Assembly: GCA_964596595.1 (NCBI GenBank)
Contig: CAZQUI010000004.1
Location: forward strand, 1 to 63,165
Direction of reading: 5' to 3'
Origin: an uncultured Candidatus Saccharibacteria bacterium
GTDB lineage: Bacteria; Patescibacteriota; Minisyncoccia; Phycocordibacterales; PALSA-1337
Length of the DNA: 63,165 bases
Shown here: piece by piece, positions 1 through 63,165 of the stretch
How positions within the stretch are numbered: the stretch's first letter is position 1
Layout: each line of letters starts with the position of its first letter
Notes under the pieces: model-generated
Database searches by the model: none
The model's input: only the letters and a program-made list of their open reading frames with translations
What the model was told of the DNA's origin: nothing
Program-made: the position numbers and the translations under genes

Positions 1-83
1 GTCCTCGACCGCACCCTCGTTTTTTCCGCACGTGCCCCGTGGATTTTTCTTTCAAAAATTCCCAAAAAAATCAACAAAGATGC

Positions 84-128
84 GGGCGGGGCGGAAGGGG
101 GGTTTCAGGGGGGAATTCCGCCCCGCCC
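84..128. repeat. GC-rich inverted repeat downstream of tRNA-Ser(ACT)
   Basis: gggcggggcggaa (84-96) is the exact reverse complement of ttccgccccgccc (116-128); the loop carries two G6 runs. Confidence 0.7.
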
Positions 129-186
129 TCCACATTCTGCGATTCTTTCGCCTTTTTCGGACGATTTTGCATTTTGCGCGAAATTG

Positions 187-273
187 CGGAGAGAGTGGGA
201 TTCGAACCCACGGTTCCCGTGAGGGAACGGCGGTTTAGTAAACCGCTGCCTTAAACCACTCAGCCATCTCTCC
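187..273 (-). tRNA. tRNA-Ser, anticodon ACT (unusual A34)
   Basis: Reverse complement folds as GGAGAGA/TCTCTCC acceptor with G73, D loop AGTGGTTTAA, anticodon stem GCGGT/ACCGC with loop TT-ACT-AA (anticodon 237-239), long variable arm GTTCCC/GGGAAC and T arm GTGGG-TTCGAAT-CCCAC; CCA not encoded. Confidence 0.92.
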
Positions 274-363
274 TTTTTCAATTAGTTTAATTAAAACCAA
301 TTGAAACTGAGATCTAAAATCTACCTCATTTTAGATTAAATGCCAAACAAAATATCTCGAACT

Positions 364-783
364 CTACCAAGCTCCAATGATAGCTCCCATAGCAATCATA
401 GAAACAAGACTGCTGAAACATTCAAAAAGCCAAAGCTTTGGAGACTTGCCCATCCAGATAACATCTATAGAAGTAGTAGTCACCATAAAACCAACCCAGA
501 CAATAATTGCAGAAAATATTCCATTCCAAATAGGAGAATAATTTATCAAAGGAGAAGTAGAAAAAATAGCGTAAATAATTGATAAAACCAAAGCTGTGAC
601 TAAATTTACCACTAAATTCCAAAACATCTGTCCGTACATATCAGAAAGTTTTTCTTTTCCAGTAGGGTGAATGTCCGCAAGTTTCATCCATAACTTTCCA
701 GCAACAGGTCCATGCATTAAAAATCCAATGACAAATGCAGCAATCGCGGAAACAATAACAGCTAAAATATTTATTGGAAACAT
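364..783 (-). CDS. DUF1761-family membrane protein
   Basis: 139 aa, four hydrophobic helices, N-terminal 'INILAVIVSAIAAFVIG..W' pattern typical of DUF1761. Confidence 0.7.
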   Translation of the reverse strand: MFPINILAVIVSAIAAFVIGFLMHGPVAGKLWMKLADIHPTGKEKLSDMYGQMFWNLVVNLVTALVLSIIYAIFSTSPLINYSPIWNGIFSAIIVWVGFMVTTTSIDVIWMGKSPKLWLFECFSSLVSMIAMGAIIGAW

Positions 784-841
784 GTATTTTATATATTAAG
801 TATTAAGATAAATAAATAATATCATAAATCTTTTATAAAAA

Positions 842-1066
842 TCAGCGATGCGGACAACCTGCCCAGCAACATGGTCTACGTTTTCCTTCTCCTAATTCAT
901 TTACCGTCCTTTTCATTCTGTGAGTTCGTGTTTCTATTTTCTTAGCTGATTCTATCCAACAAATCCATTCATTACGCGCCAAAGGAGTTATGTCTTCCCA
1001 AGTAATTTTAGCTGCAGTTGATGCAATAATATTTTTTTGTAGATCTGAAGGTGTTTTGTGTAACAT
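842..1066 (-). CDS. YdeI/OmpD-associated (bacteriocin-protection) family small protein
   Basis: WEDITPLARNEWICWIESAKK..TR..R and C-terminal GKRRPCCWAGCPHR motifs. Confidence 0.8.
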   Translation of the reverse strand: MLHKTPSDLQKNIIASTAAKITWEDITPLARNEWICWIESAKKIETRTHRMKRTVNELGEGKRRPCCWAGCPHR

Positions 1067-1195
1067 TTTGTTTTTAAATTTTTATTAAGAGTCAAATTAA
1101 AATTTATTTGGTTTTACTATAAAAATAGTTTATCAGAATTTTTGATAAAAAACGTCAGTTATGACAAAATGCTTTTGAATACCAATATAATATAA

Positions 1196-1285
1196 GGAGA
1201 CGTGGCTGAGTGGTCGAAAGCGGCACCGTGCTAAGGTGTTAAGGGGGCAACCTCTTCATGGGTTCGAATCCCATCGTCTCCGCCA
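1196..1285 (+). tRNA. tRNA-Ser, anticodon GCT
   Basis: GGAGACG/CGTCTCC acceptor, G73 plus encoded CCA, anticodon stem GCACC/GGTGT with loop GT-GCT-AA, long variable arm, T loop TTCGAAT. Confidence 0.95.
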
Positions 1286-1322
1286 AGTAGGACGCTCTAA
1301 AAGCGACCCGAGTGCATAAATT

Positions 1323-1769
1323 ATGACAACAGAAATTATCTTAACGATTATAGGAACTCTTGGATTAGGTACTGTTATCGGTGCCTATTTTCAGTCGAAC
1401 TTTCAACATTCCAAGGATTTGAAAATGGACAATCATGAGTTTAAAAGAGCCCGATATGGTTCAATACTCATTCAAATGCTTACTATATTAGATCCAAAGC
1501 ACCTTGATAAGGTCTCAAAGATTCGCCCAGACCTCCGAAATATTGAAGATTTGAGAGAAGAGCTTAAGACAGAACTTTTAAATGCCTTTTTATATGCAAA
1601 CGATGATGTTATAAAATCTCTTTCTGTTTTTAATAAAAATCCTAACTACGAAAATTATTTGAATACCGTTTCAAGCATGAGAAAAGATTTGTGGGGTAAA
1701 AATACCAAAATATCCTCAAAAGACCTAGATTTTGTTACCGACCCACATACCTCAAACGTCCAAGTCTAA
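1323..1769 (+). CDS. hypothetical protein with N-terminal membrane anchor
   Basis: 148-aa ORF directly after the tRNA; one hydrophobic N-terminal segment; no motif recognised. Confidence 0.65.
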   Translation: MTTEIILTIIGTLGLGTVIGAYFQSNFQHSKDLKMDNHEFKRARYGSILIQMLTILDPKHLDKVSKIRPDLRNIEDLREELKTELLNAFLYANDDVIKSLSVFNKNPNYENYLNTVSSMRKDLWGKNTKISSKDLDFVTDPHTSNVQV

Positions 1770-1899
1770 ACGTGCTAAAATACCCTTACAAGTCTTGAAC
1801 GTCTGGGTACTTAACCCACATGGCCCGCAAAATAAAATTTACTAATAAAGGTTTACCCTCAAACTAAGCCACCTGAAGTTTTGTCTCAACGATCACAAT

Positions 1900-2208
1900 T
1901 CACTGATCATGATCTTCTATGTCACTAGCCTGGCCCTTTATTAAGTATTTCACTTCTTTTAATTCAATGTAAATTTTCTTAAATTCATTATTAATTTTTA
2001 TAAATTCATCATCTATTTTTTTGAATTTAATATCTACTTTTTCAAATCTGGCATCGATATCATCAAATTTTTTATAAACTTTTTTAAATTCACCACGAAC
2101 TTCAGTCTTAAACTCATTAAGATTTTCTGCTACTTCTTTGAAACCTTTATTAACCATAACTGCCAAATCATCGATTGTTACAGAAGGTGTATTTGAGATA
2201 TTTTGCAT
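1900..2208 (-). CDS. CPR-type coiled-coil (heptad F-x-x-I/V-D) protein, possibly truncated by a premature TGA
   Basis: TIDDLAVMVNKGF start and repeats KFDDIDA RFEKVDI KFKKIDD EFIKINN; the frame stays open for 11 codons past the TGA, to TAG at 1864-1866. Confidence 0.75.
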   Translation of the reverse strand: MQNISNTPSVTIDDLAVMVNKGFKEVAENLNEFKTEVRGEFKKVYKKFDDIDARFEKVDIKFKKIDDEFIKINNEFKKIYIELKEVKYLIKGQASDIEDHDQ

Positions 2209-2386
2209 AATATAAGAAAAGTTAATTGATAATTAAAATTGGCAGGTAACAAAAGCTTACCAAACACATACCATCTGCCTAGATCACAAAAATATAAAAT
2301 CATTGTCTATTGCAACAAAATTGATAACTTAATTCATAACCTGTCAATCTAATCGAACCGTCTCATATCCCGTACAATATCTAAAT

Positions 2387-4678
2387 ATGGCACTAACATT
2401 ATCAACTCTGGTCAATGATCAATTTCGCCTCACACCCCCACAACGAGAAGCCTTAAAAAAATTAGGCATAAAAACAATCGAAGATTTACTTTATCATTTT
2501 CCTACTCGCTACGGAGATACAGCTGAGGCATTAAACATTGAAACTTTAAAAAAAGGTGACACGGCTGTAATTTTTGGAAAAATTAGCAACCTCAAAACTG
2601 CCAAAGGTTTTCATTCAAAAATGACCATGGCCGATGGATATGTCGAAGACGAAACTGGTCGTATACAATGCGTATGGTTCAATCAACCGTATGTTGCCAA
2701 AATGTTTACCGATGGAATGCTCGTGAGAATTGAAGGTAAAGTTTCAGCTAGACAAAAAAAGAAAAACCCTAAGCAGACTACAACTTCTACAGAATCAGCA
2801 ACTCCAGAAACCAATGAACAATCAAATGAAAATGAGCGTCTCTATTTTTCTAATCCTAAAATAGAAATAGTAAACAAATTACCCGTAGGAGTCGGCGATT
2901 CCCTATTTGGTTCTGAAGGAGAAGAACATACTCTCTACCCTATATACCCTGAATCACGCGGAATTAGTTCTGCATGGATATATCATAATATTCAAAAAAT
3001 ATTTAAATCTGGGCTATTAGATGAAATTGTGGATCCTTTACCAGGACACATCTTAGTAAAGTATCATTTACCAAGTCTGAAAACCGCTCTCATTTGGATT
3101 CATACCCCCAAAAAAAGAGATGATGCTTTATCAGCTCGCAAGCGTTTTTCTTTTGAAGAAATTTTTACTATCCAACTAGGTAAACAGCAAGCACGTCGCG
3201 CATACGAAAAAATTCCTACCTTTCGAATCGAAACTAGTGATTCTCATGTTAATGAATTTATTCGTCGTTTCCCTTTTACAGCTACAAAAGCTCAAACAAC
3301 TGCCGTAGAAACAATTCTAAATGATATGCGAGGTAACCGAGCTATGTCTCGACTTTTAGAAGGTGACGTTGGTTCAGGAAAGACAGCTGTGGCTGCAGCT
3401 ACGGCTTATGCTGTAATGACAACGAGACCAGTAATCGTTGATCAAAGCGGCAAAACATTATCTGGAACCGATGGAAGAAGAATTGGAAACCTTCAGATAG
3501 CCTATATGTGTCCCACAGAAATTTTAGCAATTCAACATTTTGAATCATTTATCCAATTTTTCTCTTACATGCCCGTACAGATTGCTCTATTAACAGGATC
3601 AGATTGTCGGAAATTTCCTTCAAAAATAAATCCTAAAAGTTGGACCAGCATATCTCGCAATCAATTATTATCATGGGTAGCTGATGGGCAAATTTCTGTA
3701 GTCATAGGTACACATGCCCTTATTCAAAAATCTGTTTCTTTTAAAAATTTAGCTTACGTAATAATCGACGAACAACATCGTTTTGGCACAAATCAACGAG
3801 GTGAACTCATTAGAAAAAATTCTTTGGGAGGATCTATAGCTCCTCATTTACTCTCAATGACTGCTACACCGATTCCTAGAACATTAACTTTAACTATGTA
3901 CGGAGATCTCGATCTGACACTGCTCGACGAAATACCCACTGGCAGAAAACCAATTATCACAGAACTTGTTCTTCCAAATATACGTGATGAAGTTTATGAA
4001 AAAATTCGTAAAGAAATCCAAGAAGGTAGACAGGTGTATGTTATCTGTCCCCGAATTAATGAACCAGATCCAGAAAAAGAAGCTTCAATGATTGCAAAAT
4101 CAGTAAAAGAAGAAGCTAAGCGTCTCAAACAATCAATTTTTCCAGAATATGAAATTGGTATTCTTCATAGCAAAATGAAACCCAATGAAAAAGACTCCGT
4201 TATGGCAGATTTCAAGTCTGGAAAAATTCATATTTTATGTGCCACTTCCGTAGTAGAAGTAGGTGTAAATGTTCCAAATGCAACAGTAATTATCATTGAG
4301 GGTGCAGAACGTTTTGGTTTATCACAACTCCATCAACTTCGTGGTCGAGTTATGCGTAGTACGCACCAGGCTTATTGCTATATTTTTACTGAAAACAATT
4401 CAGCAAAATCAACCGACAGACTCAAGGCTTTAAAAAACGCCAAGAATGGTTTTGAACTTGCAGAACTAGATCTAGCAGCTCGTGGTGCTGGTGAATTATC
4501 TGGGACCAAACAATGGGGCGTATCTGATGTAGCCATGGAAGCATTACAAAATTTAAAAATGGTTGAGGCTGCCAGAAACGAAGCCGTGAGAATCGTTACT
4601 GAAGATCCTGAACTTTTACGTTATCCAGAGCTTAAAAAAGAAGTAGAAAATAGGACAAGCAAAATTCATTTTGAGTAA
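2387..4678 (+). CDS. recG: ATP-dependent DNA helicase RecG
   Basis: DLLYHFP.RY wedge domain, LLEGDVGSGKT Walker A, IIDEQHRFG, MTATPIPRTL, LHQLRGRV. Confidence 0.97.
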   Translation: MALTLSTLVNDQFRLTPPQREALKKLGIKTIEDLLYHFPTRYGDTAEALNIETLKKGDTAVIFGKISNLKTAKGFHSKMTMADGYVEDETGRIQCVWFNQPYVAKMFTDGMLVRIEGKVSARQKKKNPKQTTTSTESATPETNEQSNENERLYFSNPKIEIVNKLPVGVGDSLFGSEGEEHTLYPIYPESRGISSAWIYHNIQKIFKSGLLDEIVDPLPGHILVKYHLPSLKTALIWIHTPKKRDDALSARKRFSFEEIFTIQLGKQQARRAYEKIPTFRIETSDSHVNEFIRRFPFTATKAQTTAVETILNDMRGNRAMSRLLEGDVGSGKTAVAAATAYAVMTTRPVIVDQSGKTLSGTDGRRIGNLQIAYMCPTEILAIQHFESFIQFFSYMPVQIALLTGSDCRKFPSKINPKSWTSISRNQLLSWVADGQISVVIGTHALIQKSVSFKNLAYVIIDEQHRFGTNQRGELIRKNSLGGSIAPHLLSMTATPIPRTLTLTMYGDLDLTLLDEIPTGRKPIITELVLPNIRDEVYEKIRKEIQEGRQVYVICPRINEPDPEKEASMIAKSVKEEAKRLKQSIFPEYEIGILHSKMKPNEKDSVMADFKSGKIHILCATSVVEVGVNVPNATVIIIEGAERFGLSQLHQLRGRVMRSTHQAYCYIFTENNSAKSTDRLKALKNAKNGFELAELDLAARGAGELSGTKQWGVSDVAMEALQNLKMVEAARNEAVRIVTEDPELLRYPELKKEVENRTSKIHFE

Positions 4679-4716
4679 ACATTCAGCTAGGCTTACCCCT
4701 AGTTATAGCTAACAAG

Positions 4717-4790
4717 TCCGCCCTCTTGGATTCGAACCAAGGACCCCAGAGGTATAAGCTCTGTGCTCTAACCAACTGAGCTAAGGGCGG
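4717..4790 (-). tRNA. tRNA-Ile, anticodon TAT (UAU)
   Basis: Reverse complement: CCGCCCT/AGGGCGG acceptor with A73, D arm GCTCAGTTGGTTAGAGC, anticodon stem CAGAG/CTCTG with loop CT-TAT-AC (4754-4756), T arm CTTGG-TTCGAAT-CCAAG. Confidence 0.93.
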
Positions 4791-4856
4791 ATTTGCACTT
4801 TCGTGCACAAACACATCATATGCCAAAGATTAATTCAATTCAACTAAAATAACAGT

Positions 4857-6782
4857 TTACGCATGCAAAGTCTCGACTTCTGGTTTGTCTATTTTTTGTT
4901 TCGTGGATATACCGTGAGCAATCAATATAGCCTCATATTCTTCTCGTTCGATTGTTTCAGTTTCAATTAAACGCTTGGCGATGGTCTCAAAAACTTTTTT
5001 ATGATCCATCAAGACTTTTTCAGCATGACCACGAGCTTCGGTCATGATACGAGTGACTTCACCGTCTATTTCTGCAGCAACTTTTTCAGAATATTCTTTA
5101 TCATTTACCCCCATACCAAACATAACCTTTCCACCAGCCGCCTCCAAAGCAACTGGACCAATTTTTTCTGACATACCATATTTTGTAACCATATCACGAG
5201 CCAAAGAAGTAGAAACTTGTAAATCATTTGAAGCACCAGTTGTGAAATCATCAAAAATCATACGTTCTGCAACATAACCTCCAAGTGAAACAGCAATATC
5301 ATCTAAAAATTCTTTACGTGATTGTAATTTACGATCTTCAAGTGGAAGTTTTAGTGTATACCCTGCAGCTCTACCTCGCGAAATAATTGAGATCTTATGT
5401 ACAGGATCAGCATATGGTAAAACAGAAGCAACAATAGCATGACCAGCTTCATGGTATGCAGTGATCTCTTTTTCTTTTAGAGAAAGTATATGACTACGAC
5501 GTTCTGGACCAAGCATAACTTTTTCTATGGAACGAATAAGATCGAATTGACCAATTTTTGTTCGATTTTCACGCGCAGCCAATATAGCAGCTTCATTCAT
5601 AAGTGATGCCAAATCAGCTCCAGAAAAACCTGGAGTACGTTCAGCAATTACGCGCAAATCAAAATCTTCAGCTAATTGTTTTTTTGCAGAATGTATTTTT
5701 AGGATATCTTCCCTGTCTCCACGATCTGGTAAATCAATTACAACTCGACGATCAAAACGACCTGGACGCAAAAGGGCCGGATCTAAAACGTCTGGTCTAT
5801 TTGTTGCAGCCATGACAATAACTTTTTCATTTGGCTCAAAGCCATCCATTTCTACTAGTATTTGGTTAAGTGTTTGTTCACGTTCATCATTACCACCACC
5901 CATACCTGAACCTCTAGCTCGACCAACGGCATCTATTTCATCGACAAAGACAATAGCTGGCGCTGCTTCTTTTGCTAATTTAAAAAGATCTCGTACTCTT
6001 GAAGCGCCAACACCTACAAACATTTCAACAAATTCTGAACCAGAAATAGAGAAAAAAGCAACTCCGGCTTCCCCGGCAACAGCTCGAGCCAATAAAGTCT
6101 TGCCTGTACCGGGAGCTCCCATAAGCAAAACTCCTTTTGGAATTTCAGCGCCAATCTCTATAAATTTTTTAGGATTTTTCAAAAAATCAACAATCTCCGA
6201 AAGTTCTTGTTTTGCCTCCTTGGCACCAGCCACATCTTTGAAAGTTACCTTTTGTTTCTGATCATTTGGCATAATAATGCGAGCTTTGGACTGACCAAAA
6301 GACAAAGCTTGAACACCAGCACCTTTTACCTGACGCGATATCATCCAAATAAAAAATATCAAAAATATCAAAGGAACGATAAACGGAGCCAATTGACCAG
6401 TCCAATACCAAAAACCACTTGGTTCTTCTACGGATATAGTTGTAGAAGCTAACCGCACAGAAGAAACATTGAGACGAGACAGCGTTTCTGTAATAGAGAT
6501 ATTTGGTTCTTTTTGCGTATCACGAATAACACCATCACTATAAGTTGCGATTACTTTTTCTCCTCGAATGACCAAAGAATTTACCAAGCCTTTTTGTACA
6601 TCTAAAGCTAATTTTGAAAGTGGAATATTTTCTTTTGAAACTAAGTTTTTAGAAGAAAACTGTCCATATATTGCAGTTATTAGAAAAAACAAAATAAGAA
6701 TAATGATTGATACGTTCAAAAAACTCATTTTAGGAGGCATGGATTTTGATGTTTTATTGCTATTTTGTGGCACACTAGTCAT
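4857..6782 (-). CDS. ftsH: ATP-dependent zinc metalloprotease FtsH
   Basis: Two N-terminal TM helices, [31 protein letters not shown]. Confidence 0.98.
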
Positions 6783-6836
6783 ATCCTGCTGATTATACAG
6801 AAAAGTTTTAGAAAAGAAAGAATTTTTAGTAAGAAA

Positions 6837-8405
6837 TTATTTTTTTACTAACGGTAACTCAAAAATAAAGACACTGCCTTTTTCTAAACCTTCAGATTCA
6901 ACTTTAATATTTCCACCTTGTTTACGTAAAATTTCACGAGCCAAATATAGACCAATTCCAAGACCTTCAGTATGAGTACTAATAGCATTTGAGCCTCTAT
7001 AAAACCTTACAAATAAACGATTAAGATCCTCTGGTTTTATTCCTATACCATAATCACGAACTGACAAAACAGCAAACTCACGCTTCTTTGTTGCACTTAC
7101 TAATATCTTACCCCCACGATGTGAATAAGTTATGGCATTATCAAAAACCATTTGTAAAGCAAAAGCAATTTTTTTCTTTTCAATATAAACTTTTGGTAAA
7201 TCTGAAGGTATGACAACTTGAAGATTTAAATTCTTTTCTTTAATCCGATTACCCGAAACATTTACTATCTCATCAATCAAAATAGACAATTCTTCCTCCT
7301 CATATTTATTAACAAATTGATTATCATCGGCACCAGAAAGTCCAATCAGAGAATCAGTTAATTCTGACAGTCTTACATAAGCATCACTGATAGCATCCAT
7401 TGCTTTTGCCTTTTCTGTCTCATTTGGATTATTACGCAAAGTTTCTAAAGACCAATGAATATACGTTAACGGGGTTCTAAACTTATGAGTAACAACATCA
7501 ATAAATTGGTATTTAAGTAAATTAACTTCCCGGAAATTATTCCAAACTATTATCGCAAAAATAACAGCCACTACTGCTGAAAAGAGGGGTAGTAACCATT
7601 CTGGAAGCCCAGGAAAATAATAATGGATAGTTGTGTTTGCGTAGCCAGTAAAAAGAATAAACAATGTCACGACAGCTACACCAACAGCGTAACCAAAAGC
7701 CTTTTTAGCCAAAACATTTATATCAATAACTTCATATTTCAAAATAGCGTAAGAAAAGGGTATTGTGTACAAACCCATAAAAGCAGCTGGCAAAGGATCA
7801 ACAGCTATACCGTAAAGCAAAAATTCTGGAACCAAAGCAACCGTATATCCATATAAAAACCCAACGATAAGATACTTCAAGCGATTACGAGTATTATAAT
7901 CTGCATGATGATAGGCTGAGCCTAAATGAAAAAGAAAATAAACAGTTACTCCAAAAAAGAACATGTCCTGCAAATAATATAGGGGTCCTGGCACTAAAAA
8001 ATTTGGCAAATAAAGTGCTGGAGACGAAGGTAACATGAACTGATCTGGAAAAATTACATAATAAACTATAAGCAAAGTTGCAATAATATATAAAATATTT
8101 ATTATCTTTTTCTGTTTCTCGATTCTTTTTGTAATAAGTAAAACGAAATGAGCAGTCAAAACTGTTAGATATAGCGTGGCCATATTAAACATAAAGGCTA
8201 ATCGAGACAATTCTGGATCGTAAATATTAATTCCTAAAGCATAAGAAGCTATCCAAACTGCTGCGCTTATACTAAATAGTAGAAAGACTTTATTTATTAA
8301 ATTATTTTCTTTGGGACGACGAATGTAAACCAGCAGACCAAGTCCAATACAAACAACTAGAGAAATAGCAAAACCAATATTAGTTATTATGAGCTGAATA
8401 GGCAT
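6837..8405 (-). CDS. membrane sensor histidine kinase (multi-TM N-terminus, HisKA, HATPase)
   Basis: About 9 hydrophobic segments, H-box HKFRTPL, DNAITYS, VRDYGIGI, GLGIGL. Confidence 0.92.
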   Translation of the reverse strand: MPIQLIITNIGFAISLVVCIGLGLLVYIRRPKENNLINKVFLLFSISAAVWIASYALGINIYDPELSRLAFMFNMATLYLTVLTAHFVLLITKRIEKQKKIINILYIIATLLIVYYVIFPDQFMLPSSPALYLPNFLVPGPLYYLQDMFFFGVTVYFLFHLGSAYHHADYNTRNRLKYLIVGFLYGYTVALVPEFLLYGIAVDPLPAAFMGLYTIPFSYAILKYEVIDINVLAKKAFGYAVGVAVVTLFILFTGYANTTIHYYFPGLPEWLLPLFSAVVAVIFAIIVWNNFREVNLLKYQFIDVVTHKFRTPLTYIHWSLETLRNNPNETEKAKAMDAISDAYVRLSELTDSLIGLSGADDNQFVNKYEEEELSILIDEIVNVSGNRIKEKNLNLQVVIPSDLPKVYIEKKKIAFALQMVFDNAITYSHRGGKILVSATKKREFAVLSVRDYGIGIKPEDLNRLFVRFYRGSNAISTHTEGLGIGLYLAREILRKQGGNIKVESEGLEKGSVFIFELPLVKK

Positions 8406-8451
8406 TTAGGTTTAAATTATAACACCATTGAAAATACCTTGCATGAAGTTT

Positions 8452-8570
8452 GCGTGGCAGGAATCGAAGCTTACAGCTTCGGTACAGGCTTCACATTTTC
8501 TCGGAGCATAGCTCCTCGAAAATATGTTCAGCCTTTTCGATTCCCGACGCGACATGCGCAGGCACGTCGC
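8452..8570. other. multi-hairpin structured intergenic element downstream of tmRNA
   Basis: Outer stem ggaatcgaa/ttcgattcc encloses gaagc-ttaca-gcttc and a long aggct...agcct hairpin; an extra gcgac/gtcgc hairpin follows. Confidence 0.55.
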
Positions 8571-8585
8571 TCCTTATCAACCAAA

Positions 8586-8630
8586 CAGCCAACAAAAAAG
8601 GCCAACGGAGCTGGCACTTTTTGTTGGCTG
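8586..8630 (-). terminator. hairpin immediately 3' of tmRNA (probable terminator)
   Basis: cagccaacaaaaa ... tttttgttggctg perfect inverted repeat. Confidence 0.7.
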
Positions 8631-8995
8631 TGGAGATGGCGGGAATCGAACCCGCGTGTAATCGAAACTCACTAAACGATTCTACAGTGGTAGTAGAAAT
8701 TGAAGTTTAATGAATGTGCTCAAAACGTCTACAAAACACACATTCACGATCTCTAAGTTTCGAAATAAATAGTGAGAAGTTATTTATTTCTACATCCGGG
8801 TTATGACATCCGCATCAAGGTATGGATCCCCTTGAACGAACGCGCACTACTTAAGCGAGTGCGAATGCAAAGTCCTTTGCTCCAAAATATGGAGAAACGG
8901 TTGATTTAGCATTTGTGGTTTCCGTCAGATTTACGAGATAACAGTGCTCGCACTGCACGAATAGGAGTCGACGATTATCGAAGCCGATCATCCCC
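8631..8995 (-). ncRNA. ssrA: tmRNA; tag peptide AKSTVSPYFGAKDFAFALA* (8851-8910)
   Basis: 5' GGGGATG pairs with 3' CATCTCC-A including G3:U70; T arm GCGGG-TTCGATT-CCCGC; internal tag ORF ending ALA*; adjacent to smpB. Confidence 0.96.
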
Positions 8996-9013
8996 ATGTA
9001 TTCTTTCAAGGTT

Positions 9014-9460
9014 CTACCGATCTCTAAATTCCCTCCTCACATTTCTATCGGTCTCTCTCTTTTTTATCGTTTCACGTTTATCGTATTGTTTTTTACCTTT
9101 CGCAATACCGAGTTTAACCTTAATGTGATTACCTTTATTATATATTGAAATAGGCACTATTGTCAAACCTTTATCACCTTCCACAGAAGATAGTTCTGCT
9201 ATTTCTTTTTTATTAAGCAATAATTTACGATTACGTCTACCCTCATAACCATCTGGAATATTATTTTCTTGATAAGGCGGAATAAAACTATTTACCAAAA
9301 AAGCTTCGCCTCCACGAACAATAACATAAGAAGCATCTAGAGATCCTTGACCTTTCTTCAATGATTTTACTTCGTGACCAAAAAGCTCGATACCGGCTTC
9401 GAGCGTGTCCCCTATTTCATAGTTAAAATAGGCTTTTTTATTGTCTACCAAATTTACCAT
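9014..9460 (-). CDS. smpB: SsrA-binding protein SmpB
   Basis: NKKAYFNY, EAGIEL.G.EVKSL, RKLLL.KKEI, GKKQYDKRE. Confidence 0.98.
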   Translation of the reverse strand: MVNLVDNKKAYFNYEIGDTLEAGIELFGHEVKSLKKGQGSLDASYVIVRGGEAFLVNSFIPPYQENNIPDGYEGRRNRKLLLNKKEIAELSSVEGDKGLTIVPISIYNKGNHIKVKLGIAKGKKQYDKRETIKKRETDRNVRREFRDR

Positions 9461-9524
9461 ATAAATATCCTATCACATTCTTTCCTTCTTACATCTTTCA
9501 TTATTTGCTTATATACTTATCTCT

Positions 9525-10613
9525 ATGAATGAAAAACACCCCACATCTTGGACTCTTTTTGCTTCAAATGACGAAGCACATAAAGCCATGTTAGAAGATT
9601 GCAGTAAAGCTCAAAAAAGTATAGTTCTGGAACAATTTATCTTTATTGATGACGAACTCGGTAGAAAATTTATCAATGTTTGCAGCGAAAGAGCTCAAGC
9701 TGGAGTTGAAGTTCGTTTTCTTTGGGATGCAGCAGGCAGTTTTACTTTTTTTGGTTCAAGCATTGTTCAAGAATTAAAAGAAAAAAATGTTCAACTCCTT
9801 TTTTGGAAAACTTTAATCCCTAGTTATTTCAAAGTACCGAACTATCGATCTTGGTTTTTAAGAAACCATCGTAGAACCTTGGTTATTGATCAGAAGATTG
9901 GCTATACCGGTAGCATGGCTGTTTATGAGGAAATGAAAAATTGGCGAGATACAAACGTAAGAGTTACCGGACCTGTGGTACAAGAAATGCAAAACGCCTT
10001 TGAAAGAATGTGGACACGGGCTCGAGGTGTAAAACATTTACCAACCCGTGTTGATGCCAGAGATCCAGAATTCAGCTACATGACTAACCATCCTGCCCCC
10101 GGCAGACGTCAATTATATACAACTGTTATTGAAGCTATTCGCAATGCAAAATCTTATATCTATATTACTACCCCATATTTTGTACCAACACATAGATTAT
10201 TAAGAGTGATAAAATTAGCCGCCCTAAGAAACGTAGATATCAAAATTATTATTCCAGAAAAAACAGATCACTACCCAACTTTAGACTTAGCAGCTCGTTC
10301 ATATTTCACTACTCTCTTACAATCAGGAGTTAAAATATTTCTCTACAAAGGAAATCTGATACATAGTAAAACAATAATAATAGATGGTCACTGGTCAACC
10401 GTTGGTTCACTTAACTTAGACAGTGTCAGTTTACTCTATAACTACGAAGCTAACATTGTAACTAGCAACAATCGCTTTACCGAAGAACTATCTTCACATT
10501 TTGTCCACGATCTTCAAGATTGCGAAGAAGTCACATGGGCAGAATGGAAAAATAGACTTTTTGTAGAAAAAATACCTGAAATCTTAATAAGATTAATAAG
10601 AAATTTTTTGTAA
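9525..10613 (+). CDS. cls: cardiolipin synthase-like phospholipase D protein
   Basis: Two PLD motifs: NHRRTLVID (K to R variant) and IHSKTIIID; TPYFVP; GSLNLD. Confidence 0.85.
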   Translation: MNEKHPTSWTLFASNDEAHKAMLEDCSKAQKSIVLEQFIFIDDELGRKFINVCSERAQAGVEVRFLWDAAGSFTFFGSSIVQELKEKNVQLLFWKTLIPSYFKVPNYRSWFLRNHRRTLVIDQKIGYTGSMAVYEEMKNWRDTNVRVTGPVVQEMQNAFERMWTRARGVKHLPTRVDARDPEFSYMTNHPAPGRRQLYTTVIEAIRNAKSYIYITTPYFVPTHRLLRVIKLAALRNVDIKIIIPEKTDHYPTLDLAARSYFTTLLQSGVKIFLYKGNLIHSKTIIIDGHWSTVGSLNLDSVSLLYNYEANIVTSNNRFTEELSSHFVHDLQDCEEVTWAEWKNRLFVEKIPEILIRLIRNFL

Positions 10614-10655
10614 TATACACATTCTTCTATTCGAAAGAAAACTCACTAGTAACTC

Positions 10656-10684
10656 TTGCATAACAGCACGTATCATGCTATAAA
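10656..10684 (+). promoter_or_regulatory. sigma70 promoter of infC-rpmI-rplT
   Basis: TTGCAT, 17-nt spacer, TATAAA with TGn extension. Confidence 0.7.
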
Positions 10685-10701
10685 TAAGCCTCTGTAATCC
10701 C

Positions 10702-11208
10702 TTGATCAAAGTACGCATCAATCACCAAATAAAGGCGCCCGAATTACGCGTTATAACCGAGTCAGGCGAAAATCTTGGAGTGCTTACTATTGATAAAGCG
10801 CTTGCTGTGGCACGTGAGCGAGAACTCGATCTAATCGAAATCTCCCCACTAGCAGTCCCGCCAGTTGCGAAGATTATGGATTATGGTAAGTATCAGTACG
10901 ATGAAAAAAAGAAAGAAAAGAGTGCCAAAGCCCGTTCTCAGACAACTGAAATAAAAAGTATCCAAGTAAAAATTGGTACTGGGGAACACGACCTAGAGCT
11001 TAAAGCCAAAAAAGTTTCAGAATGGCTTGGAGCTGGAGATCGTGTCAAAATTGACCTCTTTCTTATAGGTCGTTCAAAATATATGGATTTCAATTTCCTT
11101 AAAGAACGCCTCGAAAGAATTCTCAAACTGATCACCGTAGAATACAAAGTCGCTCAAGCACCTCTAAAAGGACCAAAGGGATTAACCACAATTATAGAGA
11201 AGAAATAA
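10702..11208 (+). CDS. infC: translation initiation factor IF-3 (non-ATG start: TTG 10702 or ATC 10705)
   Basis: RINHQIKAPELRVI, LDLIEISP.A.PPVAKIMDYGKY; no in-frame ATG after the upstream TAA. Confidence 0.97.
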   Translation: MIKVRINHQIKAPELRVITESGENLGVLTIDKALAVARERELDLIEISPLAVPPVAKIMDYGKYQYDEKKKEKSAKARSQTTEIKSIQVKIGTGEHDLELKAKKVSEWLGAGDRVKIDLFLIGRSKYMDFNFLKERLERILKLITVEYKVAQAPLKGPKGLTTIIEKK

Positions 11209-11253
11209 CACCAACTTTTTCCATTTTGATATTTTCATTTTAAATTTCCTACC

Positions 11254-11445
11254 ATGTCAATAAAAACCAACAAATCATATCTAAAACGTTTCAAGATCAC
11301 CAAGAATGGAAAAATTCTTGCACGAAAAGCTGGTCAAAACCATTTCAATGCCAAAGAAAACAGTGGTACTCGTTCCAAAAAAGGTCGCATGACCACTATC
11401 CTCATGGACAACAAGGCACGTAGTAGATTTTTAGCAAATCAATAA
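11254..11445 (+). CDS. rpmI: 50S ribosomal protein L35
   Basis: KTNKSYLKRFKITKNGK; position between infC and rplT. Confidence 0.95.
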   Translation: MSIKTNKSYLKRFKITKNGKILARKAGQNHFNAKENSGTRSKKGRMTTILMDNKARSRFLANQ

Positions 11446-11454
11446 ATAAAATTT

Positions 11455-11799
11455 ATGACAAGAGTAAAAAAAGGAGTAAATGCATTAAAAAATCGTCGAT
11501 CAATCCTTAAACGCGCTAAAGGATTCCGTTTTCGTCGCTCAAAAACAGAACGTGCTGCCAACGATGCACTTGTGCATGCTGGTGCATACGCTTTCGCTCA
11601 TCGTCGCGACAAAAAAGGAGACTTCCGTCGTCTTTGGAATGTTAAGATCAATGCTGCTTTACGTCCACTAGGTTTTTCTTATAGTAAGTGGATAGGTGAA
11701 GCAAAGAAGAAAGGTATTTCTCTAGATCGAAAAACACTAGCTTATTTGGCAGAATTTAAGCCAGAAACATTCAAAAAAGTAGTTGCTACTATAAAATAA
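11455..11799 (+). CDS. rplT: 50S ribosomal protein L20
   Basis: MTRVKKG, AKGFR, RRDKKGDFRRLW..KINAA, LDRKTLA. Confidence 0.98.
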   Translation: MTRVKKGVNALKNRRSILKRAKGFRFRRSKTERAANDALVHAGAYAFAHRRDKKGDFRRLWNVKINAALRPLGFSYSKWIGEAKKKGISLDRKTLAYLAEFKPETFKKVVATIK

Positions 11800-11801
11800 A
11801 T

Positions 11802-11831
11802 AAAAAACCGAGAATTAGTTCTCGGTTTTTT
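11802..11831. terminator. bidirectional intrinsic terminator
   Basis: aaaaaaccgaga-attagt-tctcggtttttt between convergent rplT and the MBL gene. Confidence 0.85.
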
Positions 11832-13200
11832 ATTCTAATTCATAACCTTTTGATCTTTCAGGGACGATCGACTCTTTTCCAAATTCATCGTTGAGCCTTT
11901 GAGCCAAATGCATAGAAGCACCCGGTTCACCCATAACCACAAATATTTTTTTTAATTTATCTCCAGCAGTAGAAACAAATTCTACCAAATGATCACTATC
12001 TTTATGAGCAGAATAGCCATAGAGTGTTTCTATACGAGCTTCAATTTTTATTTCCCTACCTCGAATATTTACTTTTTTGGTACCATCAACCAGTTTACGT
12101 CCAAATGATCCAACTGACTGATAACCAACCAAGAGTATTGTACTGTTTGGGTCTGGAAGATATTTTTCTTCATGAGCGATAACTCGACCACCAACCGACA
12201 TTCCTGATCCAGCCAAAATAATTTTAGCTCCTTTAACATTTTCAATGCCCCGAGATTCATTGTTAGACACTGTGTATTTTAATTTTGGAAAATTAAACAC
12301 ATCATCACCTTTTTGTATTTGTTGTTTTACCGTGTCATTAAAAAGTCTGATGCTTTTACGATAGACTTCTGTTGCACCGATAGCCATTGGTGAATCTACA
12401 TAAACTGGCACCGACGGTATTATATTTTTTTCGACCATGTTATTTAATTCATATAATAAAACCTGAGTACGATCGATAGAAAAAGCAGGAATAATCAATG
12501 TACCACCACGATGTATGGTATCTTTTATAACTTTCTCCAAAAATTGAGTTCTCTGTTCTCTGGATTCATGATTACGATCCCCATAAACACTTTCTATAAC
12601 CAAGTAATCAACATCACCAATATTTTCAGAATCACGAAGAAGCGGCGCTGGTGAATTTCCTAAATCACCGGTAAAAAGAATTTTGGTGGATCCTGAAATT
12701 GTAACTTCAATCATTGCTGAACCAAGAATATGTCCAGCATCTTTAAAGATAACTGACAGATCATCATTTATAGGAAAACTTTGATTATAATCCACGGTCT
12801 TCCAGTTGTTAAAAACCACTTGAACATCTTCTATCCCATACAATGGTTCTACTCCTTCTTGTTTGGCCTCCATTGATAAAATAGATACCGCATCTATTAG
12901 TACTAACTCAGCTAATTGTCTAGTTTCTGGAGTTGAGTATAGTGTCCCTCTATATCCATCTTTAACTAACTTTGGTATCCGACCTACATGATCCAAGTGA
13001 GCATGAGTAATTATCAATGCGTCAATATTAGAGATTTCATAACCAAACGGTTGATGATTTTCTTCCATTGCAACGCGCTCACCTTGAACCAAACCACAAT
13101 CAATGAGAATGCGAGTATTATTTTTTGTTTGTAATAAAAAATTAGCACCCGTTACAGAACCAACTCCAGAATAAAATGTAACCGTTGCAGCAGATTTCAT
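11830..13200 (-). CDS. MBL-fold beta-CASP metallo-hydrolase (RNA-processing, Ysh1-like)
   Basis: LIDCG, ITHAHLDHVGR, AGHILGS, FTGDLG, ESVYG, YSAHKD. Confidence 0.92.
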   Translation of the reverse strand: MKSAATVTFYSGVGSVTGANFLLQTKNNTRILIDCGLVQGERVAMEENHQPFGYEISNIDALIITHAHLDHVGRIPKLVKDGYRGTLYSTPETRQLAELVLIDAVSILSMEAKQEGVEPLYGIEDVQVVFNNWKTVDYNQSFPINDDLSVIFKDAGHILGSAMIEVTISGSTKILFTGDLGNSPAPLLRDSENIGDVDYLVIESVYGDRNHESREQRTQFLEKVIKDTIHRGGTLIIPAFSIDRTQVLLYELNNMVEKNIIPSVPVYVDSPMAIGATEVYRKSIRLFNDTVKQQIQKGDDVFNFPKLKYTVSNNESRGIENVKGAKIILAGSGMSVGGRVIAHEEKYLPDPNSTILLVGYQSVGSFGRKLVDGTKKVNIRGREIKIEARIETLYGYSAHKDSDHLVEFVSTAGDKLKKIFVVMGEPGASMHLAQRLNDEFGKESIVPERSKGYELE

Positions 13201-13204
13201 CTTC

Positions 13205-13624
13205 TTATTTTATCTTGCCTTGAGTCAAATTCCTAACAAGAGAAGACCTGGTACTCTTTTTTAATTTTCCATAAATAAATCGAGCAATTGTTCCTCCTAT
13301 CATGTCGTTTATAAGATCAGCAATTGTATCGATATTATATTCAACAGTACCCAGTGGATGACCGGTTATATCATAGTAAAGTTCTATACCCTCCCAAATA
13401 AGACCAAAAACTAGCGTAAGAAAAATAACTTGTAAATAATTTATTTTTTTATTTGGAAAAAGAATATTTAAGCAAATACAAACAAAAAAACCAGTAGCCA
13501 CTCCACCTAGAATATGCATAAAAATATCATACCACCAAATCTGAACATACCAACCATCTAATCCAAATAAATTAAATCTATACGTCGCAGAAGCAGCAAC
13601 CAAAGCCAGGATGTATATGCGCAT
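13205..13624 (-). CDS. integral membrane protein with WYDIFMHILGG and WEGIE motifs (VanZ/DUF2238-like)
   Basis: Hydrophobic helices; start moved to ATG 13624 because TATAAT (13632-13637) lies 7 nt upstream. Confidence 0.7.
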   Translation of the reverse strand: MRIYILALVAASATYRFNLFGLDGWYVQIWWYDIFMHILGGVATGFFVCICLNILFPNKKINYLQVIFLTLVFGLIWEGIELYYDITGHPLGTVEYNIDTIADLINDMIGGTIARFIYGKLKKSTRSSLVRNLTQGKIK

Positions 13625-13658
13625 GAGCATGATTATAACGACAAATTGAAACAAAGAA

Positions 13659-13705
13659 AATACCCCGAACAAATCAGACCTTGAAAGGACGACTCGAGGG
13701 GTATT
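13659..13705 (-). terminator. intrinsic terminator after the candidate ncRNA
   Basis: AATACCCC...GGGGTATT stem followed by TTCTTTGTTT on the minus strand. Confidence 0.6.
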
Positions 13706-13710
13706 CTCTA

Positions 13711-13862
13711 TAGGTTTGCAGGAGTTGTAACCTGTTATTACAGGTGGGATACTTCAAGTCCAACTTCTAGACGGTGCTTGAAACGGACTAATCTGAACAG
13801 CATAACCTGTTCCTTAGAATCCCTTAAAATTGGTTTTATAGTTTTTTTACTCCTGCAACCTA
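13711..13862 (-). ncRNA. candidate structured ncRNA (6S-like architecture)
   Basis: Closing stem TAGGTTGCAGGAGT/ACTCCTGCAAACCTA, A-rich 5' single strand, 3' ACCTGT-AATA-ACAGGT hairpin, inner GGGAT/ATCCC and AGTCC/GGACT stems; no ORF. Confidence 0.5.
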
Positions 13863-13963
13863 CATATAATAATAAACCTAATAAATCCTAAAACAAGAGG
13901 ATAAAAATGTTCTGACATTTTTTTGCAGATTAATCAAAAATATTACAAAATATTTTTTAAAAA

Positions 13964-14575
13964 TTAACCTAAAATTCCGTTTATATCTACATCGTACAAC
14001 ATAGCATCAACCAAAAGTCTGTAATCAACTAACTCATTTTTATTAAACCAATATTCAATTTCTTTTTTAGCATCATCAATGTTTCCGGAAGCATGAACAA
14101 TATTACGAACTGCACGCACATCGTCATCGGCAAGTTTATATGAATCTAAAACAAAATCACCACGTATTGTACCCACATCCGACAATACTGGTTCAGTCGA
14201 TCCTGTAATCTTACGGACAACGGAGACAGCATGCGCTCCTTGCCACACCATGGCAATAACTGGTCCAGAAGCAAAATATTTTTTAAGTTTCATGAGGATC
14301 ATGTCAGACTGCTTTATTGGATCATCATGAGGTGGTGTAAGACCTTTATCACGGTAGGCTTGCAGATTTTTCTCACCAGTTTTTCTTTTCCATTCAGGAT
14401 CAAGCGTATAATGTGCTTCCACCATTTCCTGAGTAGGTGTGATCATTTTAATTCCAACCAGTTTCAATCCAACTCGTTCATAACGACGAATTATTTCTCC
14501 GATTAGACCTCTCTGTATACCATCGGGTTTTATTATAACTAACGTTTGTTCGTATTTTGGGTGTTTTATGCTCAT
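13964..14575 (-). CDS. ndk: nucleoside diphosphate kinase
   Basis: TLVIIKPDG, SGPVIAMVW, GTIRGDF, RNIVHAS. Confidence 0.96.
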   Translation of the reverse strand: MSIKHPKYEQTLVIIKPDGIQRGLIGEIIRRYERVGLKLVGIKMITPTQEMVEAHYTLDPEWKRKTGEKNLQAYRDKGLTPPHDDPIKQSDMILMKLKKYFASGPVIAMVWQGAHAVSVVRKITGSTEPVLSDVGTIRGDFVLDSYKLADDDVRAVRNIVHASGNIDDAKKEIEYWFNKNELVDYRLLVDAMLYDVDINGILG

Positions 14576-14576
14576 T

Positions 14577-16010
14577 TTAATTGTTCAAATAATACACATT
14601 CTTGCGATAATCCTTATTCTGATCAGAATTTGGAAAAATGATTTTACCATCTTTAAAATAAACTGCGTCAGAATAAATAATATCATTGGTAAGTGTAGGA
14701 TTTTCTAACTTTTTATTTTCTGTTTCATAATCTGAATCACCTTTACAGGCACTAGCTTCTTGTTTTCCTATAACACTCTTCTGATCAATACTTATGATGT
14801 CTGTATGACTCCAAAAACAACCAGCATCACCCTCAGCCCAACGTAAATATATGTTATTTTGCATTTCATCAAAACCGACTATATCTCTAGCATCAATATT
14901 AGAAATAATAGAATTTAAACTAAAATTATCCATGTTATATTTCATTAGCTCAACATTACATTTAGCGAGATAATTATTACAATTATTTCCATACAAAAAA
15001 TAGATATCTTTGTTTTCAACAAAAAAATCATTTATTTTAGGTATACCTGCAGTATTTTCAATTTTTCCATCTCCGGTATCTAATAAAACAAGATTCCCTA
15101 AAGATAACGTATTTACTTCATCCGTCACAGGATCAAAAACATTCAAGGCTCCTAGCCTATCAATAAAATATATTTTTCCTCTATGAACTACCAGCTTTGA
15201 ACTTCCCCAGTATGGAGATACGGAAAGATTAACCAAATAAGATTTTTCTGCTCCTTCAAAAATTACTCTTGTGTCTTTATAATCAGATAATATCATTTTT
15301 CCATCTGACAAATCGCCTATTTTATAACCATTTTGACCAACAAGTTTTCCCTTAAAGTAAATATGTTTATCATCTCCCGAATATCCTTCACTACTTATTA
15401 TTTTGAATGTAACAGGATCAGCATTTTGTATAGGAATTCCGTTATAGTAAACCCTGTTTTTATCTTTAGCATATAAAGAATCGCTTCCTTGAGTATCAAA
15501 TCTAGTAAATGTTTGAGGATCAGCTCCAATTAGAATTTCACAGTTAACATAAACATAGTTTGCATCAAACGCATACAATGCAGACCATCTATTAACTTTA
15601 AATGTTAGCGAGGATATATCTGGTCTAAAAATTTCATTGCAGTACACACCATTTTTATCTAAAGCGTATGAATATTTATCACCATCTGAGCTAGCTATAA
15701 CTTTAAAAGTATGAGAATCTGCCCCAATAACTTCTTTAACGAGATTTTCTTGTCGATTAACTACGAAGAATATTTTATTAGAAATTTGGTCACGTCTATA
15801 CATTGTTGCCCAAAATTGATCATCGTCATTAGATTTACTGCTATTAACTATTTCTTCAGAATAAATAATTTCTGCTATTGGAATTTCTAAAGGATTTTGT
15901 TTAGAAAATAGGAGTTTATTAAGGCCAATAGTAATACCTAATAATAATATTAAAATAATAATTGAAAAAAGAGTTTTTCTAGCTACAATAATTTTATGAT
16001 CTTTATCCAT
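14577..16010 (-). CDS. membrane-anchored DKNYY-repeat protein
   Basis: N-terminal TM; repeats YALDKNGVY, YAFDANYVY, YAKDKNRVYY, YSGDDKHIY with GADPQTF/NADPVTF. Confidence 0.85.
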   Translation of the reverse strand: MDKDHKIIVARKTLFSIIILILLLGITIGLNKLLFSKQNPLEIPIAEIIYSEEIVNSSKSNDDDQFWATMYRRDQISNKIFFVVNRQENLVKEVIGADSHTFKVIASSDGDKYSYALDKNGVYCNEIFRPDISSLTFKVNRWSALYAFDANYVYVNCEILIGADPQTFTRFDTQGSDSLYAKDKNRVYYNGIPIQNADPVTFKIISSEGYSGDDKHIYFKGKLVGQNGYKIGDLSDGKMILSDYKDTRVIFEGAEKSYLVNLSVSPYWGSSKLVVHRGKIYFIDRLGALNVFDPVTDEVNTLSLGNLVLLDTGDGKIENTAGIPKINDFFVENKDIYFLYGNNCNNYLAKCNVELMKYNMDNFSLNSIISNIDARDIVGFDEMQNNIYLRWAEGDAGCFWSHTDIISIDQKSVIGKQEASACKGDSDYETENKKLENPTLTNDIIYSDAVYFKDGKIIFPNSDQNKDYRKNVYYLNN

Positions 16011-16057
16011 GAAACAATAGTAGCAAGTATGCTGAGTTTCAGCTAGGTTCTAGCTTA

Positions 16058-16825
16058 CTACAGAGTCAAAATCTCAGCCCCTTTCTTGGTAATAACAATC
16101 GTATGCTCAAAATGAGCCGAAGGTTTTCCGTCAGCGGTACGATACGTATGACCATCTTTATCAAGATATATTCTTTTGGTTCCCATATTAAACATAGGTT
16201 CAATTGCCAACACCATTCCCGTCTTTAAAAGTTCACCACTTCCAGCTTTACCATAATTTGGCACATAAGGATCTTCGTGAACACTATACCCTACTCCGTG
16301 ACCAGCGAGCTCTTCAACTATTCCGTACCCATTAGCTTTGCCAATCTTTTCTATAACACTACTAATATCTCCAACATGACCACCATTTTTTGCAGCTTTA
16401 ATACCAAGATCTAAAGCATGTTTAGTATTAGCAAGTAATCTTTCCAGATCAGAACTTATCTTTCCTACTCCAACCGTCACTGCCATATCAGTATACATAC
16501 CTTCGTGAATAAGACCGAGATCAAGACTGACAATATCTCCTTCTTTCAAAACTTTATCTTTTTCATTTGGTATACCATGCACAATTTCATCGTTTACAGA
16601 TACACACAAAGATGCAGGGTAAGGACGCTTGGCACCATAGGGTTGATAGTTTAAAAATGCCGCCTTGTCTCCCCCTTCAGTAATTAAACGATGAGCATAT
16701 TCATCCAACTCTGCCGCTGTTACACCTGGTTTAACCATAGATACTAATTTACGCAATATCGTAGCGTGACGTTTACCACCCTCTCTCAAGATAAGAATTT
16801 CTTTAGAAGTTTTAAGAGTGATCAT
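16058..16825 (-). CDS. map: type I methionine aminopeptidase
   Basis: SVNDEIVHGIP, GDIVSLDLG, TDMAVT, GHGVG, LAIEPM, SAHFEHT. Confidence 0.98.
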   Translation of the reverse strand: MITLKTSKEILILREGGKRHATILRKLVSMVKPGVTAAELDEYAHRLITEGGDKAAFLNYQPYGAKRPYPASLCVSVNDEIVHGIPNEKDKVLKEGDIVSLDLGLIHEGMYTDMAVTVGVGKISSDLERLLANTKHALDLGIKAAKNGGHVGDISSVIEKIGKANGYGIVEELAGHGVGYSVHEDPYVPNYGKAGSGELLKTGMVLAIEPMFNMGTKRIYLDKDGHTYRTADGKPSAHFEHTIVITKKGAEILTL

Positions 16826-16832
16826 AAGAAAA

Positions 16833-17435
16833 TTAACTTAGTTCAAGTTTTTTAACAATCTCATTATGTACTTCTTCGATACTTAAACGACCATTTATAT
16901 CCAAAAAAATAACATTTGGATTATTTCTATACCATTCGATAGTTGGCTGAACATCTCGTTCAAAAGCGATTCTTCTAATCTCTAACGAAACCGGATTATC
17001 ATCATTCCTACCGCTATTTTTTGCACGAAGAGCTATTCTCTGTGAAGAATGTTCATGCTCAATATCTAAATAGATAACATACGGTTTTTGTAAATTATAG
17101 AAAGGAAAAACCGAATCTAAAATTTTTGCCTCCAATAATTTACGTGGTGTACCATCAAAAATAAGATGTTCTTGGCCGGTGTAATTTTTTGCTAAAAATT
17201 CTGCCCACATATATATCGGCATAAACTCTGGCATCAAATCACCTTTATATATAATATCTTTAGCTAAACTTATGGTATAACTTTCACCTTTTAGGAATTT
17301 TCTAAATTCCTCACCAGTTTCTACATGGATAACATTTTGATTATCAATACTCTTTAGTTTTTGTTCTAAAAGTTTTGCTTGTGTTCCTTTTCCTGCTCCG
17401 CCGCGTCCAATAAATATGAATGATTTAGGGCTCAT
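16833..17435 (-). CDS. adk: adenylate kinase (short LID)
   Basis: GRGGAGKGTQ P-loop, FDGTPR, position secY-adk-map. Confidence 0.9.
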   Translation of the reverse strand: MSPKSFIFIGRGGAGKGTQAKLLEQKLKSIDNQNVIHVETGEEFRKFLKGESYTISLAKDIIYKGDLMPEFMPIYMWAEFLAKNYTGQEHLIFDGTPRKLLEAKILDSVFPFYNLQKPYVIYLDIEHEHSSQRIALRAKNSGRNDDNPVSLEIRRIAFERDVQPTIEWYRNNPNVIFLDINGRLSIEEVHNEIVKKLELS

Positions 17436-17459
17436 AAAAGCATTATATAGCCAAGAATT

Positions 17460-17488
17460 AAAATCTCCAAGTTTGACTTGGAGATTTT
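17460..17488 (-). terminator. terminator after secY
   Basis: aaaatctccaagt-ttg-acttggagatttt perfect hairpin. Confidence 0.8.
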
Positions 17489-17506
17489 AAAGAATTTAAT
17501 ACTAGA

Positions 17507-18778
17507 TTAGTACTCCCTCATCGCTATCTGAGCATCTATTTTTTTCAACAGATCAATAACTACCGAAACAACGATTAGTAAGGCTGTACCTCCAATAGCA
17601 AGGTTTTTAGTATTAGTAAACAATTGCATAAGCAGAGGTAATATAGCAATAAAACCCAAGAACAATGCACCAACAAGAGTTATACGCGTTACGATAGAAG
17701 CCAGATAATCTCGTGTATGTTCTCCTGGTCGAACTCCAGGAATAAAAGCCCCTGAACGCTGTAGATTTTCAGATATTAATTTTGGATCAAAAGTAACTGC
17801 GGTATAAAAATATGTAAATAAAACAACCAAAATAAAATAACCGATACCGTGAATCCAAGGATCATTTAATAAAATGGTTGCCTTGGTTCCAACACTAGCC
17901 AATGTTACATTTGAAGCTCGACTCAAAAAAGTAGAAATAATTTGAGGGAATAACAATATAGACAAAGCAAAGATAATTGGTATTACACCTGCTTGATTAA
18001 GGCGAAGAGGAAGATAAGTCGAAGTGCCGCCATAAACCTTGTTACCACGAACTTGTTTTGCATAGGTTACAGGAACTGAGCGTTCAGCTTCAGTTACATA
18101 TACTACTCCAGCAATAACAGCGATACCCACAATGAGAGCAATGAGATACGTTGGGATTTCTGCTGGGTTATAAGAAGCTAAAAATTGACTAATGTTAGAA
18201 GGTAAACCAGAAATTATACCCGCAAATATAAGAAGAGATACTCCGTTACCAATACCAAATTCTGAAATCAACTCTCCTAACCACATAAGTAAAATTGATC
18301 CAGCAGAAACGACAATAACATTTAGCACAAAACCAAACATGGATATTTCTGGTAAAACATTTTGTGATTGAAGTAAAGAAAGAAAACCAATAGCAGAAAC
18401 GAGGGCCAATGGTATCGAAAGTACACGTGAATAACCAGATAATTTTAGACGACCAGCCTCGCCCTCATCATGCAACATGGCTTTCCACTTTGGAAAGATC
18501 ATAGTTAAAAGCTGAATAACTATAGACGCTGTGATAAATGGACCTACACCCAACATAACAATAGAAAGATTTGAGAGTCCGCCACCAGAGAAAATATTTA
18601 GAAACCCAAAAAACTGACTGGAATTTAACAAAGATTGTAAATTTGCAGCATCAAAACCAGGTATTGGTATTGTAGCCAGTACACGAAACAAAACGAGTAT
18701 TAAAACAGTGAAACCTAAACGCTTACGCATCATTTGGTCACGAAAAACGGTCAAGATTTTTTGAATTAGTGTGTTCAT
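17507..18778 (-). CDS. secY: preprotein translocase SecY
   Basis: LGVGPFITASIVIQLL, GIGNGVSLLIFAGI, YLPLRLNQAGVIPIIFA, FIPGVRPG, IGGTALLIVV. Confidence 0.99.
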   Translation of the reverse strand: MNTLIQKILTVFRDQMMRKRLGFTVLILVLFRVLATIPIPGFDAANLQSLLNSSQFFGFLNIFSGGGLSNLSIVMLGVGPFITASIVIQLLTMIFPKWKAMLHDEGEAGRLKLSGYSRVLSIPLALVSAIGFLSLLQSQNVLPEISMFGFVLNVIVVSAGSILLMWLGELISEFGIGNGVSLLIFAGIISGLPSNISQFLASYNPAEIPTYLIALIVGIAVIAGVVYVTEAERSVPVTYAKQVRGNKVYGGTSTYLPLRLNQAGVIPIIFALSILLFPQIISTFLSRASNVTLASVGTKATILLNDPWIHGIGYFILVVLFTYFYTAVTFDPKLISENLQRSGAFIPGVRPGEHTRDYLASIVTRITLVGALFLGFIAILPLLMQLFTNTKNLAIGGTALLIVVSVVIDLLKKIDAQIAMREY

Positions 18779-18804
18779 AAATCTAGTTTATTTTTTAATA
18801 AACT

Positions 18805-19290
18805 CTATACTTTTTTACTCTCAGCACTTGTGATCTCTTTTTTTGTAACAACAGTAACTGTTCCACCAACTTTTTCAATTGCAACTTTTGCACTCTTTGA
18901 AATTAAACAACCAGATATTTTTAAAGACTTTGTTATTGCTCCATCACCTAAAATCTTGATAGTCGGAATACGTCCAGATAAAGTAGAAATAATTCCTTTT
19001 TCTACCAAAACAGAAGGATTCACTACTTCATTTGCATTAAAAGCTGAATCGAGCATAGCTAAATCAACTATTGATACTATTTCATTTATAGATTTTAGTT
19101 GACTAACGCCACGACCGCGTAATTTTGGTAACCTCTTTATGATATCACGCCATTCTGGACGACGCTTGTTACCAGCACGAGCACTTTGTCCTTTTCCACC
19201 ACGACCAGAAGTCTTACCACGTTTACCTCCACGTGCAACAATGACACGTTTCATGTTTGGATTATTTCTTTTAAGTTGATGTGTTTGCAT
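18805..19290 (-). CDS. rplO: 50S ribosomal protein L15
   Basis: RGGKRGKTSGRGGKGQSARAG, IKRLPKLRG, KILGDG. Confidence 0.97.
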   Translation of the reverse strand: MQTHQLKRNNPNMKRVIVARGGKRGKTSGRGGKGQSARAGNKRRPEWRDIIKRLPKLRGRGVSQLKSINEIVSIVDLAMLDSAFNANEVVNPSVLVEKGIISTLSGRIPTIKILGDGAITKSLKISGCLISKSAKVAIEKVGGTVTVVTKKEITSAESKKV

Positions 19291-19311
19291 AGTATTAATT
19301 TAAGATAAAAA

Positions 19312-20025
19312 TTAGCTTTTTGCTTTTACTTCTTCAATTTTTGAATTACGTAAATTGGCTTTTGGAATTTTTATCAATTTATCAAGTGCTGCAATAGTAA
19401 CTCGAGCATTATTTAGAGGATTTTTACTACCCGAAATAAACTTTGCGCAAATATCACGAATACCAGCAAGCTCGATAATTGCTCTAGCTGAGCTACCAGC
19501 AACGATACCACGTCCACGAGCAGGGAAAATCATAATTCTGGCACTAGCATATTTTGCCTCAACAGCATGAGGAATCGTCATTTGTGGTGAAAGAGGTACT
19601 TTGATTAGATTTTTACGAGCTTCGCGTGTAGCTTTTTCTACTGCACCAGCTGTATCTATACCTTTACCAAGACCAACACCTACACGACCCTTTCTATCTC
19701 CAGCAACTACCGCAACACTAAAATTCATACGACGTCCACCGGAAGTAACGCGAGTTACGCGACGAATATCAATAATTTTTGAATCAAATTCTGGTTTAAC
19801 ACGTTCACGAGAATCACCAGAACGACTACGATTTGATCCTGCAGGACCACTAGAATTACGAGCACCTCGACGTGGAGCATCTCCGCGCATCTTTCTTCCA
19901 GGAGTTAGTTTGTTTGGTGCAACATTTGCTACAACCGAAGGATCTATTGACTCATTATTAACAACTACAGAATCAACTTCCGCAACATTTGTATCTATAT
20001 TATTTTTTAAGTCTTGTTCTTTCAT
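19312..20025 (-). CDS. rpsE: 30S ribosomal protein S5 with long N-terminal extension
   Basis: IRRVTRVTSGGRRMNFS..VVAGD, GRGIVAG, GSKNPLN; about 75 extra N-terminal residues. Confidence 0.97.
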   Translation of the reverse strand: MKEQDLKNNIDTNVAEVDSVVVNNESIDPSVVANVAPNKLTPGRKMRGDAPRRGARNSSGPAGSNRSRSGDSRERVKPEFDSKIIDIRRVTRVTSGGRRMNFSVAVVAGDRKGRVGVGLGKGIDTAGAVEKATREARKNLIKVPLSPQMTIPHAVEAKYASARIMIFPARGRGIVAGSSARAIIELAGIRDICAKFISGSKNPLNNARVTIAALDKLIKIPKANLRNSKIEEVKAKS

Positions 20026-20030
20026 ATTAT

Positions 20031-20381
20031 TTAAAATTGCAAACCGCCTTCTCGAGCTGCATCTGCTACCATTTTTATCTTTCCAGTATACAGATAACCT
20101 CCTCGATCAAAAACTATTTTTGAAATTTTTGCGGCGACAGCTTTTTTTGCTATATCACGACCAACTTCTTGGGCTTTCTCTACAGGAGTTTTACCTTTTA
20201 CAGAACGAGAATCGACAGAGACAAGAGTATGACCTTTTGTATCATCGATAATCTGAGCATAAATGTATTTATGAGATTTGAATATAGCCAAACGAGGACG
20301 CTCTGAAGTGCCGTTGATCTTGGCACGAGTTCGAGCTTTACGTCGGGCGAATATAGCTTGTTTTTTCTGAAGAATACTCAT
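20031..20381 (-). CDS. rplR: 50S ribosomal protein L18
   Basis: RPRLAIFKS..YIYAQIIDD, VFDRGGYLYTG, AAREGGLQF. Confidence 0.98.
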   Translation of the reverse strand: MSILQKKQAIFARRKARTRAKINGTSERPRLAIFKSHKYIYAQIIDDTKGHTLVSVDSRSVKGKTPVEKAQEVGRDIAKKAVAAKISKIVFDRGGYLYTGKIKMVADAAREGGLQF

Positions 20382-20387
20382 GATATT

Positions 20388-20921
20388 TTATGCGGCTTTC
20401 TTGCCTTCCTTACGACGGATAATTTCATCTGAATAACGAATGCCTTTACCTAAATAAGGTTCAGGCTTTTTCAGTGCACGAACCTGTGCTGCAAATTGGC
20501 CAACCTTTTCACAATCGATACCAGAAATCGTTATATTATTTTTTTCTGCAGTAACTTTTAGATCAGCTGGAATAGGAACATTTACTGGGTGTGAAAAACC
20601 AAGAGCCATTGCCAAAGTAGAACCTTTTACATCTGATTTAAAACCGATACCTTCGATAATGAGCTTTTTTTCATAGGCTTTATTTACGCCAGCTAACATG
20701 TTTTTTATATGTGAAGCGTATGTACCAACAAGTGCTTTAGTTTCTAACGATTGATGAGTTGGTTCTAAAGTAATAGATCCATTGTCTATTGTAATTTTTA
20801 TGAGAGAACGAAAAGTTTTTGTTAGAGTGCCAAGTGGTCCTTTTACAGTAAAAATACCCCCTGAATAAGAAGCTTCAGTCTTGGCGGGGATAATAATTGG
20901 TTTTTTAGCAAGTCGTGACAT
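20388..20921 (-). CDS. rplF: 50S ribosomal protein L6
   Basis: MSRLAKKPI, VKGPLG, LGFSHP, KPEPYLGKGIRY. Confidence 0.98.
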   Translation of the reverse strand: MSRLAKKPIIIPAKTEASYSGGIFTVKGPLGTLTKTFRSLIKITIDNGSITLEPTHQSLETKALVGTYASHIKNMLAGVNKAYEKKLIIEGIGFKSDVKGSTLAMALGFSHPVNVPIPADLKVTAEKNNITISGIDCEKVGQFAAQVRALKKPEPYLGKGIRYSDEIIRRKEGKKAA

Positions 20922-20939
20922 GTTATTTATAAAAATGTA

Positions 20940-21332
20940 TTACCAGATTTTAAACAAAACTTCCCCTCCGACTTTTAATTTTTTCGCCTCAACATCGATC
21001 ATAATGCCTTTTGGAGTAGAAAGAAATGTATTACCAAAACCACTACGATACATACGAATATCTGTTGATTTTTGATAAATGCGACGTGATGGTTTTGAAA
21101 TACGCTCAACTCCATGAATACGTGGATTATTATCAAAATAAACCAAACCTACAACTAAATTACGAGCAAATAGATTTCCTTTTTTTTCTACAGAACTGAC
21201 GTAACCAGCTTTTTTGAGAGCGTGAATAACATTTTCAGCAAATTTGGAATAAGAAATTTCCACACTAGACTTACCAGCATCACTACTGTTCTTAAGACGA
21301 ATTATGAGGTCTGAAATAGGGTCGGTTACCAT
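20940..21332 (-). CDS. rpsH: 30S ribosomal protein S8
   Basis: [37 protein letters not shown]. Confidence 0.98.
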
Positions 21333-21511
21333 GATGATTTCTTAATACCAGGGATCATTCCTTCATTAGCAAATTCACGAAAACAAATACGACATAAATC
21401 GAAATCTCTCATATAACTACGCTTTCGTCCACAACGAAAACAACGTCGCACAACGCGAGATTTAAATTTTGGTTTCTTTTTCGACCTGGCTATAACAGAT
21501 GTTTTGGCCAT
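21326..21511 (-). CDS. rpsN: 30S ribosomal protein S14 (type Z, zinc ribbon)
   Basis: MAKTS...RCFRCGR...LCRICFRE...GIKKSSW; true start is ATG 21511, the ORF track start is too long; overlaps rpsH start by 7 nt. Confidence 0.97.
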
Positions 21512-21613
21512 AAATGAATTTGGGCAATGAAATGAAGATTGGTTAACCGAGACCGAGGTCAAAGGTTTCCAATCATTAATCCTCAAAATACTGGTTACGT
21601 AGAGGTACTGGGG

Positions 21614-21642
21614 ATACTAACAGATCGCTCTTTAAGAGTCAA
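21614..21642 (-). promoter_or_regulatory. sigma70 promoter for the rpsN-secY half of the spc operon
   Basis: TTGACT (21642-21637), 17 nt, TAGTAT (21619-21614), TGn extended -10. Confidence 0.8.
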
Positions 21643-21681
21643 CAGGAAAAATAGCGTGATGTAAAATCACATCTATTCATT

Positions 21682-21716
21682 AAAAAAGCCCTAACTTCAG
21701 CAAAGAAGTCAGGGCT
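21682..21716 (-). terminator. intrinsic terminator of the 21732-22751 gene
   Basis: AGCCCTGACTTC...GAAGTTAGGGCT followed by TTTTT. Confidence 0.8.
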
Positions 21717-21731
21717 CATGAGATGCTCTTT

Positions 21732-22751
21732 TCAGGGCATCACCGTTTTCATTCTATAAAATACTTGTCTTCCCTCGGTCTCGTCCTCAATAGCAATCTG
21801 ATGACCTCCAGGAGCAGTAAACGTAACCAAATCAACCCACTTCACAAAATCAGCCGTTCTTTGGAGAGTAAAATTTACCTCACACCCTCCCCAGAGACTG
21901 AAAGTCTTGGTCCTTTGATCAAAAGACATTGGGACTCTGTTTGATGTGGCAGGTTCTCCGTTTACCCCAAAAGACTGCCCAATTGTGTCTGGTTGAAAAT
22001 TCAATCCCAGACTCGATGTAAAACGAAGGTAATCTTCTGGGTCATTAGAGCATTCATTCTCCGGCACTCTACGAACTCCGGAAATATAAACCTCTGTACC
22101 CCAGATTGTATCCTCTGTTACCAATTCGACTTGCATCAAAATTGGTTTCAAAGGAAGATCCTCAGGAGCGCCACCTCCAGCACCTTCGTAGCAGTATCCT
22201 CCGCCACTATAAGTTACTGACATAGCATAAGTATCACCCTCCTCGGGACTGCCACCACCGCTACCAGAATTTCCCGGAGCCGGAGCAGGAGAATTTGTAT
22301 TAAATATTCTTTTGCATAACCGGTACAAGTAAATCGCTCCTGCCGTTCCTCCTACAATTACGAGTCCTCCTACGATATACGGAACCTCTTGTTCTGCAAA
22401 AGGAAATGCTTTTGGCTCCAGCTGAAGAGGAATACCAACAAAGTCAGCTTCCTTGTTTGGTTCAAACTTAACAAGTGAATCACCCAATGAAGGAAATTCT
22501 GCCCCCATAACAGGGTTCACCAACTCGCTCCCAAACACAAGAAAGGTCAAGATGACCCCAACCTTTCGAATAGTCTTTGACATATGGAGCCACATGATAA
22601 CTACCACTACCCCCATACAACCTAGGTAAGGAAACCAAGGTTGATTGTCATCAAGGCTCTGCCCTATGAGAGAGCCAAGAACACCAACCAACAAGGCGCA
22701 TGTGCCCCACGTAAATGGGTACCTTGAACACCACTCAACGAATTGTTTCAT
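21732..22751 (-). CDS. membrane/surface protein of unknown function with Gly/Pro linker and C-terminal LQRTADF..W...FYR tail
   Basis: 339 aa, several TM segments, strong SD (AAAGGTTGGAG), own terminator, visibly GC-richer than neighbours. Confidence 0.75.
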   Translation of the reverse strand: MKQFVEWCSRYPFTWGTCALLVGVLGSLIGQSLDDNQPWFPYLGCMGVVVVIMWLHMSKTIRKVGVILTFLVFGSELVNPVMGAEFPSLGDSLVKFEPNKEADFVGIPLQLEPKAFPFAEQEVPYIVGGLVIVGGTAGAIYLYRLCKRIFNTNSPAPAPGNSGSGGGSPEEGDTYAMSVTYSGGGYCYEGAGGGAPEDLPLKPILMQVELVTEDTIWGTEVYISGVRRVPENECSNDPEDYLRFTSSLGLNFQPDTIGQSFGVNGEPATSNRVPMSFDQRTKTFSLWGGCEVNFTLQRTADFVKWVDLVTFTAPGGHQIAIEDETEGRQVFYRMKTVMP

Positions 22752-22972
22752 ATCTCCAACCTTTCACTCACCTACTGATAATTCAGCAGGCTTACTTCTA
22801 GTTTTCGACGAACAACCCTGGACGCAGTAGGTGCGGGTCGGAATGACCAGTTCGTGTTCCACCACAGGTAGAACCAACTTCCATATTCCCGAAAAAACTA
22901 TACATTATTATAGAAATAATTTCAAGTACTCTTCTATACGGAAAGTGGATAAATGAGAGCACTTTCTCGAGT

Positions 22973-24721
22973 CTATTGTATGTAACCAAGTAACACCCGA
23001 GCCAACCGTATATCTTTAAATGAAACATTTGGACCCACTATATTTTTTACCGGAGATAATAGTGGCGGTTTACCATCTTTTTGTTTCAAGGCAACTTCTT
23101 CGAGAGCTTTTTCAATTTTTCCCCACTGTTGGGAAGAAATTTCATATTTTAGATAAGCTATTTCTTTCAAAAATTCCGCTCGGTTGGTTTCTCCATCACC
23201 CACTTCCCCACAGAGTTGTTCTAAATGAGAAATAATTGTTTCTCCGGTCATACCTCTTTCGTGAGCAATTTCTGTGAGAGATTTTTTGGCTTTAATCAGT
23301 TTTGCAGTTTTGCTATAGGTTGGTTCTTTTATTGCTTTTATTTTTCCTCCTCGTTTACCCTTCTTATTTTTACCCATAGAATGCAGAGGTGCTACACGAG
23401 CCAGAAATTCATTTTGTAATTGAGTAATCTCCTCCGTATTAGTGGTCTCCAGCACCAGTTCTGCCTTATCAGATAATTGCCGCAAATGTCTATCATATTC
23501 CAAAACTTCTGGGTGAACCTGTAAAGCAGCTTCATTTATACCTAAAATAGTTAAACCATTTAGAGTCCGAACTCGTGACAATGCAACATAACCCATGCCT
23601 GGTTCAAATGATTTCGAAAGATCTACTTCGATAGCATCTAAACTCATACCCTGACTCTTATGCACGGTAATAGCCCAAGCCAAACGTAAAGGATACTGAC
23701 TGATTTCAGCTAAAACACGCCCATCATCTTCTATCTTCCAACTGGCCAACTCTATTGTCACTCGTCTACCTTGTGGCCATTCAGGAGTCGGAATTGTCTG
23801 AATAACTGGATCGAGACCAAATCCACACGAAACTACAGTACCCAATGTTCCATTTACATAACCTTTATCAAAATTATTTTTAACACACATAACTTGAGCC
23901 CCTTTGCGTAAACGCAAAACTTCTGGAGCTAAACAGGTTTTCTTTAAAGCTTCAACTAATGGTTTTTTACCCTTACTATTCATTTCATATACAGCTTCAG
24001 AACCCGAAACTTTACTAAGCTCAGTATCGTTAACTTTATCAACATCTATATTATGAGTATAAAGACGAGTTGGAACCAAAGTGGTCAACGTTCTTTTATT
24101 GTGTCTATTTTTTAATTCTTCTCGTGCTTCATCTGACACTTCACCTGAACGTATTTCATTTAAAATAGAAAGGTGAGCATCATCCTTTTGACGATAATTT
24201 TCAGAGAGATAACAAATAGTAAATTTCCCTTCTTTCCAAGCCTGAGAACGATAAATAAAATGGGTATCAGGTTCTCCATACTTTGACACTGGTGGTAACT
24301 GAAAAAAATCGCCACACAAAACAATTTGGATACCACCAAAAGGCTTATCATTTTTTCGAAGATGCTTGAGAATATCGTTTAGCGTATCGAGACGAAAATG
24401 ATGCAACATTGAAACCTCGTCGATAATAAGCACTTGAGTTTCTTTTATTCTATTCGCTATATATGCTTTTTCAGCTAAACCTTCCAGATCTTGTAAACTT
24501 AAATTATTTTTTATACCCATTCCAGACCAAGAATGAATAGTTACACCCCCCATATGAGTAGCAGCAATGCCAGTAGAAGCAGTAATTCCTACAGGAACCT
24601 CATGATCTCGCAGATAATTTATATATTGATTAATGAGGTGAGTCTTACCACTACCAGCAGGACCGGTAATAAAAATATTTGATCCTGTTTTAAGGAGTGA
24701 TAAAGCAGAAGACTGAGTCAT
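22973..24721 (-). CDS. PIF1/RecD-like SF1B helicase with C-terminal helix-turn-helix
   Basis: TGPAGSGKT, IIDEVSM, GDFFQLPPV, YRQ, QYPLRLAWAITVHKSQG, YVALSR; C-terminal SLTEIAHERGMTGETIISHL. Confidence 0.92.
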   Translation of the reverse strand: MTQSSALSLLKTGSNIFITGPAGSGKTHLINQYINYLRDHEVPVGITASTGIAATHMGGVTIHSWSGMGIKNNLSLQDLEGLAEKAYIANRIKETQVLIIDEVSMLHHFRLDTLNDILKHLRKNDKPFGGIQIVLCGDFFQLPPVSKYGEPDTHFIYRSQAWKEGKFTICYLSENYRQKDDAHLSILNEIRSGEVSDEAREELKNRHNKRTLTTLVPTRLYTHNIDVDKVNDTELSKVSGSEAVYEMNSKGKKPLVEALKKTCLAPEVLRLRKGAQVMCVKNNFDKGYVNGTLGTVVSCGFGLDPVIQTIPTPEWPQGRRVTIELASWKIEDDGRVLAEISQYPLRLAWAITVHKSQGMSLDAIEVDLSKSFEPGMGYVALSRVRTLNGLTILGINEAALQVHPEVLEYDRHLRQLSDKAELVLETTNTEEITQLQNEFLARVAPLHSMGKNKKGKRGGKIKAIKEPTYSKTAKLIKAKKSLTEIAHERGMTGETIISHLEQLCGEVGDGETNRAEFLKEIAYLKYEISSQQWGKIEKALEEVALKQKDGKPPLLSPVKNIVGPNVSFKDIRLARVLLGYIQ

Positions 24722-24764
24722 ATTAGGGCTGATTTTACACTAAATAGATTTTATTATCTTCATC

Positions 24765-25334
24765 TCAAACTACTTTAATTTTCTTTAACTCCTGACGTAA
24801 TTTTTTATAATCAGGAAAAGTTCTAGCGACTAGATCCCAAAACTTCTGAGAATGATTGAGTTCACCCAAATGACAGAGCTCATGGACAACAATATAATCA
24901 GCCAATTTTTCTGGTAGTAATACTATTTTATAATTAAAATTCAAATTCTTATTTTTAGAACAACTTCCCCAACATGTTTTTTGATTTTTAATACTAATTT
25001 TATTAAAGGCAAATTTATACAACTGATTAAATTGTCTGATCTTATTTTCTACAAAGACTCGAGCTTGATTTTTATTTTTCAGATAATCTTTTTTATTACT
25101 TTCAATAATTAAAACACCGGTTTTTTCTAAAGATTTAAAGTGAGCAATTTTATCTACAATCCACTGAGATTTTTGACTAACAAATCGTTCAACAAACCAC
25201 TCGGGCGTATATTTTGGAACCGTCACAATACAACGACCATCGTGATACACAGAGAGTCTCATGCTTTTGCTACGCCCACTAACCCTAAGAATATAATCAA
25301 TGTTTTGCTTTTCCAGATGCAGAGTTTTATTCAT
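24765..25334 (-). CDS. YgjP/SprT-like zinc-dependent metallohydrolase (DUF45)
   Basis: QKTCWGSCS, DYIVVHELCHL, NHS..FW. Confidence 0.9.
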   Translation of the reverse strand: MNKTLHLEKQNIDYILRVSGRSKSMRLSVYHDGRCIVTVPKYTPEWFVERFVSQKSQWIVDKIAHFKSLEKTGVLIIESNKKDYLKNKNQARVFVENKIRQFNQLYKFAFNKISIKNQKTCWGSCSKNKNLNFNYKIVLLPEKLADYIVVHELCHLGELNHSQKFWDLVARTFPDYKKLRQELKKIKVV

Positions 25335-25377
25335 GAATAAAACTCATTATATCCTAGCTCAATAAATTAAAATATTT

Positions 25378-26898
25378 CTATTTAGCCAAATCTAAAACCT
25401 CATCGATTCTAATCTGTTCCACAAATTCTGGAACGTGAGAAACAAGAATCATCGCTCCTTCATAAGCATCCAAAGCTTTTGCAATAACCGGAATATGACG
25501 GAAATTTATATGATTAGTTGGTTCATCTAAGATAAGTAGTCCTGGCCGCTGCAAGACTAAACGAGCAAAAGCAACAAGACCTTTTTGTCCCTCAGATAAA
25601 CTACCAATTTTTGTATGAATAGTATCAGCATTGATTAAAAAGCTAGCAGCCACAGCCCGAAGTTCTGTTTCAATGAGACGTCCCTCAACCGAACGAATGA
25701 TTTTTTCCAATGATTCATAGACCGTATCATTAAAATCCATCATCGAAAAATCCTGACGATAATACCCCACTCTCACTCCCGGTGTAATCAAGGTCCCTTC
25801 CGCTACATTTACAATTTTTTCTAAAAGAGTACTTTTGCCAATACCATTAGGACCAGCTAGCAATAGATGATTCTTTTTTCGTAAGGCAATCTTACAGGTT
25901 CGAGTTGTTGGCTTATGCGTTTTAGGATTAATAATAGAATAGGAATTTATGTTAATAATATCGCCAATCAAATCAGTCTGACTTGGAATTGTAAAAGGTT
26001 TAATAGTTCGATCTTCTTTACGGACATCAACTTTTTCTTCTTCAAGCTCTTCTGCTCTCTCACGCATCCGCTTGGCCACCAAACGCATCTGTCCACCCTT
26101 CATCGCAAAAAAGTTTGCCTTATCTTTATTCTCTTGAATTTCTTTGGCCAACTGTGCATTTTTCATATTCTCTTTTTCAATACGAGCCGAAATCTGATCC
26201 ACCACATCAAAATAGTCACCAACATATTGTTCAACTTTACGAGTGTAAACATCTAGATACAAAACTCCATGAGTAAAAGCGTTCAAAAATTCAGCATCGT
26301 GAGAAATCACTAAACAAGTTTTTTTATAATTAATCAAAAACTGTGTCAGATGTTCTATACCTGCTTTATCAAGATTATTGGTGGGCTCATCGAGTAATAA
26401 AATATCAGGATCTTGTATAAGAGCCGAAGCAAGAAGAAGTCTTGCTTGTTGACCACCCGAAAAAGTTTTAACAATACGATCCTTAAGATCAATACCTCCT
26501 TTATGATTGTGTAAATTTACCACTTCCAAAATCTCGTCTATCTTTGGATCCAAATCATATTTCTTTTCTTTAAAACAAGCTTGAAAAAAATCACGGACGG
26601 TAAATTCGAGTCTATCTCTTGGTATCACTTGGCGAGCCGTAGCGATAGTAGTTCCATTAGGTAAATGAATAGTTCCAGAGTCTGGTTTATGATCACCAAG
26701 AATAAGTCCAAAAATAGTAGTTTTACCAGCACCATTTTGTCCCATAATAGTAACTTTGGTGCCACGTCTAACATTAAAATTAACCTCATCGAGTATAGGT
26801 TTATTGTGACCATGTTCAAAACACACATCTTCAAAGCGGATAACAGTCTCCCCTCCAAAGGCTTTTGCTACAGATTCTGATTGGGATTTTTTGGCCAT
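25378..26898 (-). CDS. ABC-F family ribosome-associated ATPase
   Basis: Two NBDs: GQNGAGKT, FSGGQ, LDEPTNNLD and GPNGIGKST, LSEGQ, LDEPTNH; no TM; start moved to MAKKS (26898). Confidence 0.93.
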   Translation of the reverse strand: MAKKSQSESVAKAFGGETVIRFEDVCFEHGHNKPILDEVNFNVRRGTKVTIMGQNGAGKTTIFGLILGDHKPDSGTIHLPNGTTIATARQVIPRDRLEFTVRDFFQACFKEKKYDLDPKIDEILEVVNLHNHKGGIDLKDRIVKTFSGGQQARLLLASALIQDPDILLLDEPTNNLDKAGIEHLTQFLINYKKTCLVISHDAEFLNAFTHGVLYLDVYTRKVEQYVGDYFDVVDQISARIEKENMKNAQLAKEIQENKDKANFFAMKGGQMRLVAKRMRERAEELEEEKVDVRKEDRTIKPFTIPSQTDLIGDIININSYSIINPKTHKPTTRTCKIALRKKNHLLLAGPNGIGKSTLLEKIVNVAEGTLITPGVRVGYYRQDFSMMDFNDTVYESLEKIIRSVEGRLIETELRAVAASFLINADTIHTKIGSLSEGQKGLVAFARLVLQRPGLLILDEPTNHINFRHIPVIAKALDAYEGAMILVSHVPEFVEQIRIDEVLDLAK

Positions 26899-26990
26899 GA
26901 AGATATAGAGTACGGTATTTTTTCGACATTGACAAGGTCGTTTAAGATAAGTAAATTTAAATCTGGACAATCAACAGAAAGGTTCAAGTA

Positions 26991-27224
26991 ATGAATAGAT
27001 ACTACAGTCAAACATCTCACGATAAAATCCGTGAATGTAAGGCTAGACGTAAAAGCACTCTAAAGAAGTTTAGAAAGAAAAACAACAACAAAGAAATGCA
27101 CTGGGAAAATGGAAAGTTGGTATTTTCAGACACGAAGGAGATAGTACCAGGATCTCCAACGATTATGAAACCGGAAAAATCCTTCCGGAAAGAGAATGAT
27201 TGGGGGTATCAACCAACAGACTGA
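26991..27224 (+). CDS. small basic hypothetical protein
   Basis: 77 aa, K/R-rich, followed by a clear terminator. Confidence 0.6.
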   Translation: MNRYYSQTSHDKIRECKARRKSTLKKFRKKNNNKEMHWENGKLVFSDTKEIVPGSPTIMKPEKSFRKENDWGYQPTD

Positions 27225-27262
27225 TACCGGTGAGATAAACACCTCTCTAATAAGTAAACATG

Positions 27263-27290
27263 GGACACGAATAACCTTCGTGTCTTTTTT
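27263..27290 (+). terminator. intrinsic terminator
   Basis: gacacgaa-taacc-ttcgtgtc then tttttt. Confidence 0.8.
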
Positions 27291-27298
27291 ATTAAGGA

Positions 27299-27323
27299 AG
27301 GCCTCACCTTCTAGGTGAGGCCT
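27299..27323. repeat. perfect 11-bp inverted repeat upstream of the flavoprotein gene
   Basis: aggcctcacct-tct-aggtgaggcct, no U-tract. Confidence 0.6.
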
Positions 27324-27354
27324 GCAAAATCTAAAACTATGCTAATCTACCCCC

Positions 27355-28641
27355 ATGACCTCCCAGACCCAAAAACCTGAAACTATATACGATGTCGCTG
27401 TAATCGGCGGTGGACCAGCTGGAATGATGGCTGCTGGTAGAGCGGCTGAAAGAGGACTTTCAGTAATACTTATAGAGAAAAACGATACTTTGGGCAAAAA
27501 ACTACTTATTACTGGTGGAGGTCGATCGAATATTACCAATGCCACGTTTGATGAAAGAGAATTCCTTTCCAAATTTAAAGGCAGTGATAAATTTCTCTTT
27601 TCTGCTTTCTCTCAACATGGAGTAAAAGATAGTCTCGACTTTTTTCATAAACACAATATGCCAACAAAAGTCGAGGCTGAGAATCGTGTCTTCCCTATGA
27701 GTAATAGTGCTCAATCAGTATGGGATGTTTTAGTAAATAACATGAAACATCATAACGTTACGGTCCTATCAAATTCTCCAGTGACAGGATTTAACAGTGA
27801 AGATACTGCTGATGGAATGGAAATAGTCAAAAGTATTAAACTCAAGAAGAACCCTCACAGTCTCAAAGAAGTCCGAGCAAAATCTTTCATTTTAGCCACT
27901 GGTGGCACTTCTCGACCAGAAACTGGTTCTACCGGAGATGCACTTCCCTGGCTTACAAAACTTGGTCACACGATTATTGAACCCTCTGTTTCACTAGTCC
28001 CTGTACGCATAAAAGAACCTTGGGTAAAAAGACTTCAGGGAGTAACCTTGCGAGATATAAAAATTTCTCTCCTGCAAGACAATAAAAAAATTCAAACCAA
28101 TAAAGGTAAGATTTTATTTACCCATTTCGGTATTAGTGGTCCCACAATTCTCAACATGAGTCGAGATATTCGCGAACTTCTTTCGTACGGTCAGGCTTTT
28201 CTTTCACTCGATCTATTACCTACTCATGATTACAGTACTCTCAATACCGCTTTGCAAGAATTATTTAAAAAAGAAAGCAATAAAAAACTCAAAAATAGTC
28301 TCGATGAAATTATTCCGAGTGCCATAGTGCCAATTATTATAGAACAATCTGGTATTAATACTGACACTTTCTGTCACAGCGTTACTCGAGAAGAACGCCT
28401 CTCGTTAGTAAAACTACTCAAAGATGTACGCATGGAAGCAATCGGGCTGTTAGGTACAGATAAAGCAATCGTAAGTTCAGGTGGCGTGGCTCTACATGAA
28501 ATAGACTGGAAAACCATGCGCTCACGTAAAATCTCGAATCTCCACATTATCGGTGACGTACTCAATATCGATCGTCCTTCCGGAGGATATAGTTTACAAC
28601 TTTGTTGGACTACTGGTTGGGTAGCGGGTAGCAATTGTTAA
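27355..28641 (+). CDS. HI0933/YhiN (BaiN-like) FAD-dependent oxidoreductase
   Basis: IGGGPAGMMAA, GKKLLITGGGRSNITN, ILATGG, LFTHFGISGP, SSGGV, GGYSLQ. Confidence 0.93.
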   Translation: MTSQTQKPETIYDVAVIGGGPAGMMAAGRAAERGLSVILIEKNDTLGKKLLITGGGRSNITNATFDEREFLSKFKGSDKFLFSAFSQHGVKDSLDFFHKHNMPTKVEAENRVFPMSNSAQSVWDVLVNNMKHHNVTVLSNSPVTGFNSEDTADGMEIVKSIKLKKNPHSLKEVRAKSFILATGGTSRPETGSTGDALPWLTKLGHTIIEPSVSLVPVRIKEPWVKRLQGVTLRDIKISLLQDNKKIQTNKGKILFTHFGISGPTILNMSRDIRELLSYGQAFLSLDLLPTHDYSTLNTALQELFKKESNKKLKNSLDEIIPSAIVPIIIEQSGINTDTFCHSVTREERLSLVKLLKDVRMEAIGLLGTDKAIVSSGGVALHEIDWKTMRSRKISNLHIIGDVLNIDRPSGGYSLQLCWTTGWVAGSNC

Positions 28642-28704
28642 AGTCTTTACGTTGACTCATGAACAGTATACCTATATCGTATACTCAGAAATCCTTGAAA
28701 GCCT

Positions 28705-29601
28705 ATGAAGACACTTCAGTATCATTCTACTCCTCGGAAATATACTTTGTTATGGGACAAAAAAACATTATCGATAGTTATTAGAATCCATAAAGATTGT
28801 GTACGCACAGCACTACCGATTGCAGGTAATCGCTACATATTAGAAATGAGTCGTGCACTGGATGCGGATGGACTCTTTGATCACTTTGAAGGCAGCCTAT
28901 CAGCTGATTCCTTTGGTTTCAACCATCTCATTCGAAAAGCACATGAGGCTGGAAATTACATTGATTATTCCATGTATCTTCCACGGATTCACATCAATAC
29001 AACATTTGCTTGTGTTTACTGTGGAGGTAGTGGCAAAACAGAAGAATCTTACAGCGATAAATGTCTCAGGTGTGAAGGTTCGGGCAAAAAAGAGATATGG
29101 AATTGGCGAGAAGCCTATATTACAACCTTTAGTCTCAATCTTTTATTTACTACCCTTGATCTGTGCGACCACACATCGGCAAAAGAAAGACAGCATGTTA
29201 CTTTGCAAGTTTTATCTCAAAGAGGTCAACACGGGAGCTCCTTGGGAGGAACATTTGGAATCGAGTTTATGGATTTTATACGAGGGCAAAACTTTGCTCC
29301 AGATACTGGCGAACTTCGCAACACTATCAATTCTATGAGGTCTGCGTACAGCCGGATGATGAAGAGCGTTTATTCCAATATTCAAAGATTTGGTGCAAGT
29401 GTGAGAGATGGGTACCTCATACTCAATTGTCCGGGTGATGCTTGTGAAATTCACATTTCAGAACATGGGACCAGAACAGGAACCGGCGCACAATTCTCTT
29501 GTCACAATGTTGACACACCGGCACAAGCTCTAACTTTGATTACTGGTATTGCCTATCTGGTAAATTACGTTGACCAACAACTTCCAGCAAACACACCTTG
29601 A
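28705..29601 (+). CDS. hypothetical protein with DnaJ-type CxxCxGxG zinc finger
   Basis: CVYCGGSG...CLRCEGSG, plus CPGDAC and CHNVD; upstream TTGACT promoter element and downstream terminator. Confidence 0.75.
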   Translation: MKTLQYHSTPRKYTLLWDKKTLSIVIRIHKDCVRTALPIAGNRYILEMSRALDADGLFDHFEGSLSADSFGFNHLIRKAHEAGNYIDYSMYLPRIHINTTFACVYCGGSGKTEESYSDKCLRCEGSGKKEIWNWREAYITTFSLNLLFTTLDLCDHTSAKERQHVTLQVLSQRGQHGSSLGGTFGIEFMDFIRGQNFAPDTGELRNTINSMRSAYSRMMKSVYSNIQRFGASVRDGYLILNCPGDACEIHISEHGTRTGTGAQFSCHNVDTPAQALTLITGIAYLVNYVDQQLPANTP

Positions 29602-29638
29602 TTTCTCATTGGATTTTCAGGTTTTAGTTCAAAAACTC

Positions 29639-29669
29639 AAAGCGCAGCATTCACTATGCTGCGCTTTTT
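29639..29669. terminator. terminator between convergent 28705 gene and rplE
   Basis: aaagcgcagcat-tcact-atgctgcgcttt. Confidence 0.85.
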
Positions 29670-29698
29670 CCATAATAAAAATTATTATTATTATTATT

Positions 29699-30262
29699 TT
29701 ATTTCTTATTTTTTTTATCTTCTTCTTTCTTTAGAGGCAAACCTAGGTGTTCCAAAAATGCCAAAGTTTTATTTTTATCGTTTGAAGTTGTGACGATTGT
29801 GATACTCATTCCAAAAACATCTTTCAAATCCTCATCTGCTGTTTCAGCAAAAATAGTATGCTCTTTGATACCTAGAGTATAGTTACCCATAGCATCAACA
29901 GATGTCCTAGAAAGGCCACGAAAGTCTTTGGTTCGAGGCAAAGCAATATGAATAAGACGATCCAAAAATTCTGTCATGCGTTTACCGCGAAGAGTTATTT
30001 GGTAACCAACAGGGTCACCAACACGGGTTTTGAAAGAAGCAATAGCTTTTTTAGTTGCACGCATTGCCGGCTTTTGACCAGTGATTCTACCAAGTCTATC
30101 AGCAATTAATTCAATTTTCTTTTTGTCTTTAATAGAACCAAAACCACTCGAAATAACAATCTTTGAAAGACGTGGCGCTTGCATCGGGTTCTTGATATTT
30201 AAAGAACTTTGCAAAGATTTAAAAGAAGACTTATTTAATTCGTATGTGGTTGAATAATTCAT
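29699..30262 (-). CDS. rplE: 50S ribosomal protein L5
   Basis: PRLSKIVI, ITGQKP, AKKAIASFK-like motif, GMSITIVT. Confidence 0.97.
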   Translation of the reverse strand: MNYSTTYELNKSSFKSLQSSLNIKNPMQAPRLSKIVISSGFGSIKDKKKIELIADRLGRITGQKPAMRATKKAIASFKTRVGDPVGYQITLRGKRMTEFLDRLIHIALPRTKDFRGLSRTSVDAMGNYTLGIKEHTIFAETADEDLKDVFGMSITIVTTSNDKNKTLAFLEHLGLPLKKEEDKKNKK

Positions 30263-30272
30263 ATTTTTAATA

Positions 30273-30488
30273 TTACTTCTTCTCTACTTTTGAAGCATTG
30301 ATAGGCATTGGACGATCTACAACTTGCCCCTTTTGACCTTGTTTCCGTGGGCGTTCATGTTTTTTTACAGTATTGATACCATCAACAAGAATCATGCCGG
30401 TACGAGGAAAAGACTGTAAAACTTTTCCCGTCTTACCTTTATCATCTCCCGATCTTATGAAAACTGTATCTCCTTTCTTTACATGCAT
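30273..30488 (-). CDS. rplX: 50S ribosomal protein L24 (short)
   Basis: VKKGDTV..RSGDDKGKTGKV, VDGIN..KKH. Confidence 0.96.
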   Translation of the reverse strand: MHVKKGDTVFIRSGDDKGKTGKVLQSFPRTGMILVDGINTVKKHERPRKQGQKGQVVDRPMPINASKVEKK

Positions 30489-30505
30489 GATATTTAAATT
30501 AAAAA

Positions 30506-30877
30506 TTATACGATCTCAGCAGCCTTAGAAGCAATCGTCTTAAATCCAGCTTCGGCTATTTCCCTCGGAATTGGACCGAATATACGTCCAGCGATTGGTT
30601 CTTTTTTATTTTTTTCAATAATAACTACCGCATTTTCATCAAAACGAATATATGAACCATCTTTGCGACGAACTGGTTTGGTCTGTCTTACAACTACAGC
30701 ATGAAGAACATCTTTCTTCTTAACTGATTTTCGTGGTTCTGCTTTCTGAACAGAAAGAACTACTATTTCTCCAATTTCTGCATAACGTTTATGTGAAGCT
30801 CCGAGCACCTTGAAAATACGTCCGATCTTTGCTCCGGAGTTATCAGCGATATTAACGATCGAGCGTGGTTGTATCAT
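30506..30877 (-). CDS. rplN: 50S ribosomal protein L14
   Basis: MIQ..ADNSGA, RRKDGSYIRFDENAVV, RIFGPIPRE. Confidence 0.99.
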   Translation of the reverse strand: MIQPRSIVNIADNSGAKIGRIFKVLGASHKRYAEIGEIVVLSVQKAEPRKSVKKKDVLHAVVVRQTKPVRRKDGSYIRFDENAVVIIEKNKKEPIAGRIFGPIPREIAEAGFKTIASKAAEIV

Positions 30878-30878
30878 A

Positions 30879-31142
30879 TTATGAAATTACTTTAAATGAC
30901 TTTCTTTTTGAAATTGGTCTGCATGCTTGAATAGTGGCTTTTTCACCAATCTTCTTTGTATTTCCAACATCATGAGCAAGAAACTTTGTTCGGCGTGTCA
31001 TGTGTTTTTGATACTTAGCATGCTTTACATAACTTTCAACGACAACCACAGCAGTGTCTTTCATTTTATTAGAAACAACAACGCCACTAAAAGTTTGAGG
31101 CTTTTTTATGATTATTTCTGGTTGTGTCTTTGCTGTAGCCAT
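30879..31142 (-). CDS. rpsQ: 30S ribosomal protein S17
   Basis: GVVVSNKMKDT, AHD, CRPISKRK. Confidence 0.97.
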   Translation of the reverse strand: MATAKTQPEIIIKKPQTFSGVVVSNKMKDTAVVVVESYVKHAKYQKHMTRRTKFLAHDVGNTKKIGEKATIQACRPISKRKSFKVIS

Positions 31143-31165
31143 GTGATTTGTGATATTACGTGAAA

Positions 31166-31369
31166 TTAATTAGTTTGTCCAGGATTTTTCTTATTGTTTA
31201 TTTCCGTAAGTATTCTTGCTACGTCTTTTCTAAGAGTCCTTCCCTCTTTGACGTTTTTTGCTTTAGCGCCAGTTATACCAAATCTAAAAGCACGTAAAGC
31301 TTCATTTTTTTCTGAAATAAGCTTTATTAATTCAGCTGGGGTCTTAGTTTTAATTTCTTTCATTTTCAT
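31166..31369 (-). CDS. rpmC: 50S ribosomal protein L29
   Basis: LRAFRF, LRKDVARILT; position between rplP and rpsQ. Confidence 0.93.
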   Translation of the reverse strand: MKMKEIKTKTPAELIKLISEKNEALRAFRFGITGAKAKNVKEGRTLRKDVARILTEINNKKNPGQTN

Positions 31370-31378
31370 ATGAGTAAA

Positions 31379-31804
31379 TTATATTCTTCCCACAATTTTT
31401 GTTTTGAGTGGCAACTTTGTACCGGCTTTTCTTAGAGCTTCTGCAGCTACAACTGCTTCTACTCCATCAATTTCAAACATGATACGACCTGGACGAACTT
31501 CAGCGATAAATCCTACTGGATCACCCTTACCTTTTCCCATCTTTACTTCAGCTGGCTTTTGAGTAAAAGGATGGTCTGGGAAAATACGTATCCAGACTTT
31601 ACCAGACTTTGTTGCATAACGAGACATAACTTTACGAGCAGCTTCAATTTGATTTGACGTTACACGTGCATAACTCATAGCCTTTAGACCAAAAGATCCA
31701 AAAGAAACTTCTACACCGCGAGTCTCGTGTTTTTCAGCCTCTTTAACTGGGTGCTTACGCTTTGTAAAACGCTTGCGATATTTAACTTTTTTAGGAAATA
31801 GCAT
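31379..31804 (-). CDS. rplP: 50S ribosomal protein L16
   Basis: MLFPKKVKYRK, QIEAAR, VWIRIFPD, MGKGKG. Confidence 0.98.
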   Translation of the reverse strand: MLFPKKVKYRKRFTKRKHPVKEAEKHETRGVEVSFGSFGLKAMSYARVTSNQIEAARKVMSRYATKSGKVWIRIFPDHPFTQKPAEVKMGKGKGDPVGFIAEVRPGRIMFEIDGVEAVVAAEALRKAGTKLPLKTKIVGRI

Positions 31805-31840
31805 GTTATTAATTTTACATTTAAAATGTTGAATTTTAAA

Positions 31841-32509
31841 TTATTTTTGATCTTTCTTAAAAATCTCTCCCTTATATATCCAAACCTTGATACCAATATC
31901 ACCGTAAGTCATATGGGCTCTTTCGCGAGCGAAATCAATATCTGCACGCAAAGTCTGCAAAGGAATACGACCTTTCTTTAATGATTCTGATCGAGCAATT
32001 TCTGCACCACCAAGACGACCTCCAAGATATATGCGAATACCTTGAACTTCTTTATTAGCCATAACTTTTTCAATTGTCTGTTTCATGACTCTTCGGAAAG
32101 GTAAACGTTTTTCCAAAGCTTCAGCAACCATCATTGCAGCAATTGCTGCATTTGATTCAGGGTTACGAATTTCTTCAACGTCAACTTTAAAATCTTGACC
32201 TGGGAATTCAATCTTATTCTTTTTCAAAAGTGCTAAAATTTTTGCACGAAGCTTTACAACACCATCTCCAGCTTTACCTATGAGCATTCCCGGACGAGAA
32301 GTCTTTATGACAACTCTCAAAACTTTTTGAGTGCGTTCTATATCAACTCCACCAACATAGTTTGAACGAAGCTCTTTTTGTAAATATTCACGAATAAGAA
32401 TATCTGACTTCAGAGATGTTCTGTAGTTTTTATCTACCCCAAACCAACGACTTTTCCAATCGCGGATGATTCCAAGTCTATGAGAATATGGGTGAACTGT
32501 GTGTGACAT
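31841..32509 (-). CDS. rpsC: 30S ribosomal protein S3
   Basis: HP..RLGIIRDWKSRWF, RPGMLIG, GRLGGAEIAR, PLQTLRADID. Confidence 0.98.
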   Translation of the reverse strand: MSHTVHPYSHRLGIIRDWKSRWFGVDKNYRTSLKSDILIREYLQKELRSNYVGGVDIERTQKVLRVVIKTSRPGMLIGKAGDGVVKLRAKILALLKKNKIEFPGQDFKVDVEEIRNPESNAAIAAMMVAEALEKRLPFRRVMKQTIEKVMANKEVQGIRIYLGGRLGGAEIARSESLKKGRIPLQTLRADIDFARERAHMTYGDIGIKVWIYKGEIFKKDQK

Positions 32510-32518
32510 AAAATTAAA

Positions 32519-32887
32519 TTAATTACTTGTTTTCTTAACTTTCTTTGTACTCTTTTGCTCTTTTGGCGCCAATACCAAAACAACATGACTTGTACGCTTC
32601 TTTATTGGATGAGCAGACCCTCGAGAAACTGGCATAGAACGTTTAAGAACGTAACCTTGATTGACCATGATCTGTTTTACGTAAAGAGATTCTTTGTCTA
32701 AATTAAAATTATTTTTTGCATTGGCAATAGCTGAGTGTAAAAGATCACCAAGAGGACTTTTTGCCTTTTTTATAGCAAATGCCAATATTGATTCAGCATC
32801 AACAACTTTTTTACCTCGAATCATATCTGCTACGAGACGGACTTTGCGTGGAGAAATTCGGTGATTGCGAAGTGAGGCTGTAATCAT
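32519..32887 (-). CDS. rplV: 50S ribosomal protein L22
   Basis: RISPRKVRLVADMIRG, SAIANA, KRTSH. Confidence 0.98.
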   Translation of the reverse strand: MITASLRNHRISPRKVRLVADMIRGKKVVDAESILAFAIKKAKSPLGDLLHSAIANAKNNFNLDKESLYVKQIMVNQGYVLKRSMPVSRGSAHPIKKRTSHVVLVLAPKEQKSTKKVKKTSN

Positions 32888-32892
32888 GGTAG

Positions 32893-33234
32893 TTATTTAA
32901 CAGAAGCAACAGCTTCTTTGGCGGATTTTGCAGCAGCAATTTCGGCTTCTTTTGCCTTAAGCTCAATATCTTTTTGCATCTTTCCTCCATGACGAATAAA
33001 TTTTCGTGAAGGTGAAAATTCACCCAAACGATGGCCTACCATATCTTCAGTAACAAAAACATCGAGATGATTGCGACCATTATGCACGCCAAAAGTAAAA
33101 CCGACCATTTCTGGTGAAATTTGAGAGCGACGTGCCCAAGTCTTTATAGTACCAGTTTCAGTTGGCTTTTTTCCTGAGATCTTTTTTATAAGATTCTCAT
33201 CAACATATGGTCCTTTTTTAAGTGATCTTGACAT
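32893..33234 (-). CDS. rpsS: 30S ribosomal protein S19 with C-terminal Ala/Lys extension
   Basis: [29 protein letters not shown]. Confidence 0.98.
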
Positions 33235-33263
33235 AAAAATCGCTCCTGAGGAGCAGTTCAGGC

Positions 33264-33292
33264 ATGTTAACAGAGCCGTGGTTTTAAGTCAA
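33264..33292 (-). promoter_or_regulatory. sigma70 promoter for the rpsS-rplE segment
   Basis: TTGACT (33292-33287), 17 nt, TAACAT (33269-33264), TGn extension. Confidence 0.75.
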
Positions 33293-33586
33293 GAATTATA
33301 ATAACCATCTCTACATCTTTCTTATTGTGATTAGTTTCTGCCTATAATTCAAAAGAATTACTCAGACTATCATTATTAATGTCTTCTCGAGAGGCTTATG
33401 TAAAATAATAATGAACTGTGACAGTATTCATACCATCAATAAATTTAAAAGTTTGGTCAGGAGCATAAAATAAAATGAGATAAATAATGTATCTATACTT
33501 ATATACCACTCAACCTTTTATATTTGCAGTAATCTGTGGGTATCTTTTTTATATTAATAGTTTTCTGAATGCTATAATAAACTCTC

Positions 33587-34375
33587 ATGACACTTCCTTA
33601 TACCATTCTTATATTTGTAGGCATTATTATATTAGTTTTTGTATTAAAAAGACTTGGTTTAGCCATCTGGAACAAAATCAAAGAAAACGAGAACTTAAAA
33701 TACGAGTTTATCACAATCATTGCTCACAAATTCCGTACCCCCTTAACACAGATGAAATGGATTTCTGAAACAATGGTATCCGAAGAAAAAGACTCATATA
33801 AAAAAGAAAATCTTGAAAACATACACCACTCCACTCAACAACTCATAGATCTTACGGGTACACTTATAGAACTCACCGATTCAGACAATGCTTCAACAAA
33901 TTCATACAATTTCGAACATATAAACATATGTGAAATGGTAAAAAGTGTTGCTGACACATTTAAAAATAGTTTCCACGAGAAAAATATCTTTTTAGGTTTA
34001 CAGTGTGCTGCTCCGCAAATTTTTAGCAACATTGATAAACCTAGAATGGAATTTGTCCTTCAAACTATTCTACAAAATTCTATTACCTACTCACCCCCGG
34101 GAAGAAATGTAGAAGTTTTAATCTCCACAGAAAAAAATAGAGCCAAAATAACCGTAAAGGATCATGGTATCGGTATTGACCCAAAAGATATATCAAAAAT
34201 ATTTACAAAATTTTTCAGAACCTCAAACGCCCAAAGAACAGACACAGAAGGTTTTGGTATTGGACTATATTTGGCCCAAGCGATCGTTCGTCGTCATAAA
34301 GGAAAAATACTAGTTTTTTCTGAAGGTTTAGATATGGGAACAACGTTTGAAATTGTTCTACCGGTAACTAAATAA
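33587..34375 (+). CDS. single-TM sensor histidine kinase (HisKA, HATPase)
   Basis: HKFRTPL, NSITYS, VKDHGIGI, GFGIGL; TATAAT 8 nt before the ATG. Confidence 0.92.
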   Translation: MTLPYTILIFVGIIILVFVLKRLGLAIWNKIKENENLKYEFITIIAHKFRTPLTQMKWISETMVSEEKDSYKKENLENIHHSTQQLIDLTGTLIELTDSDNASTNSYNFEHINICEMVKSVADTFKNSFHEKNIFLGLQCAAPQIFSNIDKPRMEFVLQTILQNSITYSPPGRNVEVLISTEKNRAKITVKDHGIGIDPKDISKIFTKFFRTSNAQRTDTEGFGIGLYLAQAIVRRHKGKILVFSEGLDMGTTFEIVLPVTK

Positions 34376-34477
34376 ACTACCCCCACAAAATAAAAGAAAA
34401 TATTGATTCAACTTTACGTTTTGCAAAAGCTAAAATATTATTTATCACCATAAAGATAATGGCTATATTATAGTATA

Positions 34478-35332
34478 CTAACTACCACTTTTCATTAGGC
34501 GCCCTGGTTGACGACGAGATACGATGAAAACATTCGAATACTTCTTTGGAGTACGAGTTTTTTGACCTTTACCTGCTGGTTTACCCCAACGAGTTTTGAG
34601 TCTTCGTAATCCGCGACCTTGACGCTGTTCACCTCCACCATATGGGTGATCTACAGGATTTTGAGCGGTACCACGAACTGTTGGACGAATACCCATCCAA
34701 CGACTACGACCAGCCTTACCTATATTCACCAAACGATTTTCTTCATTTGAAACTGCTCCTATAGAAGCCCAAGCATCTTCGTGGATCTTTCTTACTTCAG
34801 TTGAAGGAAGTTTAATATGTGTATAACCAGCATCATTAGCGATAACTTGACCAAATGAACCACCTGAACGAACCATTTTAGCACCACTTCCCGGCTTTAT
34901 TTCAATATTGTATACAAAAGTACCTACAGGAATGTTTTTTAGAGGTAAACGATTCCCTGTTTCAATTGGTGCATTTTTGGAAACCATAAATGAATTGCCA
35001 ACTTTCATCGTTTTAGGCAAGATAACGTATCTTTTTTCGCCATCATTATATGAAACTAAGGCTATATAAGCAGTACGAAAAGGATCGTATTCAACTGTCT
35101 TAACAGTTGCACGAATATCTTTCTTATCATACATAAAATCAATAATACGATAGAGCTTCTTGTGCCCTGCGCCTTTGTGACGAACAGTTATACGTCCTTG
35201 AGAATTTCTTCCAACATCACGTTTAAAACCAACTGTAAGAGGTTTGTAAGGTTCAGTTGCTGTAACATACTGCTTAAACGGCAGAGTTGTCATGTGGCGA
35301 CGTGATTTACTTGTTGGTCTGTATGATTTCAT
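34478..35332 (-). CDS. rplB: 50S ribosomal protein L2
   Basis: GRNSQGRITVRHKG, VEYDP.R, GRSRW.G.RPTVRG, DHPYGGGE. Confidence 0.99.
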   Translation of the reverse strand: MKSYRPTSKSRRHMTTLPFKQYVTATEPYKPLTVGFKRDVGRNSQGRITVRHKGAGHKKLYRIIDFMYDKKDIRATVKTVEYDPFRTAYIALVSYNDGEKRYVILPKTMKVGNSFMVSKNAPIETGNRLPLKNIPVGTFVYNIEIKPGSGAKMVRSGGSFGQVIANDAGYTHIKLPSTEVRKIHEDAWASIGAVSNEENRLVNIGKAGRSRWMGIRPTVRGTAQNPVDHPYGGGEQRQGRGLRRLKTRWGKPAGKGQKTRTPKKYSNVFIVSRRQPGRLMKSGS

Positions 35333-35369
35333 GGTATTAAATGTAAAATAAAAAAATCAAAATGAAAAA

Positions 35370-35663
35370 TTAAACGAAATTAATCGTCTCACCTTTTTTA
35401 AGAGTTACGACTGCTTTTCTGATACCAGAAGTGACTCCTCTACGACCACGAACAAAAACATTTCGAGAAGGAAGATTAACAATAGAAACTTTAACTGGTG
35501 TAACTTTGTATAAATTTTTTACAGAACGAGCCACAGTCTGCTTATTGGCACCAGTAGCAATAACAAAAGTATATTTACCATTTTGACTTAATACACCAGA
35601 CTTCTCTGTAACATGAGGTCTGATGATGACATTATTTTCTTTTGTATTAACAGCATTTGTCAT
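35370..35663 (-). CDS. rplW: 50S ribosomal protein L23
   Basis: PHVTEKS, YTFV, RKAVVTL. Confidence 0.96.
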   Translation of the reverse strand: MTNAVNTKENNVIIRPHVTEKSGVLSQNGKYTFVIATGANKQTVARSVKNLYKVTPVKVSIVNLPSRNVFVRGRRGVTSGIRKAVVTLKKGETINFV

Positions 35664-35683
35664 AATAGTAAATAAATTTGAAA

Positions 35684-36352
35684 TTATTCGGCTTTGATTT
35701 TACTTGTAAGAAACTTTAATGATTCACCAGGATTTGTGATGACCAAATACTTATGATTCATAATAGAAACTGGGTTAATAGTACGAAATTCTTCCACAGA
35801 AACATTACCAAAATTACGGAAACTTTTTGATGTTGACTCAGCGGCTTTATCTAGAGTAATAAGAGCGACATTTTTTGGTTTTGTAGAAAGCTTTTCATAC
35901 CCTTTTATCTTTGAAAGCGATACTAAAATATTTTTTGCCTCTTTTGCTTTTGGTGTAGAGAAACTTAGACTATCTACAAACAAAATTTCACCGTCTTTAA
36001 ATTTACGAGAAAGTACTGTAAGTAATGCTTTTGTTTTAGTTTTTTTGTTGATCTTTCGAGAATAATTTTGCGTATTACGTGGTCCATGAGCAACTCCGCC
36101 ACCAACCCAAATAGGAGAACGTGTTGAACCATGACGAGCACGACCCGTTCCTTTTTGTTTCCAAGGTTTCTTACCTCCTCCGCTGACCTCACCACGAGTC
36201 TTTGTGTGAGCGATATTTTTTCTGGAATTAGAATTCATTAGACGAATAACTTCGTGCACCAAGTCTGCATTCCAAGGAACATCGAAAATACCCTTTGGTA
36301 AAGTGAATTTACCTGCTGATTTACCTTCTTGATTGTATATTGATGTCTCCAT
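35684..36352 (-). CDS. rplD: 50S ribosomal protein L4
   Basis: HTKTRGEVSGGGKKPWKQKGTGRARHGS.RSP.WVGGG. Confidence 0.99.
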   Translation of the reverse strand: METSIYNQEGKSAGKFTLPKGIFDVPWNADLVHEVIRLMNSNSRKNIAHTKTRGEVSGGGKKPWKQKGTGRARHGSTRSPIWVGGGVAHGPRNTQNYSRKINKKTKTKALLTVLSRKFKDGEILFVDSLSFSTPKAKEAKNILVSLSKIKGYEKLSTKPKNVALITLDKAAESTSKSFRNFGNVSVEEFRTINPVSIMNHKYLVITNPGESLKFLTSKIKAE

Positions 36353-36378
36353 AAAAATAAAGGATATTGAATGATTTT

Positions 36379-36984
36379 TTATCCGACAATCTCGACTAAA
36401 GTTCCACGTTTACCGGGTATTGCTCCTGAAACATACATGACATTCTCTGTTGGGTCAATATGTACGATCTTGAGATTCTTAACGGTTATCCGATCTGAAC
36501 CCATACGACCCGCCATGCGTGTACCGACTGGAACACGTGTACGCAAACCTCCACCGATAGAACCCGGTTCACGTTCTGAATGTTTTTGACCATGAGTACG
36601 AGGTCCTCCACCGAAACCGTGTCTCTTGACTACACCTTGGAATCCCTTACCTTTTGAAGTGGCACTAACAGTAACATTGTCTCCTGAAGCGAATTGAGAA
36701 AGATCGATCTTGTCTCCAACCTTTAGTGATGGCTGATCAACTCTAAATTCTGTAATTGCAGCAAATGAGCCCAAATCTTTCAAATGTCCGCGAACAGCTT
36801 TTGATAAACGTTCTGGCTTACGAGAACCTTCACCTATTTGAAGAGCTTCATAACCATCTTTATCCTTTGTACGAACTTGTGTAACCACATTTGATCGCAC
36901 TGAAACAGCTGTAACAGGCACTGCTACTCCTTCAGTGGTAAAAATTTGGGTCATATTAAGCTTTCTTCCGAGGATGAATTTCAT
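36379..36984 (-). CDS. rplC: 50S ribosomal protein L3
   Basis: KLNMTQIF, SKGKGFQGVVKRHGF, REPGSIG, MAGRMG, GAIPG. Confidence 0.99.
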   Translation of the reverse strand: MKFILGRKLNMTQIFTTEGVAVPVTAVSVRSNVVTQVRTKDKDGYEALQIGEGSRKPERLSKAVRGHLKDLGSFAAITEFRVDQPSLKVGDKIDLSQFASGDNVTVSATSKGKGFQGVVKRHGFGGGPRTHGQKHSEREPGSIGGGLRTRVPVGTRMAGRMGSDRITVKNLKIVHIDPTENVMYVSGAIPGKRGTLVEIVG

Positions 36985-36999
36985 GGCAGTTCTTTTGCG

Positions 37000-37404
37000 T
37001 TACATCATTTTTACATCAATATTGACTCCTGACGGCAAACTAAGATTTGTCAGAGCTTCAATAACTTTTGGATTTGGATTTATAATATCAATGAGACGTT
37101 TGTGTACACGCATCTCAAATTGTTCACGAGAATTCTTGTCTATGAATGATGCGCGGTTGACCGTGTATTTCTTGATTTCGGTCGGCAAAGGCACCGGACC
37201 ATGTACTTCGGCATCATATCGAGCGGCTGTGTCCATGATCTGACGGAGCGAGGCATCAAGAATTTTGTGCTCGTATGCTCTGACACGGATGCGGAGGTGT
37301 GGTGCATCGCTTGAAACCGTGGCTTTGCGAGCACGAGCAGGTTTGTCACTGGCCGTTTTCGCAGTCTTAGCGGATTCATGAGATTTAGTTGTTTTTGAAA
37401 CCAT
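37000..37404 (-). CDS. rpsJ: 30S ribosomal protein S10 with basic N-terminal extension
   Basis: RIRVRAYEH..LD, GPVPLPT, SREQFE.RVHKRLIDI, GVNIDV. Confidence 0.98.
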   Translation of the reverse strand: MVSKTTKSHESAKTAKTASDKPARARKATVSSDAPHLRIRVRAYEHKILDASLRQIMDTAARYDAEVHGPVPLPTEIKKYTVNRASFIDKNSREQFEMRVHKRLIDIINPNPKVIEALTNLSLPSGVNIDVKMM

Positions 37405-37417
37405 GTTAATTTGTTGA

Positions 37418-37672
37418 CTAATTATATTGAACCTTCTCTGATAATGTCAGGATTCCAACTAAAACAATAAAAATAATTGACCAGACTATAATTCCAGAGA
37501 TACCATTTTGATAAAAACCCATAAAACCAAGACCGAAAGAGACAACTGCGGGAACCAAAGCAATCAATCCAATAATACGTGCCTTTTTTCCTTTTAATAC
37601 TTTATTTTTCGAAATTTTCATTTCCCCTCTCCAGAGAAGGAAGATTCCGACAATAAATAATATAATATCCAT
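37418..37672 (-). CDS. small 3-TM hypothetical membrane protein between tuf and rpsJ
   Basis: 84 aa, three hydrophobic segments, 9-nt and 13-nt gaps to neighbours. Confidence 0.75.
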   Translation of the reverse strand: MDIILFIVGIFLLWRGEMKISKNKVLKGKKARIIGLIALVPAVVSFGLGFMGFYQNGISGIIVWSIIFIVLVGILTLSEKVQYN

Positions 37673-37681
37673 TTCAATAAT

Positions 37682-38866
37682 TTAAGCGACTATTTTAGTG
37701 ATAACTCCTGCACCAACTGTCTTACCTCCTTCACGAACTGCAAAACGCTGTTGTGCATCAAGAGCAACTGGAGATACGAGTTTAACTTTGAAAGTAACAG
37801 TATCACCTGGCATAACCATTTCTTGAGTAAGAGTTACTTCACCAGTAACGTCTGTAGTACGAATATAGAACTGAGGCTTATAACCAGTAAAGAATGGAGT
37901 ATGACGACCACCTTCTTCTTTCTTAAGAACGTATACCTCTGCTTCAAACTCAGTATGAGGTTTTGAACTACCTGGTTTAGCGAGAACTTGACCACGAGAA
38001 ACACCATCTTTAGCCACACCACGAAGAAGAAGACCAGCATTATCTCCAGCAATAGCTTGCTTGAGTTGTTTATTGAACATTTCGATACCAGTTACAACGG
38101 TCTTGGAAGTATCTTTGAATCCAACGATTTCAACTTCATCGTTTAAGTTCAAAATACCGCGCTCTACACGACCAGTAACCACTGTTCCGCGTCCTTCGAT
38201 GGAGAAAATATCTTCGATAGGCATAAGGAAAGGTTTATCAGTTTCACGAACTGGCTCTGGGATAAAGGTATCCAAAGCATTCATAAGTTCATCGATCTTA
38301 GCTGTCCAAACAGGATCTCCTTCGAGAGCCTTAAGACCTGAACCACGAATAACTGGAGCTGCTTTACCATCGAAACCGTTTTTAGTGAGGAGTTCACGCA
38401 CTTCTTCCTCAACAAGATCCAAAAGATCAGCTTCTGCTACAGCGTCACATTTGTTAAGAAACACAAGAACACGAGGAACACCAACTTGCTTTGCAAGAAG
38501 GATATGTTCGCGTGTTTGCGGCATAACACCATCAAGAGCAGATACTACTAGAATAGCACCGTCCATTTGAGCGGCACCGGTAATCATGTTCTTGATATAG
38601 TCAGCGTGACCTGGGGCGTCTATGTGAGCATAATGACGTTTATCTGACTCGTATTCTACGTGAGCCAAAGAAATAGTAACTATTTTTGATGCATCACGAA
38701 CAGTTCCTCCTTTTGCGATATCTGCATAAGCTTTTGCATTTGCGAGACCTTTTTTTGATTGAACCGCCAAGATAGAGGCTGTCAAAGTAGTTTTGCCGTG
38801 GTCAACGTGACCAATTGTTCCAACGTTTACGTGTGGCTTTGTACGATTGAATTCTGCTGTTGCCAT
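37682..38866 (-). CDS. tuf: elongation factor Tu with atypical switch I
   Basis: [39 protein letters not shown]; switch I reads [16 protein letters not shown]. Confidence 0.99.
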
Positions 38867-39002
38867 AATATTATTTTATTGCCCTGTATTTTTTGAGTGC
38901 CATCGCCTGGGTGCGTGCGTAACGCGCAGACGACATAACTCAAAAAATGAAGGGATAAATTATTAAAGTTTATTAAAAACGCCAAATAGGCGCGTAATTG
39001 CC

Positions 39003-39031
39003 ATACTAGCATTAGTTACTTATAACGTCAA
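39003..39031 (-). promoter_or_regulatory. sigma70 promoter of tuf-rpsJ-rplB
   Basis: TTGACG (39031-39026), 17 nt, TAGTAT (39008-39003), TGn extension. Confidence 0.8.
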
Positions 39032-39036
39032 CAAAA
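39020..39036. repeat. 17-bp direct repeat, copy 1
   Basis: ttataacgtcaacaaaa, identical to 41507-41523. Confidence 0.9.
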
Positions 39037-39090
39037 TGTACACCTGCTACATATAGTGCTTCTTAGTTAAAAAATATTACTACAATATAA

Positions 39091-41322
39091 TTACCCCGAT
39101 TGAGCAGAAATAAATAGAACAGGTGCTGGTTTAAGAGGAACGATAAATACAGGTACTTCAAGAGTTGTCAGGTTGCCTGCTTGGTCCCTAGAATATACTT
39201 TGATGTAATATGACATTCCACGAGTAAGATCAGGAATGATAACTGAATGGTTAGATGTATATGTAGTAGAAATCGTTGGTATCATCATACCTGGTAACGA
39301 AGTACCATATTCAACTTGAGTTGTTGCATCTTCATTTGTAACCCAAGATATCTCAATACTTTTATTAAAGAGTTTCTTTAGTCTTAAATTAGAGATCACT
39401 GGCGCTATGGTATCTGGAGTGTTATGAGGTGACATATTATCCTCACCAACTTTTAATACAACAAAAACATTAAACTCTATTGGTGTATGATCTTTATTTA
39501 AATGATTAACATTACCAATAATTGGTGATACTACTTGCAAGTTCAAAGGCAAAACAACATTTGGATCAAACGATCTGTAAGTACCATTTACCACTGGTGT
39601 GCCGAAATAATTTTGCGCATCTCTAATCTCAAATTTGTCTCCATCTACAAGTCCTGATGTACTCAAATCTAATGTTACACTATTATTTTTTTGCCAATTC
39701 CATACAACTATATTTGCTCTCCCTTTTTCGTATTTATTTGGACGTATAATAATCTTATTTTCAGGAATATCTGTTAAACTTAGAGTACTGTTTTTCTCCC
39801 ATGTTGGCAAATCACTTAAATACTTCCAACCAGGAGCACTATATGGCGATATTTCCCAACCGGCTTTAGTCAAAACCCTAGGATCATTTTCATCAAACTG
39901 ATCTGCTCCATAGTATTTATTATAATTCCAATCGGCATTTGAATAACTAAAACCTGTTGGCATAATAAAACTAAGAACTACTCTATTTGCTCCAAAATTA
40001 TAAAAGGTGTTATTTTTTACTGTAACTTTTTGGTATTCTTTTATCCCAAACACTCCCCCATCTACACCACTAGGCATAGCTTCTGCCACATAATTACCAA
40101 TAGCAACTGCTTCTCCGTTATTTTTTGCTACATAACCAAAACCAATACCATTCCGATAAGCATTGTTATAATTAATGGTATTTAAATTGGCTGGCTGTAC
40201 AGCAGTTGTAATAGCGATACCTCTATCAGGATTATCAAAGACTATGTTACCTTCAAATGTAACACCGTTACAAAAACCACTTTCACCGTGACATTTCATT
40301 CCACCAGTAAAATTTTTAAATGATATAACGTCACTAATTAGAATATTGCCCACTTCGTTTTGACTATAAATACCTCCTCCTCTGGTCCATCCGTTTGGTT
40401 GAGAAGGATTTGAATTATCATAAATACCATTCCCCCACAAAAGATTGCCGTATATTTCACCTTGGTCAGATTGCTTCCAAAAACCAATTGCAGGATGTCC
40501 AACATTATAAATAATATTATTTATTGACTTATTACCAACTCCTACCGCTTGTAAATTTAATCCGCAACCTTTGTTAAACTGATCAGTAAAACGTTCTTCA
40601 CGTACACTAGTAATTTCTAATCCCCAAAACCAGGTATAACTTCCACTATGATCTATAATGCAACCACCTTTGATAATAGCTGTACCCACTGGAATATTTA
40701 CAAAATCTGCGGGCGCAGAGGCAACTTCAACATTATATTTGTTAGCATCTGCAGGATTTTTACTGTAAACACTAGAAGGATTCAAAAGATACAAACCAAT
40801 ACCATTTATTCGCGCCGTATAACCAAGTGGCCATTTTTCACCATTAGTAATACGCATCTCGTATCTAGTCGTCCAACCACTTATAGGTGTAATAGGTTCT
40901 GCTAAAGTAGCTTGAAAATTATCATTTATAACAACCTTTTCATTATTATAATTTCTAACGACAATTGGAGCAGAAGCTGTGCCTTTAATCTTACTTGTAA
41001 ACGGACCAGTATATGTTCCACTTCTCAACCATATCGTATCTCCTGGTTTTACTACATAATTTTTATTTGTTGAAACAGTATTATCTTCCAACGCCGTTAT
41101 TAAATCCCAAGGATTATTAATGCTACCATCTCCAGACGATGAACCTGTTGGGGAAACATACCAAGAAGAACCACCTGTACCAACTAAAGCCAATTGAGTA
41201 TTAAATACTAAACTTATTTTATTATATTGATTTAAAAAATAAACCGTAGAAATTGTAGCCATAAGGGCCACGAGTCCAACAAAAAAAGTAGCTACGTACG
41301 AAAATTTATAATTATAAGACAT
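39091..41322 (-). CDS. membrane-anchored right-handed beta-helix protein with C-terminal fibronectin type III domain
   Basis: N-terminal TM; WYVSPTG..GDGS..NPW start; N/G-rich beta-helix rungs; RPNKYEKGRANIVVWNW; Fn3 motif WVTNEDATTQVEYG...YYIKVYSRDQAGN. Confidence 0.85.
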   Translation of the reverse strand: MSYNYKFSYVATFFVGLVALMATISTVYFLNQYNKISLVFNTQLALVGTGGSSWYVSPTGSSSGDGSINNPWDLITALEDNTVSTNKNYVVKPGDTIWLRSGTYTGPFTSKIKGTASAPIVVRNYNNEKVVINDNFQATLAEPITPISGWTTRYEMRITNGEKWPLGYTARINGIGLYLLNPSSVYSKNPADANKYNVEVASAPADFVNIPVGTAIIKGGCIIDHSGSYTWFWGLEITSVREERFTDQFNKGCGLNLQAVGVGNKSINNIIYNVGHPAIGFWKQSDQGEIYGNLLWGNGIYDNSNPSQPNGWTRGGGIYSQNEVGNILISDVISFKNFTGGMKCHGESGFCNGVTFEGNIVFDNPDRGIAITTAVQPANLNTINYNNAYRNGIGFGYVAKNNGEAVAIGNYVAEAMPSGVDGGVFGIKEYQKVTVKNNTFYNFGANRVVLSFIMPTGFSYSNADWNYNKYYGADQFDENDPRVLTKAGWEISPYSAPGWKYLSDLPTWEKNSTLSLTDIPENKIIIRPNKYEKGRANIVVWNWQKNNSVTLDLSTSGLVDGDKFEIRDAQNYFGTPVVNGTYRSFDPNVVLPLNLQVVSPIIGNVNHLNKDHTPIEFNVFVVLKVGEDNMSPHNTPDTIAPVISNLRLKKLFNKSIEISWVTNEDATTQVEYGTSLPGMMIPTISTTYTSNHSVIIPDLTRGMSYYIKVYSRDQAGNLTTLEVPVFIVPLKPAPVLFISAQSG

Positions 41323-41506
41323 GGTGATAAATAAATTAATAAATAAAAATTGTGTCCTCGAGATATAGAAGGACAGACAGTTTTAAAAGAGAGGATCCAT
41401 CGAGGACTTTATTATATCAAAATAAACTACAGTAATTATCCACATTAAACATGCTAAACAATCTCCTTCCGGACAAAGTTTAATCAGAGTCCAAGGAGGA
41501 AATAAT

Positions 41507-41523
41507 TTATAACGTCAACAAAA
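41507..41523. repeat. 17-bp direct repeat, copy 2
   Basis: ttataacgtcaacaaaa, identical to 39020-39036. Confidence 0.9.
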
Positions 41524-41553
41524 AACGCCCTGATTTACATTAGAGCGTTTTTT
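41520..41553 (-). terminator. intrinsic terminator abutting repeat copy 2
   Basis: AAAAACGCTCTAA...TCAGGGCGTTTTTT on the minus strand. Confidence 0.75.
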
Positions 41554-41624
41554 GTTTCTAAAATTTTAGATTTAGTTTAGGGCTTTATATGATGCATTTA
41601 ATGTACCTAGATCAAATTACATCT

Positions 41625-41744
41625 TTAGTATCCAATGATAATTGCCTGCACAGCTGATGAACTGTATGTAAGCCAAGCCAAAAAAGCTAAAATAAGAACA
41701 TACTTCAAATTATCTGTTAAAAAATCTTTTTTTCGTGTAGACAT
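41625..41744 (-). CDS. putative 39-aa single-TM small protein (MSTRKKDFLTDNLKYVLILAFLAWLTYSSSAVQAIIIGY)
   Basis: Translated by hand (below the track cut-off); lies between two terminators; basic N-terminus then a hydrophobic stretch. Confidence 0.45.
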   Translation of the reverse strand: MSTRKKDFLTDNLKYVLILAFLAWLTYSSSAVQAIIIGY

Positions 41745-41822
41745 AATTTATATTAATTATTATATAAGAATTATAACAGTATAAAAGTGTAATGTTATCC
41801 CCATAGCCAAAAAATTCAATGC

Positions 41823-41870
41823 ACAAAAACAATAACCAAACTCCAGTGAGAGTTTGGTTATTGTTTTTGT
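41823..41870 (-). terminator. terminator after fusA
   Basis: acaaaaacaataaccaaactc...gagtttggttattgtttttgt long perfect inverted repeat. Confidence 0.85.
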
Positions 41871-41885
41871 AACTTGGATATTCTA

Positions 41886-44030
41886 TTACTTTCTCTTCTC
41901 AGCAATCTCCTTTTCTACATTAGATGGTACAACTTCATAATGATCGAACTCCATCATGGCACTACCTTGACCTGAAGTCATAGAACGAAGCGCAGTGGTA
42001 TAACCAAACATTTCTGAAAGTGGAACCTTTGCATGAATTGCGATATTTTGACCACGAGGTTCAGAACCTTCAACTTGACCACGTTTTGAAGCAATAGAAC
42101 CATTGACATCACCCATGTATTTTTCAGGAGCAATAACTTCTAATTTCATAATTGGCTCTAGAATTACTGGCTTGGAACGTTTAGCAGCTTCCTGAAAAGC
42201 TTGTGAAGCAGCAATTTTGTAAGCAATTTCAGATGAATCGACGTCATGGTAAGAACCGTGGATAAGTTCACAGGAAACATTTACCATACGAAAACCAGCA
42301 ACAATACCTCGATCCATGGCTTCATGAACACCTTTTTCAACTGCAGGAATAAATTCGTTAGGAATCACACCACCCTTGATTGAGTTGATAAATTCAAAAT
42401 CATCGTACCGTTTAATATTTTTTGGAATCTTCTCACCTTCTGGCCAAGCTTCCATTGGTTTCAAAATTATTTTTACGTGACCATATTGACCTTTACCTCC
42501 TGTCTGTTTGATATATTTATGTTCTGCTTCGGCGGTACCCATAATAGTTTCACGATAGGCAACCTGTGGCTCTCCTACATTTGCTTCAACTCCAAATTCA
42601 CGTTTCATACGATCGATCATAATTTCTAAATGAAGTTCACCCATGCCAGAAATGATAGTTTCTCCTGTTTCTGGATTTGAAGAAATTCTAAATGTTGGAT
42701 CTTCGTTACCAAGTTTCTTAAGAGCCATACCCATCTTTTCTTGGTCAGCTTTTGTCTTTGGTTCAATACGTAGAGAAACCACTGGTTCCATGAACTTGAT
42801 AGTTTCGAGAACAATAGGATTGTTTTCATCACAAAATGTATGAGAAGTTAAAGCATCTTTTAGACCAACGGCGGCGGCGATTTCCCCAGCAAAAACTTTT
42901 TTAACTTCTTCACGCTTATCTGCTTGCAGACGAACTATGCGACCCAATCTTTCTTTTTTACCCGTTGTTGAGTTGTAAAGATATGATCCAGACTCTACTG
43001 AACCAGAATATACACGGAAGAATGTAAGGGCTCCTACAAACGGATCGTTTTGAAGTTTGAAAGCAAGAGCTGAAAAAGGCTCTGTGTCTGAAGCGTGACG
43101 AATAACTTCTTCACCAGTATTTGGATTGATACCTTTTACAGGAGGAATATCTAAAGGCGATGGAAGATAATCGACAACAGCATCTAGAACCAACTGAACT
43201 CCAACATTTTTGAGAGCAGAACCAGTAAATACCGGGAAAATTTTATTTGCAATCACGGCTTTACGTGTAAGACCCTTGAGTTCTTCCATTGTAAACTCCT
43301 TACCTTCAAGGAAATGAGACATTGTGGCATCATCAGTTTCTACAATCTTTTCGATCATTTCAGCACGATACTTCTTTGCTTCTACCATCATTTCTTCTGG
43401 GATCTCTTTTTCAATTATATTAATGCCTTTTTCACCTTCAAAATAAAAAGCTTTCATGCGCATAAGATCGACAACTCCAACATGGTCACCTTCGAGACCA
43501 ATAGGTAATTGAAAACGAATAGCATTTTTATTGAGACGGTCTAAAATAGAAGCAAAAGAACGCTCAAAAGAAGCACCTGTTCTGTCCATTTTATTGATAA
43601 AACAAAGGCGTGGTACGTTACCCTCGTCAGCATAACGCCAATTTGTTTCAGATTGAGGCTCCACACCAGCAACTCCATCGAAAACTACAACTGCACCATC
43701 TAGAACGCGAAGTGAACGTTTTACTTCTACAGTAAAGTCGATATGTCCTGGAGTGTCAATGATATTGAAGCGGACCTTTTTGGAAACATCCTCTTTTGGC
43801 ATATAGGTTGGATTCCAAAAACAGGTGATAGCAGCTGCAGTAATAGTAATACCACGTTCTCGCTCTTGTTCCATCCAATCAGTAGTAGTTTCACCTTCAT
43901 GGACTTCGCCGATCTTGTGGATCATGCCTGTATAGTAAAGAATACGTTCTGAAGTTGTGGTTTTACCCGCATCAATATGAGCAATGATGCCGAAGTTACG
44001 CATGCGTTCAAGTGGATAGTCGCGATTCAT
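41886..44030 (-). CDS. fusA: elongation factor G
   Basis: RNFGIIAHIDAGKTT, EQERGITI, DTPGH, NKMD; true start MNRDY at 44030, the track start overlaps rpsG. Confidence 0.99.
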   Translation of the reverse strand: MNRDYPLERMRNFGIIAHIDAGKTTTSERILYYTGMIHKIGEVHEGETTTDWMEQERERGITITAAAITCFWNPTYMPKEDVSKKVRFNIIDTPGHIDFTVEVKRSLRVLDGAVVVFDGVAGVEPQSETNWRYADEGNVPRLCFINKMDRTGASFERSFASILDRLNKNAIRFQLPIGLEGDHVGVVDLMRMKAFYFEGEKGINIIEKEIPEEMMVEAKKYRAEMIEKIVETDDATMSHFLEGKEFTMEELKGLTRKAVIANKIFPVFTGSALKNVGVQLVLDAVVDYLPSPLDIPPVKGINPNTGEEVIRHASDTEPFSALAFKLQNDPFVGALTFFRVYSGSVESGSYLYNSTTGKKERLGRIVRLQADKREEVKKVFAGEIAAAVGLKDALTSHTFCDENNPIVLETIKFMEPVVSLRIEPKTKADQEKMGMALKKLGNEDPTFRISSNPETGETIISGMGELHLEIMIDRMKREFGVEANVGEPQVAYRETIMGTAEAEHKYIKQTGGKGQYGHVKIILKPMEAWPEGEKIPKNIKRYDDFEFINSIKGGVIPNEFIPAVEKGVHEAMDRGIVAGFRMVNVSCELIHGSYHDVDSSEIAYKIAASQAFQEAAKRSKPVILEPIMKLEVIAPEKYMGDVNGSIASKRGQVEGSEPRGQNIAIHAKVPLSEMFGYTTALRSMTSGQGSAMMEFDHYEVVPSNVEKEIAEKRK

Positions 44031-44067
44031 ATTAATCTTTAAAATTATATTACGATAAATTATTATA

Positions 44068-44538
44068 CTACCATGCAAAGTGAGCAAAAGCTTTATTAGC
44101 TTCAGCCATTTTGTGAACATTTTCACGCTTTTTAACTGCTTCACCTTCATTTTTAGAAGCGGCAATTATTTCATCAGCCAATTTTTCGGCTATAGGTTTA
44201 CCTTTTTTACCTCGAGCAGCTTCAACTATCCATTTCATGGACAAAGCCTGTTTACGCTCTGGTCGAACTTCACGTGGAACCTGATAGTTGGCACCACCCA
44301 CACGACGAGAACGGACTTCCATGAGAGGAGAAGTATTTTTTAAAGCCAATTCAAATAATTCCATAGGATTCTCAGTTTTTGCTTTTTCTTTTATAAGATC
44401 CATACAATCATGCACGATTGAACGAGCAATGTTCTTTTTTCCTGATTCCATTACGTAATTGATCAATTTTGAAATTTTTAGAGAATCATAAACTGAATCT
44501 ATTTCTAATTCTCTTTTTATATTTAATTTGCGTCGCAT
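44068..44538 (-). CDS. rpsG: 30S ribosomal protein S7
   Basis: [34 protein letters not shown]. Confidence 0.99.
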
Positions 44539-44543
44539 GATAG

Positions 44544-44963
44544 TTATACTTTAGCTACTTTTGGTTTTTTATTTCCGTACTGACTACGACCTTTACGGCG
44601 CTTTTCAACACCAGTGCAGTCCAAAACCCCACGAACAATTGAATAACGAAGACCGACATCTTTTACACGACCACCGCGAAGTAATACTACAGAGTGTTCT
44701 TGTAAAGCGTGACCTTCCCCTGGAATGTAAGCCGTAACTTCTACACCATTTGAAAGACGGACACGGGCAATCTTACGAACAGCTGAGTTTGGTTTCTTTG
44801 GAGTTTTTGTTGTAACTTTTACACATACACCACGTTTGAATGGTGAAGGAAAGAAAACCGGACGATTTTCGATACTATTGAAAGTACGGGTCAAAGCGAT
44901 TGATTTTGATTTTCGCTTAAACAACTTTCTACTCTTTCTTGTGAGCTGATTAATTGTTGGCAT
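44544..44963 (-). CDS. rpsL: 30S ribosomal protein S12
   Basis: [43 protein letters not shown]. Confidence 0.99.
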
Positions 44964-45100
44964 ATTTACTAAATTACAAACTTAATTGGCAAAACTGAAT
45001 TCTTCATGATTTTGAGCTTGAGTTTTTACCCTAATCATTACTCAGCTTTACCTTGATAAACAAACCTATTTCAAAAATTACTTTCTGAGACAGTGAGAGT

Positions 45101-45129
45101 ACCTTACCACAACACCTCATTCGTGACAA
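45101..45129 (-). promoter_or_regulatory. sigma70 promoter of rpsL-rpsG-fusA
   Basis: TTGTCA (45129-45124), 17 nt, TAAGGT (45106-45101), TGn extension. Confidence 0.65.
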
Positions 45130-45137
45130 GAATGAAA

Positions 45138-45165
45138 CAGGACCCTCTCCTGAGAGAGGGTCCTG
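45138..45165 (-). terminator. strong hairpin after the 49-aa ORF
   Basis: caggaccctctc-ctga-gagagggtcctg, 12-bp perfect stem. Confidence 0.75.
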
Positions 45166-45178
45166 GTGAAAAAACTAC

Positions 45179-45328
45179 TTACCTGAGCTGCTGAGCACTC
45201 CGAACAATTCCACGTCGGCCATGATGACCAGGTTTCAGGCCGCTGGCGTTCACACCGGCAATCAAAGAGAGACGTTGCAGGGGTTTTCCATTATCCTGAC
45301 CGCGGAGGTGCTTTCGGTATTTTGACAT
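45179..45328 (-). CDS. putative 49-aa highly basic small protein (MSKYRKHLRGQDNGKPLQRLSLIAGVNASGLKPGHHGRRGIVRSAQQLR)
   Basis: Translated by hand; ATG to TAA fills the GC-richer island exactly; AAAGAG upstream, strong hairpin downstream. Confidence 0.6.
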   Translation of the reverse strand: MSKYRKHLRGQDNGKPLQRLSLIAGVNASGLKPGHHGRRGIVRSAQQLR

Positions 45329-45422
45329 AACTCTGTACTCTTTTTGGTTTTTGTTAGAACAGAACTACGGTTCGGTGTTAAATAATAAATATAAATAATA
45401 AAAAAGTCAAAACGTAAACAAG

Positions 45423-46028
45423 TTATAATCCGGTAAACAGACTAAAGACAACAGAAACTAAAGGTGAAACTAGACCCCACAAGAAAAATACTACCACTAA
45501 AATAAACAATGGAGCATACGTTTCCAAAGTCATACGTAAACGACCATATTGATTTGGTAAAATAGCAAAAAGTAACTTAGAACCATCAAGCGGTGGTAAT
45601 GGTATCAAATTGAATATTGCCAAAATTATATTTATAAGAACAACATATGTTGATATTTCGACAAATGGAGTGATAAATGGATCACCTTGTATAACAAGAC
45701 GAATTACCGTTCCAAAAATCAAAGCAATAGCAAGATTTGATACGGGACCTGCGGCGGCAATAAGAAATTCTCCCCTGCGTTTATTTTTTATATTATATGG
45801 ATTGTATTGTACTGGCTTGGCCCAACCAAAAGTAAAACCAGCCAAAGATGTAACAATCGGAACAATAACTGAGCCCACAGGATCAAGATGTTTGAGAGGA
45901 TTGAGTGTTAATCTTCCCTGTAATCGAGGAGTAGGATCACCCAAGAAATCAGCCATGTAACCATGAGAAAGTTCATGAACCACTACCGATAACACGAGAA
46001 TAGAAATAGAAAAAATAGTAATGAGCAT
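45423..46028 (-). CDS. site-2 protease family (M50) intramembrane metalloprotease
   Basis: VVHELSHG, RLTLNPLKHLDP.G, GWAKPV, AAAGPVSN, FNLIPLPPLDG. Confidence 0.95.
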   Translation of the reverse strand: MLITIFSISILVLSVVVHELSHGYMADFLGDPTPRLQGRLTLNPLKHLDPVGSVIVPIVTSLAGFTFGWAKPVQYNPYNIKNKRRGEFLIAAAGPVSNLAIALIFGTVIRLVIQGDPFITPFVEISTYVVLINIILAIFNLIPLPPLDGSKLLFAILPNQYGRLRMTLETYAPLFILVVVFFLWGLVSPLVSVVFSLFTGL

Positions 46029-46140
46029 AAATAATTATTTAATTAAAAGATCTTAGTCATTGTAACTCAATACGATATAGTTACCAAAATAGATATTGCA
46101 AAACAATGAATACCTATGTTAGGATGCTTTAACTAATCAA

Positions 46141-46383
46141 ATGGCCAAAATCTGCGAAATAACTAAAAGAGGTTCAATTATGGGAGGGCGCTACTCTAAC
46201 GCTACTCGTGCTACCCAATTTAATCCTTGCGGCAATATACGTCGTTACGTAAATCTCCAAAAAAAGCGTATTTATGTACCTGAACTAAAAAAGACTGTAA
46301 TTGTTACTATGTCTACTCGTGCACTCCGAACAATCCAAAAAAATGGTGCTTTCCGAACTCTCAAAAAAGCTGGTGTAATTTAA
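46141..46383 (+). CDS. rpmB: 50S ribosomal protein L28
   Basis: MAKICEIT, RRYVNLQKKR, STRALRTI. Confidence 0.9.
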   Translation: MAKICEITKRGSIMGGRYSNATRATQFNPCGNIRRYVNLQKKRIYVPELKKTVIVTMSTRALRTIQKNGAFRTLKKAGVI

Positions 46384-47258
46384 AATTTTAAATTGCTAAC
46401 CTCTACTGATTTTCCATTGGAAATAATCTTTACGGTCTTTTCTTTAGCATTAAAACGTCTTTCAAATGGTACAAAAATAACCTCTGGTGATTTGCTAGTA
46501 ACTTGAGAGTAAATAAAATAATTTGGTTTTAATTTTTCTATAAAATTTCTGCTTATATTTGCCCACACCGCACCCTGATTAATAATCAGAACATCAATTG
46601 GTTTATCAGATTGATACTGGGAATTAATATAATTTTGAATTTTCTTTGAAGAATCCCCTAATGAAATGATACTGGTTCCTTTGTATGATAATTTAAAAAC
46701 TATTTCTGGTGAGCTTGCTTTTGAATAATTAAACTCATCTGTACTAGAAGGAAAAAGAATGTTTAAAACAGTTTCACCTAAAACCTTGTCACTATCAATA
46801 ACTACTTTTTCTGATTCACCAATTTCTCTGATAGAGACTTTTTTCTGACGAGCAACTTTTAACAACTCCACATAAGATGAATCGGTAGAGCTAGCCAAAT
46901 TTAAACTTTTTAATGTTAAAGCTGGTACAACCAACTGATCGACTTTATATCTTTCTAAAATACCGACTAAACCTGCTACATTTTTCTTTTGGGTATCTGT
47001 AACCATTGCAATATCAATTCTACGAGAATAAAAAGGGAGTATTTTACTAATATGACGAATAATTTCAGAATTACTACCTCCATTTATAATTATTCTCTTA
47101 TCATTGGGAGTTCGAATAAAAGCAGCATTGCCATTTTTTAGACTCAGGGCGTATATTTCTAAAATTTTTAACCTGTTTTCTTGTTTCCATACATATATTA
47201 CCGTTCCAATACTTATTAAAAATACAAAAAAAAATTTTGAAAAAATTAATTTTTTCAT
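46380..47258 (-). CDS. degenerate ComEC-associated metallo-beta-lactamase-fold protein
   Basis: N-terminal TM; GNAAFIRTPNDKRIIINGG and LPFYSRRID match the ComEC MBL scaffold, but the THxDxDH motif reads TDTQKKN. Confidence 0.75.
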   Translation of the reverse strand: MKKLIFSKFFFVFLISIGTVIYVWKQENRLKILEIYALSLKNGNAAFIRTPNDKRIIINGGSNSEIIRHISKILPFYSRRIDIAMVTDTQKKNVAGLVGILERYKVDQLVVPALTLKSLNLASSTDSSYVELLKVARQKKVSIREIGESEKVVIDSDKVLGETVLNILFPSSTDEFNYSKASSPEIVFKLSYKGTSIISLGDSSKKIQNYINSQYQSDKPIDVLIINQGAVWANISRNFIEKLKPNYFIYSQVTSKSPEVIFVPFERRFNAKEKTVKIISNGKSVEVSNLKF

Positions 47259-47372
47259 TACACTAAAATACCACTACATAATGAATAATTTATGAAAAAA
47301 TAATAAAAAAATCATGAATATAAAAATATGATACTATTGTTTATTATGATTAAAAATACTAATAGATAATAT

Positions 47373-47774
47373 ATGCTAAAAGAATTTAAACAATTTTTAC
47401 TCAGAGGTAATGTCGTCGATCTGGCAGTCGGTGTGGTTATTGGCGCAGCTTTTGGCACAGTAGTTACCGCTTTAGTCACAGATTTACTTACCCCATTTAT
47501 TGCCGCAATTGCAAAAGTCCCAGATTTTTCAGGATTAATGTTTACAATAAATGATAGTAAATTTATGTATGGGCATTTTATCAACTCTCTAATCTCATTT
47601 ATATTAATAGCTGCCGCCATATTCTTTTTTGTAGTAAAACCAATGAATCTTCTTATTTCCAAATCACGAAAAGAAGAACTAACTCAACCTACAACCAAAA
47701 AATGCACCGAGTGTTTGAGTGAAATACCACTTTCTGCAAAAAGATGCGCACACTGTACACAAGTCATAGCGTAA
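47373..47774 (+). CDS. mscL: large-conductance mechanosensitive channel with C-terminal Cys4 ribbon
   Basis: MLKEFKQFLLRGNVVDLAVGVVIGAAF; tail CTECLSEIP..AKRCAHC. Confidence 0.96.
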   Translation: MLKEFKQFLLRGNVVDLAVGVVIGAAFGTVVTALVTDLLTPFIAAIAKVPDFSGLMFTINDSKFMYGHFINSLISFILIAAAIFFFVVKPMNLLISKSRKEELTQPTTKKCTECLSEIPLSAKRCAHCTQVIA

Positions 47775-47801
47775 AATTTTAATTAAAATAAACACAATAT
47801 C

Positions 47802-48404
47802 ATGACCACATTTTCTGAAAAAAAATTTTCTATTCCGGAACTCAAAGGCATATCAGCTAAAAATATTGAGGAGCATTTAAAACTTTACGCGGGCTATGTA
47901 AAACACGCCAATCTAATTCAAGAAAAAATTATAGAACTAAAAAAAGATAGTGAAAAAAATGCTTATGCTTTAGCTGAAGTAAATCGTCGTTTTGGTTTTG
48001 AATACAACGGTATGCGAAATCATGAAGTTTATTTTTCCTCACTTGAAGGTGGTGCTCAAGAACTTGCTGCAGATAGTGACTTGCGAAGCATGATAGTTGA
48101 AACTTGGGGTACATATGATGTCTGGCTAGCAGAATTTAAAGCAATAGCCATGACACGCGGTATCGGTTGGGCTATGCTCTATCATGAGCGAAAAGACAAC
48201 AGACTGCTCAATGCCTGGATTGACGAACAACACCTCGGACAATTACAAGACTGCACTCTCGTCCTAGCTCTCGATATGTGGGAACATTCTTACGTGGCCG
48301 ACTATCAACCTTCAGGAAAGAAAAATTACATTGAAGATTTTTTTGCAAATCTTAACTGGAAAAACGTTGAACATAACTATATATCATCTTGGCCGCAAAA
48401 ATAA
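47802..48404 (+). CDS. Fe/Mn superoxide dismutase
   Basis: EEHLKLYAGYV, NHEVYF, GIGW, ALDMWEHSY. Confidence 0.93.
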   Translation: MTTFSEKKFSIPELKGISAKNIEEHLKLYAGYVKHANLIQEKIIELKKDSEKNAYALAEVNRRFGFEYNGMRNHEVYFSSLEGGAQELAADSDLRSMIVETWGTYDVWLAEFKAIAMTRGIGWAMLYHERKDNRLLNAWIDEQHLGQLQDCTLVLALDMWEHSYVADYQPSGKKNYIEDFFANLNWKNVEHNYISSWPQK

Positions 48405-48409
48405 ACTCT

Positions 48410-48823
48410 CTAAACATCAAACTCATCCATAAGCTTGTCTGAAGCTTCTTTAAACATTTTTTCATATTTACTTTCCCATTCAGAAAAAATATTTGTCTTA
48501 ATACCAAGATCTTCAAGATCCTTGATTTTTAAATCATTTTTCTTCTGTTCTTTTTCAAAATGAGATTTATCTAAATTACCATACAACATCTGATTTTGTT
48601 CCCCATGTTCACTTAAATCAGAAATAATATCAGCAAGACATTTACGTATACCGTAAAATAAAGCTAACTTTTTCTCTGAAAGACTTGGTTCCATCAAGGT
48701 TGATTCAACCTGATCCTGAACTTGAAAAAGTTCAAATGGCATATCACGTATCATACTATAAAACTTTTTAAGATTCGGATCAGAGATATGATCTGTTAAT
48801 TTATTATTATCCATGTTTTTCAT
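48410..48823 (-). CDS. hypothetical charged helical protein
   Basis: 137-aa ORF filling the gap between sod and comEC. Confidence 0.65.
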   Translation of the reverse strand: MKNMDNNKLTDHISDPNLKKFYSMIRDMPFELFQVQDQVESTLMEPSLSEKKLALFYGIRKCLADIISDLSEHGEQNQMLYGNLDKSHFEKEQKKNDLKIKDLEDLGIKTNIFSEWESKYEKMFKEASDKLMDEFDV

Positions 48824-48842
48824 ATTATCATAAAAAAAATAG

Positions 48843-50213
48843 TTAGCTTGAAATTTTAACTGGATTAGGAAGTTTCATCTTCATATAAAATATAAAATAA
48901 ATAAAATACACCCCCACTACAATCCAACCAGAAAATTGTGGAAAATGAATGGTAGCCAGAGGAATACGAGCAGAATATTCTACAATTAAAAGCTCATAAG
49001 AAAGCAATCCGTGAGCTAACCAAGCAATAGTTTGTGAAATTTGAACTGAAATAAAACCTGTTATACCAGTCAAAAATACAGCTAACATAGTCAGTGGTAC
49101 AAACGGTAAAACCAGAATATTAGAAATAAATCCAACAATAGAAATGCTACCCATCATATAGATAATATAAGGCGAAACAAAAATCTGTGTGGCTATACTC
49201 GAGGCCACGATACCACGAATCCCAAACTTTTCCGTAATAAAACCCAACCGTGCTTCTATGGGTGAAGAAAGCAGAATGAGTCCAAATGTGGCTAAAAAAG
49301 AAAGTTGAAATGAGGGATCGTGTAAGAGAATTAGTGGATTTTGAATAATCATAATTAATCCTGCCAAAAAGAGCGCTCGCTTTACCTGATAATCTCGACG
49401 TAAAAAATCGGCGAACAAAGCAATACTCGACATGCAACACGAACGAACGACAGTGGCACCTCCGCCAACGAGTATTCCGAAAGCAACAATACCCAAAGCT
49501 CCCGCTATAATTCCCCAAACACGTGGCAAAAAAGAAAGTAACTTTCTCAAAGCATCGGCCACAATAGTAATGTTGTAACCAGACAAAACAACAATATGAA
49601 TAAGACCAACTGTCCTAAAATTGGCAATCAGTTCGGCCCCCAGAGCACTCTTCTCCCCTACTAAAAGTCCAGCAGCCAAAGCTGAATGTGGTTCACCTAA
49701 AACTTTTTCCAAATTATTTACAAATTTTCTTTTTAATAAATAAAGTATTGAGGAAATATTTTTAGAACCAGAACCAATAAAATTAACTTGAGCACTTTTG
49801 ATTTCATAAAAAACATGATCTTTGGCCAAATATCCTTCATAGTCAAACTCTCGACCATCATCGCTCCGAAAATTAAAAGGTTTTGAAAGTCTTCCTTGAA
49901 ATGAAATTTCATCACCGTAAACAAAACGTGGATACAAAGGTGTTTTCATTCTAACTAAAACATCTTGAGCACACGACGATGATTTTGATTTTAAAATATC
50001 CTCTTCTGTAACCGGCTTTAATTTATTTACCAAAACCACAAAAACTTGACCGGTTTCCTTACGTTCTGGTTCTTGAATAATTTTACCTGTACCAATCGAA
50101 ACCTGTTTTAAACAAATACCTATATCTGGTTTTTGGATTTCAAATGAAAAATATAACCTTATAATTGCAACAAATACAAATAAGCTCCAAAATATAAAAA
50201 CTCCTCTTTTCAT
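48843..50213 (-). CDS. comEC: ComEC/Rec2 competence channel (OB plus Competence domain, no MBL)
   Basis: DYEGYL, GLIHIVVLSGYNI, VVRS, SFQLSFLAT. Confidence 0.95.
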   Translation of the reverse strand: MKRGVFIFWSLFVFVAIIRLYFSFEIQKPDIGICLKQVSIGTGKIIQEPERKETGQVFVVLVNKLKPVTEEDILKSKSSSCAQDVLVRMKTPLYPRFVYGDEISFQGRLSKPFNFRSDDGREFDYEGYLAKDHVFYEIKSAQVNFIGSGSKNISSILYLLKRKFVNNLEKVLGEPHSALAAGLLVGEKSALGAELIANFRTVGLIHIVVLSGYNITIVADALRKLLSFLPRVWGIIAGALGIVAFGILVGGGATVVRSCCMSSIALFADFLRRDYQVKRALFLAGLIMIIQNPLILLHDPSFQLSFLATFGLILLSSPIEARLGFITEKFGIRGIVASSIATQIFVSPYIIYMMGSISIVGFISNILVLPFVPLTMLAVFLTGITGFISVQISQTIAWLAHGLLSYELLIVEYSARIPLATIHFPQFSGWIVVGVYFIYFIFYMKMKLPNPVKISS

Positions 50214-50258
50214 AGAAAGATTTTATATTTTCAAAATAAATATATTGTGAAAAAACTT

Positions 50259-50993
50259 TCAAAAACTAGTGAATTTTTTGATAATTTCTTGCTCCTCTTC
50301 TTTATTAAAAGATTTTTGAAACCGAGCCTTTACACCTTTTACTCGCTTTTCACATTCTGGCCAGGTTTTATGAATTTCAATTTTTCCATCAACCAAACTA
50401 ACGTAAGAATAGGCTTTGGCAGAAGATCGTGAAGAAGATGATTTTTTATCATTTAATTTCATTTGATCATGAGATATATCGGTAATATCTTTTATTGAAT
50501 ACCTCGAAACAGATCCCTTATAGAGCTCAATTTTTAAATCATCAGCAAAAGCTGTGGCAATTTCATCGCACCTTTCATTGCCTTTTATACCAATATGACC
50601 ACCGACATATTGCCACGAGATAGATTTACCCTGAACCAACTCATCCAATTCCATCCACAAATCTTTATTAATAACGTCTTCTTTGGCTTGAGTCATCCAA
50701 CCATTTCGCTTCCACCCTTTAATCCATTGAGTAATACCTTTAATGACATAAGAAGAATCGGTGTAAATTTTTACAGAATAATCATCTTTATTTTTGATAT
50801 TTTTCAAACCTTCTATGACTGCTTTTAATTCCATCTTATTATTTGTAGTTTTTTCTTCTCTTCCACCCAGCTCGGTAACTATCGCGTTACCATTTTCCAT
50901 TTGAACTTTTTCATTTTCAATTATGATCGTTCCCCATCCTCCTGGACCAGGATTACCACGTGATGATCCATCAGTAAAAATAATTATTTCCAT
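50259..50993 (-). CDS. rnhA: ribonuclease HI with C-terminal hybrid-binding (viroplasmin-like) domain
   Basis: FTDGSSRGNPGPGGWG, TTNNKMEL, YTDSSY, GHIG..GNERCD; tail HKTWPECEKRVKG. Confidence 0.95.
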   Translation of the reverse strand: MEIIIFTDGSSRGNPGPGGWGTIIIENEKVQMENGNAIVTELGGREEKTTNNKMELKAVIEGLKNIKNKDDYSVKIYTDSSYVIKGITQWIKGWKRNGWMTQAKEDVINKDLWMELDELVQGKSISWQYVGGHIGIKGNERCDEIATAFADDLKIELYKGSVSRYSIKDITDISHDQMKLNDKKSSSSRSSAKAYSYVSLVDGKIEIHKTWPECEKRVKGVKARFQKSFNKEEEQEIIKKFTSF

Positions 50994-51002
50994 AAAAATA
51001 TA

Positions 51003-52733
51003 CTAACACACATCCACAACTCTTAACCTTAATTCTGTTTTACCAGCAAAATAAGATTTTTCTATAGAAGCCAGCAAATCTATTGGAGTATTTTCCATAA
51101 TTAACTTTGCCCAATTTTCAGTAGCCCCAAAAAAAGCGATGGCAGAAATCTTATTACCATTATCTTTTTTAAAAACTAATTCAATATGATCTTTTGATTT
51201 ACCGAAATGGCGAATAGATGTTGGTGAAACTTTCTTGAAAAGAAAAACTGGTTTTGAATTACCTGTTCCAAAAGGAGCCAATTTTGAAATTTCTTCTTGC
51301 AACCTCCAATCAACGTTGTTTAGGGATAACTCCATATCAACAATCAATTTTGATTCCTCAATATTTTGCTGATCTTTATTATTTAAAACAAAATCATTTG
51401 CTTCATTTAAATACTTTTCCAAGAAATGAATTTCTTCATTAGAGACAGCGAAACCACCAGAATGCTGGTGTCCACCAAAATGAGTGAAGACCCCACTCGG
51501 TACCTTGCGCATTAGTTCCACGATATTAGTTTTACCTTCTGAACGACAAGAACCTTTAATAACATCATCCCCATCTCTTCCCCAAAGAAAGACAGGACGA
51601 TCAAATTCTTCAGCACAAGAATTAGCAACCAGACCCAATAAAGATGGCCTCCAGGAAGGATTACCTAAAACAATCACCTGTGGAACTTTTCCTCCGTGAC
51701 GTTCTTTAATATTTTTTTTAACTTCTTTAACCAAAGAAGCAACTACTCCTTTACGTTCATTATTTATTTCTTCAATATGAGCAACATGAGAATATGCTTC
51801 ATTTTCATCTTCGGTTGAAAGTAAGTTGAAAGCATCCATAGGCACACCCATACGTGAAGCGGCGTTTATTCGTGGTGTAATCATGAAAGCAATGTCATCT
51901 TCAGTTAGATTTTTTTGAGAAATACTGAGCTTAGAAAGCAGTCTCATTAGACCCTTTCGAGGACTTTTACGTAAAACAGTTAGTCCGTAATATGCCAAAA
52001 CTCTATTTTCTCCAGTTAAAGGAACCATGTCCGAAAGAGTGGCGATACCGACCATATCTAATAACCATTTTTCTTGACCATCTTTAAGATCAAAACGATT
52101 TTTCGATAAAATAGCCTGGACTAATTTATATGCAGTTCCTGAACCGCACAGATTTTTATCGGGATATAAGCAATTTTTTTGCTTATGATTGACTATCGCA
52201 AAAGCTGGAGGCAAAACAGGGGGAGGTTCATGATGATCAGTAATGATGACATCAATATTTTTTTCACAGGCACAAGTAACAGCGGCAAAATCAGTAATTC
52301 CACAATCAATAGTGATAATTAATTTAACTCCCTGATTAGCTAATTCTTCTACTGCTGCAACATGCACGCCAAAACCCTCATCATGTCGATGTGGAATATA
52401 AACAATAAAATTTTTAAAATTTATTTTATTAAAAAAATCAGCAAACATAACTGCTCCGGGTATACCATCAGCATCATAATCAGAATAAATAGCAATCTTT
52501 TCATTGCTTTCTACTGACTGGATAATCCTTAACGCAGCTTTTTCTGCATCTTTAAGTAAAAAAGGGTCATGAATATCGCGATCATAATTTGGTTCTATAA
52601 ATTTTTGACCTGTCTGATTGTTTGTAATACCACGATAAAACAAAAGATGAGCCATAACATCAGAAAAAGTGTTTAGTTCCTGTCTTTGAGAAGAAGTAAG
52701 CTTTGGGCGAATAGAATAAGAAGAAATGGACAT
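51003..52733 (-). CDS. recJ: single-stranded DNA exonuclease RecJ
   Basis: YSDYDADG, ITIDCG, ITDHH, LSDMVPL, PRINAASRM, FGGH; start moved to 52733. Confidence 0.97.
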   Translation of the reverse strand: MSISSYSIRPKLTSSQRQELNTFSDVMAHLLFYRGITNNQTGQKFIEPNYDRDIHDPFLLKDAEKAALRIIQSVESNEKIAIYSDYDADGIPGAVMFADFFNKINFKNFIVYIPHRHDEGFGVHVAAVEELANQGVKLIITIDCGITDFAAVTCACEKNIDVIITDHHEPPPVLPPAFAIVNHKQKNCLYPDKNLCGSGTAYKLVQAILSKNRFDLKDGQEKWLLDMVGIATLSDMVPLTGENRVLAYYGLTVLRKSPRKGLMRLLSKLSISQKNLTEDDIAFMITPRINAASRMGVPMDAFNLLSTEDENEAYSHVAHIEEINNERKGVVASLVKEVKKNIKERHGGKVPQVIVLGNPSWRPSLLGLVANSCAEEFDRPVFLWGRDGDDVIKGSCRSEGKTNIVELMRKVPSGVFTHFGGHQHSGGFAVSNEEIHFLEKYLNEANDFVLNNKDQQNIEESKLIVDMELSLNNVDWRLQEEISKLAPFGTGNSKPVFLFKKVSPTSIRHFGKSKDHIELVFKKDNGNKISAIAFFGATENWAKLIMENTPIDLLASIEKSYFAGKTELRLRVVDVC

Positions 52734-52864
52734 TGGGATATTATACCCTACAAACAAAATTAAGCGGGTTATCTTGTATTTTGTTTTTTGCAAGATTATC
52801 ACCACAAATGACAACCTGCTTAATACAGCTAGACTAAAAATTTTTATAGCATTAAAATATCCCT

Positions 52865-53248
52865 ATGCCTGAATGCATATTTTGTAAAATAGTTAAAAAA
52901 GAAATCCCTGCCTATATTGTCTACGAAGATGAAAATTTTTTAGCTTTCCTGGATATTCACCCTCAATCTCCTGGTCACACACAAGTAATACCCAAACAAC
53001 ACTATCGTTGGGTTTGGGATGTACCACCTATAGCAAGCAGTGGTCCAACTATTGGAAAATACTTCGAAATAGCACAAAAAATCGCCCAAGCCCAACAAAA
53101 AGCATTTAAAACAGGCTGGATCCTAAGTAAAATTATGGGAGACGAGATTCCTCATGCTCATATCTGGATTTTTCCAAACAACAATATCTTAGGTGACAAA
53201 AGTGATTTTGAAATAAATAAAAATAAAATTATTGAAAATCTTCAGTAA
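52865..53248 (+). CDS. HIT family nucleotide hydrolase (HxHxW variant)
   Basis: CIFCKIV, AFLDIHP..PGHT.VIPKQH, PHAHIWIFP. Confidence 0.92.
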   Translation: MPECIFCKIVKKEIPAYIVYEDENFLAFLDIHPQSPGHTQVIPKQHYRWVWDVPPIASSGPTIGKYFEIAQKIAQAQQKAFKTGWILSKIMGDEIPHAHIWIFPNNNILGDKSDFEINKNKIIENLQ

Positions 53249-53258
53249 GATCTACATA

Positions 53259-54395
53259 TCATTCCATTGATTCGTTCAACGCTTCAATAGCCGGCAAGGT
53301 TCCTTTAGCGAGAAAATCTAGCATTGCTCCTCCACCCGTAGAAATAAAAGTAAATTTATCTTCCAAACCTAGAGCAGCAATTGCCGCCAATGTATCCCCT
53401 CCACCGACAATCGTCTCGGCTCCAAGTGAGGTCGCTTCACTAATTATTTTAGCTAAAGCCAGAGTTGATTCTTGATAACCATTTTCATACAAACCTAATG
53501 GACCATTCCAGAGAATGAATTTTGATGATAAAACTTTTTCTTTGATCATCTCAATAGTCTTTGGTCCAGAATCCATAATCTTATCTTCTGAAGAAAGATC
53601 GTTAATCAACTTTTTATCTTTTTGTTCATTGGCTATATCTATAGGTAAAATAATTTTGGAATTATTTAGATATGGCGAGAGATCGATGTTGCCTTTTGAG
53701 ACAAGAGAGGAACCGATTCCGTAACCTTTGGCCTTAAAAAAATCGTTAGCCAAAGCTCCACCCACAAAAACATGATCCGCTGTAACTAAAAACTTTTCCA
53801 AAAGTGGTAATTTTGTTTCAAATTTTGCTCCACCAAGAACAAATAAAAACGGATGTGGAGGATTGAAAGCTTTAGATAAATGCGCGATCTCTTTTTCCAA
53901 CTGTGTCCCCGCATACCCAGGAATAAGTTTCGGTACTCCAACCAAAGAAGCATGTTCTCGGTGAGAGACAGAAAAAGCTTCATTTACATATATATCTGCC
54001 AATGAAGCCAGAGCTTTTGCAAATTTTAACTCATTATTTATTTCACTTTCTTCAAAAGAACGAAGATTCTCCAAAAGAAGACACTCTCCATCAGCTAAAT
54101 CTGACTCAACAGTTTCATGAGCATTGCGAATATTTTTAACAAATTTTACTGGCACCCCAAGAGAAACCAGTTTATCTGCCACTGGCTGCAAGGTACCATT
54201 TTGTCCATCGTTAGATTCTAAATGACTAATAAGAATAATCCTTGCTCCACCTTTGCGAAGAAATTCAATTGTGGGTAAAGTTGCTCGAATACGAAAATCC
54301 TCTACTACCACTCCGTTTTTTATTGGTACATTAAAATCAGCTCGGACCAAAACCTTTACTCCTTTTAAATTTTCGATGTCTTTCAAAGTTTTCAT
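53259..54395 (-). CDS. pgk: phosphoglycerate kinase
   Basis: VRADFNVP, LLENLR, YVNEAF..HR.HAS, LGGAK, WNGPLG, GGGDT, STGGGA. Confidence 0.98.
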   Translation of the reverse strand: MKTLKDIENLKGVKVLVRADFNVPIKNGVVVEDFRIRATLPTIEFLRKGGARIILISHLESNDGQNGTLQPVADKLVSLGVPVKFVKNIRNAHETVESDLADGECLLLENLRSFEESEINNELKFAKALASLADIYVNEAFSVSHREHASLVGVPKLIPGYAGTQLEKEIAHLSKAFNPPHPFLFVLGGAKFETKLPLLEKFLVTADHVFVGGALANDFFKAKGYGIGSSLVSKGNIDLSPYLNNSKIILPIDIANEQKDKKLINDLSSEDKIMDSGPKTIEMIKEKVLSSKFILWNGPLGLYENGYQESTLALAKIISEATSLGAETIVGGGDTLAAIAALGLEDKFTFISTGGGAMLDFLAKGTLPAIEALNESME

Positions 54396-54463
54396 GCAGA
54401 GTATTATAGCAGAGACAAAAGTTTGAGCGAGACCTACTCTCGCCCGAGGTCTAATCTTCGTAT

Positions 54464-54497
54464 AAAAAATAGCCCCGCGTTTTCGAAAAAACGCGGG
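54464..54497 (-). terminator. terminator of the inserted 54537-55172 gene
   Basis: CCCGCGTTTT-TTCG-AAAACGCGGG followed by GCTATTTTTT. Confidence 0.7.
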
Positions 54498-54536
54498 ACA
54501 AGATCAAAGGTCAAAGTACAAAGAGCCTACAGTGAC

Positions 54537-55172
54537 TTAGGCCTTAGTGCTACTTGCGAAACGGAGAGCCGGGCCGTTGCCGTCCCAATCGCTGCCAGTC
54601 CAGAGCCAGTAGAGGACCACCCTGTCGCCGTACCCATAGAGATACGGAACACTGAGGCTGCCACTGCGGTTCCGCACGATACCAGCCCATCCGAAGACTG
54701 CTTTTCCTTTGAAGTGTTTCCGGAAAAAGGCAATGCCTTTCTTTCGGATCTCTTCCAGGTCGCGCAGTCTGAGGCAGGTCTTGAGCGTATCGGTCTTTTT
54801 AAGATGGTTGTAGATCTTGTTTCCTCCGATACACTTCCCATCTTTCTGACCATCATGAAGCCACTGCTCCACTACCGCAATATCGTACTCGGCAGGTCCG
54901 ACGCTTTCCAATTCCGGATGCATCACTTCTTTCATCCAGTCAGGATACGACGGACGAATGGAGCGATCCACATGGATTTTACCTTCATCATCGACTATTT
55001 CGGTGACTTCGACGAGCTTGGCTTTCCCTGTCCGCAGCAGTGAGACTGCACGGAAGTTTTCGCCAGTGGAGAGATACTCGACATCGTCGTAGGTACCATT
55101 ATTCCGATTGATGGCAAATTGAAGTTTCTGTGCAATTCCAGGTTCGAGTACCACTTTAAGCTTGCTATTCAT
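54537..55172 (-). CDS. GC-rich hypothetical protein inserted between tpiA and pgk
   Basis: 211 aa; strong SD AAAGGAG; aromatic C-terminus VPYLY..GDRVVLYW.W..SDW...PALRFAS, recalled from Parcubacteria hypothetical proteins. Confidence 0.75.
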   Translation of the reverse strand: MNSKLKVVLEPGIAQKLQFAINRNNGTYDDVEYLSTGENFRAVSLLRTGKAKLVEVTEIVDDEGKIHVDRSIRPSYPDWMKEVMHPELESVGPAEYDIAVVEQWLHDGQKDGKCIGGNKIYNHLKKTDTLKTCLRLRDLEEIRKKGIAFFRKHFKGKAVFGWAGIVRNRSGSLSVPYLYGYGDRVVLYWLWTGSDWDGNGPALRFASSTKA

Positions 55173-55293
55173 ATAGCATGCTCCTTTCTTTGTTGTGAGC
55201 TCGCTGACTACGCAGCATGCTCGATTGTTTTTACTGAACTCTTCAATTCACTAGCAAATCAAAGAACTACATAAAATTATACACCCAAAAACA

Positions 55294-56055
55294 CTACACG
55301 TCAACTGACTTCAAAAGCTCACTAAAACCCTGAATATTTACACTCTGTCTCCCTACCAAAAGACCGTCAACATTGCCTATTTTTATAATATCAGAAGCAT
55401 TTTCTGCATTTACTGAACCACCATATAAAACTTTTACTTTCATAGCCGCATTTTGACCAAAGACATCAGCAAAAGTCTTTCTGACAAAAATTGCCATTTC
55501 ACAGATCTGTTCTGGTTTCATAGCCTCGGTAGCCCCAATAGCCCAAATTGGTTCATAGGCAATGACCACATTTTTGTAATTTTTTAATGAAATTTTTGAT
55601 AGAGAACTGTTTATTTGCTGTTTTATAGTTTCCAAATATTGACCATTTTCATCTCTTACACTTTCACCCACACAAACTATAGCGTTTAATCCAACCTCAA
55701 CTATAGCATTTACTTTTTTGGAAACATCCTCATCACTTTCACCTTGAGCCCGTTCTTCAGAATGACCAACGATCACATATTCAACGCCCAAATCACGTAA
55801 CATATAAACACTAATCTCCCCCGTATGTGCTTCTTCTTCCTTAAAAAGAGAAACCGTCTGAGCGCCCATATAGGCATTTGATGTAGGAGTTCGAGGGGAG
55901 CAATCTGAAATAAATATAAATGGTGGGCAGATTACTACTTCAGTATTAGAAAGTTCCGCTGCTGTTTTACGAGTTTTTTGAGCAATAATTTTTGCTTCAT
56001 CAACTGTCTCCGGATTCATCTTCCAATTACCAACAACCAGTATTTTATTTGACAT
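55294..56055 (-). CDS. tpiA: triosephosphate isomerase
   Basis: GNWKMN, GHSEER, AYEPIWAIG, YGGSV. Confidence 0.98.
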   Translation of the reverse strand: MSNKILVVGNWKMNPETVDEAKIIAQKTRKTAAELSNTEVVICPPFIFISDCSPRTPTSNAYMGAQTVSLFKEEEAHTGEISVYMLRDLGVEYVIVGHSEERAQGESDEDVSKKVNAIVEVGLNAIVCVGESVRDENGQYLETIKQQINSSLSKISLKNYKNVVIAYEPIWAIGATEAMKPEQICEMAIFVRKTFADVFGQNAAMKVKVLYGGSVNAENASDIIKIGNVDGLLVGRQSVNIQGFSELLKSVDV

Positions 56056-56074
56056 GGAAATATTTTAACACATC

Positions 56075-57496
56075 TCACTTCTCTTCTTGCCAAGAAATAG
56101 TTTGATACTGACTAGAGGTTAACGGAAATGACGGTGGAGGACCGTAAAGTAAATTTGTATCGTATGTAATATCACGACTGCTATAACCAGTACCATCGGT
56201 ATAAGCAAAACCATAACGTTGATTTGTTGCAATCATTCCGTATAGAGTTATCGTGTCACGATCATAATAATTCACTCCTCCAGATTTACAATCATTATCA
56301 TAATAATACCGTCCAACACGACCATTTTGAGCAACCAAAGCAGCATCAATCCTCAAATTTAGAGGACTCCACATTCCAACATTAAAACTATCCTGAGAAA
56401 CTAAAGCAATAACATCTGTACCGTCATAGTGATTATACGTAAGATTATTGTTTACAGTGATACTTCTACGAGTAGCAGCGTTATCAGGAAATCTGGCTGC
56501 AGCTATAGTCAAACGAGCACCGTCTATTTCACCTTCAATCCACAAATGATCCTCAACAAAGATAACTCCATTCGCTGGAAATGGATAGTTTGCAATAAAT
56601 GTTTGATTATTAACACTCCAAGTTCCCCACCCAGCTTGATTTAAAGAATTAGTACAACCATTAGGCGCAGCTCTTAAGGAAGTTACTCGATATAAATCAA
56701 AAGTATCATTATTTTTAAGAAGAATGCGATAGCCCTGTGCACCAGAAGCGTCTATATAGCGACCGTTGGCTTGAGCGTCAGCTTTCATTTGAGCTAAATC
56801 AAAAGTCAAACCAGCAAAATCAAATGATTGAATAGGAAATTGCCTACCAGCCACAAAGACATCTGGCCGACTAGGCACAGCAGCGGGAGGATTAGGGTCT
56901 GCTGGCGATAAAGGTGTGTAAACGCCAAATTTTTGTTGAGTATTACCATCATCAGGATCATCATAAGTACTTTTTGAACTAGTAACCAAATTATGAGATA
57001 AACCTTCAAAACGAATTCCGCCATTTGAATGAATTGGCCCAAAGATCTCAGTTCCCGGCCCAAAACGCATATCATTGTTTGCAACAACAGCAAATTTAGC
57101 CAGTGATGGAATTGCCAAAGTAGCTTGAATCGCACGAGATATTGATGGATTTGATTGCAAAACACCCTTAGATCTAACTTTTACAATTGTGGACCCAATG
57201 GGCGGAGGAGTTATAGTCAATTCGAATTGTCCTACAACATCACCATCAGCATCTTTTACATCATGAATGTAAGGGCCAGGATTACCAGTACCATCTGTAT
57301 AATCTGTAGCCGCATGGGCTAAATGCCAACGATAATATTCGATACCCGCTTCGGCCAATTGAAAAGCTTGTTCGCGATAAGTTACCAATCGAGTTTCTTT
57401 TAATACAGAAGCTCCCCAATTTACTAAACCAATAGTAACTGTAATAGCGATTGACGCAAAAACTAATGTATTTATAAGAATAAAACCTTTTTTCAT
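56075..57496 (-). CDS. PilX-like minor pilin with large C-terminal domain
   Basis: KKG|FILINTLV lacks E5 as PilX/GspK do; AFQLAEAGIE; GPIHSNG. Confidence 0.85.
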   Translation of the reverse strand: MKKGFILINTLVFASIAITVTIGLVNWGASVLKETRLVTYREQAFQLAEAGIEYYRWHLAHAATDYTDGTGNPGPYIHDVKDADGDVVGQFELTITPPPIGSTIVKVRSKGVLQSNPSISRAIQATLAIPSLAKFAVVANNDMRFGPGTEIFGPIHSNGGIRFEGLSHNLVTSSKSTYDDPDDGNTQQKFGVYTPLSPADPNPPAAVPSRPDVFVAGRQFPIQSFDFAGLTFDLAQMKADAQANGRYIDASGAQGYRILLKNNDTFDLYRVTSLRAAPNGCTNSLNQAGWGTWSVNNQTFIANYPFPANGVIFVEDHLWIEGEIDGARLTIAAARFPDNAATRRSITVNNNLTYNHYDGTDVIALVSQDSFNVGMWSPLNLRIDAALVAQNGRVGRYYYDNDCKSGGVNYYDRDTITLYGMIATNQRYGFAYTDGTGYSSRDITYDTNLLYGPPPSFPLTSSQYQTISWQEEK

Positions 57497-58119
57497 AAAT
57501 TATCTTTCAAATTACGAAGTGAAACTTGAGTAGAAAACGTCTTAGCAGGAGGTGGTTTATTTAGATCACTATCAATTACTAAATTAATTTTTATTAACCT
57601 AATTGAAGTCAGTACCAAAGGATAAGTCATGGCGGGAGTAGTGCCATTGTAGGTTGATAAGAAATATTCAAATACCGGTGTAGTTGAAGAATTGGCTATA
57701 CCAGTAGCCACAACCCTCTTTGATTCCTGAGCCATATTATAAACAGCCGGAGAACCAGTAGGTTTTGTAAGACCACGGTAAAGAGTTGTACTCGCGAGAT
57801 AATAACGAACCTGATCAGTCAGACCATCACTATCAACATCAGCATAAAAAGTAATTGAACTTGTAGCAGCTGACAAAATAGCAAATGAACCATTTGCCGA
57901 AGAAGCAGAGGCGCGAAATTCACGAGACATAACTTTTAACAAATTATTTGCTTCTTGAATATTTGTTAATCTAATCTGAGTAGAACGATTGTAACTCAAA
58001 ATATTGAATTGAAATGTTCCAACCGCCACCATGACAATTACGATGATCGACAAGGTAACGAGTATTTCAGTAAGAGTCATACCTTGTTTAGTTTTTAACT
58101 GTAATTTTCTAAAGAACAT
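57493..58119 (-). CDS. PilW-like minor pilin
   Basis: KQG|MTLTEILV prepilin cleavage motif; overlaps next gene by 4 nt. Confidence 0.85.
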   Translation of the reverse strand: MFFRKLQLKTKQGMTLTEILVTLSIIVIVMVAVGTFQFNILSYNRSTQIRLTNIQEANNLLKVMSREFRASASSANGSFAILSAATSSITFYADVDSDGLTDQVRYYLASTTLYRGLTKPTGSPAVYNMAQESKRVVATGIANSSTTPVFEYFLSTYNGTTPAMTYPLVLTSIRLIKINLVIDSDLNKPPPAKTFSTQVSLRNLKDNL

Positions 58120-58148
58120 ACATCTTATTTTAACTTATTTTTAAACAA

Positions 58149-59957
58149 TTATGGACTCATTAAAACTTGTTTTTCTAACCAAGCACTATCTATCAAAATG
58201 TCGGCCGTATACAAAGTATACCCTCCTTTCGTAACAGTTAGCGTATAATTTTGATTTAATGAAAGACCTGAAAATACAACTTGTCCTGGAGGCACACAAT
58301 CTGAAGTATAGGTAAATGAAATATCAGAAATATTTGGAGTACTACTCGGATCAGCGGTATTTAGATACAAACGATACTTAGCATACCGATCTTGAGAATG
58401 AATAGAATTTAAAGAAGAATTTGAACTTGTGTAAAAACTACCAGTGGTACCATCTGGACCAACAAATTCCCAAGGACCACTTGGTGAGGTACTGGCAGCA
58501 GTAGCAAACTGCATCCGAACACTATCAGGTCCAACTAATACAGGCTGATCATTTGGTGACCAGATAAGTGAATAAAAATTACTATCCGATCCAGTATCAA
58601 AAATTGAAGACTCGAGCCACCCAGCAGAATTATAATTACCAAAAACATTCTTTAAAGTTATTTGCCCCGGTAAAGTAGTGGTATCAAAATTACTATCGTC
58701 AAAAGCGTACGCTGTAGGATTTACATAATTTGTTTGTCCGGCACCCCCCGACCAATTAGTCTGATTCAAATAACCACGCCCGGTAATTTGAGTTGAATCA
58801 AAACCAGATGGACCAACAAGTCTTACTGTAGCATCAGAAAGCGGTAACTGAGTAACATTATCTTTTATCGTAACCAGTAAACTATTTGGATTTTTAGGCG
58901 CAACAACGAGCTGCAGATTTGTCTCTGAGTCTGGATTTACGGTTAAGGGATTTAAAGGATTGATACCAATTAGATCATTTACAGTATCTGTAGCTAATAA
59001 CGTGTAAATATCCCACTCTAAAGAATTTAGAGTCAAAAGACCACCCCCATCTGTAACATGATTAGCATTATATTTATGAGTAACAGGAGCAATTAATTTT
59101 TCACCGGTTAATGAAAAATCAAAATTACCTACCGGCGTGCAAGTTGTTGTCACACTAGATATATTTAATTTACTTAGTTTATCTATAGCAAAACTAACTT
59201 GAGTCACTTGCTGAATTAGAACTGTAGCATCAGGCTTTGGAATTATTGGATTATTTATATCTGTAGCATACGTTCGATCTGTTGAATAACCAGGTTTTGT
59301 AACAACGATCCGGTAGGCATTAGCCTCTGGAGGAACATCCACCAATTGAAGTAGACCATTTTCATCAGTTACATCATTTATTTCTATAGTAGCTGTTGTG
59401 GTAGCAATATTTTTTACATTTACACTTGCACCCTGAATAGGTTGTCCATTGGCATCGAAAACTCTTATAAAAAGAGCTCCATTTACAGAAGCTGTTTCTA
59501 GACCTTTTGGCGCAACTCGACCAGACACAACAATTGGTTGCATATTTCTACAATCACTACAAGAAACTGTTATCTGCAAAAGTTTATTGTCAGCTGGAGA
59601 CAAATCATTTGGCGAACCACCGATTGTACCATCAAAAGGTAGATCCACATTTCTAACAATTGTACTTACAGTAAACGTAACCCCTCCCCTAACTAGATTT
59701 TGAATGTAAGGTATATCACCACTCGGAACACTTCCTTGAACTCCAACTTTTGAGTAAGGCATGTTTCGGGCAATTTCAAATTGTTCATTAGCAAGAGCCG
59801 TTGCCAATACTTTATATTGACTCAAATCAACCAACTTAAACAAGCTTATATACGCTTTATATGCCGAAATGGAAACTATCAGAAATACCGCAATACCAAC
59901 TAAAGCTTCAATTAAAGTAAAACCATAATCATGCTTTTTAAAAAAAATTTTATACAT
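58149..59957 (-). CDS. very large PilV-like pilin with carboxypeptidase-regulatory-like beta-sandwich domains
   Basis: YG|FTLIEALV; VFDANGQPIQGASV...TDENG; LPLSDATVRL; YRIVVTKPGY and YTLTVTKGGY. Confidence 0.85.
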   Translation of the reverse strand: MYKIFFKKHDYGFTLIEALVGIAVFLIVSISAYKAYISLFKLVDLSQYKVLATALANEQFEIARNMPYSKVGVQGSVPSGDIPYIQNLVRGGVTFTVSTIVRNVDLPFDGTIGGSPNDLSPADNKLLQITVSCSDCRNMQPIVVSGRVAPKGLETASVNGALFIRVFDANGQPIQGASVNVKNIATTTATIEINDVTDENGLLQLVDVPPEANAYRIVVTKPGYSTDRTYATDINNPIIPKPDATVLIQQVTQVSFAIDKLSKLNISSVTTTCTPVGNFDFSLTGEKLIAPVTHKYNANHVTDGGGLLTLNSLEWDIYTLLATDTVNDLIGINPLNPLTVNPDSETNLQLVVAPKNPNSLLVTIKDNVTQLPLSDATVRLVGPSGFDSTQITGRGYLNQTNWSGGAGQTNYVNPTAYAFDDSNFDTTTLPGQITLKNVFGNYNSAGWLESSIFDTGSDSNFYSLIWSPNDQPVLVGPDSVRMQFATAASTSPSGPWEFVGPDGTTGSFYTSSNSSLNSIHSQDRYAKYRLYLNTADPSSTPNISDISFTYTSDCVPPGQVVFSGLSLNQNYTLTVTKGGYTLYTADILIDSAWLEKQVLMSP

Positions 59958-59960
59958 ATA

Positions 59961-61178
59961 TTAGATAGCATTTACCAATGAATACATTGGAGAAATCATC
60001 GATATGGCAAAAAATCCTACGGCTGTTCCAATAACAATCATCAAAAAAGGTTCAATAACTGTAGACATATCTTTGGTTTTTTGTTCAACGTCATTTTCAT
60101 AAAATTGAGCTACTCCCAAAAGCATTTCAGACATTTTACCGGTTTCTTCTCCGACACTCATCATTTCTGAAAAAAATATAGGATACACAACTCCTTTTTC
60201 TGAAAACACCTTGGACATAACATCGCCACCCTTAATTGATTCCTTCGCCCTCTCTAATACAGCTTTAAAATAAACGTTTTGAACTACAGAAGTAGTTATT
60301 ACCATAGACTCAACAACATCAACCCCAGATGAAAGCAGTGAGGATAACGTTCTTGCCGTTCGGGCTGTGTTAACTTCCTGGACCAAAACACCAATCAGTG
60401 GAATCTTTAAAAGAAAAGCATGAATGATTTTTTTGCCAGATTTTTTGTGAGACCACCAAGAAAAGATGGATGCGAGTGGCACCAAACCAACAGCAATCCA
60501 GATTCCGTAATTTTTTAAAATTGTACTCACATTTAAAATAAACTGTGTTGAAGCTGGCAATTTAATGTTCAATTCCACAAATGTTTTCATCAAAACTGGA
60601 ATAACAAAAATAAACATCAATATTGCAATGATTAACATTGCCAAAACTATTACCGCTGGATACATAAGCGCTCCCCTAACACGACGTTCAAGAATATACG
60701 TACTATCCATTTGTACTCCAGCTGCTTTTAAAGATTGAGCCAGAGTTCCACTTTGTTCCCCAGCATGAACCATGGAAATAAGAAGTGAAGAAAAAATTCT
60801 ATCATGTTTACTCAAAGCATCAGCAAAAGTGCTCCCCTTATCAATTTCTTGAATAATATCAACTAAAACGCTCTTAAAACCCTTTTTCTTTGACTGTCTT
60901 TCCAAGACAGATAGAGCTCTCGATAATGGTAAACCTGCTTCTAACATAGCACTAAGATTTCTGGCAAAATTTATTTTATCAATGGTCTTTATACCCTTTT
61001 TACCTTTACCGAATGAAACAAAAGTTTTGAATTTGTATATTTTCTTTTCTTCGGCTGTAACTATCTCGTCGCCACTTTCTCTAATAATACGATACAGTTC
61101 ATAGCGATCAGCCGCATCACGTTCAGCTGTATAAATTTCACCAGTGGATCTCTTTGCTTTAAATTTAAAATGAGTCAT
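59961..61178 (-). CDS. pilC: type IV pilus platform protein PilC (T2SS F family)
   Basis: LSAMLEAGLPL, GEQSGTL, ALMYP, GEETG, ISPMY. Confidence 0.95.
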   Translation of the reverse strand: MTHFKFKAKRSTGEIYTAERDAADRYELYRIIRESGDEIVTAEEKKIYKFKTFVSFGKGKKGIKTIDKINFARNLSAMLEAGLPLSRALSVLERQSKKKGFKSVLVDIIQEIDKGSTFADALSKHDRIFSSLLISMVHAGEQSGTLAQSLKAAGVQMDSTYILERRVRGALMYPAVIVLAMLIIAILMFIFVIPVLMKTFVELNIKLPASTQFILNVSTILKNYGIWIAVGLVPLASIFSWWSHKKSGKKIIHAFLLKIPLIGVLVQEVNTARTARTLSSLLSSGVDVVESMVITTSVVQNVYFKAVLERAKESIKGGDVMSKVFSEKGVVYPIFFSEMMSVGEETGKMSEMLLGVAQFYENDVEQKTKDMSTVIEPFLMIVIGTAVGFFAISMISPMYSLVNAI

Positions 61179-61228
61179 CTTTTTTAATTTTAAACAAAAA
61201 TTTAAAATTTAAAATTTACCTAATTATA

Positions 61229-62977
61229 TCATTCCGAAACGACACGTAACACTTCTTCTATGGTTGTAACCCCAGCCACGCATTTGTATATACCATCTTC
61301 AAGCATAGTTAACATACCCTCTTTTTTTGCTTGCTCTTCTATCTCCAGAGAAGTAGAACCTTTCATGATCAAATCTTTAATGCTTTCAGAAACTTTTAAT
61401 ATTTCATGGATACCAACTCGCCCTTTAAAACTTCCCTCTTCAGTTGTTCCACCGGCTTTATAAAACGAAACATCTTGCCACGTATCAGTCTCTTTTACTA
61501 CTTTATCTGCTTTTAAAGCTGCCATTACTCGATTCAGATCAACATCTTTTTGAAGTTGAGCAAATTCATCTTTTGAAAGTTTATAAGCCTGTTTTGTTTC
61601 TGTAAGCTTACGAACCAGACGCTGACCAATAATTATATTAATTGTTGACACCAACAGAAAAGCCTCAACTTTCATATCCAAAAGACGCGGAATTGCTCCC
61701 GCAGCAGAATTTGTATGCAAAGTAGACAAAACCACGTGACCCGTAAGAGAAGCGTTGATAGCCAACGCAGCAGTCTCGTTATCTCGAATCTCACCGACCA
61801 TTATGATGTCAGGATCCTGACGGACCAGAGTTCTAATGCCCTGTGCAAAGCTAAAACCAATTTCAGGTCGAACTTGCGTCTGGTTTATACGCGGCATCTG
61901 ATATTCTATCGGGTCTTCGATGGTAGAAATGTTAACGTCGGGAGTATTGAGAATATCCAACATTGTATAAAGAGTAGTGGTCTTTCCTGAACCAGTTGGA
62001 CCAGTCGTTAAAATCATACCGGTAGTCTGTTTCAGAGCTTTATGAATACGCTCCAAACCTTCACCATGAAAATTTAAATACTCCAAAGTATATCCTGAAA
62101 TACTTTCACGTAGTAAACGCATAACCGTCTTTTCTCCATAATATGTTGGTAAAATAGAAACACGAAACGAAACCTTCTCTTTATTCATATCAACTTTAAA
62201 ACGACCATCTTGAGGTAATCTTTTTTCATCCAATTTTAGATTTGATAGAACTTTTATACGAGCTGTTATAGAAGCTCCGGCTTGTCTCGGAAGAACCATG
62301 GCATCACGAAGCAAGCCGTCGATACGGTAACGAACCAAAACTTGATTATCCATTGGTTCTATATGAATATCTGAAGCATCTTGCAGAACAGCATGTTTGA
62401 TAAGTGTATCCACAATCCTAACCACCGGTAGACCTTCAGCAATTTTTTTCAAATCACCTTCGCTCACATTCTCCCCTTTTTCATCAGAAATCATTTTTAA
62501 TGACTCTGTTTCTTTTTGAATAAGATCTCCAAATTCTGCCTTTAGACTTTTTTGATACTGAACTAAAGTCTCCTTAATTGAATCGGTATCAGTTAGACGT
62601 GGAAGAATTTTTAGATTTACTTTCTTTTTTATAAAATCAATGGCCGAAAGATCGTTTACATCTAACATAGCAACTTCCAAGGAAAAATCTGTTTTTTTAA
62701 AAGCAACAATGTTGTGAGCTCTGGCAATTGGTTCGGGTATCAATGATAAAGTATCAAAAGGAATTTTTTTTGATTTAAGATCAACAAACGGTATACCAAG
62801 CATGTAAGCCTGCATGCGTCGCAAATTGTCTGTAGTAATCTTGCCAGCAGACACCAGTGTCATACCTAAAGGCTTATTATTTTTTTCCGCTTCTCCACGC
62901 GCAATTTCAAGATCTTCTTTATTTACAAGACCAGAGTCGAGAATAAATTTATAGAGCTGGGTATCTTCGACGAGCAT
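61229..62977 (-). CDS. pilB: type IV pilus assembly ATPase PilB (GspE/PulE family)
   Basis: ASDIHIEP, PQDGRF, TGPTGSGKTTTLY, TIEDPIEY, RQDPDIIMVGEIRD, TGHVVLSTLHTN. Confidence 0.97.
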   Translation of the reverse strand: MLVEDTQLYKFILDSGLVNKEDLEIARGEAEKNNKPLGMTLVSAGKITTDNLRRMQAYMLGIPFVDLKSKKIPFDTLSLIPEPIARAHNIVAFKKTDFSLEVAMLDVNDLSAIDFIKKKVNLKILPRLTDTDSIKETLVQYQKSLKAEFGDLIQKETESLKMISDEKGENVSEGDLKKIAEGLPVVRIVDTLIKHAVLQDASDIHIEPMDNQVLVRYRIDGLLRDAMVLPRQAGASITARIKVLSNLKLDEKRLPQDGRFKVDMNKEKVSFRVSILPTYYGEKTVMRLLRESISGYTLEYLNFHGEGLERIHKALKQTTGMILTTGPTGSGKTTTLYTMLDILNTPDVNISTIEDPIEYQMPRINQTQVRPEIGFSFAQGIRTLVRQDPDIIMVGEIRDNETAALAINASLTGHVVLSTLHTNSAAGAIPRLLDMKVEAFLLVSTINIIIGQRLVRKLTETKQAYKLSKDEFAQLQKDVDLNRVMAALKADKVVKETDTWQDVSFYKAGGTTEEGSFKGRVGIHEILKVSESIKDLIMKGSTSLEIEEQAKKEGMLTMLEDGIYKCVAGVTTIEEVLRVVSE

Positions 62978-63050
62978 ATTGTATATATTGTAGCAAATGT
63001 AGACTTAACCGTATAAGGATAAGTAACAAAAAAATACAAAATTATACAAA

Positions 63051-63164
63051 TTATCTACTAAGACTAAACACTCCGACCACAGTCATCCACAACCTCTTCC
63101 AATAAGAAATGCTACGATCTACAGGTTCGGTATTAGCATCTTGCGGATCGAGATGTTTGGTTAC
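63051..63164 (-). CDS. 3' end of a CDS entering from beyond the window (partial)
   Basis: Open frame ...DPQDANTEPVDRSISYWKRLWMTVVGVFSLSR* ending at TAA 63051-63053. Confidence 0.4.
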   Translation of the reverse strand, partial: VTKHLDPQDANTEPVDRSISYWKRLWMTVVGVFSLSR

Positions 63165-63165
63165 A

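Follow-up and report, generated by a model that had tools for sequence, protein, structure and literature searches.

tRNA-Ser(ACU), a conserved A34 isoacceptor of Patescibacteria and uncultivated phages that probably reads AGU

The standard reader of the serine codons AGU and AGC in bacteria is tRNA-Ser(GCU), a class II tRNA with G73 and a long variable arm. The usual bacterial tRNA whose gene encodes adenosine at position 34 (A34) is tRNA-Arg(ACG), in which TadA produces inosine; I34 pairs with U, C and A. There are also A34 tRNAs of four-codon boxes, such as tRNA-Thr(AGU) of Mycoplasma. Leu(AAG) and Thr(AGU) of Lactobacillales are natural and lineage-conserved A34 tRNAs, found in A+T-rich genomes (Raval et al. 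2026, bioRxiv 10.64898/2026.05.15.725136). Reviews state that A34 is absent from the Ser/Arg box, and the reason for its absence from two-codon boxes is considered an open puzzle (Ehrlich et al., PMC8007984; bioRxiv 10.64898/2026.05.15.725136). According to Raval et al. 2026, who relied on the 4,047 bacteria in GtRNAdb, tRNA(ANN) of two-codon boxes is universally absent or extremely rare and sporadic; their text makes no mention of CPR or metagenomes.

ACU tRNAs have been engineered in E. coli, on the M. jannaschii Tyr body or the E. coli Ser body (Schmitt 2024, PMC11066159; Raval 2026). An orthogonal tRNA with the ACU anticodon receives no inosine modification, and editing in E. coli is confined to ANG anticodons; this tRNA reads AGU, reads AGC and AGA not detectably, and reads AGG slightly (PMC11066159). 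Overexpressed Ser-tRNA(ACU) in E. coli is neutral or beneficial, with growth improved in some media, and Phe-AAA, another two-codon-box tRNA, undergoes A34-to-I34 editing in the same host (bioRxiv 10.64898/2026.05.15.725136), so that exclusion from TadA is no general rule. As to natural Ser(ACU), there is a passing mention of one gene in a horizontally acquired tRNA array of Acidithiobacillus (Tran 2015, PMC4758250); apart from this and the engineered tRNAs, the literature that we searched contains no description of a Ser(ACU) family, though one may exist elsewhere.

The present study concerns one such gene, close to the beginning of a stretch of 63,165 nucleotides (the window, i.e., the whole stretch of DNA that was analysed). 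ARAGORN finds four RNA genes in the window, namely Ser(act), Ser(gct), Ile(tat) and tmRNA. The relevant features are:

83-128, minus strand: G+C-rich hairpin GGGCGGGGCGGAA...TTCCGCCCCGCCC, 13 bp, downstream of tRNA-Ser(ACU) (composition, fold)
187-273, minus strand: tRNA-Ser(ACU) gene, class II, G73, no encoded CCA (ARAGORN, Rfam, fold, identical copies in loci L255, L303 and L306)
237-239, minus strand: anticodon ACT, with A34 at plus-strand T239, C35 at G238 and U36 at A237; loop UUACUAA (sequence)
318-346, minus strand: weak promoter-like site TTGGCA-17-TAGATT, about 45 nt upstream of the tRNA-Ser(ACU) 5' end (consensus scan)
1196-1285, plus strand: partner isoacceptor tRNA-Ser(GCU), CCA encoded (ARAGORN; Rfam, 57 bits)
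4716-4790, minus strand: tRNA-Ile(TAT) (ARAGORN; Rfam tRNA model, 69 bits)
8630-8995, minus strand: tmRNA (ARAGORN)

The initial annotation had seen here an intact class II tRNA-Ser with the anticodon ACT and a normal tRNA-Ser(GCT) nearby, and had named ARAGORN as a check; what it had seen is confirmed. ARAGORN places tRNA-Ser(act) at 186-273 of the minus strand, and the Rfam tRNA model scores 56.9 bits at 187-273(-), against the gathering score of 29 and 57.0 bits for the neighbouring Ser(GCT). Read on the minus strand, the gene is a full cloverleaf: GGAGAGA (7-bp acceptor stem with TCTCTCC), TG, GCTG...GGC, A, GCGGT-TTACTAA-ACCGC (5-bp anticodon stem and the 7-nt loop TT-ACT-AA), C, GTTCCC-TCAC-GGGAAC (variable arm with a 6-bp stem, i.e., the long arm of class II), C, GTGGG-TTCGAAT-CCCAC (T arm with a 5-bp stem), TCTCTCC, and finally G, the discriminator G73 at window position 187. 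The predicted fold has an energy of -38.8 kcal/mol (z = -3.9). The gene has the structural marks of a bacterial class II tRNA-Ser, i.e., the cloverleaf, the long variable arm, and G73 together with G1-C72 and G2-C71. The promoter-like site comes from a scan that gave 8 sites in the region of this gene vs 4.2 expected.

With tRNA-Ser(GCU), the gene has in common the class II structure, G73, the long variable arm and the codon box, and it adjoins such a gene in the window and in most CPR loci. The differences are A34 vs G34, the pair G30-C40 vs the C30-G40 of CPR Ser(GCU) tRNAs, and the encoded CCA, which the GCU gene of the window has and the ACU gene lacks. The resemblance to tRNA-Arg(ACG) consists in the gene-encoded A34, in U33-A34-C35 and in A37-A38; Ser(ACU) differs from it by U36 in place of G36, so that the window loop UUACUAA does not match the TadA-substrate loop CUACGAA, and by the split Ser/Arg box, because of which inosine in Ser(ACU) would misread AGA. 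The A34 tRNAs of four-codon boxes in Mycoplasma and Lactobacillales are likewise natural, lineage-conserved and found in A+T-rich genomes; misreading by them is, however, synonymous, and several are inosine-modified, whereas Ser(ACU) belongs to a two-codon box and stands beside a G34 partner. The engineered ACU tRNAs share the anticodon and are unedited, non-toxic with serine and strongly biased to AGU, whereas the natural family has a conserved anticodon stem-loop of its own. The Acidithiobacillus gene is also a natural Ser(ACU), but represents a single mobile-element case, whereas the window gene is chromosomal and syntenic and belongs to a whole radiation.

The two AGY isoacceptors of the window are identical in only 55 of 90 aligned columns, with wholly different anticodon stems, and within one genome the ACT and GCT sequences are 67-79% identical; a recent G34A mutation in the resident Ser(GCU) therefore does not account for Ser(ACT). 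Among the sampled sequences, the identity of Ser tRNAs with other anticodons to any ACT tRNA does not exceed 86%. We also considered origin from either the resident Ser(GCU) or the resident Ser(UGA), and whole-body identities do not discriminate between the two.

To the initial annotation, Ser(ACT) was an oddity of one genome, and a survey of Patescibacteria was suggested. This view has to be abandoned: the gene represents a family conserved in many Patescibacteria, some Planctomycetota and Verrucomicrobiota, and many phages. A pattern that combines a D arm of the serine type with the loop YTACTA, the spacing of class II and a canonical T loop matches at least 119 stretches in GTDB species representatives, and ARAGORN predicts tRNA-Ser(act) for 117 of those listed. 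At least 54 named Patescibacteria genomes have the gene, some of them on contigs of 300-690 kb; the carriers include Magasanik-, Yanofsky-, Kaiser-, Nomura-, Taylor- and Levyibacteria, Paceibacteria, and Parcubacteria RAAC4_OD1_1. Three genomes (L255, L303 and L306) contain a tRNA 100% identical to that of the window and, among the GTDB matches listed, seven further loci are at least 98% identical to it. The neighborhood is conserved as well. Loci L285, L306, L321, L327, L308 and L249 have RecG, tRNA-Ile(TAT) and/or FtsH in common with the window, at 65-79% nucleotide identity, and L285 also shares tmRNA, so that Ser(ACT) is native and syntenic. In relatives, too, the gene has a conserved chromosomal place beside Ser(GCU): Ser(GCT) is found within the 8-kb piece around Ser(ACT) in 30 of the 54 named CPR loci, and in several loci Ser(ACT) stands in tandem with both Ser(GCT) and Ser(TGA).

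Outside Patescibacteria, about 15 MAGs of Phycisphaerales/Planctomycetota with 58-60% GC (L225, L230, L258, L266, L275 and L305 among them) contain one near-identical tRNA-Ser(ACT). In L305 it is located at 4139-4229, inside a chromosomal molybdopterin cluster (MoaA, MoaE, MoeA and MoaC, named from reading the ORFs). In the Phycisphaerales loci, at about 59% GC, AGT is used at 10.4 and AGC at 15.4 per 1000 codons, so that A+T-driven demand for AGU does not account for every case. Two Polynucleobacter isolates (L232 and L233) also have the gene, as do several Verrucomicrobiota and a second Planctomycetota type. In L329, a contig from a MAG with the label Candidatus Ainarchaeum (a DPANN archaeon, 26% GC), ARAGORN gives a tRNA-Ser(ACT) at 5958-6043 with Ser(TGA) nearby, which could be an archaeal or archaeal-virus case.

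The same pattern finds at least 120 stretches in IMG/VR, all of those listed being tRNA-Ser(act) by ARAGORN, and they form 79 clusters at 90% identity. The IMG/VR and metagenome figures given here are samples of the collection parts scanned first, not censuses. When N was allowed at position 34, the 120 IMG/VR stretches listed included 22 Ser(ACT) and 97 Ser(GCT). A pattern independent of the D arm gave 12 Ser(ACT) (18%, 95% CI 10-29%) and 55 Ser(GCT) among 80 stretches listed in IMG/VR, vs 0 Ser(ACT) and 107 Ser(GCT) among 120 stretches listed from bulk metagenome contigs (Fisher p = 5e-6 for the difference in Ser(ACT) share). Phage tRNA loci picked by an unrelated pattern had 10 Ser(GCT) and 0 Ser(ACT), a sample too small to refine the 18%. 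Close matches to representatives of the 79 viral ACT clusters were not found by megablast in 50,697 GenBank phage records. Whole-tRNA BLAST against GenBank phages gave matches that were not anticodon-specific, and the six that were checked were all Ser(TGA) or Ser(GCT); a search for cultured phages with Ser(ACU) by single-query BLAST yielded one weak match, which proved to be GCT.

The presence of Ser(ACT) in phages is associated with codon usage. Phage ORFs contain 19.6 AGT per 1000 codons in Ser(ACT) loci vs 10.7 in Ser(GCT) loci (p = 8e-12), and AGC is equal in the two sets (9.6 and 9.9 per 1000 codons, respectively). AGA is frequent in the Ser(ACT) phage loci, at 15 per 1000 codons. Only 2 of the 120 listed Ser(ACT) phage loci also have Ser(GCT), and their other tRNAs are mostly U34. 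In the other two-codon boxes of these loci there are 298 G34 tRNAs vs 7 with A34.

Two side observations concern the viral collection. Rare split-box A34 tRNAs with other anticodons occur in phage arrays (viral loci L001-L222 and L345-L461), i.e., Asp(ATC), Tyr(ATA), Phe(AAA), His(ATG), Cys(ACA), Ile(AAT) and Asn(ATT), which are about 2-3% as frequent as the corresponding G34 tRNAs. In addition, the Ser(ACT) of L112 (IMG/VR contig 3300000970_000154) is nearly the same as in the CPR-type loci L231 and L334. L112 also has a Ser(GCT), and may be a fragment of a CPR genome, or a CPR prophage, classed as viral.

The family was examined for covariation in an alignment of 76 distinct genome-derived Ser(ACT) sequences, with pairs counted on the cloverleaf. 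Standard pairs are formed in 99.6% of the stem cells. Both partners vary in 16 of the 25 pairs, and the compensatory cells number 371 vs 104 ± 12 in shuffled alignments, none of 500 shuffles reaching 371. In the control, where the 3' partner was slid by 1-3 columns, pairing was only 35-60%. All five variable-arm pairs tested covary, G1-C72 and G2-C71 never vary among the 76 sequences, and the acceptor stem is similar to the acceptor stems of the Ser(GCT) and Ser(TGA) genes that these loci contain. These substitution patterns indicate that the Ser(ACT) family is under selection as a tRNA.

The anticodon arm is even more uniform. All 54 CPR copies have the pairs C28-G42, G30-C40 and U31-A39 and the loop UUACUAA, except for C at position 32 in one of them, and G30 is also found in 112 of the 120 phage Ser(ACT) copies listed. 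The window, with GCGGT-TTACTAA-ACCGC, has the family signature, i.e., the loop YUACUAA on a stem with G30-C40 and U31-A39. One and the same anticodon stem-loop, GCAGCGGTTTACTAAACCGCCG, is common to the window, Planctomycetota and phage clusters, and is unlike the stems of CPR's own Ser(GCU).

The viral distribution, with Ser(ACU) at about 18% of phage Ser(NCU) genes vs 0 of 107 in bulk metagenomes (among the matches listed), the stem-loop that the cellular and phage genes share, and the horizontally acquired Acidithiobacillus array (PMC4758250) could all be taken to mean that Ser(ACU) is phage or mobile-element cargo acquired by cells, with its main role in phage-host conflict, e.g., in escape from nucleases that cut the anticodon loop of tRNA-Ser(GCU). 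We regard this as unlikely, though less so than the other alternatives. In CPR, synteny of the gene extends across species, its neighbours being housekeeping genes and, in tandem, canonical Ser tRNAs; its flanks in the window are devoid of integrase and phage genes; the link of the phage genes to AGU usage is specific and fits decoding; and no Ser(GCU)-specific anticodon nuclease was identified here. Under the decoding interpretation, the phages would carry Ser(ACU) to supply AGU decoding for their AGU-rich genomes; as they can borrow the host GCU tRNA, they would need to carry only the ACU form.

The invariance of the loop UUACUAA and the fixed G30-C40 and U31-A39 could mean recognition by an enzyme, and hence a different, novel modification of A34 that shifts the decoding range. 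CPR genomes are poor in modification enzymes, the same loop is found in phages of many hosts, and unmodified ACU works in E. coli (PMC11066159; bioRxiv 10.64898/2026.05.15.725136), all of which makes this possibility quite improbable.

The reading that we favour, in which A34 stays unmodified, begins with serylation. G73 is the serine discriminator, and SerRS does not read the anticodon, so that a change at position 34 costs no serine identity; for most other split-box amino acids, such a change would cost identity. SerRS would thus charge tRNA-Ser(ACU) through the long variable arm, G73 and the acceptor stem, with the anticodon unread. The unmodified A34 would then form a Watson-Crick pair with the U of AGU, and the neighbouring tRNA-Ser(GCU) would be retained to read AGC, which would explain why cells keep both genes. 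The codon counts in the window are AGT 245, AGC 67, AGA 195 and AGG 43, with AGU making up 79% of AGY. In view of the slight reading of AGG by the orthogonal tRNA in E. coli, some Ser/Arg ambiguity, if slight, at the rare AGG codon is possible. Tolerance of Ser(ACU), as opposed to other split-box A34 tRNAs, would be due to the indifference of SerRS to the anticodon and to the requirement of TadA for G36.

Of the two options in the initial annotation, a dedicated AGU reader with unmodified A34 (TadA being absent or excluding this tRNA) and ambiguity at AGA, the first is favoured and the second disfavoured. In its developed form the second says that A34 becomes inosine, so that the tRNA reads AGU, AGC and AGA, and serine is inserted at AGA arginine codons, either as ambiguity or as incipient reassignment. 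The pairing range of I34 and the editing of Phe-AAA in E. coli speak for it. However, AGA is used at 11 per 1000 window codons and at conserved catalytic and structural arginines, as we see in FtsH (TNR), RecG (TATPIPRT) and L20 (Arg3), and the Ser(ACU) phages use it still more often; its use at conserved arginines had already been remarked in the initial annotation. The ACU anticodon is unedited in E. coli, where only ANG is accepted (PMC11066159). Finally, CPR genomes have been reported to use Arg(GCG) and to be without tRNA-Arg(ACG), and some deep-branching bacteria are without inosine use (Shulgina & Eddy 2021, PMC8629427). Our own set of at least 119 genome loci is in agreement, with three Arg(GCG), four Arg(CCG), two Arg(CCT) and no Arg(ACG). 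The tRNA-Arg(GCG) genes are in the CPR-type loci L234, L245 and L265. As to TadA itself, the window ORFs show no deaminase motif, and tblastn with an approximate E. coli TadA query found nothing in the 63-kb window and the 119 loci (about 0.9 Mb, a part of each genome and thus a weak test). Given the codon usage, the unedited ACU anticodon and the reported lack of Arg(ACG), serine at AGA codons through inosine is very improbable.

We consider it probable, therefore, that the window gene is a functional and chromosomally native serine isoacceptor of a Paceibacteria-type Patescibacterium, charged with serine, with unmodified A34, reading AGU and belonging to an old and shared family. This widespread family includes genes of many CPR lineages, of some Planctomycetota and Verrucomicrobiota, and of a sizeable fraction of uncultivated phages.

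The surroundings of the gene deserve some comment. tRNA-Ile(TAT), with the anticodon UAU, is a second unusual decoder near Ser(ACT), and is found in nine related genome loci, several of them syntenic (L285, L306, L321, L327, L308 and L249). In most bacteria AUA is read by a lysidine-modified CAU tRNA; given the tRNA-Ile(UAU), TilS may be dispensable for the reading of AUA, of which the window has 401 codons, in this lineage. A possible foreign insertion is seen farther away. It is a 211-aa ORF at 54537-55172 (-) with no Pfam family, where the local GC content is about 50%, and it is placed between phosphoglycerate kinase (53259-54395) and triose-phosphate isomerase (55294-56055), both named from reading the translations.

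On the other side of Ser(ACT), which sits 186 nt from the contig end, the flank of 185 nt (1-185) has 55-59% GC vs about 36% in the window. Because a flank of atypical composition at a contig end may indicate a chimera, this possibility was tested. The flank is not repeated elsewhere in the window and, with its hairpin, matches no Rfam family. Nevertheless, window positions 1-131 are 79% identical to positions 89-219 of L264, and L291 has the same sequence after its Ser(ACT); in L264 the stem GGGCGGGGCGGAA/TTCCGCCCCGCCC has one compensatory change, from G-C to A-T. A chimeric contig end and an integrated element were both rejected on these grounds, and the flank could be a conserved structured spacer or terminator-like hairpin, or possibly a small RNA. 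In L264 (89-604) the G+C-rich element is followed by Ser(GCT) in minus and Ser(ACT) in plus orientation; in the window (1-1285) it is followed by Ser(ACT) in minus orientation, the genes for DUF1761 and OmdA, and Ser(GCT) in plus orientation. Thus, the two Ser tRNA genes are exchanged relative to the G+C-rich flank, and the element of L264 is downstream of Ser(GCT), not of Ser(ACT).

An independent assembly is also available. A Logan contig from SRR16481187, reached via the neighbouring DUF1761 protein, corresponds to window positions 186-1242 and has the same ACT. Its sole difference from the window is in the three consecutive bases 219-221, its variable loop being TTCG instead of TCAC, and it ends precisely at the 3' end of tRNA-Ser(ACU) and inside Ser(GCT), an indication of strain variants or of a branching assembly graph at tRNA genes. 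The same anticodon in an independent assembly, together with the identical tRNAs of three genomes, means that the gene is a real sequence and not a chance match. Its place near the contig end, next to a flank of atypical G+C, and the abrupt stop of the Logan contig might suggest an artefact or dead copy (base 239 wrong through assembly or sequencing, a chimera at the contig end, or Ser(GCU) duplicated and decaying). This is hardly credible in the face of this agreement, the conservation of the flank itself in L264 and L291, the strong covariation with no broken stem, and the low match to the neighbouring Ser(GCT). The tRNA-Ser(ACT) of the window is neither an assembly error nor a pseudogene.

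Ser(ACU) is, then, a tRNA isoacceptor that breaks a supposedly universal rule, and it is more telling as a family than as an oddity of a single genome. The broadest interpretation is one to which we incline with reserve: Ser(ACU) would be a natural, ancient and widespread exception to the absence of A34 from two-codon boxes, AGU-specific by virtue of unmodified A34, fixed in large parts of the inosine-lacking Patescibacteria, chromosomal in some Planctomycetota and Verrucomicrobiota, and accounting for about one-sixth of phage tRNA-Ser(AGY) genes; phages may have spread it. For annotation, the consequence is that pipelines may flag such genes as errors. The family also matters for phage tRNA biology, for genetic-code engineering where decoding is to be AGU-specific, and for the modelling of codon usage and tRNA adaptation in CPR and phages. 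With a natural and conserved lineage of Ser(ACU), the puzzle of A34 absence gains a real test case, which opens the questions of why A34 persists in Ser(ACU), how accurate unmodified A34 is in vivo, and whether loss of the inosine system admits A34.

Follow-up and report, generated by a model that had tools for sequence, protein, structure and literature searches.

tRNA genes, the S12 decoding-centre loop and EF-Tu switch I in a Candidatus Saccharibacteria genome apparently without TilS and TadA

Decoding genes in the window

The window, by which we mean the whole 63,165-nucleotide stretch of DNA that was analysed (contig CAZQUI010000004.1, from an uncultured Candidatus Saccharibacteria bacterium), belongs to a 0.64 Mb Patescibacteria (CPR) genome, here termed G000, which is a 15-contig draft and 98% complete. 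The features that concern decoding are as follows.

186–273, minus strand: tRNA-Ser(ACU), found by ARAGORN and Rfam, an A34 tRNA for the split AGN box
1196–1285, plus strand: tRNA-Ser(GCU), the standard AGC/AGU reader, retained beside the ACU gene (ARAGORN and Rfam)
4716–4790, minus strand: tRNA-Ile(UAU), an AUA reader without TilS (ARAGORN and Rfam; loop CTTATAC, A73)
37682–38866, minus strand: tuf (EF-Tu), 394 residues, the sole copy in G000 (E = 5e-178 to a solved EF-Tu over its full length)
38672–38716, minus strand: the EF-Tu switch I variant, residues Ala51–Ile65, of the Planctomycetota/Verrucomicrobiota type by motif scan
44544–44963, minus strand: rpsL (ribosomal protein uS12), 139 residues (E = 7e-51 to Bacillus subtilis uS12)
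44643–44663, minus strand: the S12 decoding-centre loop, Lys101–Tyr107, KDVGLRY, with an alignment gap relative to KDLPGVRY

A sequence-only reading of this stretch had proposed that four departures form one coordinated, modification-light decoding system, in which unmodified A34 and U34 tRNAs replace wobble-modification enzymes and fidelity is retuned in S12 and EF-Tu. The four departures themselves are real: tRNA-Ser(ACU), tRNA-Ile(UAU), an S12 without the loop proline and one residue short, and an EF-Tu whose switch I is two residues longer. For comparison we used 41 genomes of the same order, 151 genomes of the phylum for TilS and 401 for tRNA-Ser(ACU), 51 TilS-less and 50 TilS-bearing phylum genomes for Ile(TAT)-like genes, and the 150 phylum S12 matches listed out of 279. 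The survey drew on metagenome bins, a kind of assembly in which tRNA genes frequently go missing.

tRNA genes and wobble-modification enzymes

The tRNA-Ser(ACU) gene has a perfect 5 bp anticodon stem (GCGGT/ACCGC), a seven-nucleotide anticodon loop (TTACTAA) with U33, a long variable arm and G73. This is the class II body expected of a bacterial tRNA-Ser, and SerRS is the putative charging enzyme. The gene is found in nine other species of the genus at 95–100% identity and reads ACT in every case, which argues against a sequencing accident, and the anticodon stem and the variable arm show compensatory changes among the 29 copies compared. Ser(GCT) is a close neighbour of Ser(ACT), no more than about 1 kb away, at most of the loci compared. 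Across the phylum, 19 of 401 genomes from 13 families carry the ACU tRNA. A single origin is not borne out by an 85-column tRNA tree, on which the ACU tRNAs are split among clades and at least three changes are needed, although a topology that unites them is not rejected (p-AU = 0.32); on this tree they are closest to ACU tRNAs from other families. A literature search on A34 tRNAs or tRNA-Ser(ACU) found no paper describing tRNA-Ser(ACU).

AGU makes up 81% of the AGY codons in G000. The A34 of tRNA-Ser(ACU) would remain unedited and the tRNA would read AGU alone, by Watson–Crick pairing; the genetic code would be unchanged. When an orthogonal tRNA is given the anticodon ACU in ordinary Escherichia coli, AGU is read and AGC is not (at least 95:5), with no deamination (Schmitt et al., 2024; PMC11066159), so that an A34 serine tRNA needs no special ribosome. 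We found no AGU enrichment in the genes of the ribosomal-protein region (20.8% of Ser codons versus 21.3% elsewhere). The EF-Tu gene contains no AGA codons and is thus uninformative as to the meaning of AGA. RNA-library contigs from four runs of one study match positions 186–273 with zero differences, but they run into unlike flanks; as such contigs may stem from DNA or from relatives and minor variants are dropped, they are no evidence for transcription or for the form of the mature tRNA.

No tilS gene was found in G000: the PF01171 profile gives one match of 19.5 bits, which is MnmA, and 14 of 14 control genomes exceed the cut-off. tRNA-Ile(CAU) is likewise absent from this 98%-complete draft, the only two CAT tRNAs of which are, by sequence, the initiator and elongator methionine tRNAs. 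AUA is nevertheless used at 26 per 1000 codons, more often than AUG. TilS exceeds the cut-off in none of the 41 genomes of the order and in 73 of the 151 phylum genomes, leaving 52% of the sample without it. Ile(TAT)-like genes are mutually exclusive with TilS, occurring in 43 of 51 TilS-less genomes versus none of 50 TilS-bearing ones; for the eight TilS-less genomes with no match the search pattern is possibly too strict, or another solution is in use. Within the order, 23 of 41 genomes have an Ile(TAT) gene according to ARAGORN, and eight other families are represented among them. A literature search on TilS or lysidine in CPR/Patescibacteria found nothing relevant.

The isoleucyl-tRNA synthetase (IleRS) of G000 appears from its sequence to be of the eukaryote-like type 2, as indicated by a DUF5915 C-terminus and by its solved relatives, of which 1ILE and 8C8U rank higher than 1FFY. 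Acceptance of the UAU anticodon has been linked either to an arginine at the site of Mycoplasma mobile residue 865 or to a type 2 enzyme (PMC3575796), and a type 2 enzyme in G000, where it would be the putative charging enzyme for tRNA-Ile(UAU), fits the pattern of Bifidobacterium and Neorickettsia. We also note a histidine-phosphatase domain embedded in this IleRS.

The TadA model NF008113 gives no match in G000, and tRNA-Arg(ACG) is not among the tRNA genes of the 98%-complete genome. The whole-genome set comprises Ile GAT and TAT, two CAT tRNAs, Arg GCG, TCG, TCT and CCT, and five serine tRNAs. With CGU/CGC read by tRNA-Arg(GCG) and CGA/CGG by tRNA-Arg(UCG), inosine is not needed. For 84% of the phylum sample the search gave no TadA-like gene; TadA-like matches occur in one of the 19 Ser(ACU) carriers against a background of 16%, a difference that is not significant. 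G000 has one protein with the CDA fold (304 residues), the gene for which adjoins one read as thymidylate-synthase-like. Its PCxxCAK motif is one that we take to be typical of dCMP deaminases, and the protein looks like such an enzyme.

The proposal that tRNA genes have replaced wobble-modification enzymes thus holds as far as the tRNAs are concerned, given tRNA-Ile(UAU), the pair tRNA-Arg(GCG) and tRNA-Arg(UCG), two CAU tRNAs only, the lack of tRNA-Arg(ACG) and the exclusion between Ile(TAT) and TilS; what finds no support is that these form one system with S12 and EF-Tu. The description 'modification-light' is apt for TilS and TadA, neither of which was found in the 98%-complete genome, as had been suspected, but not for MnmA, Tgt, TrmD and TsaD, which are retained. 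MnmG was not found in G000, and neither was a RimO/MiaB-type gene.

Distribution of the S12 and EF-Tu variants

The S12 of G000 retains the PNSA loop and the aspartate, but its decoding-centre loop aligns as KDV-GLRY where solved S12 proteins read RGGRVKDLPGVRY; it is one residue short, lacks the proline and so departs from the canonical KDLPGVRY. The short form is common to all readable members of the genus and occurs in 37 of 40 genomes of the order. Outside the class to which the order belongs it was not seen among the 150 of 279 phylum S12 matches listed, and among these matches the deletion is confined to the order and one further genome of its class. All of the genomes with the deletion lack TilS and nearly all lack TadA. 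The loop is full-length in four families of the order (f3, f11, f12 and f19), which likewise are without TilS. An apparent TAA codon inside S12 in two genomes (G026 and G031) proved to be nothing more than the gene's own terminal stop codon.

In EF-Tu there is a two-residue insertion together with a replaced effector motif where solved EF-Tu proteins read QIDKAPE--EKERGITI, and the canonical effector segment (A/S)PEE(K/R)xRGITI is not present. The GTPase motifs are kept (the P-loop, the Mg-binding threonine of (I/V)TI, DxPGH and NKCD). This variant is shared by all readable members of the genus, except for one 1.8 kb EF-Tu fragment in G008; since both the S12 and the EF-Tu forms are common to the readable genus members, they are not sequencing accidents. 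Across the phylum the EF-Tu type is found in the genus of the window and in seven of 400 other genomes. None of these seven has tRNA-Ser(ACU); in one of them, G059, the variant-like EF-Tu stands together with TilS and with TadA above its cut-off. A second, longer variant, AKASExxGRRDxSKIITI, is present in three other families of the order.

A scan of species genomes with the switch I motif returned mostly tuf genes of Planctomycetota and Verrucomicrobiota, and judged by this motif the G000-type switch I is the normal EF-Tu form of these two phyla. Of five genomes tested from these phyla that share this switch I, all five carry TilS and all five the S12 loop DLPGVRY. The G000 switch I segment is nearly identical to theirs, which ends in (S/T)K.VTI. 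The remainder of the protein groups with its own order with a support of 99, whether or not the switch I columns are included, and we therefore reject a recent acquisition of the entire tuf gene from these phyla. The EF-Tu trees contain no canonical EF-Tu from outside Patescibacteria and do not give the direction of change. A literature search on this switch I variant found no paper describing it.

The S12 and EF-Tu variants and tRNA-Ser(ACU) do not travel together. Among the 401 phylum genomes, tRNA-Ser(ACU) and the EF-Tu type occur together in the window's own genome only. One genome of family f12 (G035) has tRNA-Ser(ACU) beside a full-length S12 loop and a canonical EF-Tu, contrary to the proposed coordination with this tRNA, and in families f12, f19 and f47 the genomes that have this tRNA are without the S12 deletion. 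On an EF-Tu tree of the order calculated with the switch I columns removed, the EF-Tu type requires one change, the S12 deletion three and tRNA-Ser(ACU) seven, with the changes of the traits falling on separate branches. For independent-contrast tests the order tree offered too few contrasts to yield a p-value.

Interpretation and comparison with known systems

In our view, the most consistent interpretation, to which we give a probability of about three in four, is that decoding has been rewired at the level of the tRNA genes and not of the ribosome, and that the S12 loop and the switch I of EF-Tu are unconnected traits of their lineages. The loss of TilS and TadA is covered by a dedicated tRNA-Ile(UAU) for AUA and by tRNA-Arg(GCG) and tRNA-Arg(UCG) for CGN. 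The S12 loop would have shortened on the branch of the order and switch I would have changed on that of the genus, with nothing tying either to the tRNA changes. Retuning of fidelity in S12 and EF-Tu is unsupported because the traits sit at different phylogenetic depths.

The S12 deletion taken by itself could be a later fidelity adjustment in an order lacking TilS and TadA, for example by restricting U34–G or A34 mispairing, with EF-Tu unrelated. As the genomes with the deletion all lack TilS and nearly all lack TadA, such an adjustment could be sensible only on that background; the deletion is nested in a clade with no TilS-bearing genome sampled, and RimO, the modifier of the neighbouring aspartate, was not found in G000. 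The loop lies at the decoding centre, and mutations of Lys87, Pro90 and Gly91 in E. coli S12 give restrictive or streptomycin phenotypes. We nevertheless consider this explanation unlikely. The four families with a full-length loop belong to the same order and also lack TilS (in the three families checked for Ile(TAT), this tRNA is not confirmed in G026 of f3, G034 of f11 and G035 of f12), the deletion requires at least three changes on the order tree, none of them paralleled by a change in the set of tRNA genes, and about one origin allows no statistic. M. mobile ribosomes, unlike those of E. coli, prevent tRNA-Ile(UAU) from reading AUG, and S12 has been named as a candidate cause (PMC3575796). 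It is somewhat less probable still that the proline-less loop is a natural restrictive variant, fixed without TilS, TadA and MnmG to limit U34–G and A34 mispairing by tRNA-Ile(UAU) and tRNA-Ser(ACU), and the basis of this unexplained rejection of AUG.

A single co-adapted system, in which enzyme loss, A34/U34 tRNAs, the S12 deletion and EF-Tu switch I belong together and S12 and EF-Tu were retuned for accuracy with unmodified tRNAs, has in its favour that all four traits and both enzyme losses co-occur in G000 and nine other species of its genus, and M. mobile offers a precedent. We regard it as very unlikely, as no second genome among the 401 combines tRNA-Ser(ACU) with the EF-Tu type, which is a genus trait and also standard in phyla with TilS and canonical S12; in addition, about half of the phylum is TilS-less with, among the S12 matches listed, a normal-length loop, and an ACU-anticodon tRNA is already AGU-specific on E. 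coli ribosomes (PMC11066159). The S12 and EF-Tu variants occur across genomes independently of the other traits, the outcome that the sequence-only reading had itself named beforehand as refuting it, and since the variants in relatives are independent of the enzyme losses we see no sign of one coordinated system.

That another deaminase edits tRNA-Ser(ACU) to inosine, so that it reads AGU and AGC and perhaps AGA, implying ambiguous or changed AGA decoding, is scarcely credible: G000 has its 304-residue CDA-fold protein and a few Ser(ACU) carriers (G006 and G423) have TadA-like matches, but the motifs of the former are those we associate with dCMP deaminases, all but one of the 19 phylum carriers lack a TadA-like match, tRNA-Arg(UCU) and tRNA-Arg(CCU) are present in G000, and the RNA-library contigs, weak evidence for the reasons given above, hold the whole tRNA with its anticodon unchanged. 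Nor is the ACU anticodon edited by E. coli TadA (PMC11066159).

At the level of tRNA genes, replacements accompany the loss of TilS and TadA, which in Patescibacteria is common, not exceptional. TilS has been reported in 98% of studied bacteria and is viewed as nearly universal and evolutionarily stable (PMC6063277), with which our sample (52% without TilS, 84% without a TadA-like gene) contrasts. The S12 and EF-Tu variants are coincident with these losses and serve as lineage markers. Three objects for experiment emerge: a natural A34 Ser(ACU) family, a natural deletion in the S12 decoding-centre loop and an EF-Tu switch I form common to distant phyla.

The tRNA-Thr(AGU) of Mollicutes is an unmodified A34 tRNA. 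As in that tRNA and the engineered E. coli A34 tRNAs (PMC11066159), the A34 of tRNA-Ser(ACU) is expected to pair with U; tRNA-Ser(ACU) is set apart as a natural, conserved A34 tRNA of a split codon box, with a G34 isoacceptor retained alongside. For CGN, G000 resembles Mollicutes without TadA (Yokobori et al., 2013; PMC3711424) in having no tadA, no reliance on inosine and a U34 tRNA-Arg(UCG) for CGA/CGG, but differs in that a G34 tRNA-Arg(GCG) replaces tRNA-Arg(ACG) for CGU/CGC. AUA decoding by tRNA-Ile(UAU) without TilS is known from M. mobile, Bifidobacterium and Neorickettsia (Taniguchi et al., 2013; PMC3575796) and from 'Ca. Spiroplasma holothuricola' (PMC5861454). G000 shares with all of these the lack of tilS and of a third CAU tRNA and the presence of tRNA-Ile(UAU), and with Bifidobacterium and Neorickettsia a putative eukaryote-like type 2 IleRS. 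It differs from M. mobile and Bifidobacterium-type systems in that AUA is a major codon and in the histidine-phosphatase domain of its IleRS, and where the known TilS-less exceptions are rare, about half of the sampled Patescibacteria are without TilS.

Decoding genes of the window and its genome

The sequence-only reading claimed four departures, in tRNA-Ser(ACT), tRNA-Ile(TAT), the S12 loop and EF-Tu switch I, and by the tRNA calls and the alignments to solved proteins all four are real. The tRNA and tmRNA entries below are concordant between ARAGORN and Rfam.

Decoding features of the window
186-273, minus strand: tRNA-Ser(ACT)
1196-1285, plus strand: tRNA-Ser(GCT)
4716-4790, minus strand: tRNA-Ile(TAT)
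In the window: tmRNA
37682-38866, minus strand: EF-Tu (tuf), full length, E 5e-178 to solved EF-Tu
44544-44963, minus strand: S12, aligned to solved S12 proteins

The source genome (G000; 635 kb, 15 contigs, 98% complete, 36% G+C), of which the window is one entire contig (C4), has 36 tRNA genes by ARAGORN. These include Ile tRNAs with anticodons GAT and TAT, Ser tRNAs with ACT, GCT, TGA, CGA and GGA, and Arg tRNAs with GCG, TCG, TCT and CCT; there is no Arg(ACG) among the 36, and the only two CAT tRNAs are by sequence the initiator and elongator Met. As read from its sequence, tRNA-Ser(ACT) is a regular class II tRNA: the anticodon stem is fully paired (GCGGT/ACCGC), the loop is TTACTAA, the variable arm is long and position 73 is G. 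The Ile(UAU) and Ser(ACU) tRNAs matter because, in the codon usage of G000, ATA (25.8 per 1000 codons) outnumbers ATG (21.3) and AGT (15.1) outnumbers AGC (3.6).

The two divergent tRNA-Ser genes are separated solely by a gene for a 139-residue DUF1761 protein (364-783, minus strand); in several relatives their spacing is merely about 100-200 nt. Neither tRNA-Asn nor tRNA-Phe was found by ARAGORN in G000 without introns. With introns allowed, a tRNA-Asn(GTT) whose anticodon loop is interrupted by 566 nt is proposed outside the window (contig C2, 75469-76107), tRNA-Phe is still not found and the remaining intron-containing calls of that run appear spurious.

The proposed loss of tadA and tilS is borne out, neither having been found in this 98%-complete genome. 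The TilS domain model, which scored above cut-off in 14 of 14 control genomes, gave a single 19.5-bit match in G000, and this is MnmA; the TadA model gave none. The only CDA-fold protein of G000 (304 residues) carries a PCxxCAK motif, which we take to be typical of dCMP deaminases, and its gene adjoins one read as thymidylate-synthase-like. MnmG and a MiaB/RimO-type enzyme were likewise not found in G000, but MnmA, Tgt, TrmD and TsaD are present, so that the description `modification-light' applies to part of the toolkit, which is reduced, not absent.

The IleRS of G000 is of type 2. Its top solved relatives are Thermus thermophilus 1ILE and 8C8U, and eukaryotic cytoplasmic enzymes come next; type 1 IleRS (1FFY) has a much lower score. 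DUF5915 forms the C-terminus. We note that this 1153-residue protein, encoded outside the window (contig C1, 29543-33004; locus L304, 144-3605, minus strand), has a complete histidine-phosphatase domain (Pfam His_Phos_1, 1.9e-32) inserted at residues 509-676, where it separates the two halves of the catalytic core.

Replacement tRNAs in the order and the phylum

The order was sampled with 41 genomes, of which 25 are species of the window's genus and the rest represent 16 other families by one genome each. TilS was above cut-off in none of the 41, TadA-like matches of about 70 bits occurred in only four, and ARAGORN called Ile(TAT) in 23, eight other families among them. In one genome of the order (G026), ARAGORN also reports a 73-nt tRNA (L262, 1501-1573) whose anticodon, TTA, would pair with the stop codon UAA. 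This tRNA shares 77% identity with the window tRNA-Ile(TAT); its loop is TTTTAAG, and the anticodon stem contains a single C-A mismatch. It may be the remnant of an Ile(UAU) gene or a suppressor, and the S12 gene of G026 showed no read-through.

The phylum samples were drawn evenly, with genome handles common to all of them. TilS was found in 73 of 151 phylum genomes, each at least 90% complete, and its presence was consistent inside families. A tRNA-Ile(TAT) pattern matched 45 genomes of a 101-genome subset, and in 43 of these the matched strings were tRNA-like on inspection; all 43 are among the 51 TilS-less genomes and none among the 50 TilS-bearing ones. Many families are spanned by these counts, and since the genomes are related we attach no p-value to them. 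TadA-like matches (E <=1e-12) were present in 66 of 401 phylum genomes, just two of them over the curated cut-off.

These data support the view that TilS absence goes with tRNA-Ile(UAU) and with an IleRS type that other bacteria lacking TilS also have, and that where TadA is absent Arg(GCG) and Arg(UCG) stand in for Arg(ACG). Of the sequence-only reading, the replacement of wobble enzymes by tRNA genes is thus supported; tRNA-Ser(ACU) is an extra isoacceptor.

Ser(ACT) was found in 10 of 25 species of the genus, always with anticodon ACT, and in G035, from another family of the order; the single-contig genome G017 and the 98%-complete G010 gave no Ser(ACT). Its pattern matched 22 of 401 phylum genomes, and ARAGORN confirmed 19, in 13 families and more than one class. 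The phylum genes usually adjoin Ser(GCT) and are clustered with Arg(GCG) in three genomes. The anticodon arm is conserved, its stem varying by compensatory changes (GCGGT/ACCGC, GAGGT/ACCTC, GCAGT/ACTGC, ACGGT/ACCGT and ACAGT/ACTGT), and the tRNA is a conserved extra isoacceptor. In RNA-library contigs from four runs of one wastewater study the tRNA is present in full and its anticodon is unaltered, which is weak evidence as the contigs run on into unlike flanks and may derive from DNA or from relatives.

By analogy, tRNA-Ser(ACU) most likely reads only AGU. An orthogonal ACU-anticodon tRNA in Escherichia coli decodes AGU and not AGC (at least 95:5) and is unedited by TadA (PMC11066159). Such a tRNA is thus already used accurately by a standard ribosome with a standard EF-Tu. 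In our literature search tRNA-Ser(ACU) was not found in the papers searched.

Separate distributions of the S12 and EF-Tu variants

Alignment of S12 with solved S12 proteins shows one gap only, KDV-GLRY against KDLPGVRY. The short loop is present in 37 of 40 readable order genomes, the full-length exceptions being G034 (LPGV), G035 (LAGV) and G026 (LIGV), and the deletion is a lineage trait of the order. Among 150 listed of 279 phylum matches, the S12 match exceeded the query span by one residue in all but G000, G177 (same order) and G316 (same class).

The window EF-Tu, from the single tuf copy of G000, departs in switch I, where the segment is QIDKAPE--EKERGITI in solved EF-Tu proteins, and keeps an intact P-loop, (I/V)TI-motif Thr, DAPGH and NKCD. 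Its form (KGGTVRDA, here variant A) occurs in every full-length EF-Tu of the genus and in no other family of the 41-genome sample, and is a lineage trait of the genus. Thirteen other families have the canonical APEEKARGITI, and three have variant B, AKASExxGRRDxSKIITI (L085, L087 and L110, from G036, G029 and G030), which is three residues longer than variant A and five longer than the canonical form and looks related to variant A.

Two further observations concern neighbouring genes. A 743-residue protein between fusA and tuf (39091-41322, minus strand) interrupts the standard gene order of the str operon. An N-terminal stretch is hydrophobic as read from its sequence, and its Pfam matches, to a right-handed beta-helix and a purple-acid-phosphatase N-terminal domain, are weak and fall below the curated cut-offs. 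The S10 frame (37000-37404, minus strand) is 134 residues long with the Pfam S10 domain at residues 38-132 only, reflecting either a 37-residue N-terminal extension or a true start further downstream.

A KGGTVRDA motif scan, with one genome per species and results consisting of the matches listed, found mostly Planctomycetota and Verrucomicrobiota tuf among those matches, with a few from Myxococcota and from Patescibacteria. We note that L114, L140, L166, L169 and L170 carry this Planctomycetota/Verrucomicrobiota-type switch I on contigs labelled Myxococcales, Polyangiaceae and Sandaracinaceae and, in one case, `Proteobacteria'. Recent transfer of the whole tuf gene from Planctomycetota or Verrucomicrobiota is unlikely, as a maximum-likelihood tree groups the window EF-Tu with its own order, canonical members included (support 99), and apart from those phyla. 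The same 15-residue switch I segment is shared by the window EF-Tu and those phyla.

The sequence-only reading had joined these traits in one system, with fidelity retuned in S12 and EF-Tu. The S12 deletion and the EF-Tu type are distributed independently across the order and phylum genomes, and the proposal fails on this point. On the EF-Tu tree with the switch I columns removed, EF-Tu type requires one change, the S12 deletion three and Ser(ACU) seven; where Ser(ACU) differs, EF-Tu type is mostly unchanged, in order-tree contrasts too few for a test. Ser(ACU) occurs with full-length S12 in G035, G239, G304, G109 and G191, and in G035 the EF-Tu is also canonical. A variant-A-like EF-Tu segment (E <=1e-14) is found in eight of 401 phylum genomes, and none of the seven besides G000 has Ser(ACT). 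Across the 401, TadA exceeds the cut-off solely in G059 and G086, which both belong to these seven, and G059 has TilS too. Five KGGTVRDA genomes (Lacipirellula, Isosphaeraceae, Akkermansia, Thermoguttaceae and Lacunisphaera) all have TilS and S12 with DLPGVRY.

The S12 deletion did arise within a TilS-less background, and Mycoplasma mobile ribosomes reject AUG for tRNA-Ile(UAU), with S12 named as a candidate cause (PMC3575796). A contingent role of this kind for the deletion strikes us as quite improbable.

Comparison with known enzyme-free decoding

There is no new coordinated system here; the window and its genome combine enzyme-free decoding of known kinds with two unexplained protein variants, in S12 and EF-Tu. 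Both couplings, of TilS absence with Ile(UAU) and of TadA absence with the Arg tRNAs, are of known kinds, as Mollicutes and a small number of other bacteria have been shown to live without TilS or without TadA (PMC3575796, PMC3711424, PMC5861454). The IleRS type of G000 also matches that of Bifidobacterium and Neorickettsia, the TilS-less bacteria for which Taniguchi et al. noted a type-2 enzyme (PMC3575796). Our literature search found no paper stating TilS or TadA frequencies for Patescibacteria. In the bacteria studied by Diwan and Agashe, TilS was present in 98.18% and was described as evolutionarily stable (PMC6063277), and the TilS and TadA frequencies in the Patescibacteria sampled here are far from that picture.

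Follow-up and report, generated by a model that had tools for sequence, protein, structure and literature searches.

A candidate divergent 6S RNA encoded downstream of ndk in Parcubacteria

Introduction

6S RNA is a widespread, near-universal global regulator of transcription that binds and silences bacterial RNA polymerase. A lineage may carry its own version: 6S-Flavo (RF01685), a phylum-specific 6S RNA too divergent for the general Rfam model RF00013, was recognised by its architecture and synteny, and forms a separate family. PMC9130861 describes 6S RNA as a hairpin-like molecule of about 180 nt, with a central bubble similar to an open promoter, which binds the holoenzyme containing the primary sigma factor and serves as template for pRNAs of up to 20 nt, whose synthesis rearranges the RNA and frees the enzyme. 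In the same paper, Ms1 is presented as a 6S-like RNA of about 300 nt with a central bubble and extra terminal hairpins, which binds core RNA polymerase without sigma and is found only in Actinobacteria.

The present study deals with an intergenic region in a stretch of DNA of 63,165 nucleotides (hereafter, the window). According to an original prediction, made from the sequence alone, the gap between ndk and a membrane-protein gene encodes an unannotated, stand-alone structured RNA of about 200 nt with 6S-like architecture. The analysis described below argues that this RNA represents a divergent form of 6S RNA.

Genomic context of the RNA

The window is a low-GC (36%) fragment from a member of the Parcubacteria/Paceibacterota, within the candidate phyla radiation, and the RNA is located on its minus strand, in a gap of 291 nt between ndk and the next ORF, matching the roughly 290 nt originally given. 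The neighbouring features are:

13964-14575, minus strand: ndk, encoding nucleoside-diphosphate kinase (Pfam PF00334, E = 1e-37), the conserved neighbour upstream of the RNA
13632-13637, minus strand: TATAAT assigned to the downstream membrane-protein gene, whose ATG at 13624 follows after 7 nt; a boundary marker lying outside the RNA
11830-13200, minus strand: gene for a beta-CASP metallo-beta-lactamase ribonuclease; the order on this strand is ndk, RNA, small membrane-protein ORF, RNase

The Ndk protein of the window shares 86% identity with its counterparts in MAGs of 'Candidatus Nomurabacteria' and 'Parcubacteria bacterium C7867-002', and the window locus is contained in DNA metagenomes from wastewater and activated sludge. 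The gene order is conserved across relatives, with the small membrane protein being optional. The gene located 3' of the RNA varies by genome, and encodes either the beta-CASP RNase or the small membrane protein, which carries the motif YDIxMHxLGG. A search with the covariance model R1, described below, detected a single copy of the RNA within the 63-kb window. The position of the TATAAT, 7 nt before ATG 13624, suggests a leaderless-type start of the membrane-protein gene, and the local gene model can be corrected by moving the start to this ATG. A similar TATAAT, 5-8 nt from the ATG, precedes the downstream gene in most of the 40 homologous loci.

Predicted structure

The minus strand of 13655-13862 folds with a minimum free energy of -74.1 kcal/mol versus -45.8 +/- 4.8 kcal/mol for 200 dinucleotide shuffles (z = -5.94), none of which was as good, whereas the plus strand of the same interval folds less well relative to shuffles (z = -3.86). 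The core of the RNA is predicted to measure about 150 nt, rising to about 200 nt with the terminator hairpin, and the 3' end of the RNA probably falls within the U-tract at 13649-13655. Its parts, all on the minus strand, are:

13655-13862: whole predicted transcript, comprising the 6S-like core and the terminator hairpin (R1 match at 13712-13862, 120.2 bits, E = 5e-22)
13849-13862: P1 closing stem, 5' strand (UAGGUUGCAGGAGU; fold and covariation)
13711-13725: P1 closing stem, 3' strand (ACUCCUGCAAACCUA, with one bulged A; fold and covariation)
13824-13848: J1/2, the 5' strand of the central bubble, 25 nt unpaired, A/U-rich and almost G-free
13746-13823: apical domain formed by P2, P3 and P4 (fold and covariation)
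13823-13816 paired with 13753-13746: P2, GGGAUUCU/AAGUAUCCC, including GGGAU/AUCCC and enclosing hairpins P3 and P4
13812-13795: P3 hairpin, GAACAG/CUGUUC; optional, missing from about one third of the members
13789-13757: P4 hairpin, AGUCCG/UGGACU; an insertion in the window replaces the CGCC-UU-GGCG tip of the family
13740-13748: CCCACCUGU, the most conserved element of the family, identical to the top-conserved stretch of the Rfam 6S consensus (caCCCACCUgg)
13730-13745: P5 hairpin ACCUGU-AAUA-ACAGGU, on the 3' strand of the bubble; it abuts P2, and its inner pairs covary

All the structural elements anticipated by the original prediction were recovered in the minus-strand fold at the expected positions, including the 14-bp closing stem with one bulge, the A-rich unpaired 5' strand, the 3' hairpin, the inner stems GGGAT/ATCCC, GAACAG/CTGTTC and AGTCC/GGACT, and the two occurrences of AACAGGTTA (13811-13803 and 13736-13728). 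P1 consists of 14 bp, in which 13862-13849 pair with 13725-13711, the range in the family being 13-14 bp. The central bubble leaves about 25 nt unpaired on its 5' side and contains a hairpin plus 4-6 nt on its 3' side. Two pyrimidines are conserved in J1/2, C22 (13841) and U25 (13838), with 37 of 40 members having C or U in the column of the latter, and it is on J1/2 that the Rfam 6S model places its 16-nt bubble strand in relatives. Neither a GGAA tetraloop with a symmetric loop nor a T-loop was observed in the RNA.

Conservation and compensatory changes among homologues

Homologues were collected from 80 ndk loci, with one genome per species. Using the window RNA alone as query, nhmmer matched 21 of these loci, in every case immediately past ndk and in the same orientation, and MAFFT alignments of 17-18 copies revealed compensatory changes in 23 of the 30-31 predicted pairs. 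The covariance model R1 (141 positions, 40 pairs), built from Parcubacteria sequences only, matched 41 of the 80 loci at E < 0.01, a number that rose to about 52 at E < 1, with identical syntenic position and strand. In the alignment of 40 members, 93.5% of cells were paired, versus 75.0% in shuffles and approximately 40% in slid controls. Changes on both sides were detected in 33 of the 40 pairs, the covariation score was 0.526 versus 0.208, and none of 500 shuffles reached the observed value on any covariation measure. This 40-member alignment is fitted to the R1 model, and the independent MAFFT alignments agree with it.

In P1, 12 of 13 pairs show changes on both sides, and the GGG/CCC pairs of P2 are nearly invariant across the family. 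Within P5, one inner pair is G-C in 24 cases, A-U in 9 and G-U in 6, and the next is U-A in 18 and G-C in 14. The most conserved element of the family reads GGGA...GAGGnnnCCCACCUGU...ACAGG, with GGGA and ACCCACCU being at least 90% conserved.

Since covariation beyond that of shuffles among homologues indicates that the structure is real and under selection, the locus encodes a conserved structured RNA beyond what is expected by chance. The stems put forward originally are conserved with compensatory changes over 40 homologues located downstream of ndk, the comparison that had been proposed to check them.

Promoter, terminator and predicted transcription as an independent unit

The RNA is flanked by the following signals:

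13891-13896, minus strand: -35-like hexamer TTGTTT (family consensus CTTGCA or CTTGAC)
13869-13874, minus strand: -10 hexamer TATTAT (TAnAAT in the family, separated by 5-6 nt from model position 1 in the 40 homologues)
13649-13709, minus strand: intrinsic terminator, with a hairpin GAGAAUACCCC...GGGGUAUUUUCU flanked by A-tract and U-tract and followed by UUUGUUU (fold)

The assignment of the promoter is based on cross-genome conservation: the 60-nt upstream regions of the 40 homologues share CTTG(C/A)(A/C), a spacer of about 16-17 nt, TAnAAT, and 5-6 nt to the first base of the stem. Judging from the position of the conserved -10, transcription would start with the first base pair of P1, at about 13861-13862. 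A simple promoter scan made no call on the promoter of the RNA, because the -35 (TTGTTT/TTGCAG) fits only 3 of 6 consensus positions. At the other end, P1 is followed in most of the 40 loci by a purine-rich linker of 8 nt and then by a hairpin, rich in G+C, with its U-tract. A simple scan called equivalent terminators in the relatives L001 and L028, and left uncalled that of the window, whose loop probably exceeds the length allowed by the rule. RNA runs were searched for the window locus and for loci of a peat MAG (L015) and a groundwater MAG (L003), and no run was found for these.

Given that downstream genes carry their own -10 and that the promoter and terminator are conserved, the RNA can be regarded as an independent transcript, and a stand-alone RNA gene with its own promoter and terminator is supported at the sequence level. 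The original prediction of an intrinsic terminator at the end of the unit, followed by a separate -10 for the downstream gene, fits these data: a hairpin with U-tract is present in the fold and a terminator in most of the 40 homologues, the TATAAT at 13637-13632 recurs in most homologous loci, and the arrangement of -35/-10 and terminator that delimits a stand-alone unit is conserved in about 40 genomes.

Two readings that do not involve a separate gene have to be weighed at this point. The first is that of a structured 3' UTR or a terminator module, derived by processing of the ndk mRNA and functionless in itself. It would be in line with the position of the RNA, which in all matches directly follows ndk in the same orientation, with only about 20 nt between the stop codon and the start of the RNA in some genomes. 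However, the conserved -35/-10 is found directly upstream of the RNA even where the spacer is short and both genes are almost contiguous, in which case the -35 falls inside the last codons of ndk. In addition, several covarying helices extending over 140 nt, with invariant nucleotides in single strands, go far beyond the needs of a terminator, and the RNA appears to be homologous to 6S RNA (see below). The reading as an ndk 3' UTR was rejected on account of the conserved promoter, and we consider it very improbable.

The conserved order of ndk, RNA, optional membrane protein and beta-CASP RNase, together with the terminator that separates the RNA from the next gene, would also be compatible with a cis-acting leader, either riboswitch or attenuator, of the downstream membrane-protein and RNase genes, acting for example in RNase autoregulation. 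Against this possibility, P1 and the terminator do not overlap, no antiterminator or alternative pairing is evident, Rfam yielded no riboswitch match, and the next gene varies between membrane protein and RNase. Moreover, since most loci have their own TATAAT 5-8 nt before the ATG, there would be no leader left to regulate. Both the anatomy of the RNA and the promoters of the downstream genes led to the rejection of a riboswitch or attenuating leader, to which hardly any probability is assigned. A separately transcribed RNA gene is thus the reading retained in the following sections.

Relationship to the 6S RNA family

When the whole window was searched at gathering score, no Rfam family matched the RNA, and the window copy gave no match to RF00013 even at E <= 10, in searches with either 601 or 176 nt. 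Weak matches of the window copy to ceN88, Twister-P5 and lncRNA fragments did not recur in relatives and were discarded as noise. In contrast, RF00013 matched 6 of 28 relatives below threshold, at the same coordinates and strand as the R1 match (L069, 25.5 bits; L012, 22.1; L013, 19.8; L038, 28.2; L009, 25.0; L025, 20.8), with local-search E-values of 1.6e-3 and 2.8e-4. No RF00013 match appeared elsewhere in the approximately 124 kb scanned, and no other Rfam family recurred in the 28 members at permissive thresholds. The RF00013 search suggested with the original prediction thus gave sub-threshold matches in relatives and none in the window copy, and 6S itself, rather than another known family, was the sole Rfam family to recur. 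The gathering score of RF00013 is 46.4 bits, and all scanned family members fell short of it, with a maximum of 28.2 bits.

The local RF00013 alignments span the A/U-rich bubble strand, GGGAG and the apical stem, up to CACCCACCUG, and the most conserved positions of the family are the upper-case positions of the RF00013 consensus GGGag...caCCCACCUg...CaGG. A metagenome probe with the family motif GAGGNNNCCCACCTGTN{4,5}ACAGG retrieved at least 120 loci. Out of 20 tested, 18 had an RF00013 match covering the motif, 16 of them above 46.4 bits (maximum, 104.8). Three of the motif-retrieved loci turned out to be strong members of the family, with ndk upstream and membrane or beta-CASP genes downstream, and their location again beside ndk indicates that the synteny is no artefact of the way in which loci were collected.

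In the reverse comparison, R1 aligned end to end with several 6S RNAs, about 160 nt long, that pass Rfam (L140, L152, L110, L097 and others), at 28-33 bits, scores that are inflated because these loci had been preselected by the 18-nt family motif. Nevertheless, the agreement reaches beyond the preselecting motif, and the elements common to both groups are GGGAgCC, the GCGCCUUGGCGC tip and GAGGgCACCCACCUGUa.AUAACAGG. R1 gave no match to E. coli ssrS (L081), from which nothing can be concluded, as the motif does not occur in its CCCACCU form in E. coli.

Taken together, the RNA exhibits the closing stem, large central bubble and apical stem of 6S RNA, with all helices supported by covariation in 40 sequences; the conserved sequences flanking its bubble are GGG (5') and CCCACCU..CAGG (3'); and its gene stands alone, in one copy in the 63-kb window, with a length of about 150-200 nt. 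Judging from these sequence data, it is very probably a 6S RNA (ssrS) gene belonging to a divergent, lineage-specific subfamily of Parcubacteria/Paceibacterota. The 6S architecture and identity proposed in the original prediction are therefore supported by the sub-threshold matches in relatives, the shared signature and the metagenome probe.

The scores below the RF00013 threshold of both the window copy and its relatives, as well as the branched apical domain and the short closing stem, might instead reflect a lineage-specific sRNA functionally unrelated to 6S, acting through A-rich seed base-pairing or as a sponge or scaffold, in which the motif would be convergent or a relic. This would leave unexplained six independent sub-threshold RF00013 matches falling exactly on the RNA and nowhere else, and it would have to account for a signature of about 25 nt and an order of elements that agree with those of validated 6S RNAs. 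Furthermore, the single strand of J1/2 is a low-complexity A/U sequence with only two conserved pyrimidines, and would make a poor seed. An sRNA unrelated to 6S is accordingly judged improbable, and a divergent 6S RNA remains the preferred assignment.

Proposed mode of action

By analogy with 6S RNA, the RNA would mimic an open promoter and sit in the active-site cleft of the RNA polymerase holoenzyme containing the primary sigma factor, which would be sequestered as growth slows. In this model, the downstream duplex would be represented by P1, the upstream duplex by the P2-P4 domain and the template strand of the bubble by J1/2. Once NTPs are available again, the polymerase might copy the 5' bubble strand into a short pRNA running into the closing stem, with the 5' strand of P1 as template for its later part; this synthesis would unzip P1, allow the 3' strand to refold and release the polymerase.

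In E. coli, the pRNA initiates at U44, three nucleotides past GAGCC. Alignment to the 6S model points to the conserved pyrimidine of CUA(C/U), U13838 in the window, as candidate pRNA start, and this position aligns 3 nt past the equivalent of GAGCC. The pRNA would be initiated with a purine and have a maximum length of about 24 nt. As the closing stem comprises only 13-14 bp and begins at the first nucleotide of the transcript, synthesis of the pRNA would proceed to run-off at the 5' end.

The arms of P5 (ACCUG/CAGGU) would be the counterpart of the segment that forms a hairpin during release of canonical 6S RNA. In several subgroups, the 3' arm of P5 and the linker that follows it show complementarity to J1/2 (CUAUACC:GGUAUGG, AAUUCC:GGGAUU), with RNAduplex energies of -6 to -9 kcal/mol, a pairing that would restore the canonical 16-nt/13-nt bubble. 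This suggests, as a lead, two competing states, one with the canonical extended stem and the other with the P5 hairpin. A variant of the 6S assignment could be built on these features, either a 'minimal' 6S RNA with a non-textbook mechanism (run-off pRNA, preformed covarying P5 and two-state switch) or a 6S RNA re-purposed for a partner linked to the ndk/beta-CASP RNase neighbourhood; we view such a departure as rather unlikely.

Significance for 6S RNA biology in candidate phyla

In the literature searched, which is incomplete, no work was found linking 6S RNA to Parcubacteria, Saccharibacteria, Patescibacteria or the candidate phyla radiation, and nothing relevant was found on noncoding RNA of Parcubacteria with covariation. 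The RNA described here appears to be a new, divergent member of the known 6S family that has been overlooked by the standard Rfam model. Its identification would fill an annotation gap in a very large and mostly uncultivated group with tiny genomes, and would show that organisms of the candidate phyla radiation keep the 6S growth-phase regulator. The approximately 50 sequences and their structure provide the basis for a dedicated covariance model. As a compact natural variant, with a short closing stem, a preformed hairpin in the 3' side of the bubble and an optional branch, the RNA could help to define the minimal requirements for polymerase capture and pRNA release.

Comparison with known RNAs

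SRP RNA, RNase P, Y RNA, guides of the tracrRNA/omega-RNA type and known ribozymes were dropped as candidates, given that no Rfam match, characteristic motifs or associated genes were found for them. Ms1 is likewise a 6S-like RNA with a central bubble; identity with it was rejected, as size, architecture and taxon differ and no sequence similarity was seen.

6S-Flavo sets a precedent for a lineage-specific 6S class. Unlike it, the RNA studied here bears the signature of RF00013, and the window copy gave no match to RF01685 at E <= 10.

The short metagenomic 6S RNAs of about 160 nt (L140, L152, L110 and L097) share with the Parcubacteria family GGGAgCC, the GCGCCUUGGCGC apical tip with its CUUG loop, GAGGgCACCCACCUGUa.AUAACAGG and an A/U-rich bubble strand. 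They differ in scoring 62-76 bits with RF00013, in lacking the P3 branch and in not being located beside ndk, and their closing stem extends into UGAGCC:GGUCAA, overlapping the 3' arm of the hairpin. The gene upstream of the 6S RNA of L140 is, from a reading of its translation, presumably pheT, and its protein product gave no match to the window by tblastn.

Canonical 6S RNA (RF00013; E. coli ssrS, B. subtilis 6S-1) is the closest described system. Both belong to the same size class, have their ends paired in a closing stem and are encoded by a stand-alone gene, usually in single copy for 6S RNA and present once in the 63-kb window here. In both, the central bubble is large and its 5' strand rich in A/U, and G-C pairs close the apical stem. 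The signature GGGA...GAGG..ACCCACCUG..CAGG fits the RF00013 consensus on both sides of the bubble, and in both RNAs the 3'-bubble segment ACCUG/CAGGU can form a hairpin, which in E. coli 6S RNA forms or extends during pRNA-driven release. In contrast to canonical 6S RNA, the Parcubacteria family has a short closing stem (13-14 bp), a 5' bubble strand that, as folded, measures about 25 nt instead of about 16 nt, a P5 that is stable and covarying, and a P3 present as an additional branch of the apical stem in about two thirds of the members. The synteny is also distinct, with ndk and the beta-CASP RNase as neighbours in the Parcubacteria family and ygfA/fau in E. coli.

Promoter region and ndk

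Within the window, only a tmRNA and three tRNA genes gave Rfam hits above threshold:

187-273, minus strand, tRNA gene
1196-1282, plus strand, tRNA gene
4717-4790, minus strand, tRNA gene
8628-8995, minus strand, tmRNA (112.8 bits)

Comparison of the upstream regions of homologous loci revealed a conserved box, GTGTCGCAAC, located approximately 11-12 nt ahead of the -35 in the promoter of the 6S RNA candidate, in loci with a spacer between ndk and the RNA. It was found at the equivalent position in several ndk loci, L001, L002, L015, L031, and L061 among others, and could represent an operator or an UP-like element. The window carries the following version:

13909-13918, minus strand, ATGTCAGAAC, conserved box upstream of the promoter

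The box was missing from loci whose RNA promoter is embedded in the end of the ndk coding sequence. In nine ndk loci (L052, L048, L043, L004, L046, L039, L062, L025, and L013), the conserved C-terminal codons of ndk (..DVNLDGIL) contain the -35 of the RNA (CTTGAC or CTAGAC), and the -10 comes after the stop codon. Constraints on the protein sequence and on the promoter overlap at these last ndk codons.

The window Ndk (13964-14575, minus strand) comprises 203 aa and its match to the Pfam NDK domain is split into two stretches, indicating that the protein is longer than the 135-position domain model. Ndk homologues in Parcubacteria comprise 200-210 aa, and the window protein may carry an insertion or extension common to them.

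Downstream gene and probable leaderless starts

The mechanical call of the downstream membrane-protein gene (13205-13672, minus strand) places its start at TTG 13672, within the terminator of the RNA. Since homologues begin with MRIY/MKTY... and ATG 13624 has a TATAAT 7 nt ahead of it, the true gene probably spans 13205-13624 (139 aa) and has a leaderless-type start. A Pfam search with this protein, which contains the motif YDIFMHILGG, returned no match. In most of the loci compared (L001-L080 and the metagenome loci L090, L106, and L128), no more than 5-8 nt separate a TATAAT from the ATG of the gene following the RNA, which encodes either the small membrane protein or a beta-CASP RNase; this spacing suggests that leaderless mRNAs are widespread in these Parcubacteria.

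Possible alternative pairings and canonical relatives

The 5' arm and loop of the apical hairpin P3, GAACAGGU, repeat the 3' arm of the bubble hairpin P5, AACAGGU (window copies of the repeat at 13803-13811 and 13728-13736), as also occurs in L002, L023, and L005, making P3 a potential competitor for the ACCUGU arm. About one third of family members lack P3. In a subgroup-specific manner (L024, L052, L019, L048, L043, L046, L061, L005, L006, L062, L045, L012, and L025), the 5' bubble strand is complementary to the P5 3' arm and linker (RNAduplex, about -5 to -9 kcal/mol); this pairing would lengthen the closing stem into a form that looks canonical, in place of P5.

Three metagenome loci with a GC content of 48-55% carry short Rfam-valid 6S RNAs of approximately 160 nt:

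L140, 9589-9751
L152, 2774-2933, minus strand
L110, 2607-2768

In L140, the RNA is preceded by a 707-aa ORF which, judging from its translation, we take to resemble pheT. The three RNAs have the GCGCCUUGGCGC tip and a P5-like hairpin in common with the Parcubacteria family, and may be its nearest canonical relatives.

What the first reader, a model, noticed from the sequence alone, without database searches (positions are those of the whole stretch)
38651..38730. EF-Tu carries a PVC-like switch I instead of the canonical effector loop
Seen: [19 protein letters not shown] replaces the near-universal (F/Y)DxIDxAPEExxRGITI and is 2 residues longer. From memory, [13 protein letters not shown] typifies Planctomycetes and some Verrucomicrobia, whereas the adjacent HIDAPGH is the form I recall for Parcubacteria. 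Inference: horizontal replacement or mosaic recombination of a core translation gene, possibly from a host lineage. Switch I also contacts EF-Tu-targeting antibiotics.
Basis: partly seen in the sequence, partly recalled or inferred. Interest (0 to 1): 0.65.

Follow-up and report, generated by a model that had tools for sequence, protein, structure and literature searches.

The report
EF-Tu gene with swapped switch loop
The bacterium's single elongation factor Tu gene is an ordinary Parcubacteria gene, except for an internal patch of about 35-55 codons that encodes the GTPase "switch I" loop in a form otherwise typical of Planctomycetes and Verrucomicrobia; the patch looks like an ancient recombination inherited by a whole sub-group, not a recent event.

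Summary
This is 2 residues longer than the canonical (F/Y)DQIDxAPEExxRGITI and is followed by HIDAPGH.

The loop is not peculiar to this genome. All 110 closest homologues with an intact N-terminus (86-100% identical, Parcubacteria MAGs including Taylorbacteria) carry the same loop.

The loop is not ancestral to Parcubacteria either. Kaiser-, Zambryski- and Portnoybacteria, and Curtissbacteria (Microgenomates), have the canonical loop on the same HxDAPGH backbone. Where flanks could be read, tuf sits in the same fusA-tuf-rpsJ locus.

The variant loop is the norm in sampled Planctomycetota, Verrucomicrobiota, Omnitrophota, Polyangia, Bdellovibrionota and Elusimicrobia, and in one Saccharibacteria genome.

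- **Identity:** for aa 30-66 the window protein is 29% identical to canonical-loop Parcubacteria and 70% to Verrucomicrobia. For the rest it is 78% versus 66%.
- **NJ bootstrap:** the tract groups with variant carriers (96%). The rest groups with Parcubacteria and Saccharibacteria (99%).
- **N-terminus:** it is CPR-type, so the patch is internal.

Best reading: an ancient segmental replacement (gene conversion or HGT) that was then inherited vertically. A recent or host-derived transfer is not. No solved structure has this loop, and I found no paper describing it.

The parts
37682..38866 (-). tuf, elongation factor Tu, 394 aa. It is the only tuf copy in the 63-kb window.
   Evidence: ORF. NCBIfam TIGR00485 649.7 bits against a cut-off of 522.4. 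PDB EF-Tu hits down to E=4.9e-178. tblastn of the protein on the window finds only this gene and the fusA G domain.
38672..38728 (-). Variant switch I (effector loop), Y47[18 protein letters not shown]65. It is 2 aa longer than the canonical loop. T64 is the conserved G2 threonine.
   Evidence: Direct reading. The gap opposite canonical chains is shown. The same string is present in 110/110 nearest homologues.
38669..38779 (-). Mosaic tract, about aa 30-66, of the PVC-like variant type. The minimal tract defined by signature columns is aa 34-63 (38678..38767). The maximal tract is bounded by the CPR-type N-terminus (aa 4-6) and the CPR signature L67.
   Evidence: Sliding-window identity, signature columns, conflicting NJ bootstraps, N-terminal A[ED]F signature.
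38606..38626 (-). HIDAPGH (aa 81-87), the G3/switch II start with catalytic His87. Ala replaces the usual Cys81; this is a CPR backbone marker.
38789..38812 (-). P-loop GHVDHGKT (aa 19-26). It is canonical and includes the Asp that is used for monovalent-cation binding in trGTPases.
   Evidence: Direct reading. The role of the Asp is as stated in PMC4342817.
41886..44165 (-). fusA (EF-G). The listed ORF starts at an upstream TTG and overlaps rpsG, so the real start is probably the internal Met before [14 protein letters not shown].
   Evidence: Translation. Homologous fusA lies upstream of tuf in related contigs.
39091..41322 (-). 743-aa predicted secreted or membrane protein inserted between fusA and tuf. 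Its domain matches (beta-helix, fn3, purple acid phosphatase N) are weak and below Pfam cut-offs. It is not part of the EF-Tu feature, but it marks a variable insertion site directly upstream of the mosaic 5' part of tuf.
   Evidence: Relatives carry different genes at this position.
37000..37404 (-). rpsJ (S10), immediately downstream of tuf, followed by rplC, rplD, rplW and rplB. This shows that tuf sits at the orthologous str/S10 locus.
   Evidence: Pfam PF00338 E=8.9e-32. Synteny with both loop types.

Best explanation
This is the organism's ordinary, functional EF-Tu at the orthologous str/S10 locus, but the gene is an old chimera.

**Origin.** The backbone is the Parcubacteria/CPR type: the N-terminus, everything from aa 67 onward, Ala in [25 protein letters not shown] and GGKTVGAG. 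An internal patch of roughly 35-55 codons (aa ~30-66) encodes switch I in the alternative '[10 protein letters not shown]-x-(S/T)K-x-VTI' form. That form is standard in Planctomycetota, Verrucomicrobiota, Omnitrophota, Polyangia, Bdellovibrionota and Elusimicrobia.

Most likely (inferred), the ancestor of a Parcubacteria sub-clade replaced this segment by homologous recombination with a variant-type tuf from a cellular or phage-borne donor. That sub-clade includes Taylorbacteria and the window's organism. The crossovers would lie in the near-invariant P-loop and the TI...HVEY/RHYAH flanks. The chimera was then inherited vertically. Saccharibacteria probably acquired the same loop separately.

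**Function (inferred from residue conservation, not tested).** The loop should still act as the nucleotide-dependent switch.
- Residues kept: the Mg2+/gamma-phosphate threonine (T64 = E. coli T61), a beta-branched hydrophobic residue at the 'gate' position (V63 for I60), a basic residue at R58 (K61), I49 (I50) and the aromatic F46 (Y47).
- Residues lost: D50, P53, E54/E55, the methylated K56, and G59 of RGITI.
- Likely consequences: GDP/Mg2+ stabilisation, monovalent-cation coordination and regulation by modification may differ in detail. Sensitivity to agents that recognise RG|ITI may differ too.
For: **The loop in this genome and its relatives.**
- The loop and its length are shown.
- The same loop is in 110/110 nearest homologues.
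- The variant loop is found across six non-CPR phyla and one Saccharibacteria genome.
- The canonical loop sits on the HxDAPGH CPR backbone in 120/120 profile hits named Kaiser-, Zambryski- and Parcubacteria. It is also in Portnoybacteria and Curtissbacteria.
- Both loop types occupy the same fusA-(insert)-tuf-rpsJ-rplC-rplD locus.

**Mosaic signal.**
- Identity for aa 30-66 is 0.29 to canonical Parcubacteria and 0.70 to Verrucomicrobia. For the rest it is 0.78 and 0.66.
- The best matches over the tract are PVC sequences (0.77-0.81). The best matches over the rest are Kaiserbacteria-like (0.78-0.81).
- There are 10 variant signatures, all within aa 34-63, and 12 CPR signatures, all outside that stretch.
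- NJ bootstrap for the tract gives a variant versus canonical split of 96% and a CPR clade of 0%. For the rest it gives {variant Parcubacteria, canonical Parcubacteria, Saccharibacteria} at 99% and a variant clade of 0%.
- The N-terminal A[ED]F motif is shared only among CPR sequences.

**Polarity.** The canonical tract diverges stepwise within CPR: Curtissbacteria have F46...THVEY, Portnoybacteria V46...AHVEY, and Kaiser-/Zambryskibacteria V46...SH(N/S)EY. This suggests it evolved in place, so canonical is the ancestral state.

**Age.** Neighbouring genes of variant-loop contigs are closer to the window (fusA 84-85%) than those of canonical-loop contigs (58-73%). The tract has no GC anomaly.

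**Residue roles.** F46, I49 and D50 contact GDP; K56 is methylated and pairs with pT61; R59 contacts pT382 (PMC5851678). The P-loop Asp and switch-I Gly bind M+ (PMC4342817).
Against: - The trees are neighbour-joining on Kimura-corrected distances with strict bipartition counts. No ML, site-heterogeneous or AU test could be run.
- The tract has only 43 columns and lies in a functional loop. Selection could therefore mimic shared ancestry.
- CPR sampling is thin: one Saccharibacteria genome, one Microgenomates lineage, and no Gracilibacteria, ABY1 or others. Polarity rests on parsimony.
The genome scan excluded Ala at position 81. The metagenome scan required HIDAPGH.
- In the masked NJ tree the whole CPR clade sits next to the non-CPR variant carriers. 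This leaves room for a deeper whole-gene relationship.
- The donor is unresolved.
- The AlphaFold model is uninformative for the loop (pLDDT below 50 at residues 54-64).
- No biochemical data exist.
Confidence: 0.6

Rival explanations
1. Ancestral paralogy. An early CPR ancestor carried two tuf copies, one with each loop. Gene conversion between them homogenised everything except the switch-I tract, and different lineages then kept one copy or the other.
For: Gene conversion between tufA and tufB is well documented (stated in PMC4342817). This model would also give a common backbone with two discrete loop types at one locus.
Against: No second tuf is seen in the window or in any of the roughly 17-kb related loci. 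CPR genomes are small. Two copies would have to persist through the Microgenomates/Parcubacteria/Saccharibacteria splits. The variant tract would still need an origin, because the canonical RGITI form is shared with other trGTPases.
Confidence: 0.12
2. Reverse polarity. The variant loop is ancestral in CPR, perhaps shared by descent with PVC-type EF-Tu. Kaiser-, Zambryski-, Portnoy- and Curtissbacteria regained a canonical loop by recombination.
For: In the masked NJ tree the CPR clade as a whole lies next to the non-CPR variant carriers. Saccharibacteria, which lie outside Parcubacteria, have the variant. A related longer variant occurs in a Chloroflexota MAG.
Against: The canonical tracts in CPR have lineage-specific flanks that change stepwise (V46, SH(N/S)EY). 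This looks like long evolution in place rather than import. This model also needs several independent reversions, or one very early reversion followed by re-acquisition in the window's sub-clade. Support for the deep placement is low.
Confidence: 0.12
3. Convergence. The loop evolved in place from a canonical CPR loop to the same alternative optimum, because switch I has only two viable sequence solutions.
For: The variant core ([10 protein letters not shown]) is almost invariant across phyla, which shows very strong constraint. The signature columns lie in a functional loop.
Against: It would require the same 2-residue insertion and identity at 19 of 19 residues with Opitutales and Akkermansia sequences. 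It would also require similarity in the less constrained flank (ILxVQxxKGLA). No intermediates appeared among 240 Parcubacteria sequences.
Confidence: 0.1
4. Recent horizontal replacement of the whole tuf gene in this genome by a PVC or host gene.
For: Only the loop motif itself supports it.
Against: The protein is 86-100% identical to over 100 Parcubacteria homologues but only 60-71% identical to PVC and Myxococcota proteins. The backbone is CPR-type. The locus is conserved. There is no compositional anomaly.
Confidence: 0.02
5. Assembly or binning chimera.
For: None.
Against: The same mosaic protein is encoded on many independent contigs of up to 761 kb from NCBI, JGI, ENA and Logan. It lies inside a contiguous ribosomal-protein operon.
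Confidence: 0.01

Closest known systems
Canonical bacterial EF-Tu (E. coli TufA/TufB, Thermus EF-Tu; e.g. PDB 1EFC, 1EXM, 1TTT)
   Same: It has the same three-domain architecture, P-loop, DxxGH with the catalytic His, NKxD, the G2 threonine and the str-operon position. Overall identity is 60-71%.
   Different: Switch I is 2 residues longer and differs at 13 or more consecutive positions. D50, P53, E54, E55, K56 and G59 are absent; R58 becomes K and I60 becomes V. Cys81 becomes Ala. None of the 58 distinct PDB EF-Tu sequences that matched this 64-residue stretch has this loop.
EF-Tu of Planctomycetota, Verrucomicrobiota, Omnitrophota, Polyangia, Bdellovibrionota and Elusimicrobia (e.g. Akkermansia MAG L074, Sorangium cellulosum So ce26 L067)
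   Same: The switch I class is the same. The 19-residue string [19 protein letters not shown] is identical in Opitutales and Akkermansia sequences, and identity over aa 30-72 is 77-81%.
   Different: Outside the tract identity is only 63-70%. These proteins have H(I/V)DCPGH and lack the CPR backbone signatures. They do not group with the window protein once the tract is removed (0% bootstrap).
Canonical-loop Parcubacteria EF-Tu (Kaiserbacteria P0413/P0471, Zambryskibacteria P0481, Portnoybacteria P0520)
   Same: These are the closest backbone: 78-81% identical outside the tract, with the same [23 protein letters not shown] and GGKTVGAG features. Portnoybacteria-type and unnamed canonical-loop contigs also share the locus.
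   Different: They have a canonical EExxRGITI switch I with idiosyncratic flanks. Identity over aa 30-72 is only 29-41%.
Known tuf recombination and transfer: tufA/tufB gene conversion, and a horizontally acquired second tuf in enterococci and Streptomyces Tuf3/actEF-Tu2
   Same: They show that tuf genes do recombine and can move between lineages. Gene conversion and actEF-Tu2 are described in PMC4342817. The enterococcal case is from my own knowledge and was not checked here.
   Different: Those cases involve whole genes or near-identical paralogues within a genome. Here a short internal segment of the single orthologous copy differs in origin across phylum-level distances.

Membership tests
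Elongation factor Tu (TIGR00485 / PRK00049) | Whole-protein score above the curated cut-off | tested here: met
   TIGR00485 649.7 bits against 522.4. PRK00049 657.1 bits against 449.
Elongation factor Tu (TIGR00485 / PRK00049) | Three domains: GTP_EFTU, GTP_EFTU_D2 and GTP_EFTU_D3 | tested here: met
   PF00009, PF03144 and PF03143 are precomputed for P0001, the window protein. The AlphaFold model has pTM 0.80 and the expected fold elements.
Elongation factor Tu (TIGR00485 / PRK00049) | G motifs: G1 GHVDHGKT, G2 Thr, G3 DxPGH with the catalytic His, G4 NKxD, G5 S(A/G)L | tested here: met
   Read directly: G19-T26, T64, D83-H87, N138-D141 and S176-L178. G2 keeps the Thr but not the RGITI consensus.
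Elongation factor Tu (TIGR00485 / PRK00049) | Canonical effector loop (F/Y)DxIDxAPEExxRGITI | tested here: not met
   It is replaced by [19 protein letters not shown]. This consensus is not part of the curated family definition, so EF-Tu membership stands.
Elongation factor Tu (TIGR00485 / PRK00049) | Position in the str/S10 operon (rpsL-rpsG-fusA-tuf-rpsJ) | tested here: met
   One 743-aa gene is inserted between fusA and tuf.
Variant (PVC-type) switch-I class of EF-Tu | A loop 2 aa longer with DIAKGG-x-x-RD-x-x-K-x-(V/L)TI | tested here: met
   All 10 shared signature columns lie within aa 34-63.
Variant (PVC-type) switch-I class of EF-Tu | The rest of the protein groups with the other carriers (whole-gene relationship) | tested here: not met
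   0% bootstrap for a variant clade outside the tract. Identity there is 0.66-0.70, against 0.78 to canonical-loop Parcubacteria.
CPR / Parcubacteria EF-Tu backbone | HxDAPGH plus the shared signatures at aa 67, 126, 154, 220, 277, 335, 343, 356, 359, 360 and 364, and an A[ED]F N-terminus | tested here: met
   The {variant Parcubacteria, canonical Parcubacteria, Saccharibacteria} clade has 99% bootstrap outside the tract.
Specialised second EF-Tu (Streptomyces Tuf3 / actEF-Tu2-like, antibiotic-resistant paralogue) | A divergent extra copy alongside a standard tuf | tested here: inconclusive
   There is no second tuf in the 63-kb window, and the gene sits at the primary locus. The rest of the genome is not available.

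The most novel reading that the evidence does not exclude
Bacterial EF-Tu exists in two discrete, non-intergrading switch-I 'alleles'. The alternative one lacks the RGITI glycine, D50 and K56. It has spread between phyla as a short recombining cassette from PVC-like lineages into at least two CPR lineages, possibly carried by large phages that encode their own variant-type EF-Tu. On this reading the catalytic switch of a core translation GTPase is itself a horizontally exchangeable module. The advantage might be escape from agents that recognise or cleave the canonical loop, or a changed dependence on cations or regulation.
Probability: 0.3. Interest if true: 0.75.

Novelty: new variant of a known kind. 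Interest (0 to 1): 0.55.

Why it matters
EF-Tu is used as a vertically inherited marker, and its switch I is treated as near-universal in mechanistic work: the hydrophobic gate, Mg2+ and monovalent-cation coordination, K56 methylation, T61 phosphorylation, and toxin or protease targets.

Whole phyla and a large Parcubacteria sub-clade use a different, 2-residue-longer loop. No structure or biochemistry exists for it. This defines a concrete experiment: do these factors hydrolyse GTP, exchange nucleotide and bind aa-tRNA in the same way?

The mosaic pattern also shows that a short internal piece of a core translation gene can have a different history from the rest. This matters for marker-gene phylogenies of CPR and PVC bacteria. 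It is also relevant to how episymbiotic CPR bacteria exchange DNA with other lineages.

For this particular genome the feature is ordinary for its clade.

Tried and rejected
- **Representative search.** At 50% clustering almost all bacterial EF-Tu collapse, and the top 150 hits were fusions, fragments and divergent unnamed sequences. They were useful only for revealing longer loop variants (P0123, P0158). They added long-branch noise to the first trees, so I dropped them.
- **First trees.** These lacked canonical-loop Parcubacteria. They suggested only 'no whole-gene affinity to PVC', and at that stage I read the loop as simply clade-typical. The metagenome scan overturned that reading.
- **AlphaFold2 model.** Switch I and switch II have pLDDT below 50, so nothing can be said about the loop's conformation. 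I did not run a fold search.
- **Literature searches.** No held paper describes this loop. Jenkins & Fuerst 2001 is not held. PMC13351119 and the Omnitrophota preprint mention EF-Tu but not this feature.
- **Composition.** GC and GC3 of the tract against the rest of the gene gave no signal.
- **Donor assignment.** Verrucomicrobiota and Planctomycetota sequences tie at 0.81, so no donor can be named.
- **Failed call.** One protein search was given wrong coordinates and returned an error.
Full report
**1. The observation**

The window contains one tuf gene, 37682..38866 on the minus strand, encoding 394 aa. It scores far above the curated EF-Tu cut-offs: TIGR00485 gives 649.7 bits against 522.4. 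It aligns end to end with solved EF-Tu structures.

Residues 47-65, encoded at 38672..38728, read [19 protein letters not shown]. In every alignment to a PDB chain the canonical sequence YDQIDKAP--EEKxRGITI needs a 2-residue gap. HIDAPGH follows at aa 81-87. A tblastn of the protein against the window finds no second tuf. The gene lies in the usual order rpsL-rpsG-fusA-[743-aa ORF]-tuf-rpsJ-rplC-rplD-rplW-rplB.

**2. Is it peculiar to this genome?**

No. The 120 best homologues among 5.8 billion proteins are 86-100% identical. Where they are named, they are Parcubacteria/Patescibacteria MAGs, including Candidatus Taylorbacteria. All 110 with an intact N-terminal region carry [10 protein letters not shown](A/D)(S/T)K(I/V)VTI and HIDAPGH.

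Contigs encoding three of these homologues show tuf next to rpsJ-rplC-rplD. fusA lies upstream in two of them. Their fusA, rpsJ, rplC and rplD are 60-88% identical to the window's.

**3. Where else is the loop found?**

I scanned one genome per GTDB species for GG-x-x-RD-x-x-K-x-x-TI followed 15 codons later by HxD(not A/G/V/D/E)PGH. All 120 loci contain a tuf homologue.

The loci come from these groups:
- Planctomycetota: Pirellulales, Gemmatales, Isosphaeraceae and Phycisphaerae.
- Verrucomicrobiota: Opitutales, Puniceicoccales, Limisphaerales and Akkermansia.
- Omnitrophota.
- Myxococcota: Polyangia, including the complete Sorangium cellulosum So ce26 genome.
- Bdellovibrionota.
- Elusimicrobia.
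- One Saccharibacteria MAG.
- A few MAGs with other labels.

Opitutales and Akkermansia sequences have exactly [19 protein letters not shown].

Two caveats apply. The pattern excluded Ala at position 81, and the scan was truncated. The hits therefore show presence, not frequency.

A longer relative of the loop (AKADAKMFRRDATKILTV) occurs in a cluster that includes a Chloroflexota MAG.

**4. No whole-gene affinity to PVC**

The window protein is 60-71% identical to the non-CPR variant carriers and 73% identical to the Saccharibacteria protein. It is 58-71% identical to canonical EF-Tu from Bacillota, Pseudomonadota, Desulfobacterota, Actinomycetota, Bacteroidota, Fusobacteriota, Mycoplasmatota and Cyanobacteriota. 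Columns that separate variant from canonical proteins are confined to the loop, plus three scattered positions.

**5. The turning point: Parcubacteria with a canonical loop**

I scanned metagenome contigs for E-x-x-RGITI followed by HIDAPGH. Many hits came from groundwater small-size fractions. Most of the proteins are 66-73% identical to the window EF-Tu and share its unusual backbone residues.

A profile built from six of them retrieved 120 proteins. All have a canonical loop and H(I/V)DAPGH. They are named Candidatus Kaiserbacteria, Zambryskibacteria, Parcubacteria group and Patescibacteria. Exact look-ups assign two further types to Portnoybacteria (Parcubacteria) and Curtissbacteria (Microgenomates). 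In these contigs tuf sits in the same fusA-tuf-rpsJ-rplC-rplD locus.

So HxDAPGH is a CPR-wide backbone marker, and the variant loop marks only a sub-clade of Parcubacteria.

**6. The mosaic**

Four kinds of evidence show the mosaic.

*Signature columns.*
- Twelve columns carry a residue shared only by variant-loop and canonical-loop Parcubacteria: aa 67, 84, 126, 154, 220, 277, 335, 343, 356, 359, 360 and 364.
- Ten columns carry a residue shared only by variant-loop Parcubacteria and non-CPR variant carriers: aa 34, 51, 53-58, 61 and 63.
- The two sets do not interleave.

*Sliding-window identity.*

| Region | vs canonical-loop Parcubacteria | vs Verrucomicrobia |
|---|---|---|
| aa 30-66 | 0.29 | 0.70 |
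| Rest of protein | 0.78 | 0.66 |

- The best individual matches over aa 30-72 are PVC sequences (0.77-0.81).
- The best matches over the rest are Kaiserbacteria-like sequences (0.78-0.81).

*NJ bootstraps, 200 replicates.*

| Grouping | aa 30-72 | Remaining 351 columns |
|---|---|---|
| Variant carriers (+ Chloroflexota form) vs canonical | 96% | 0% |
| CPR clade {variant Parcubacteria, canonical Parcubacteria, Saccharibacteria, Microgenomates} | 0% | 66% |
| {variant Parcubacteria, canonical Parcubacteria, Saccharibacteria} | 0% | 99% |
| {variant + canonical Parcubacteria} | 0% | 80% |

*N-terminus.* The motif A[ED]F at aa 4-6 occurs in these counts:
- 105/120 variant-loop Parcubacteria
- 41/120 canonical-loop Parcubacteria
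- 0/80 non-CPR variant carriers
- 0/107 non-CPR canonical proteins

The foreign-looking tract is therefore an internal patch. It is at least aa 34-63 and at most about aa 13-66. It is flanked by the invariant P-loop on one side and the TI...HVEY/RHYAH block on the other. These flanks are natural sites for homologous crossovers.

**7. Polarity and age**

The canonical tract changes stepwise within CPR:
- Curtissbacteria: F46...ITHVEY
- Portnoybacteria: V46...LAHVEY
- Kaiser- and Zambryskibacteria: V46...SH(N/S)EY

This looks like evolution in place. Together with the canonical RGITI consensus of other translational GTPases (established knowledge), it favours canonical as the CPR ancestral state and the variant tract as the import.

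The event is old. The variant-loop Parcubacteria form a 100% clade. Their neighbouring genes are also the window's nearest relatives. The tract has no compositional anomaly: GC3 is 0.21 against 0.26 for the rest. Saccharibacteria fall outside {Parcubacteria} in the backbone tree, so a second acquisition is likely.

The alternatives cannot be excluded with NJ trees and this sampling. They are reverse polarity, ancestral paralogy with concerted evolution, and convergence, and they are scored as rivals in the report.

**8. How it probably works (inference)**

Mapping onto E. coli numbering through the alignments gives the picture below.

Retained:
- Y47 for F46
- I50 for I49
- K61 for R58
- V63 for I60, the hydrophobic-gate partner of V20 (established knowledge)
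- T64 for T61, the Mg2+/gamma-phosphate ligand

Lost:
- D50, which with F46 and I49 contacts GDP in the open form (PMC5851678)
- P53, E54 and E55
- K56, the methylation site and partner of phospho-T61 (same paper)
- G59, the switch-I glycine implicated with the P-loop Asp in monovalent-cation binding (PMC4342817)

The P-loop Asp is kept. I therefore expect a working nucleotide switch. Its helix or hairpin segment is 2 residues longer and it uses different secondary contacts. It would not be recognised by anything specific for RG|ITI. For example, E. coli Lit protease cleaves EF-Tu at G59-I60 (my own knowledge, not checked here).

None of the 58 distinct PDB EF-Tu sequences that matched this stretch has this loop. 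The AlphaFold2 model is confident overall (pLDDT 85, pTM 0.80) but not in residues 54-64 or 88-99.

**9. Known or new?**

The protein is an EF-Tu. The loop is present in public sequences of cultured organisms such as Sorangium. Five full-text searches found no paper that describes the loop, its distribution or the CPR mosaic. The one older paper that might mention it is not held.

I rate it a new variant of a known kind. For this genome the feature is clade-typical. The wider pattern is moderately interesting: two discrete switch-I forms and a cassette-like discordance in a core gene.

**10. Limits**

- Trees are distance-based only.
- The tract is short and functionally constrained.
- The scans were pattern-biased and truncated.
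- Taxon labels are the submitters' own.
- Only part of CPR diversity was sampled.
- There are no functional data.

Noticed in passing
L257-L274 (IMG/VR contigs, 6-533 kb): Eighteen contigs classed as viral carry a stand-alone variant-type tuf that is not next to rpsJ or an intact fusA. In the loci inspected it lies beside SbcC/SbcD-like nuclease genes, a MazG-like pyrophosphatase and a GIY-YIG/HNH homing endonuclease. The proteins are only 57-73% identical to their best matches, almost all Planctomycetota EF-Tu. These may be large phages encoding their own EF-Tu, which would be a conceivable vehicle for moving the loop.
   Followed up: partly
window 39091-41322 (-); also L253 4330-7762, L255 3131-7844, L164, L195: The space between fusA and tuf holds a different insert in each relative. 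In the window it is a 743-aa protein with weak beta-helix/fn3 matches; elsewhere there are TIG/PG-binding proteins or unknown ORFs. In Taylorbacteria L251 tuf is not preceded by fusA at all. This is a variable insertion site directly upstream of the mosaic 5' part of tuf.
   Followed up: partly
window 33587-34375 (+): A histidine kinase gene (HisKA + HATPase_c) lies on the opposite strand inside the S10 operon, between rplB and rpsS. Relatives L251/L253 have an aminotransferase and an Orn/DAP decarboxylase after rplB instead; in L253 these lie between rplB and rpsS. The ribosomal-protein operon is repeatedly interrupted in this clade.
   Followed up: partly
window 186-273 (-): There is a tRNA-Ser with anticodon ACU; the anticodon loop reads TTACTAA. 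A34 is unusual in bacterial tRNAs other than tRNA-Arg(ACG). A normal tRNA-Ser(GCU) lies at 1196-1285.
   Followed up: partly
window 4716-4790 (-): There is a tRNA-Ile with anticodon UAU, rather than the usual CAU-lysidine route for AUA codons.
   Followed up: no
window 37000-37404 (-): Ribosomal protein S10 has an N-terminal extension of about 37 residues rich in Lys, Ala, Thr and Ser. The Pfam S10 match starts at residue 38.
   Followed up: no
P0123 / P0525 (Chloroflexota MAG), P0158: A third, longer switch-I form exists (YDDVAKADAKMFRRDATKILTV / AKASVSQGRRDATKILTI). It shares the AK...RD-x-TK-x-LT(I/V) frame with the variant loop and groups with it in the tract tree.
   Followed up: partly
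L010, L048 (Myxococcota MAGs) versus L037, L043, L103 (Phycisphaerae/Tepidisphaerales MAGs): The sub-variant IAKGGIDRDATKTVTIAAAHVEYE is shared between MAGs labelled Myxococcota and Phycisphaerae. Another sub-variant, GGTERD, is shared by Gemmataceae, Phycisphaerales and Puniceicoccales MAGs. This means either further inter-phylum exchange or binning errors.
   Followed up: no
window 41886-44165 (-): The mechanical fusA ORF starts at a TTG about 45 codons upstream of the conserved N-terminus and overlaps rpsG (44068-44538). The true start is probably the Met in [25 protein letters not shown].
   Followed up: no
window 8628-8995 (-): A tmRNA gene (Rfam 112.8 bits) has the tag peptide AKSTVSPYFGAKDFAFALA.
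   Followed up: no
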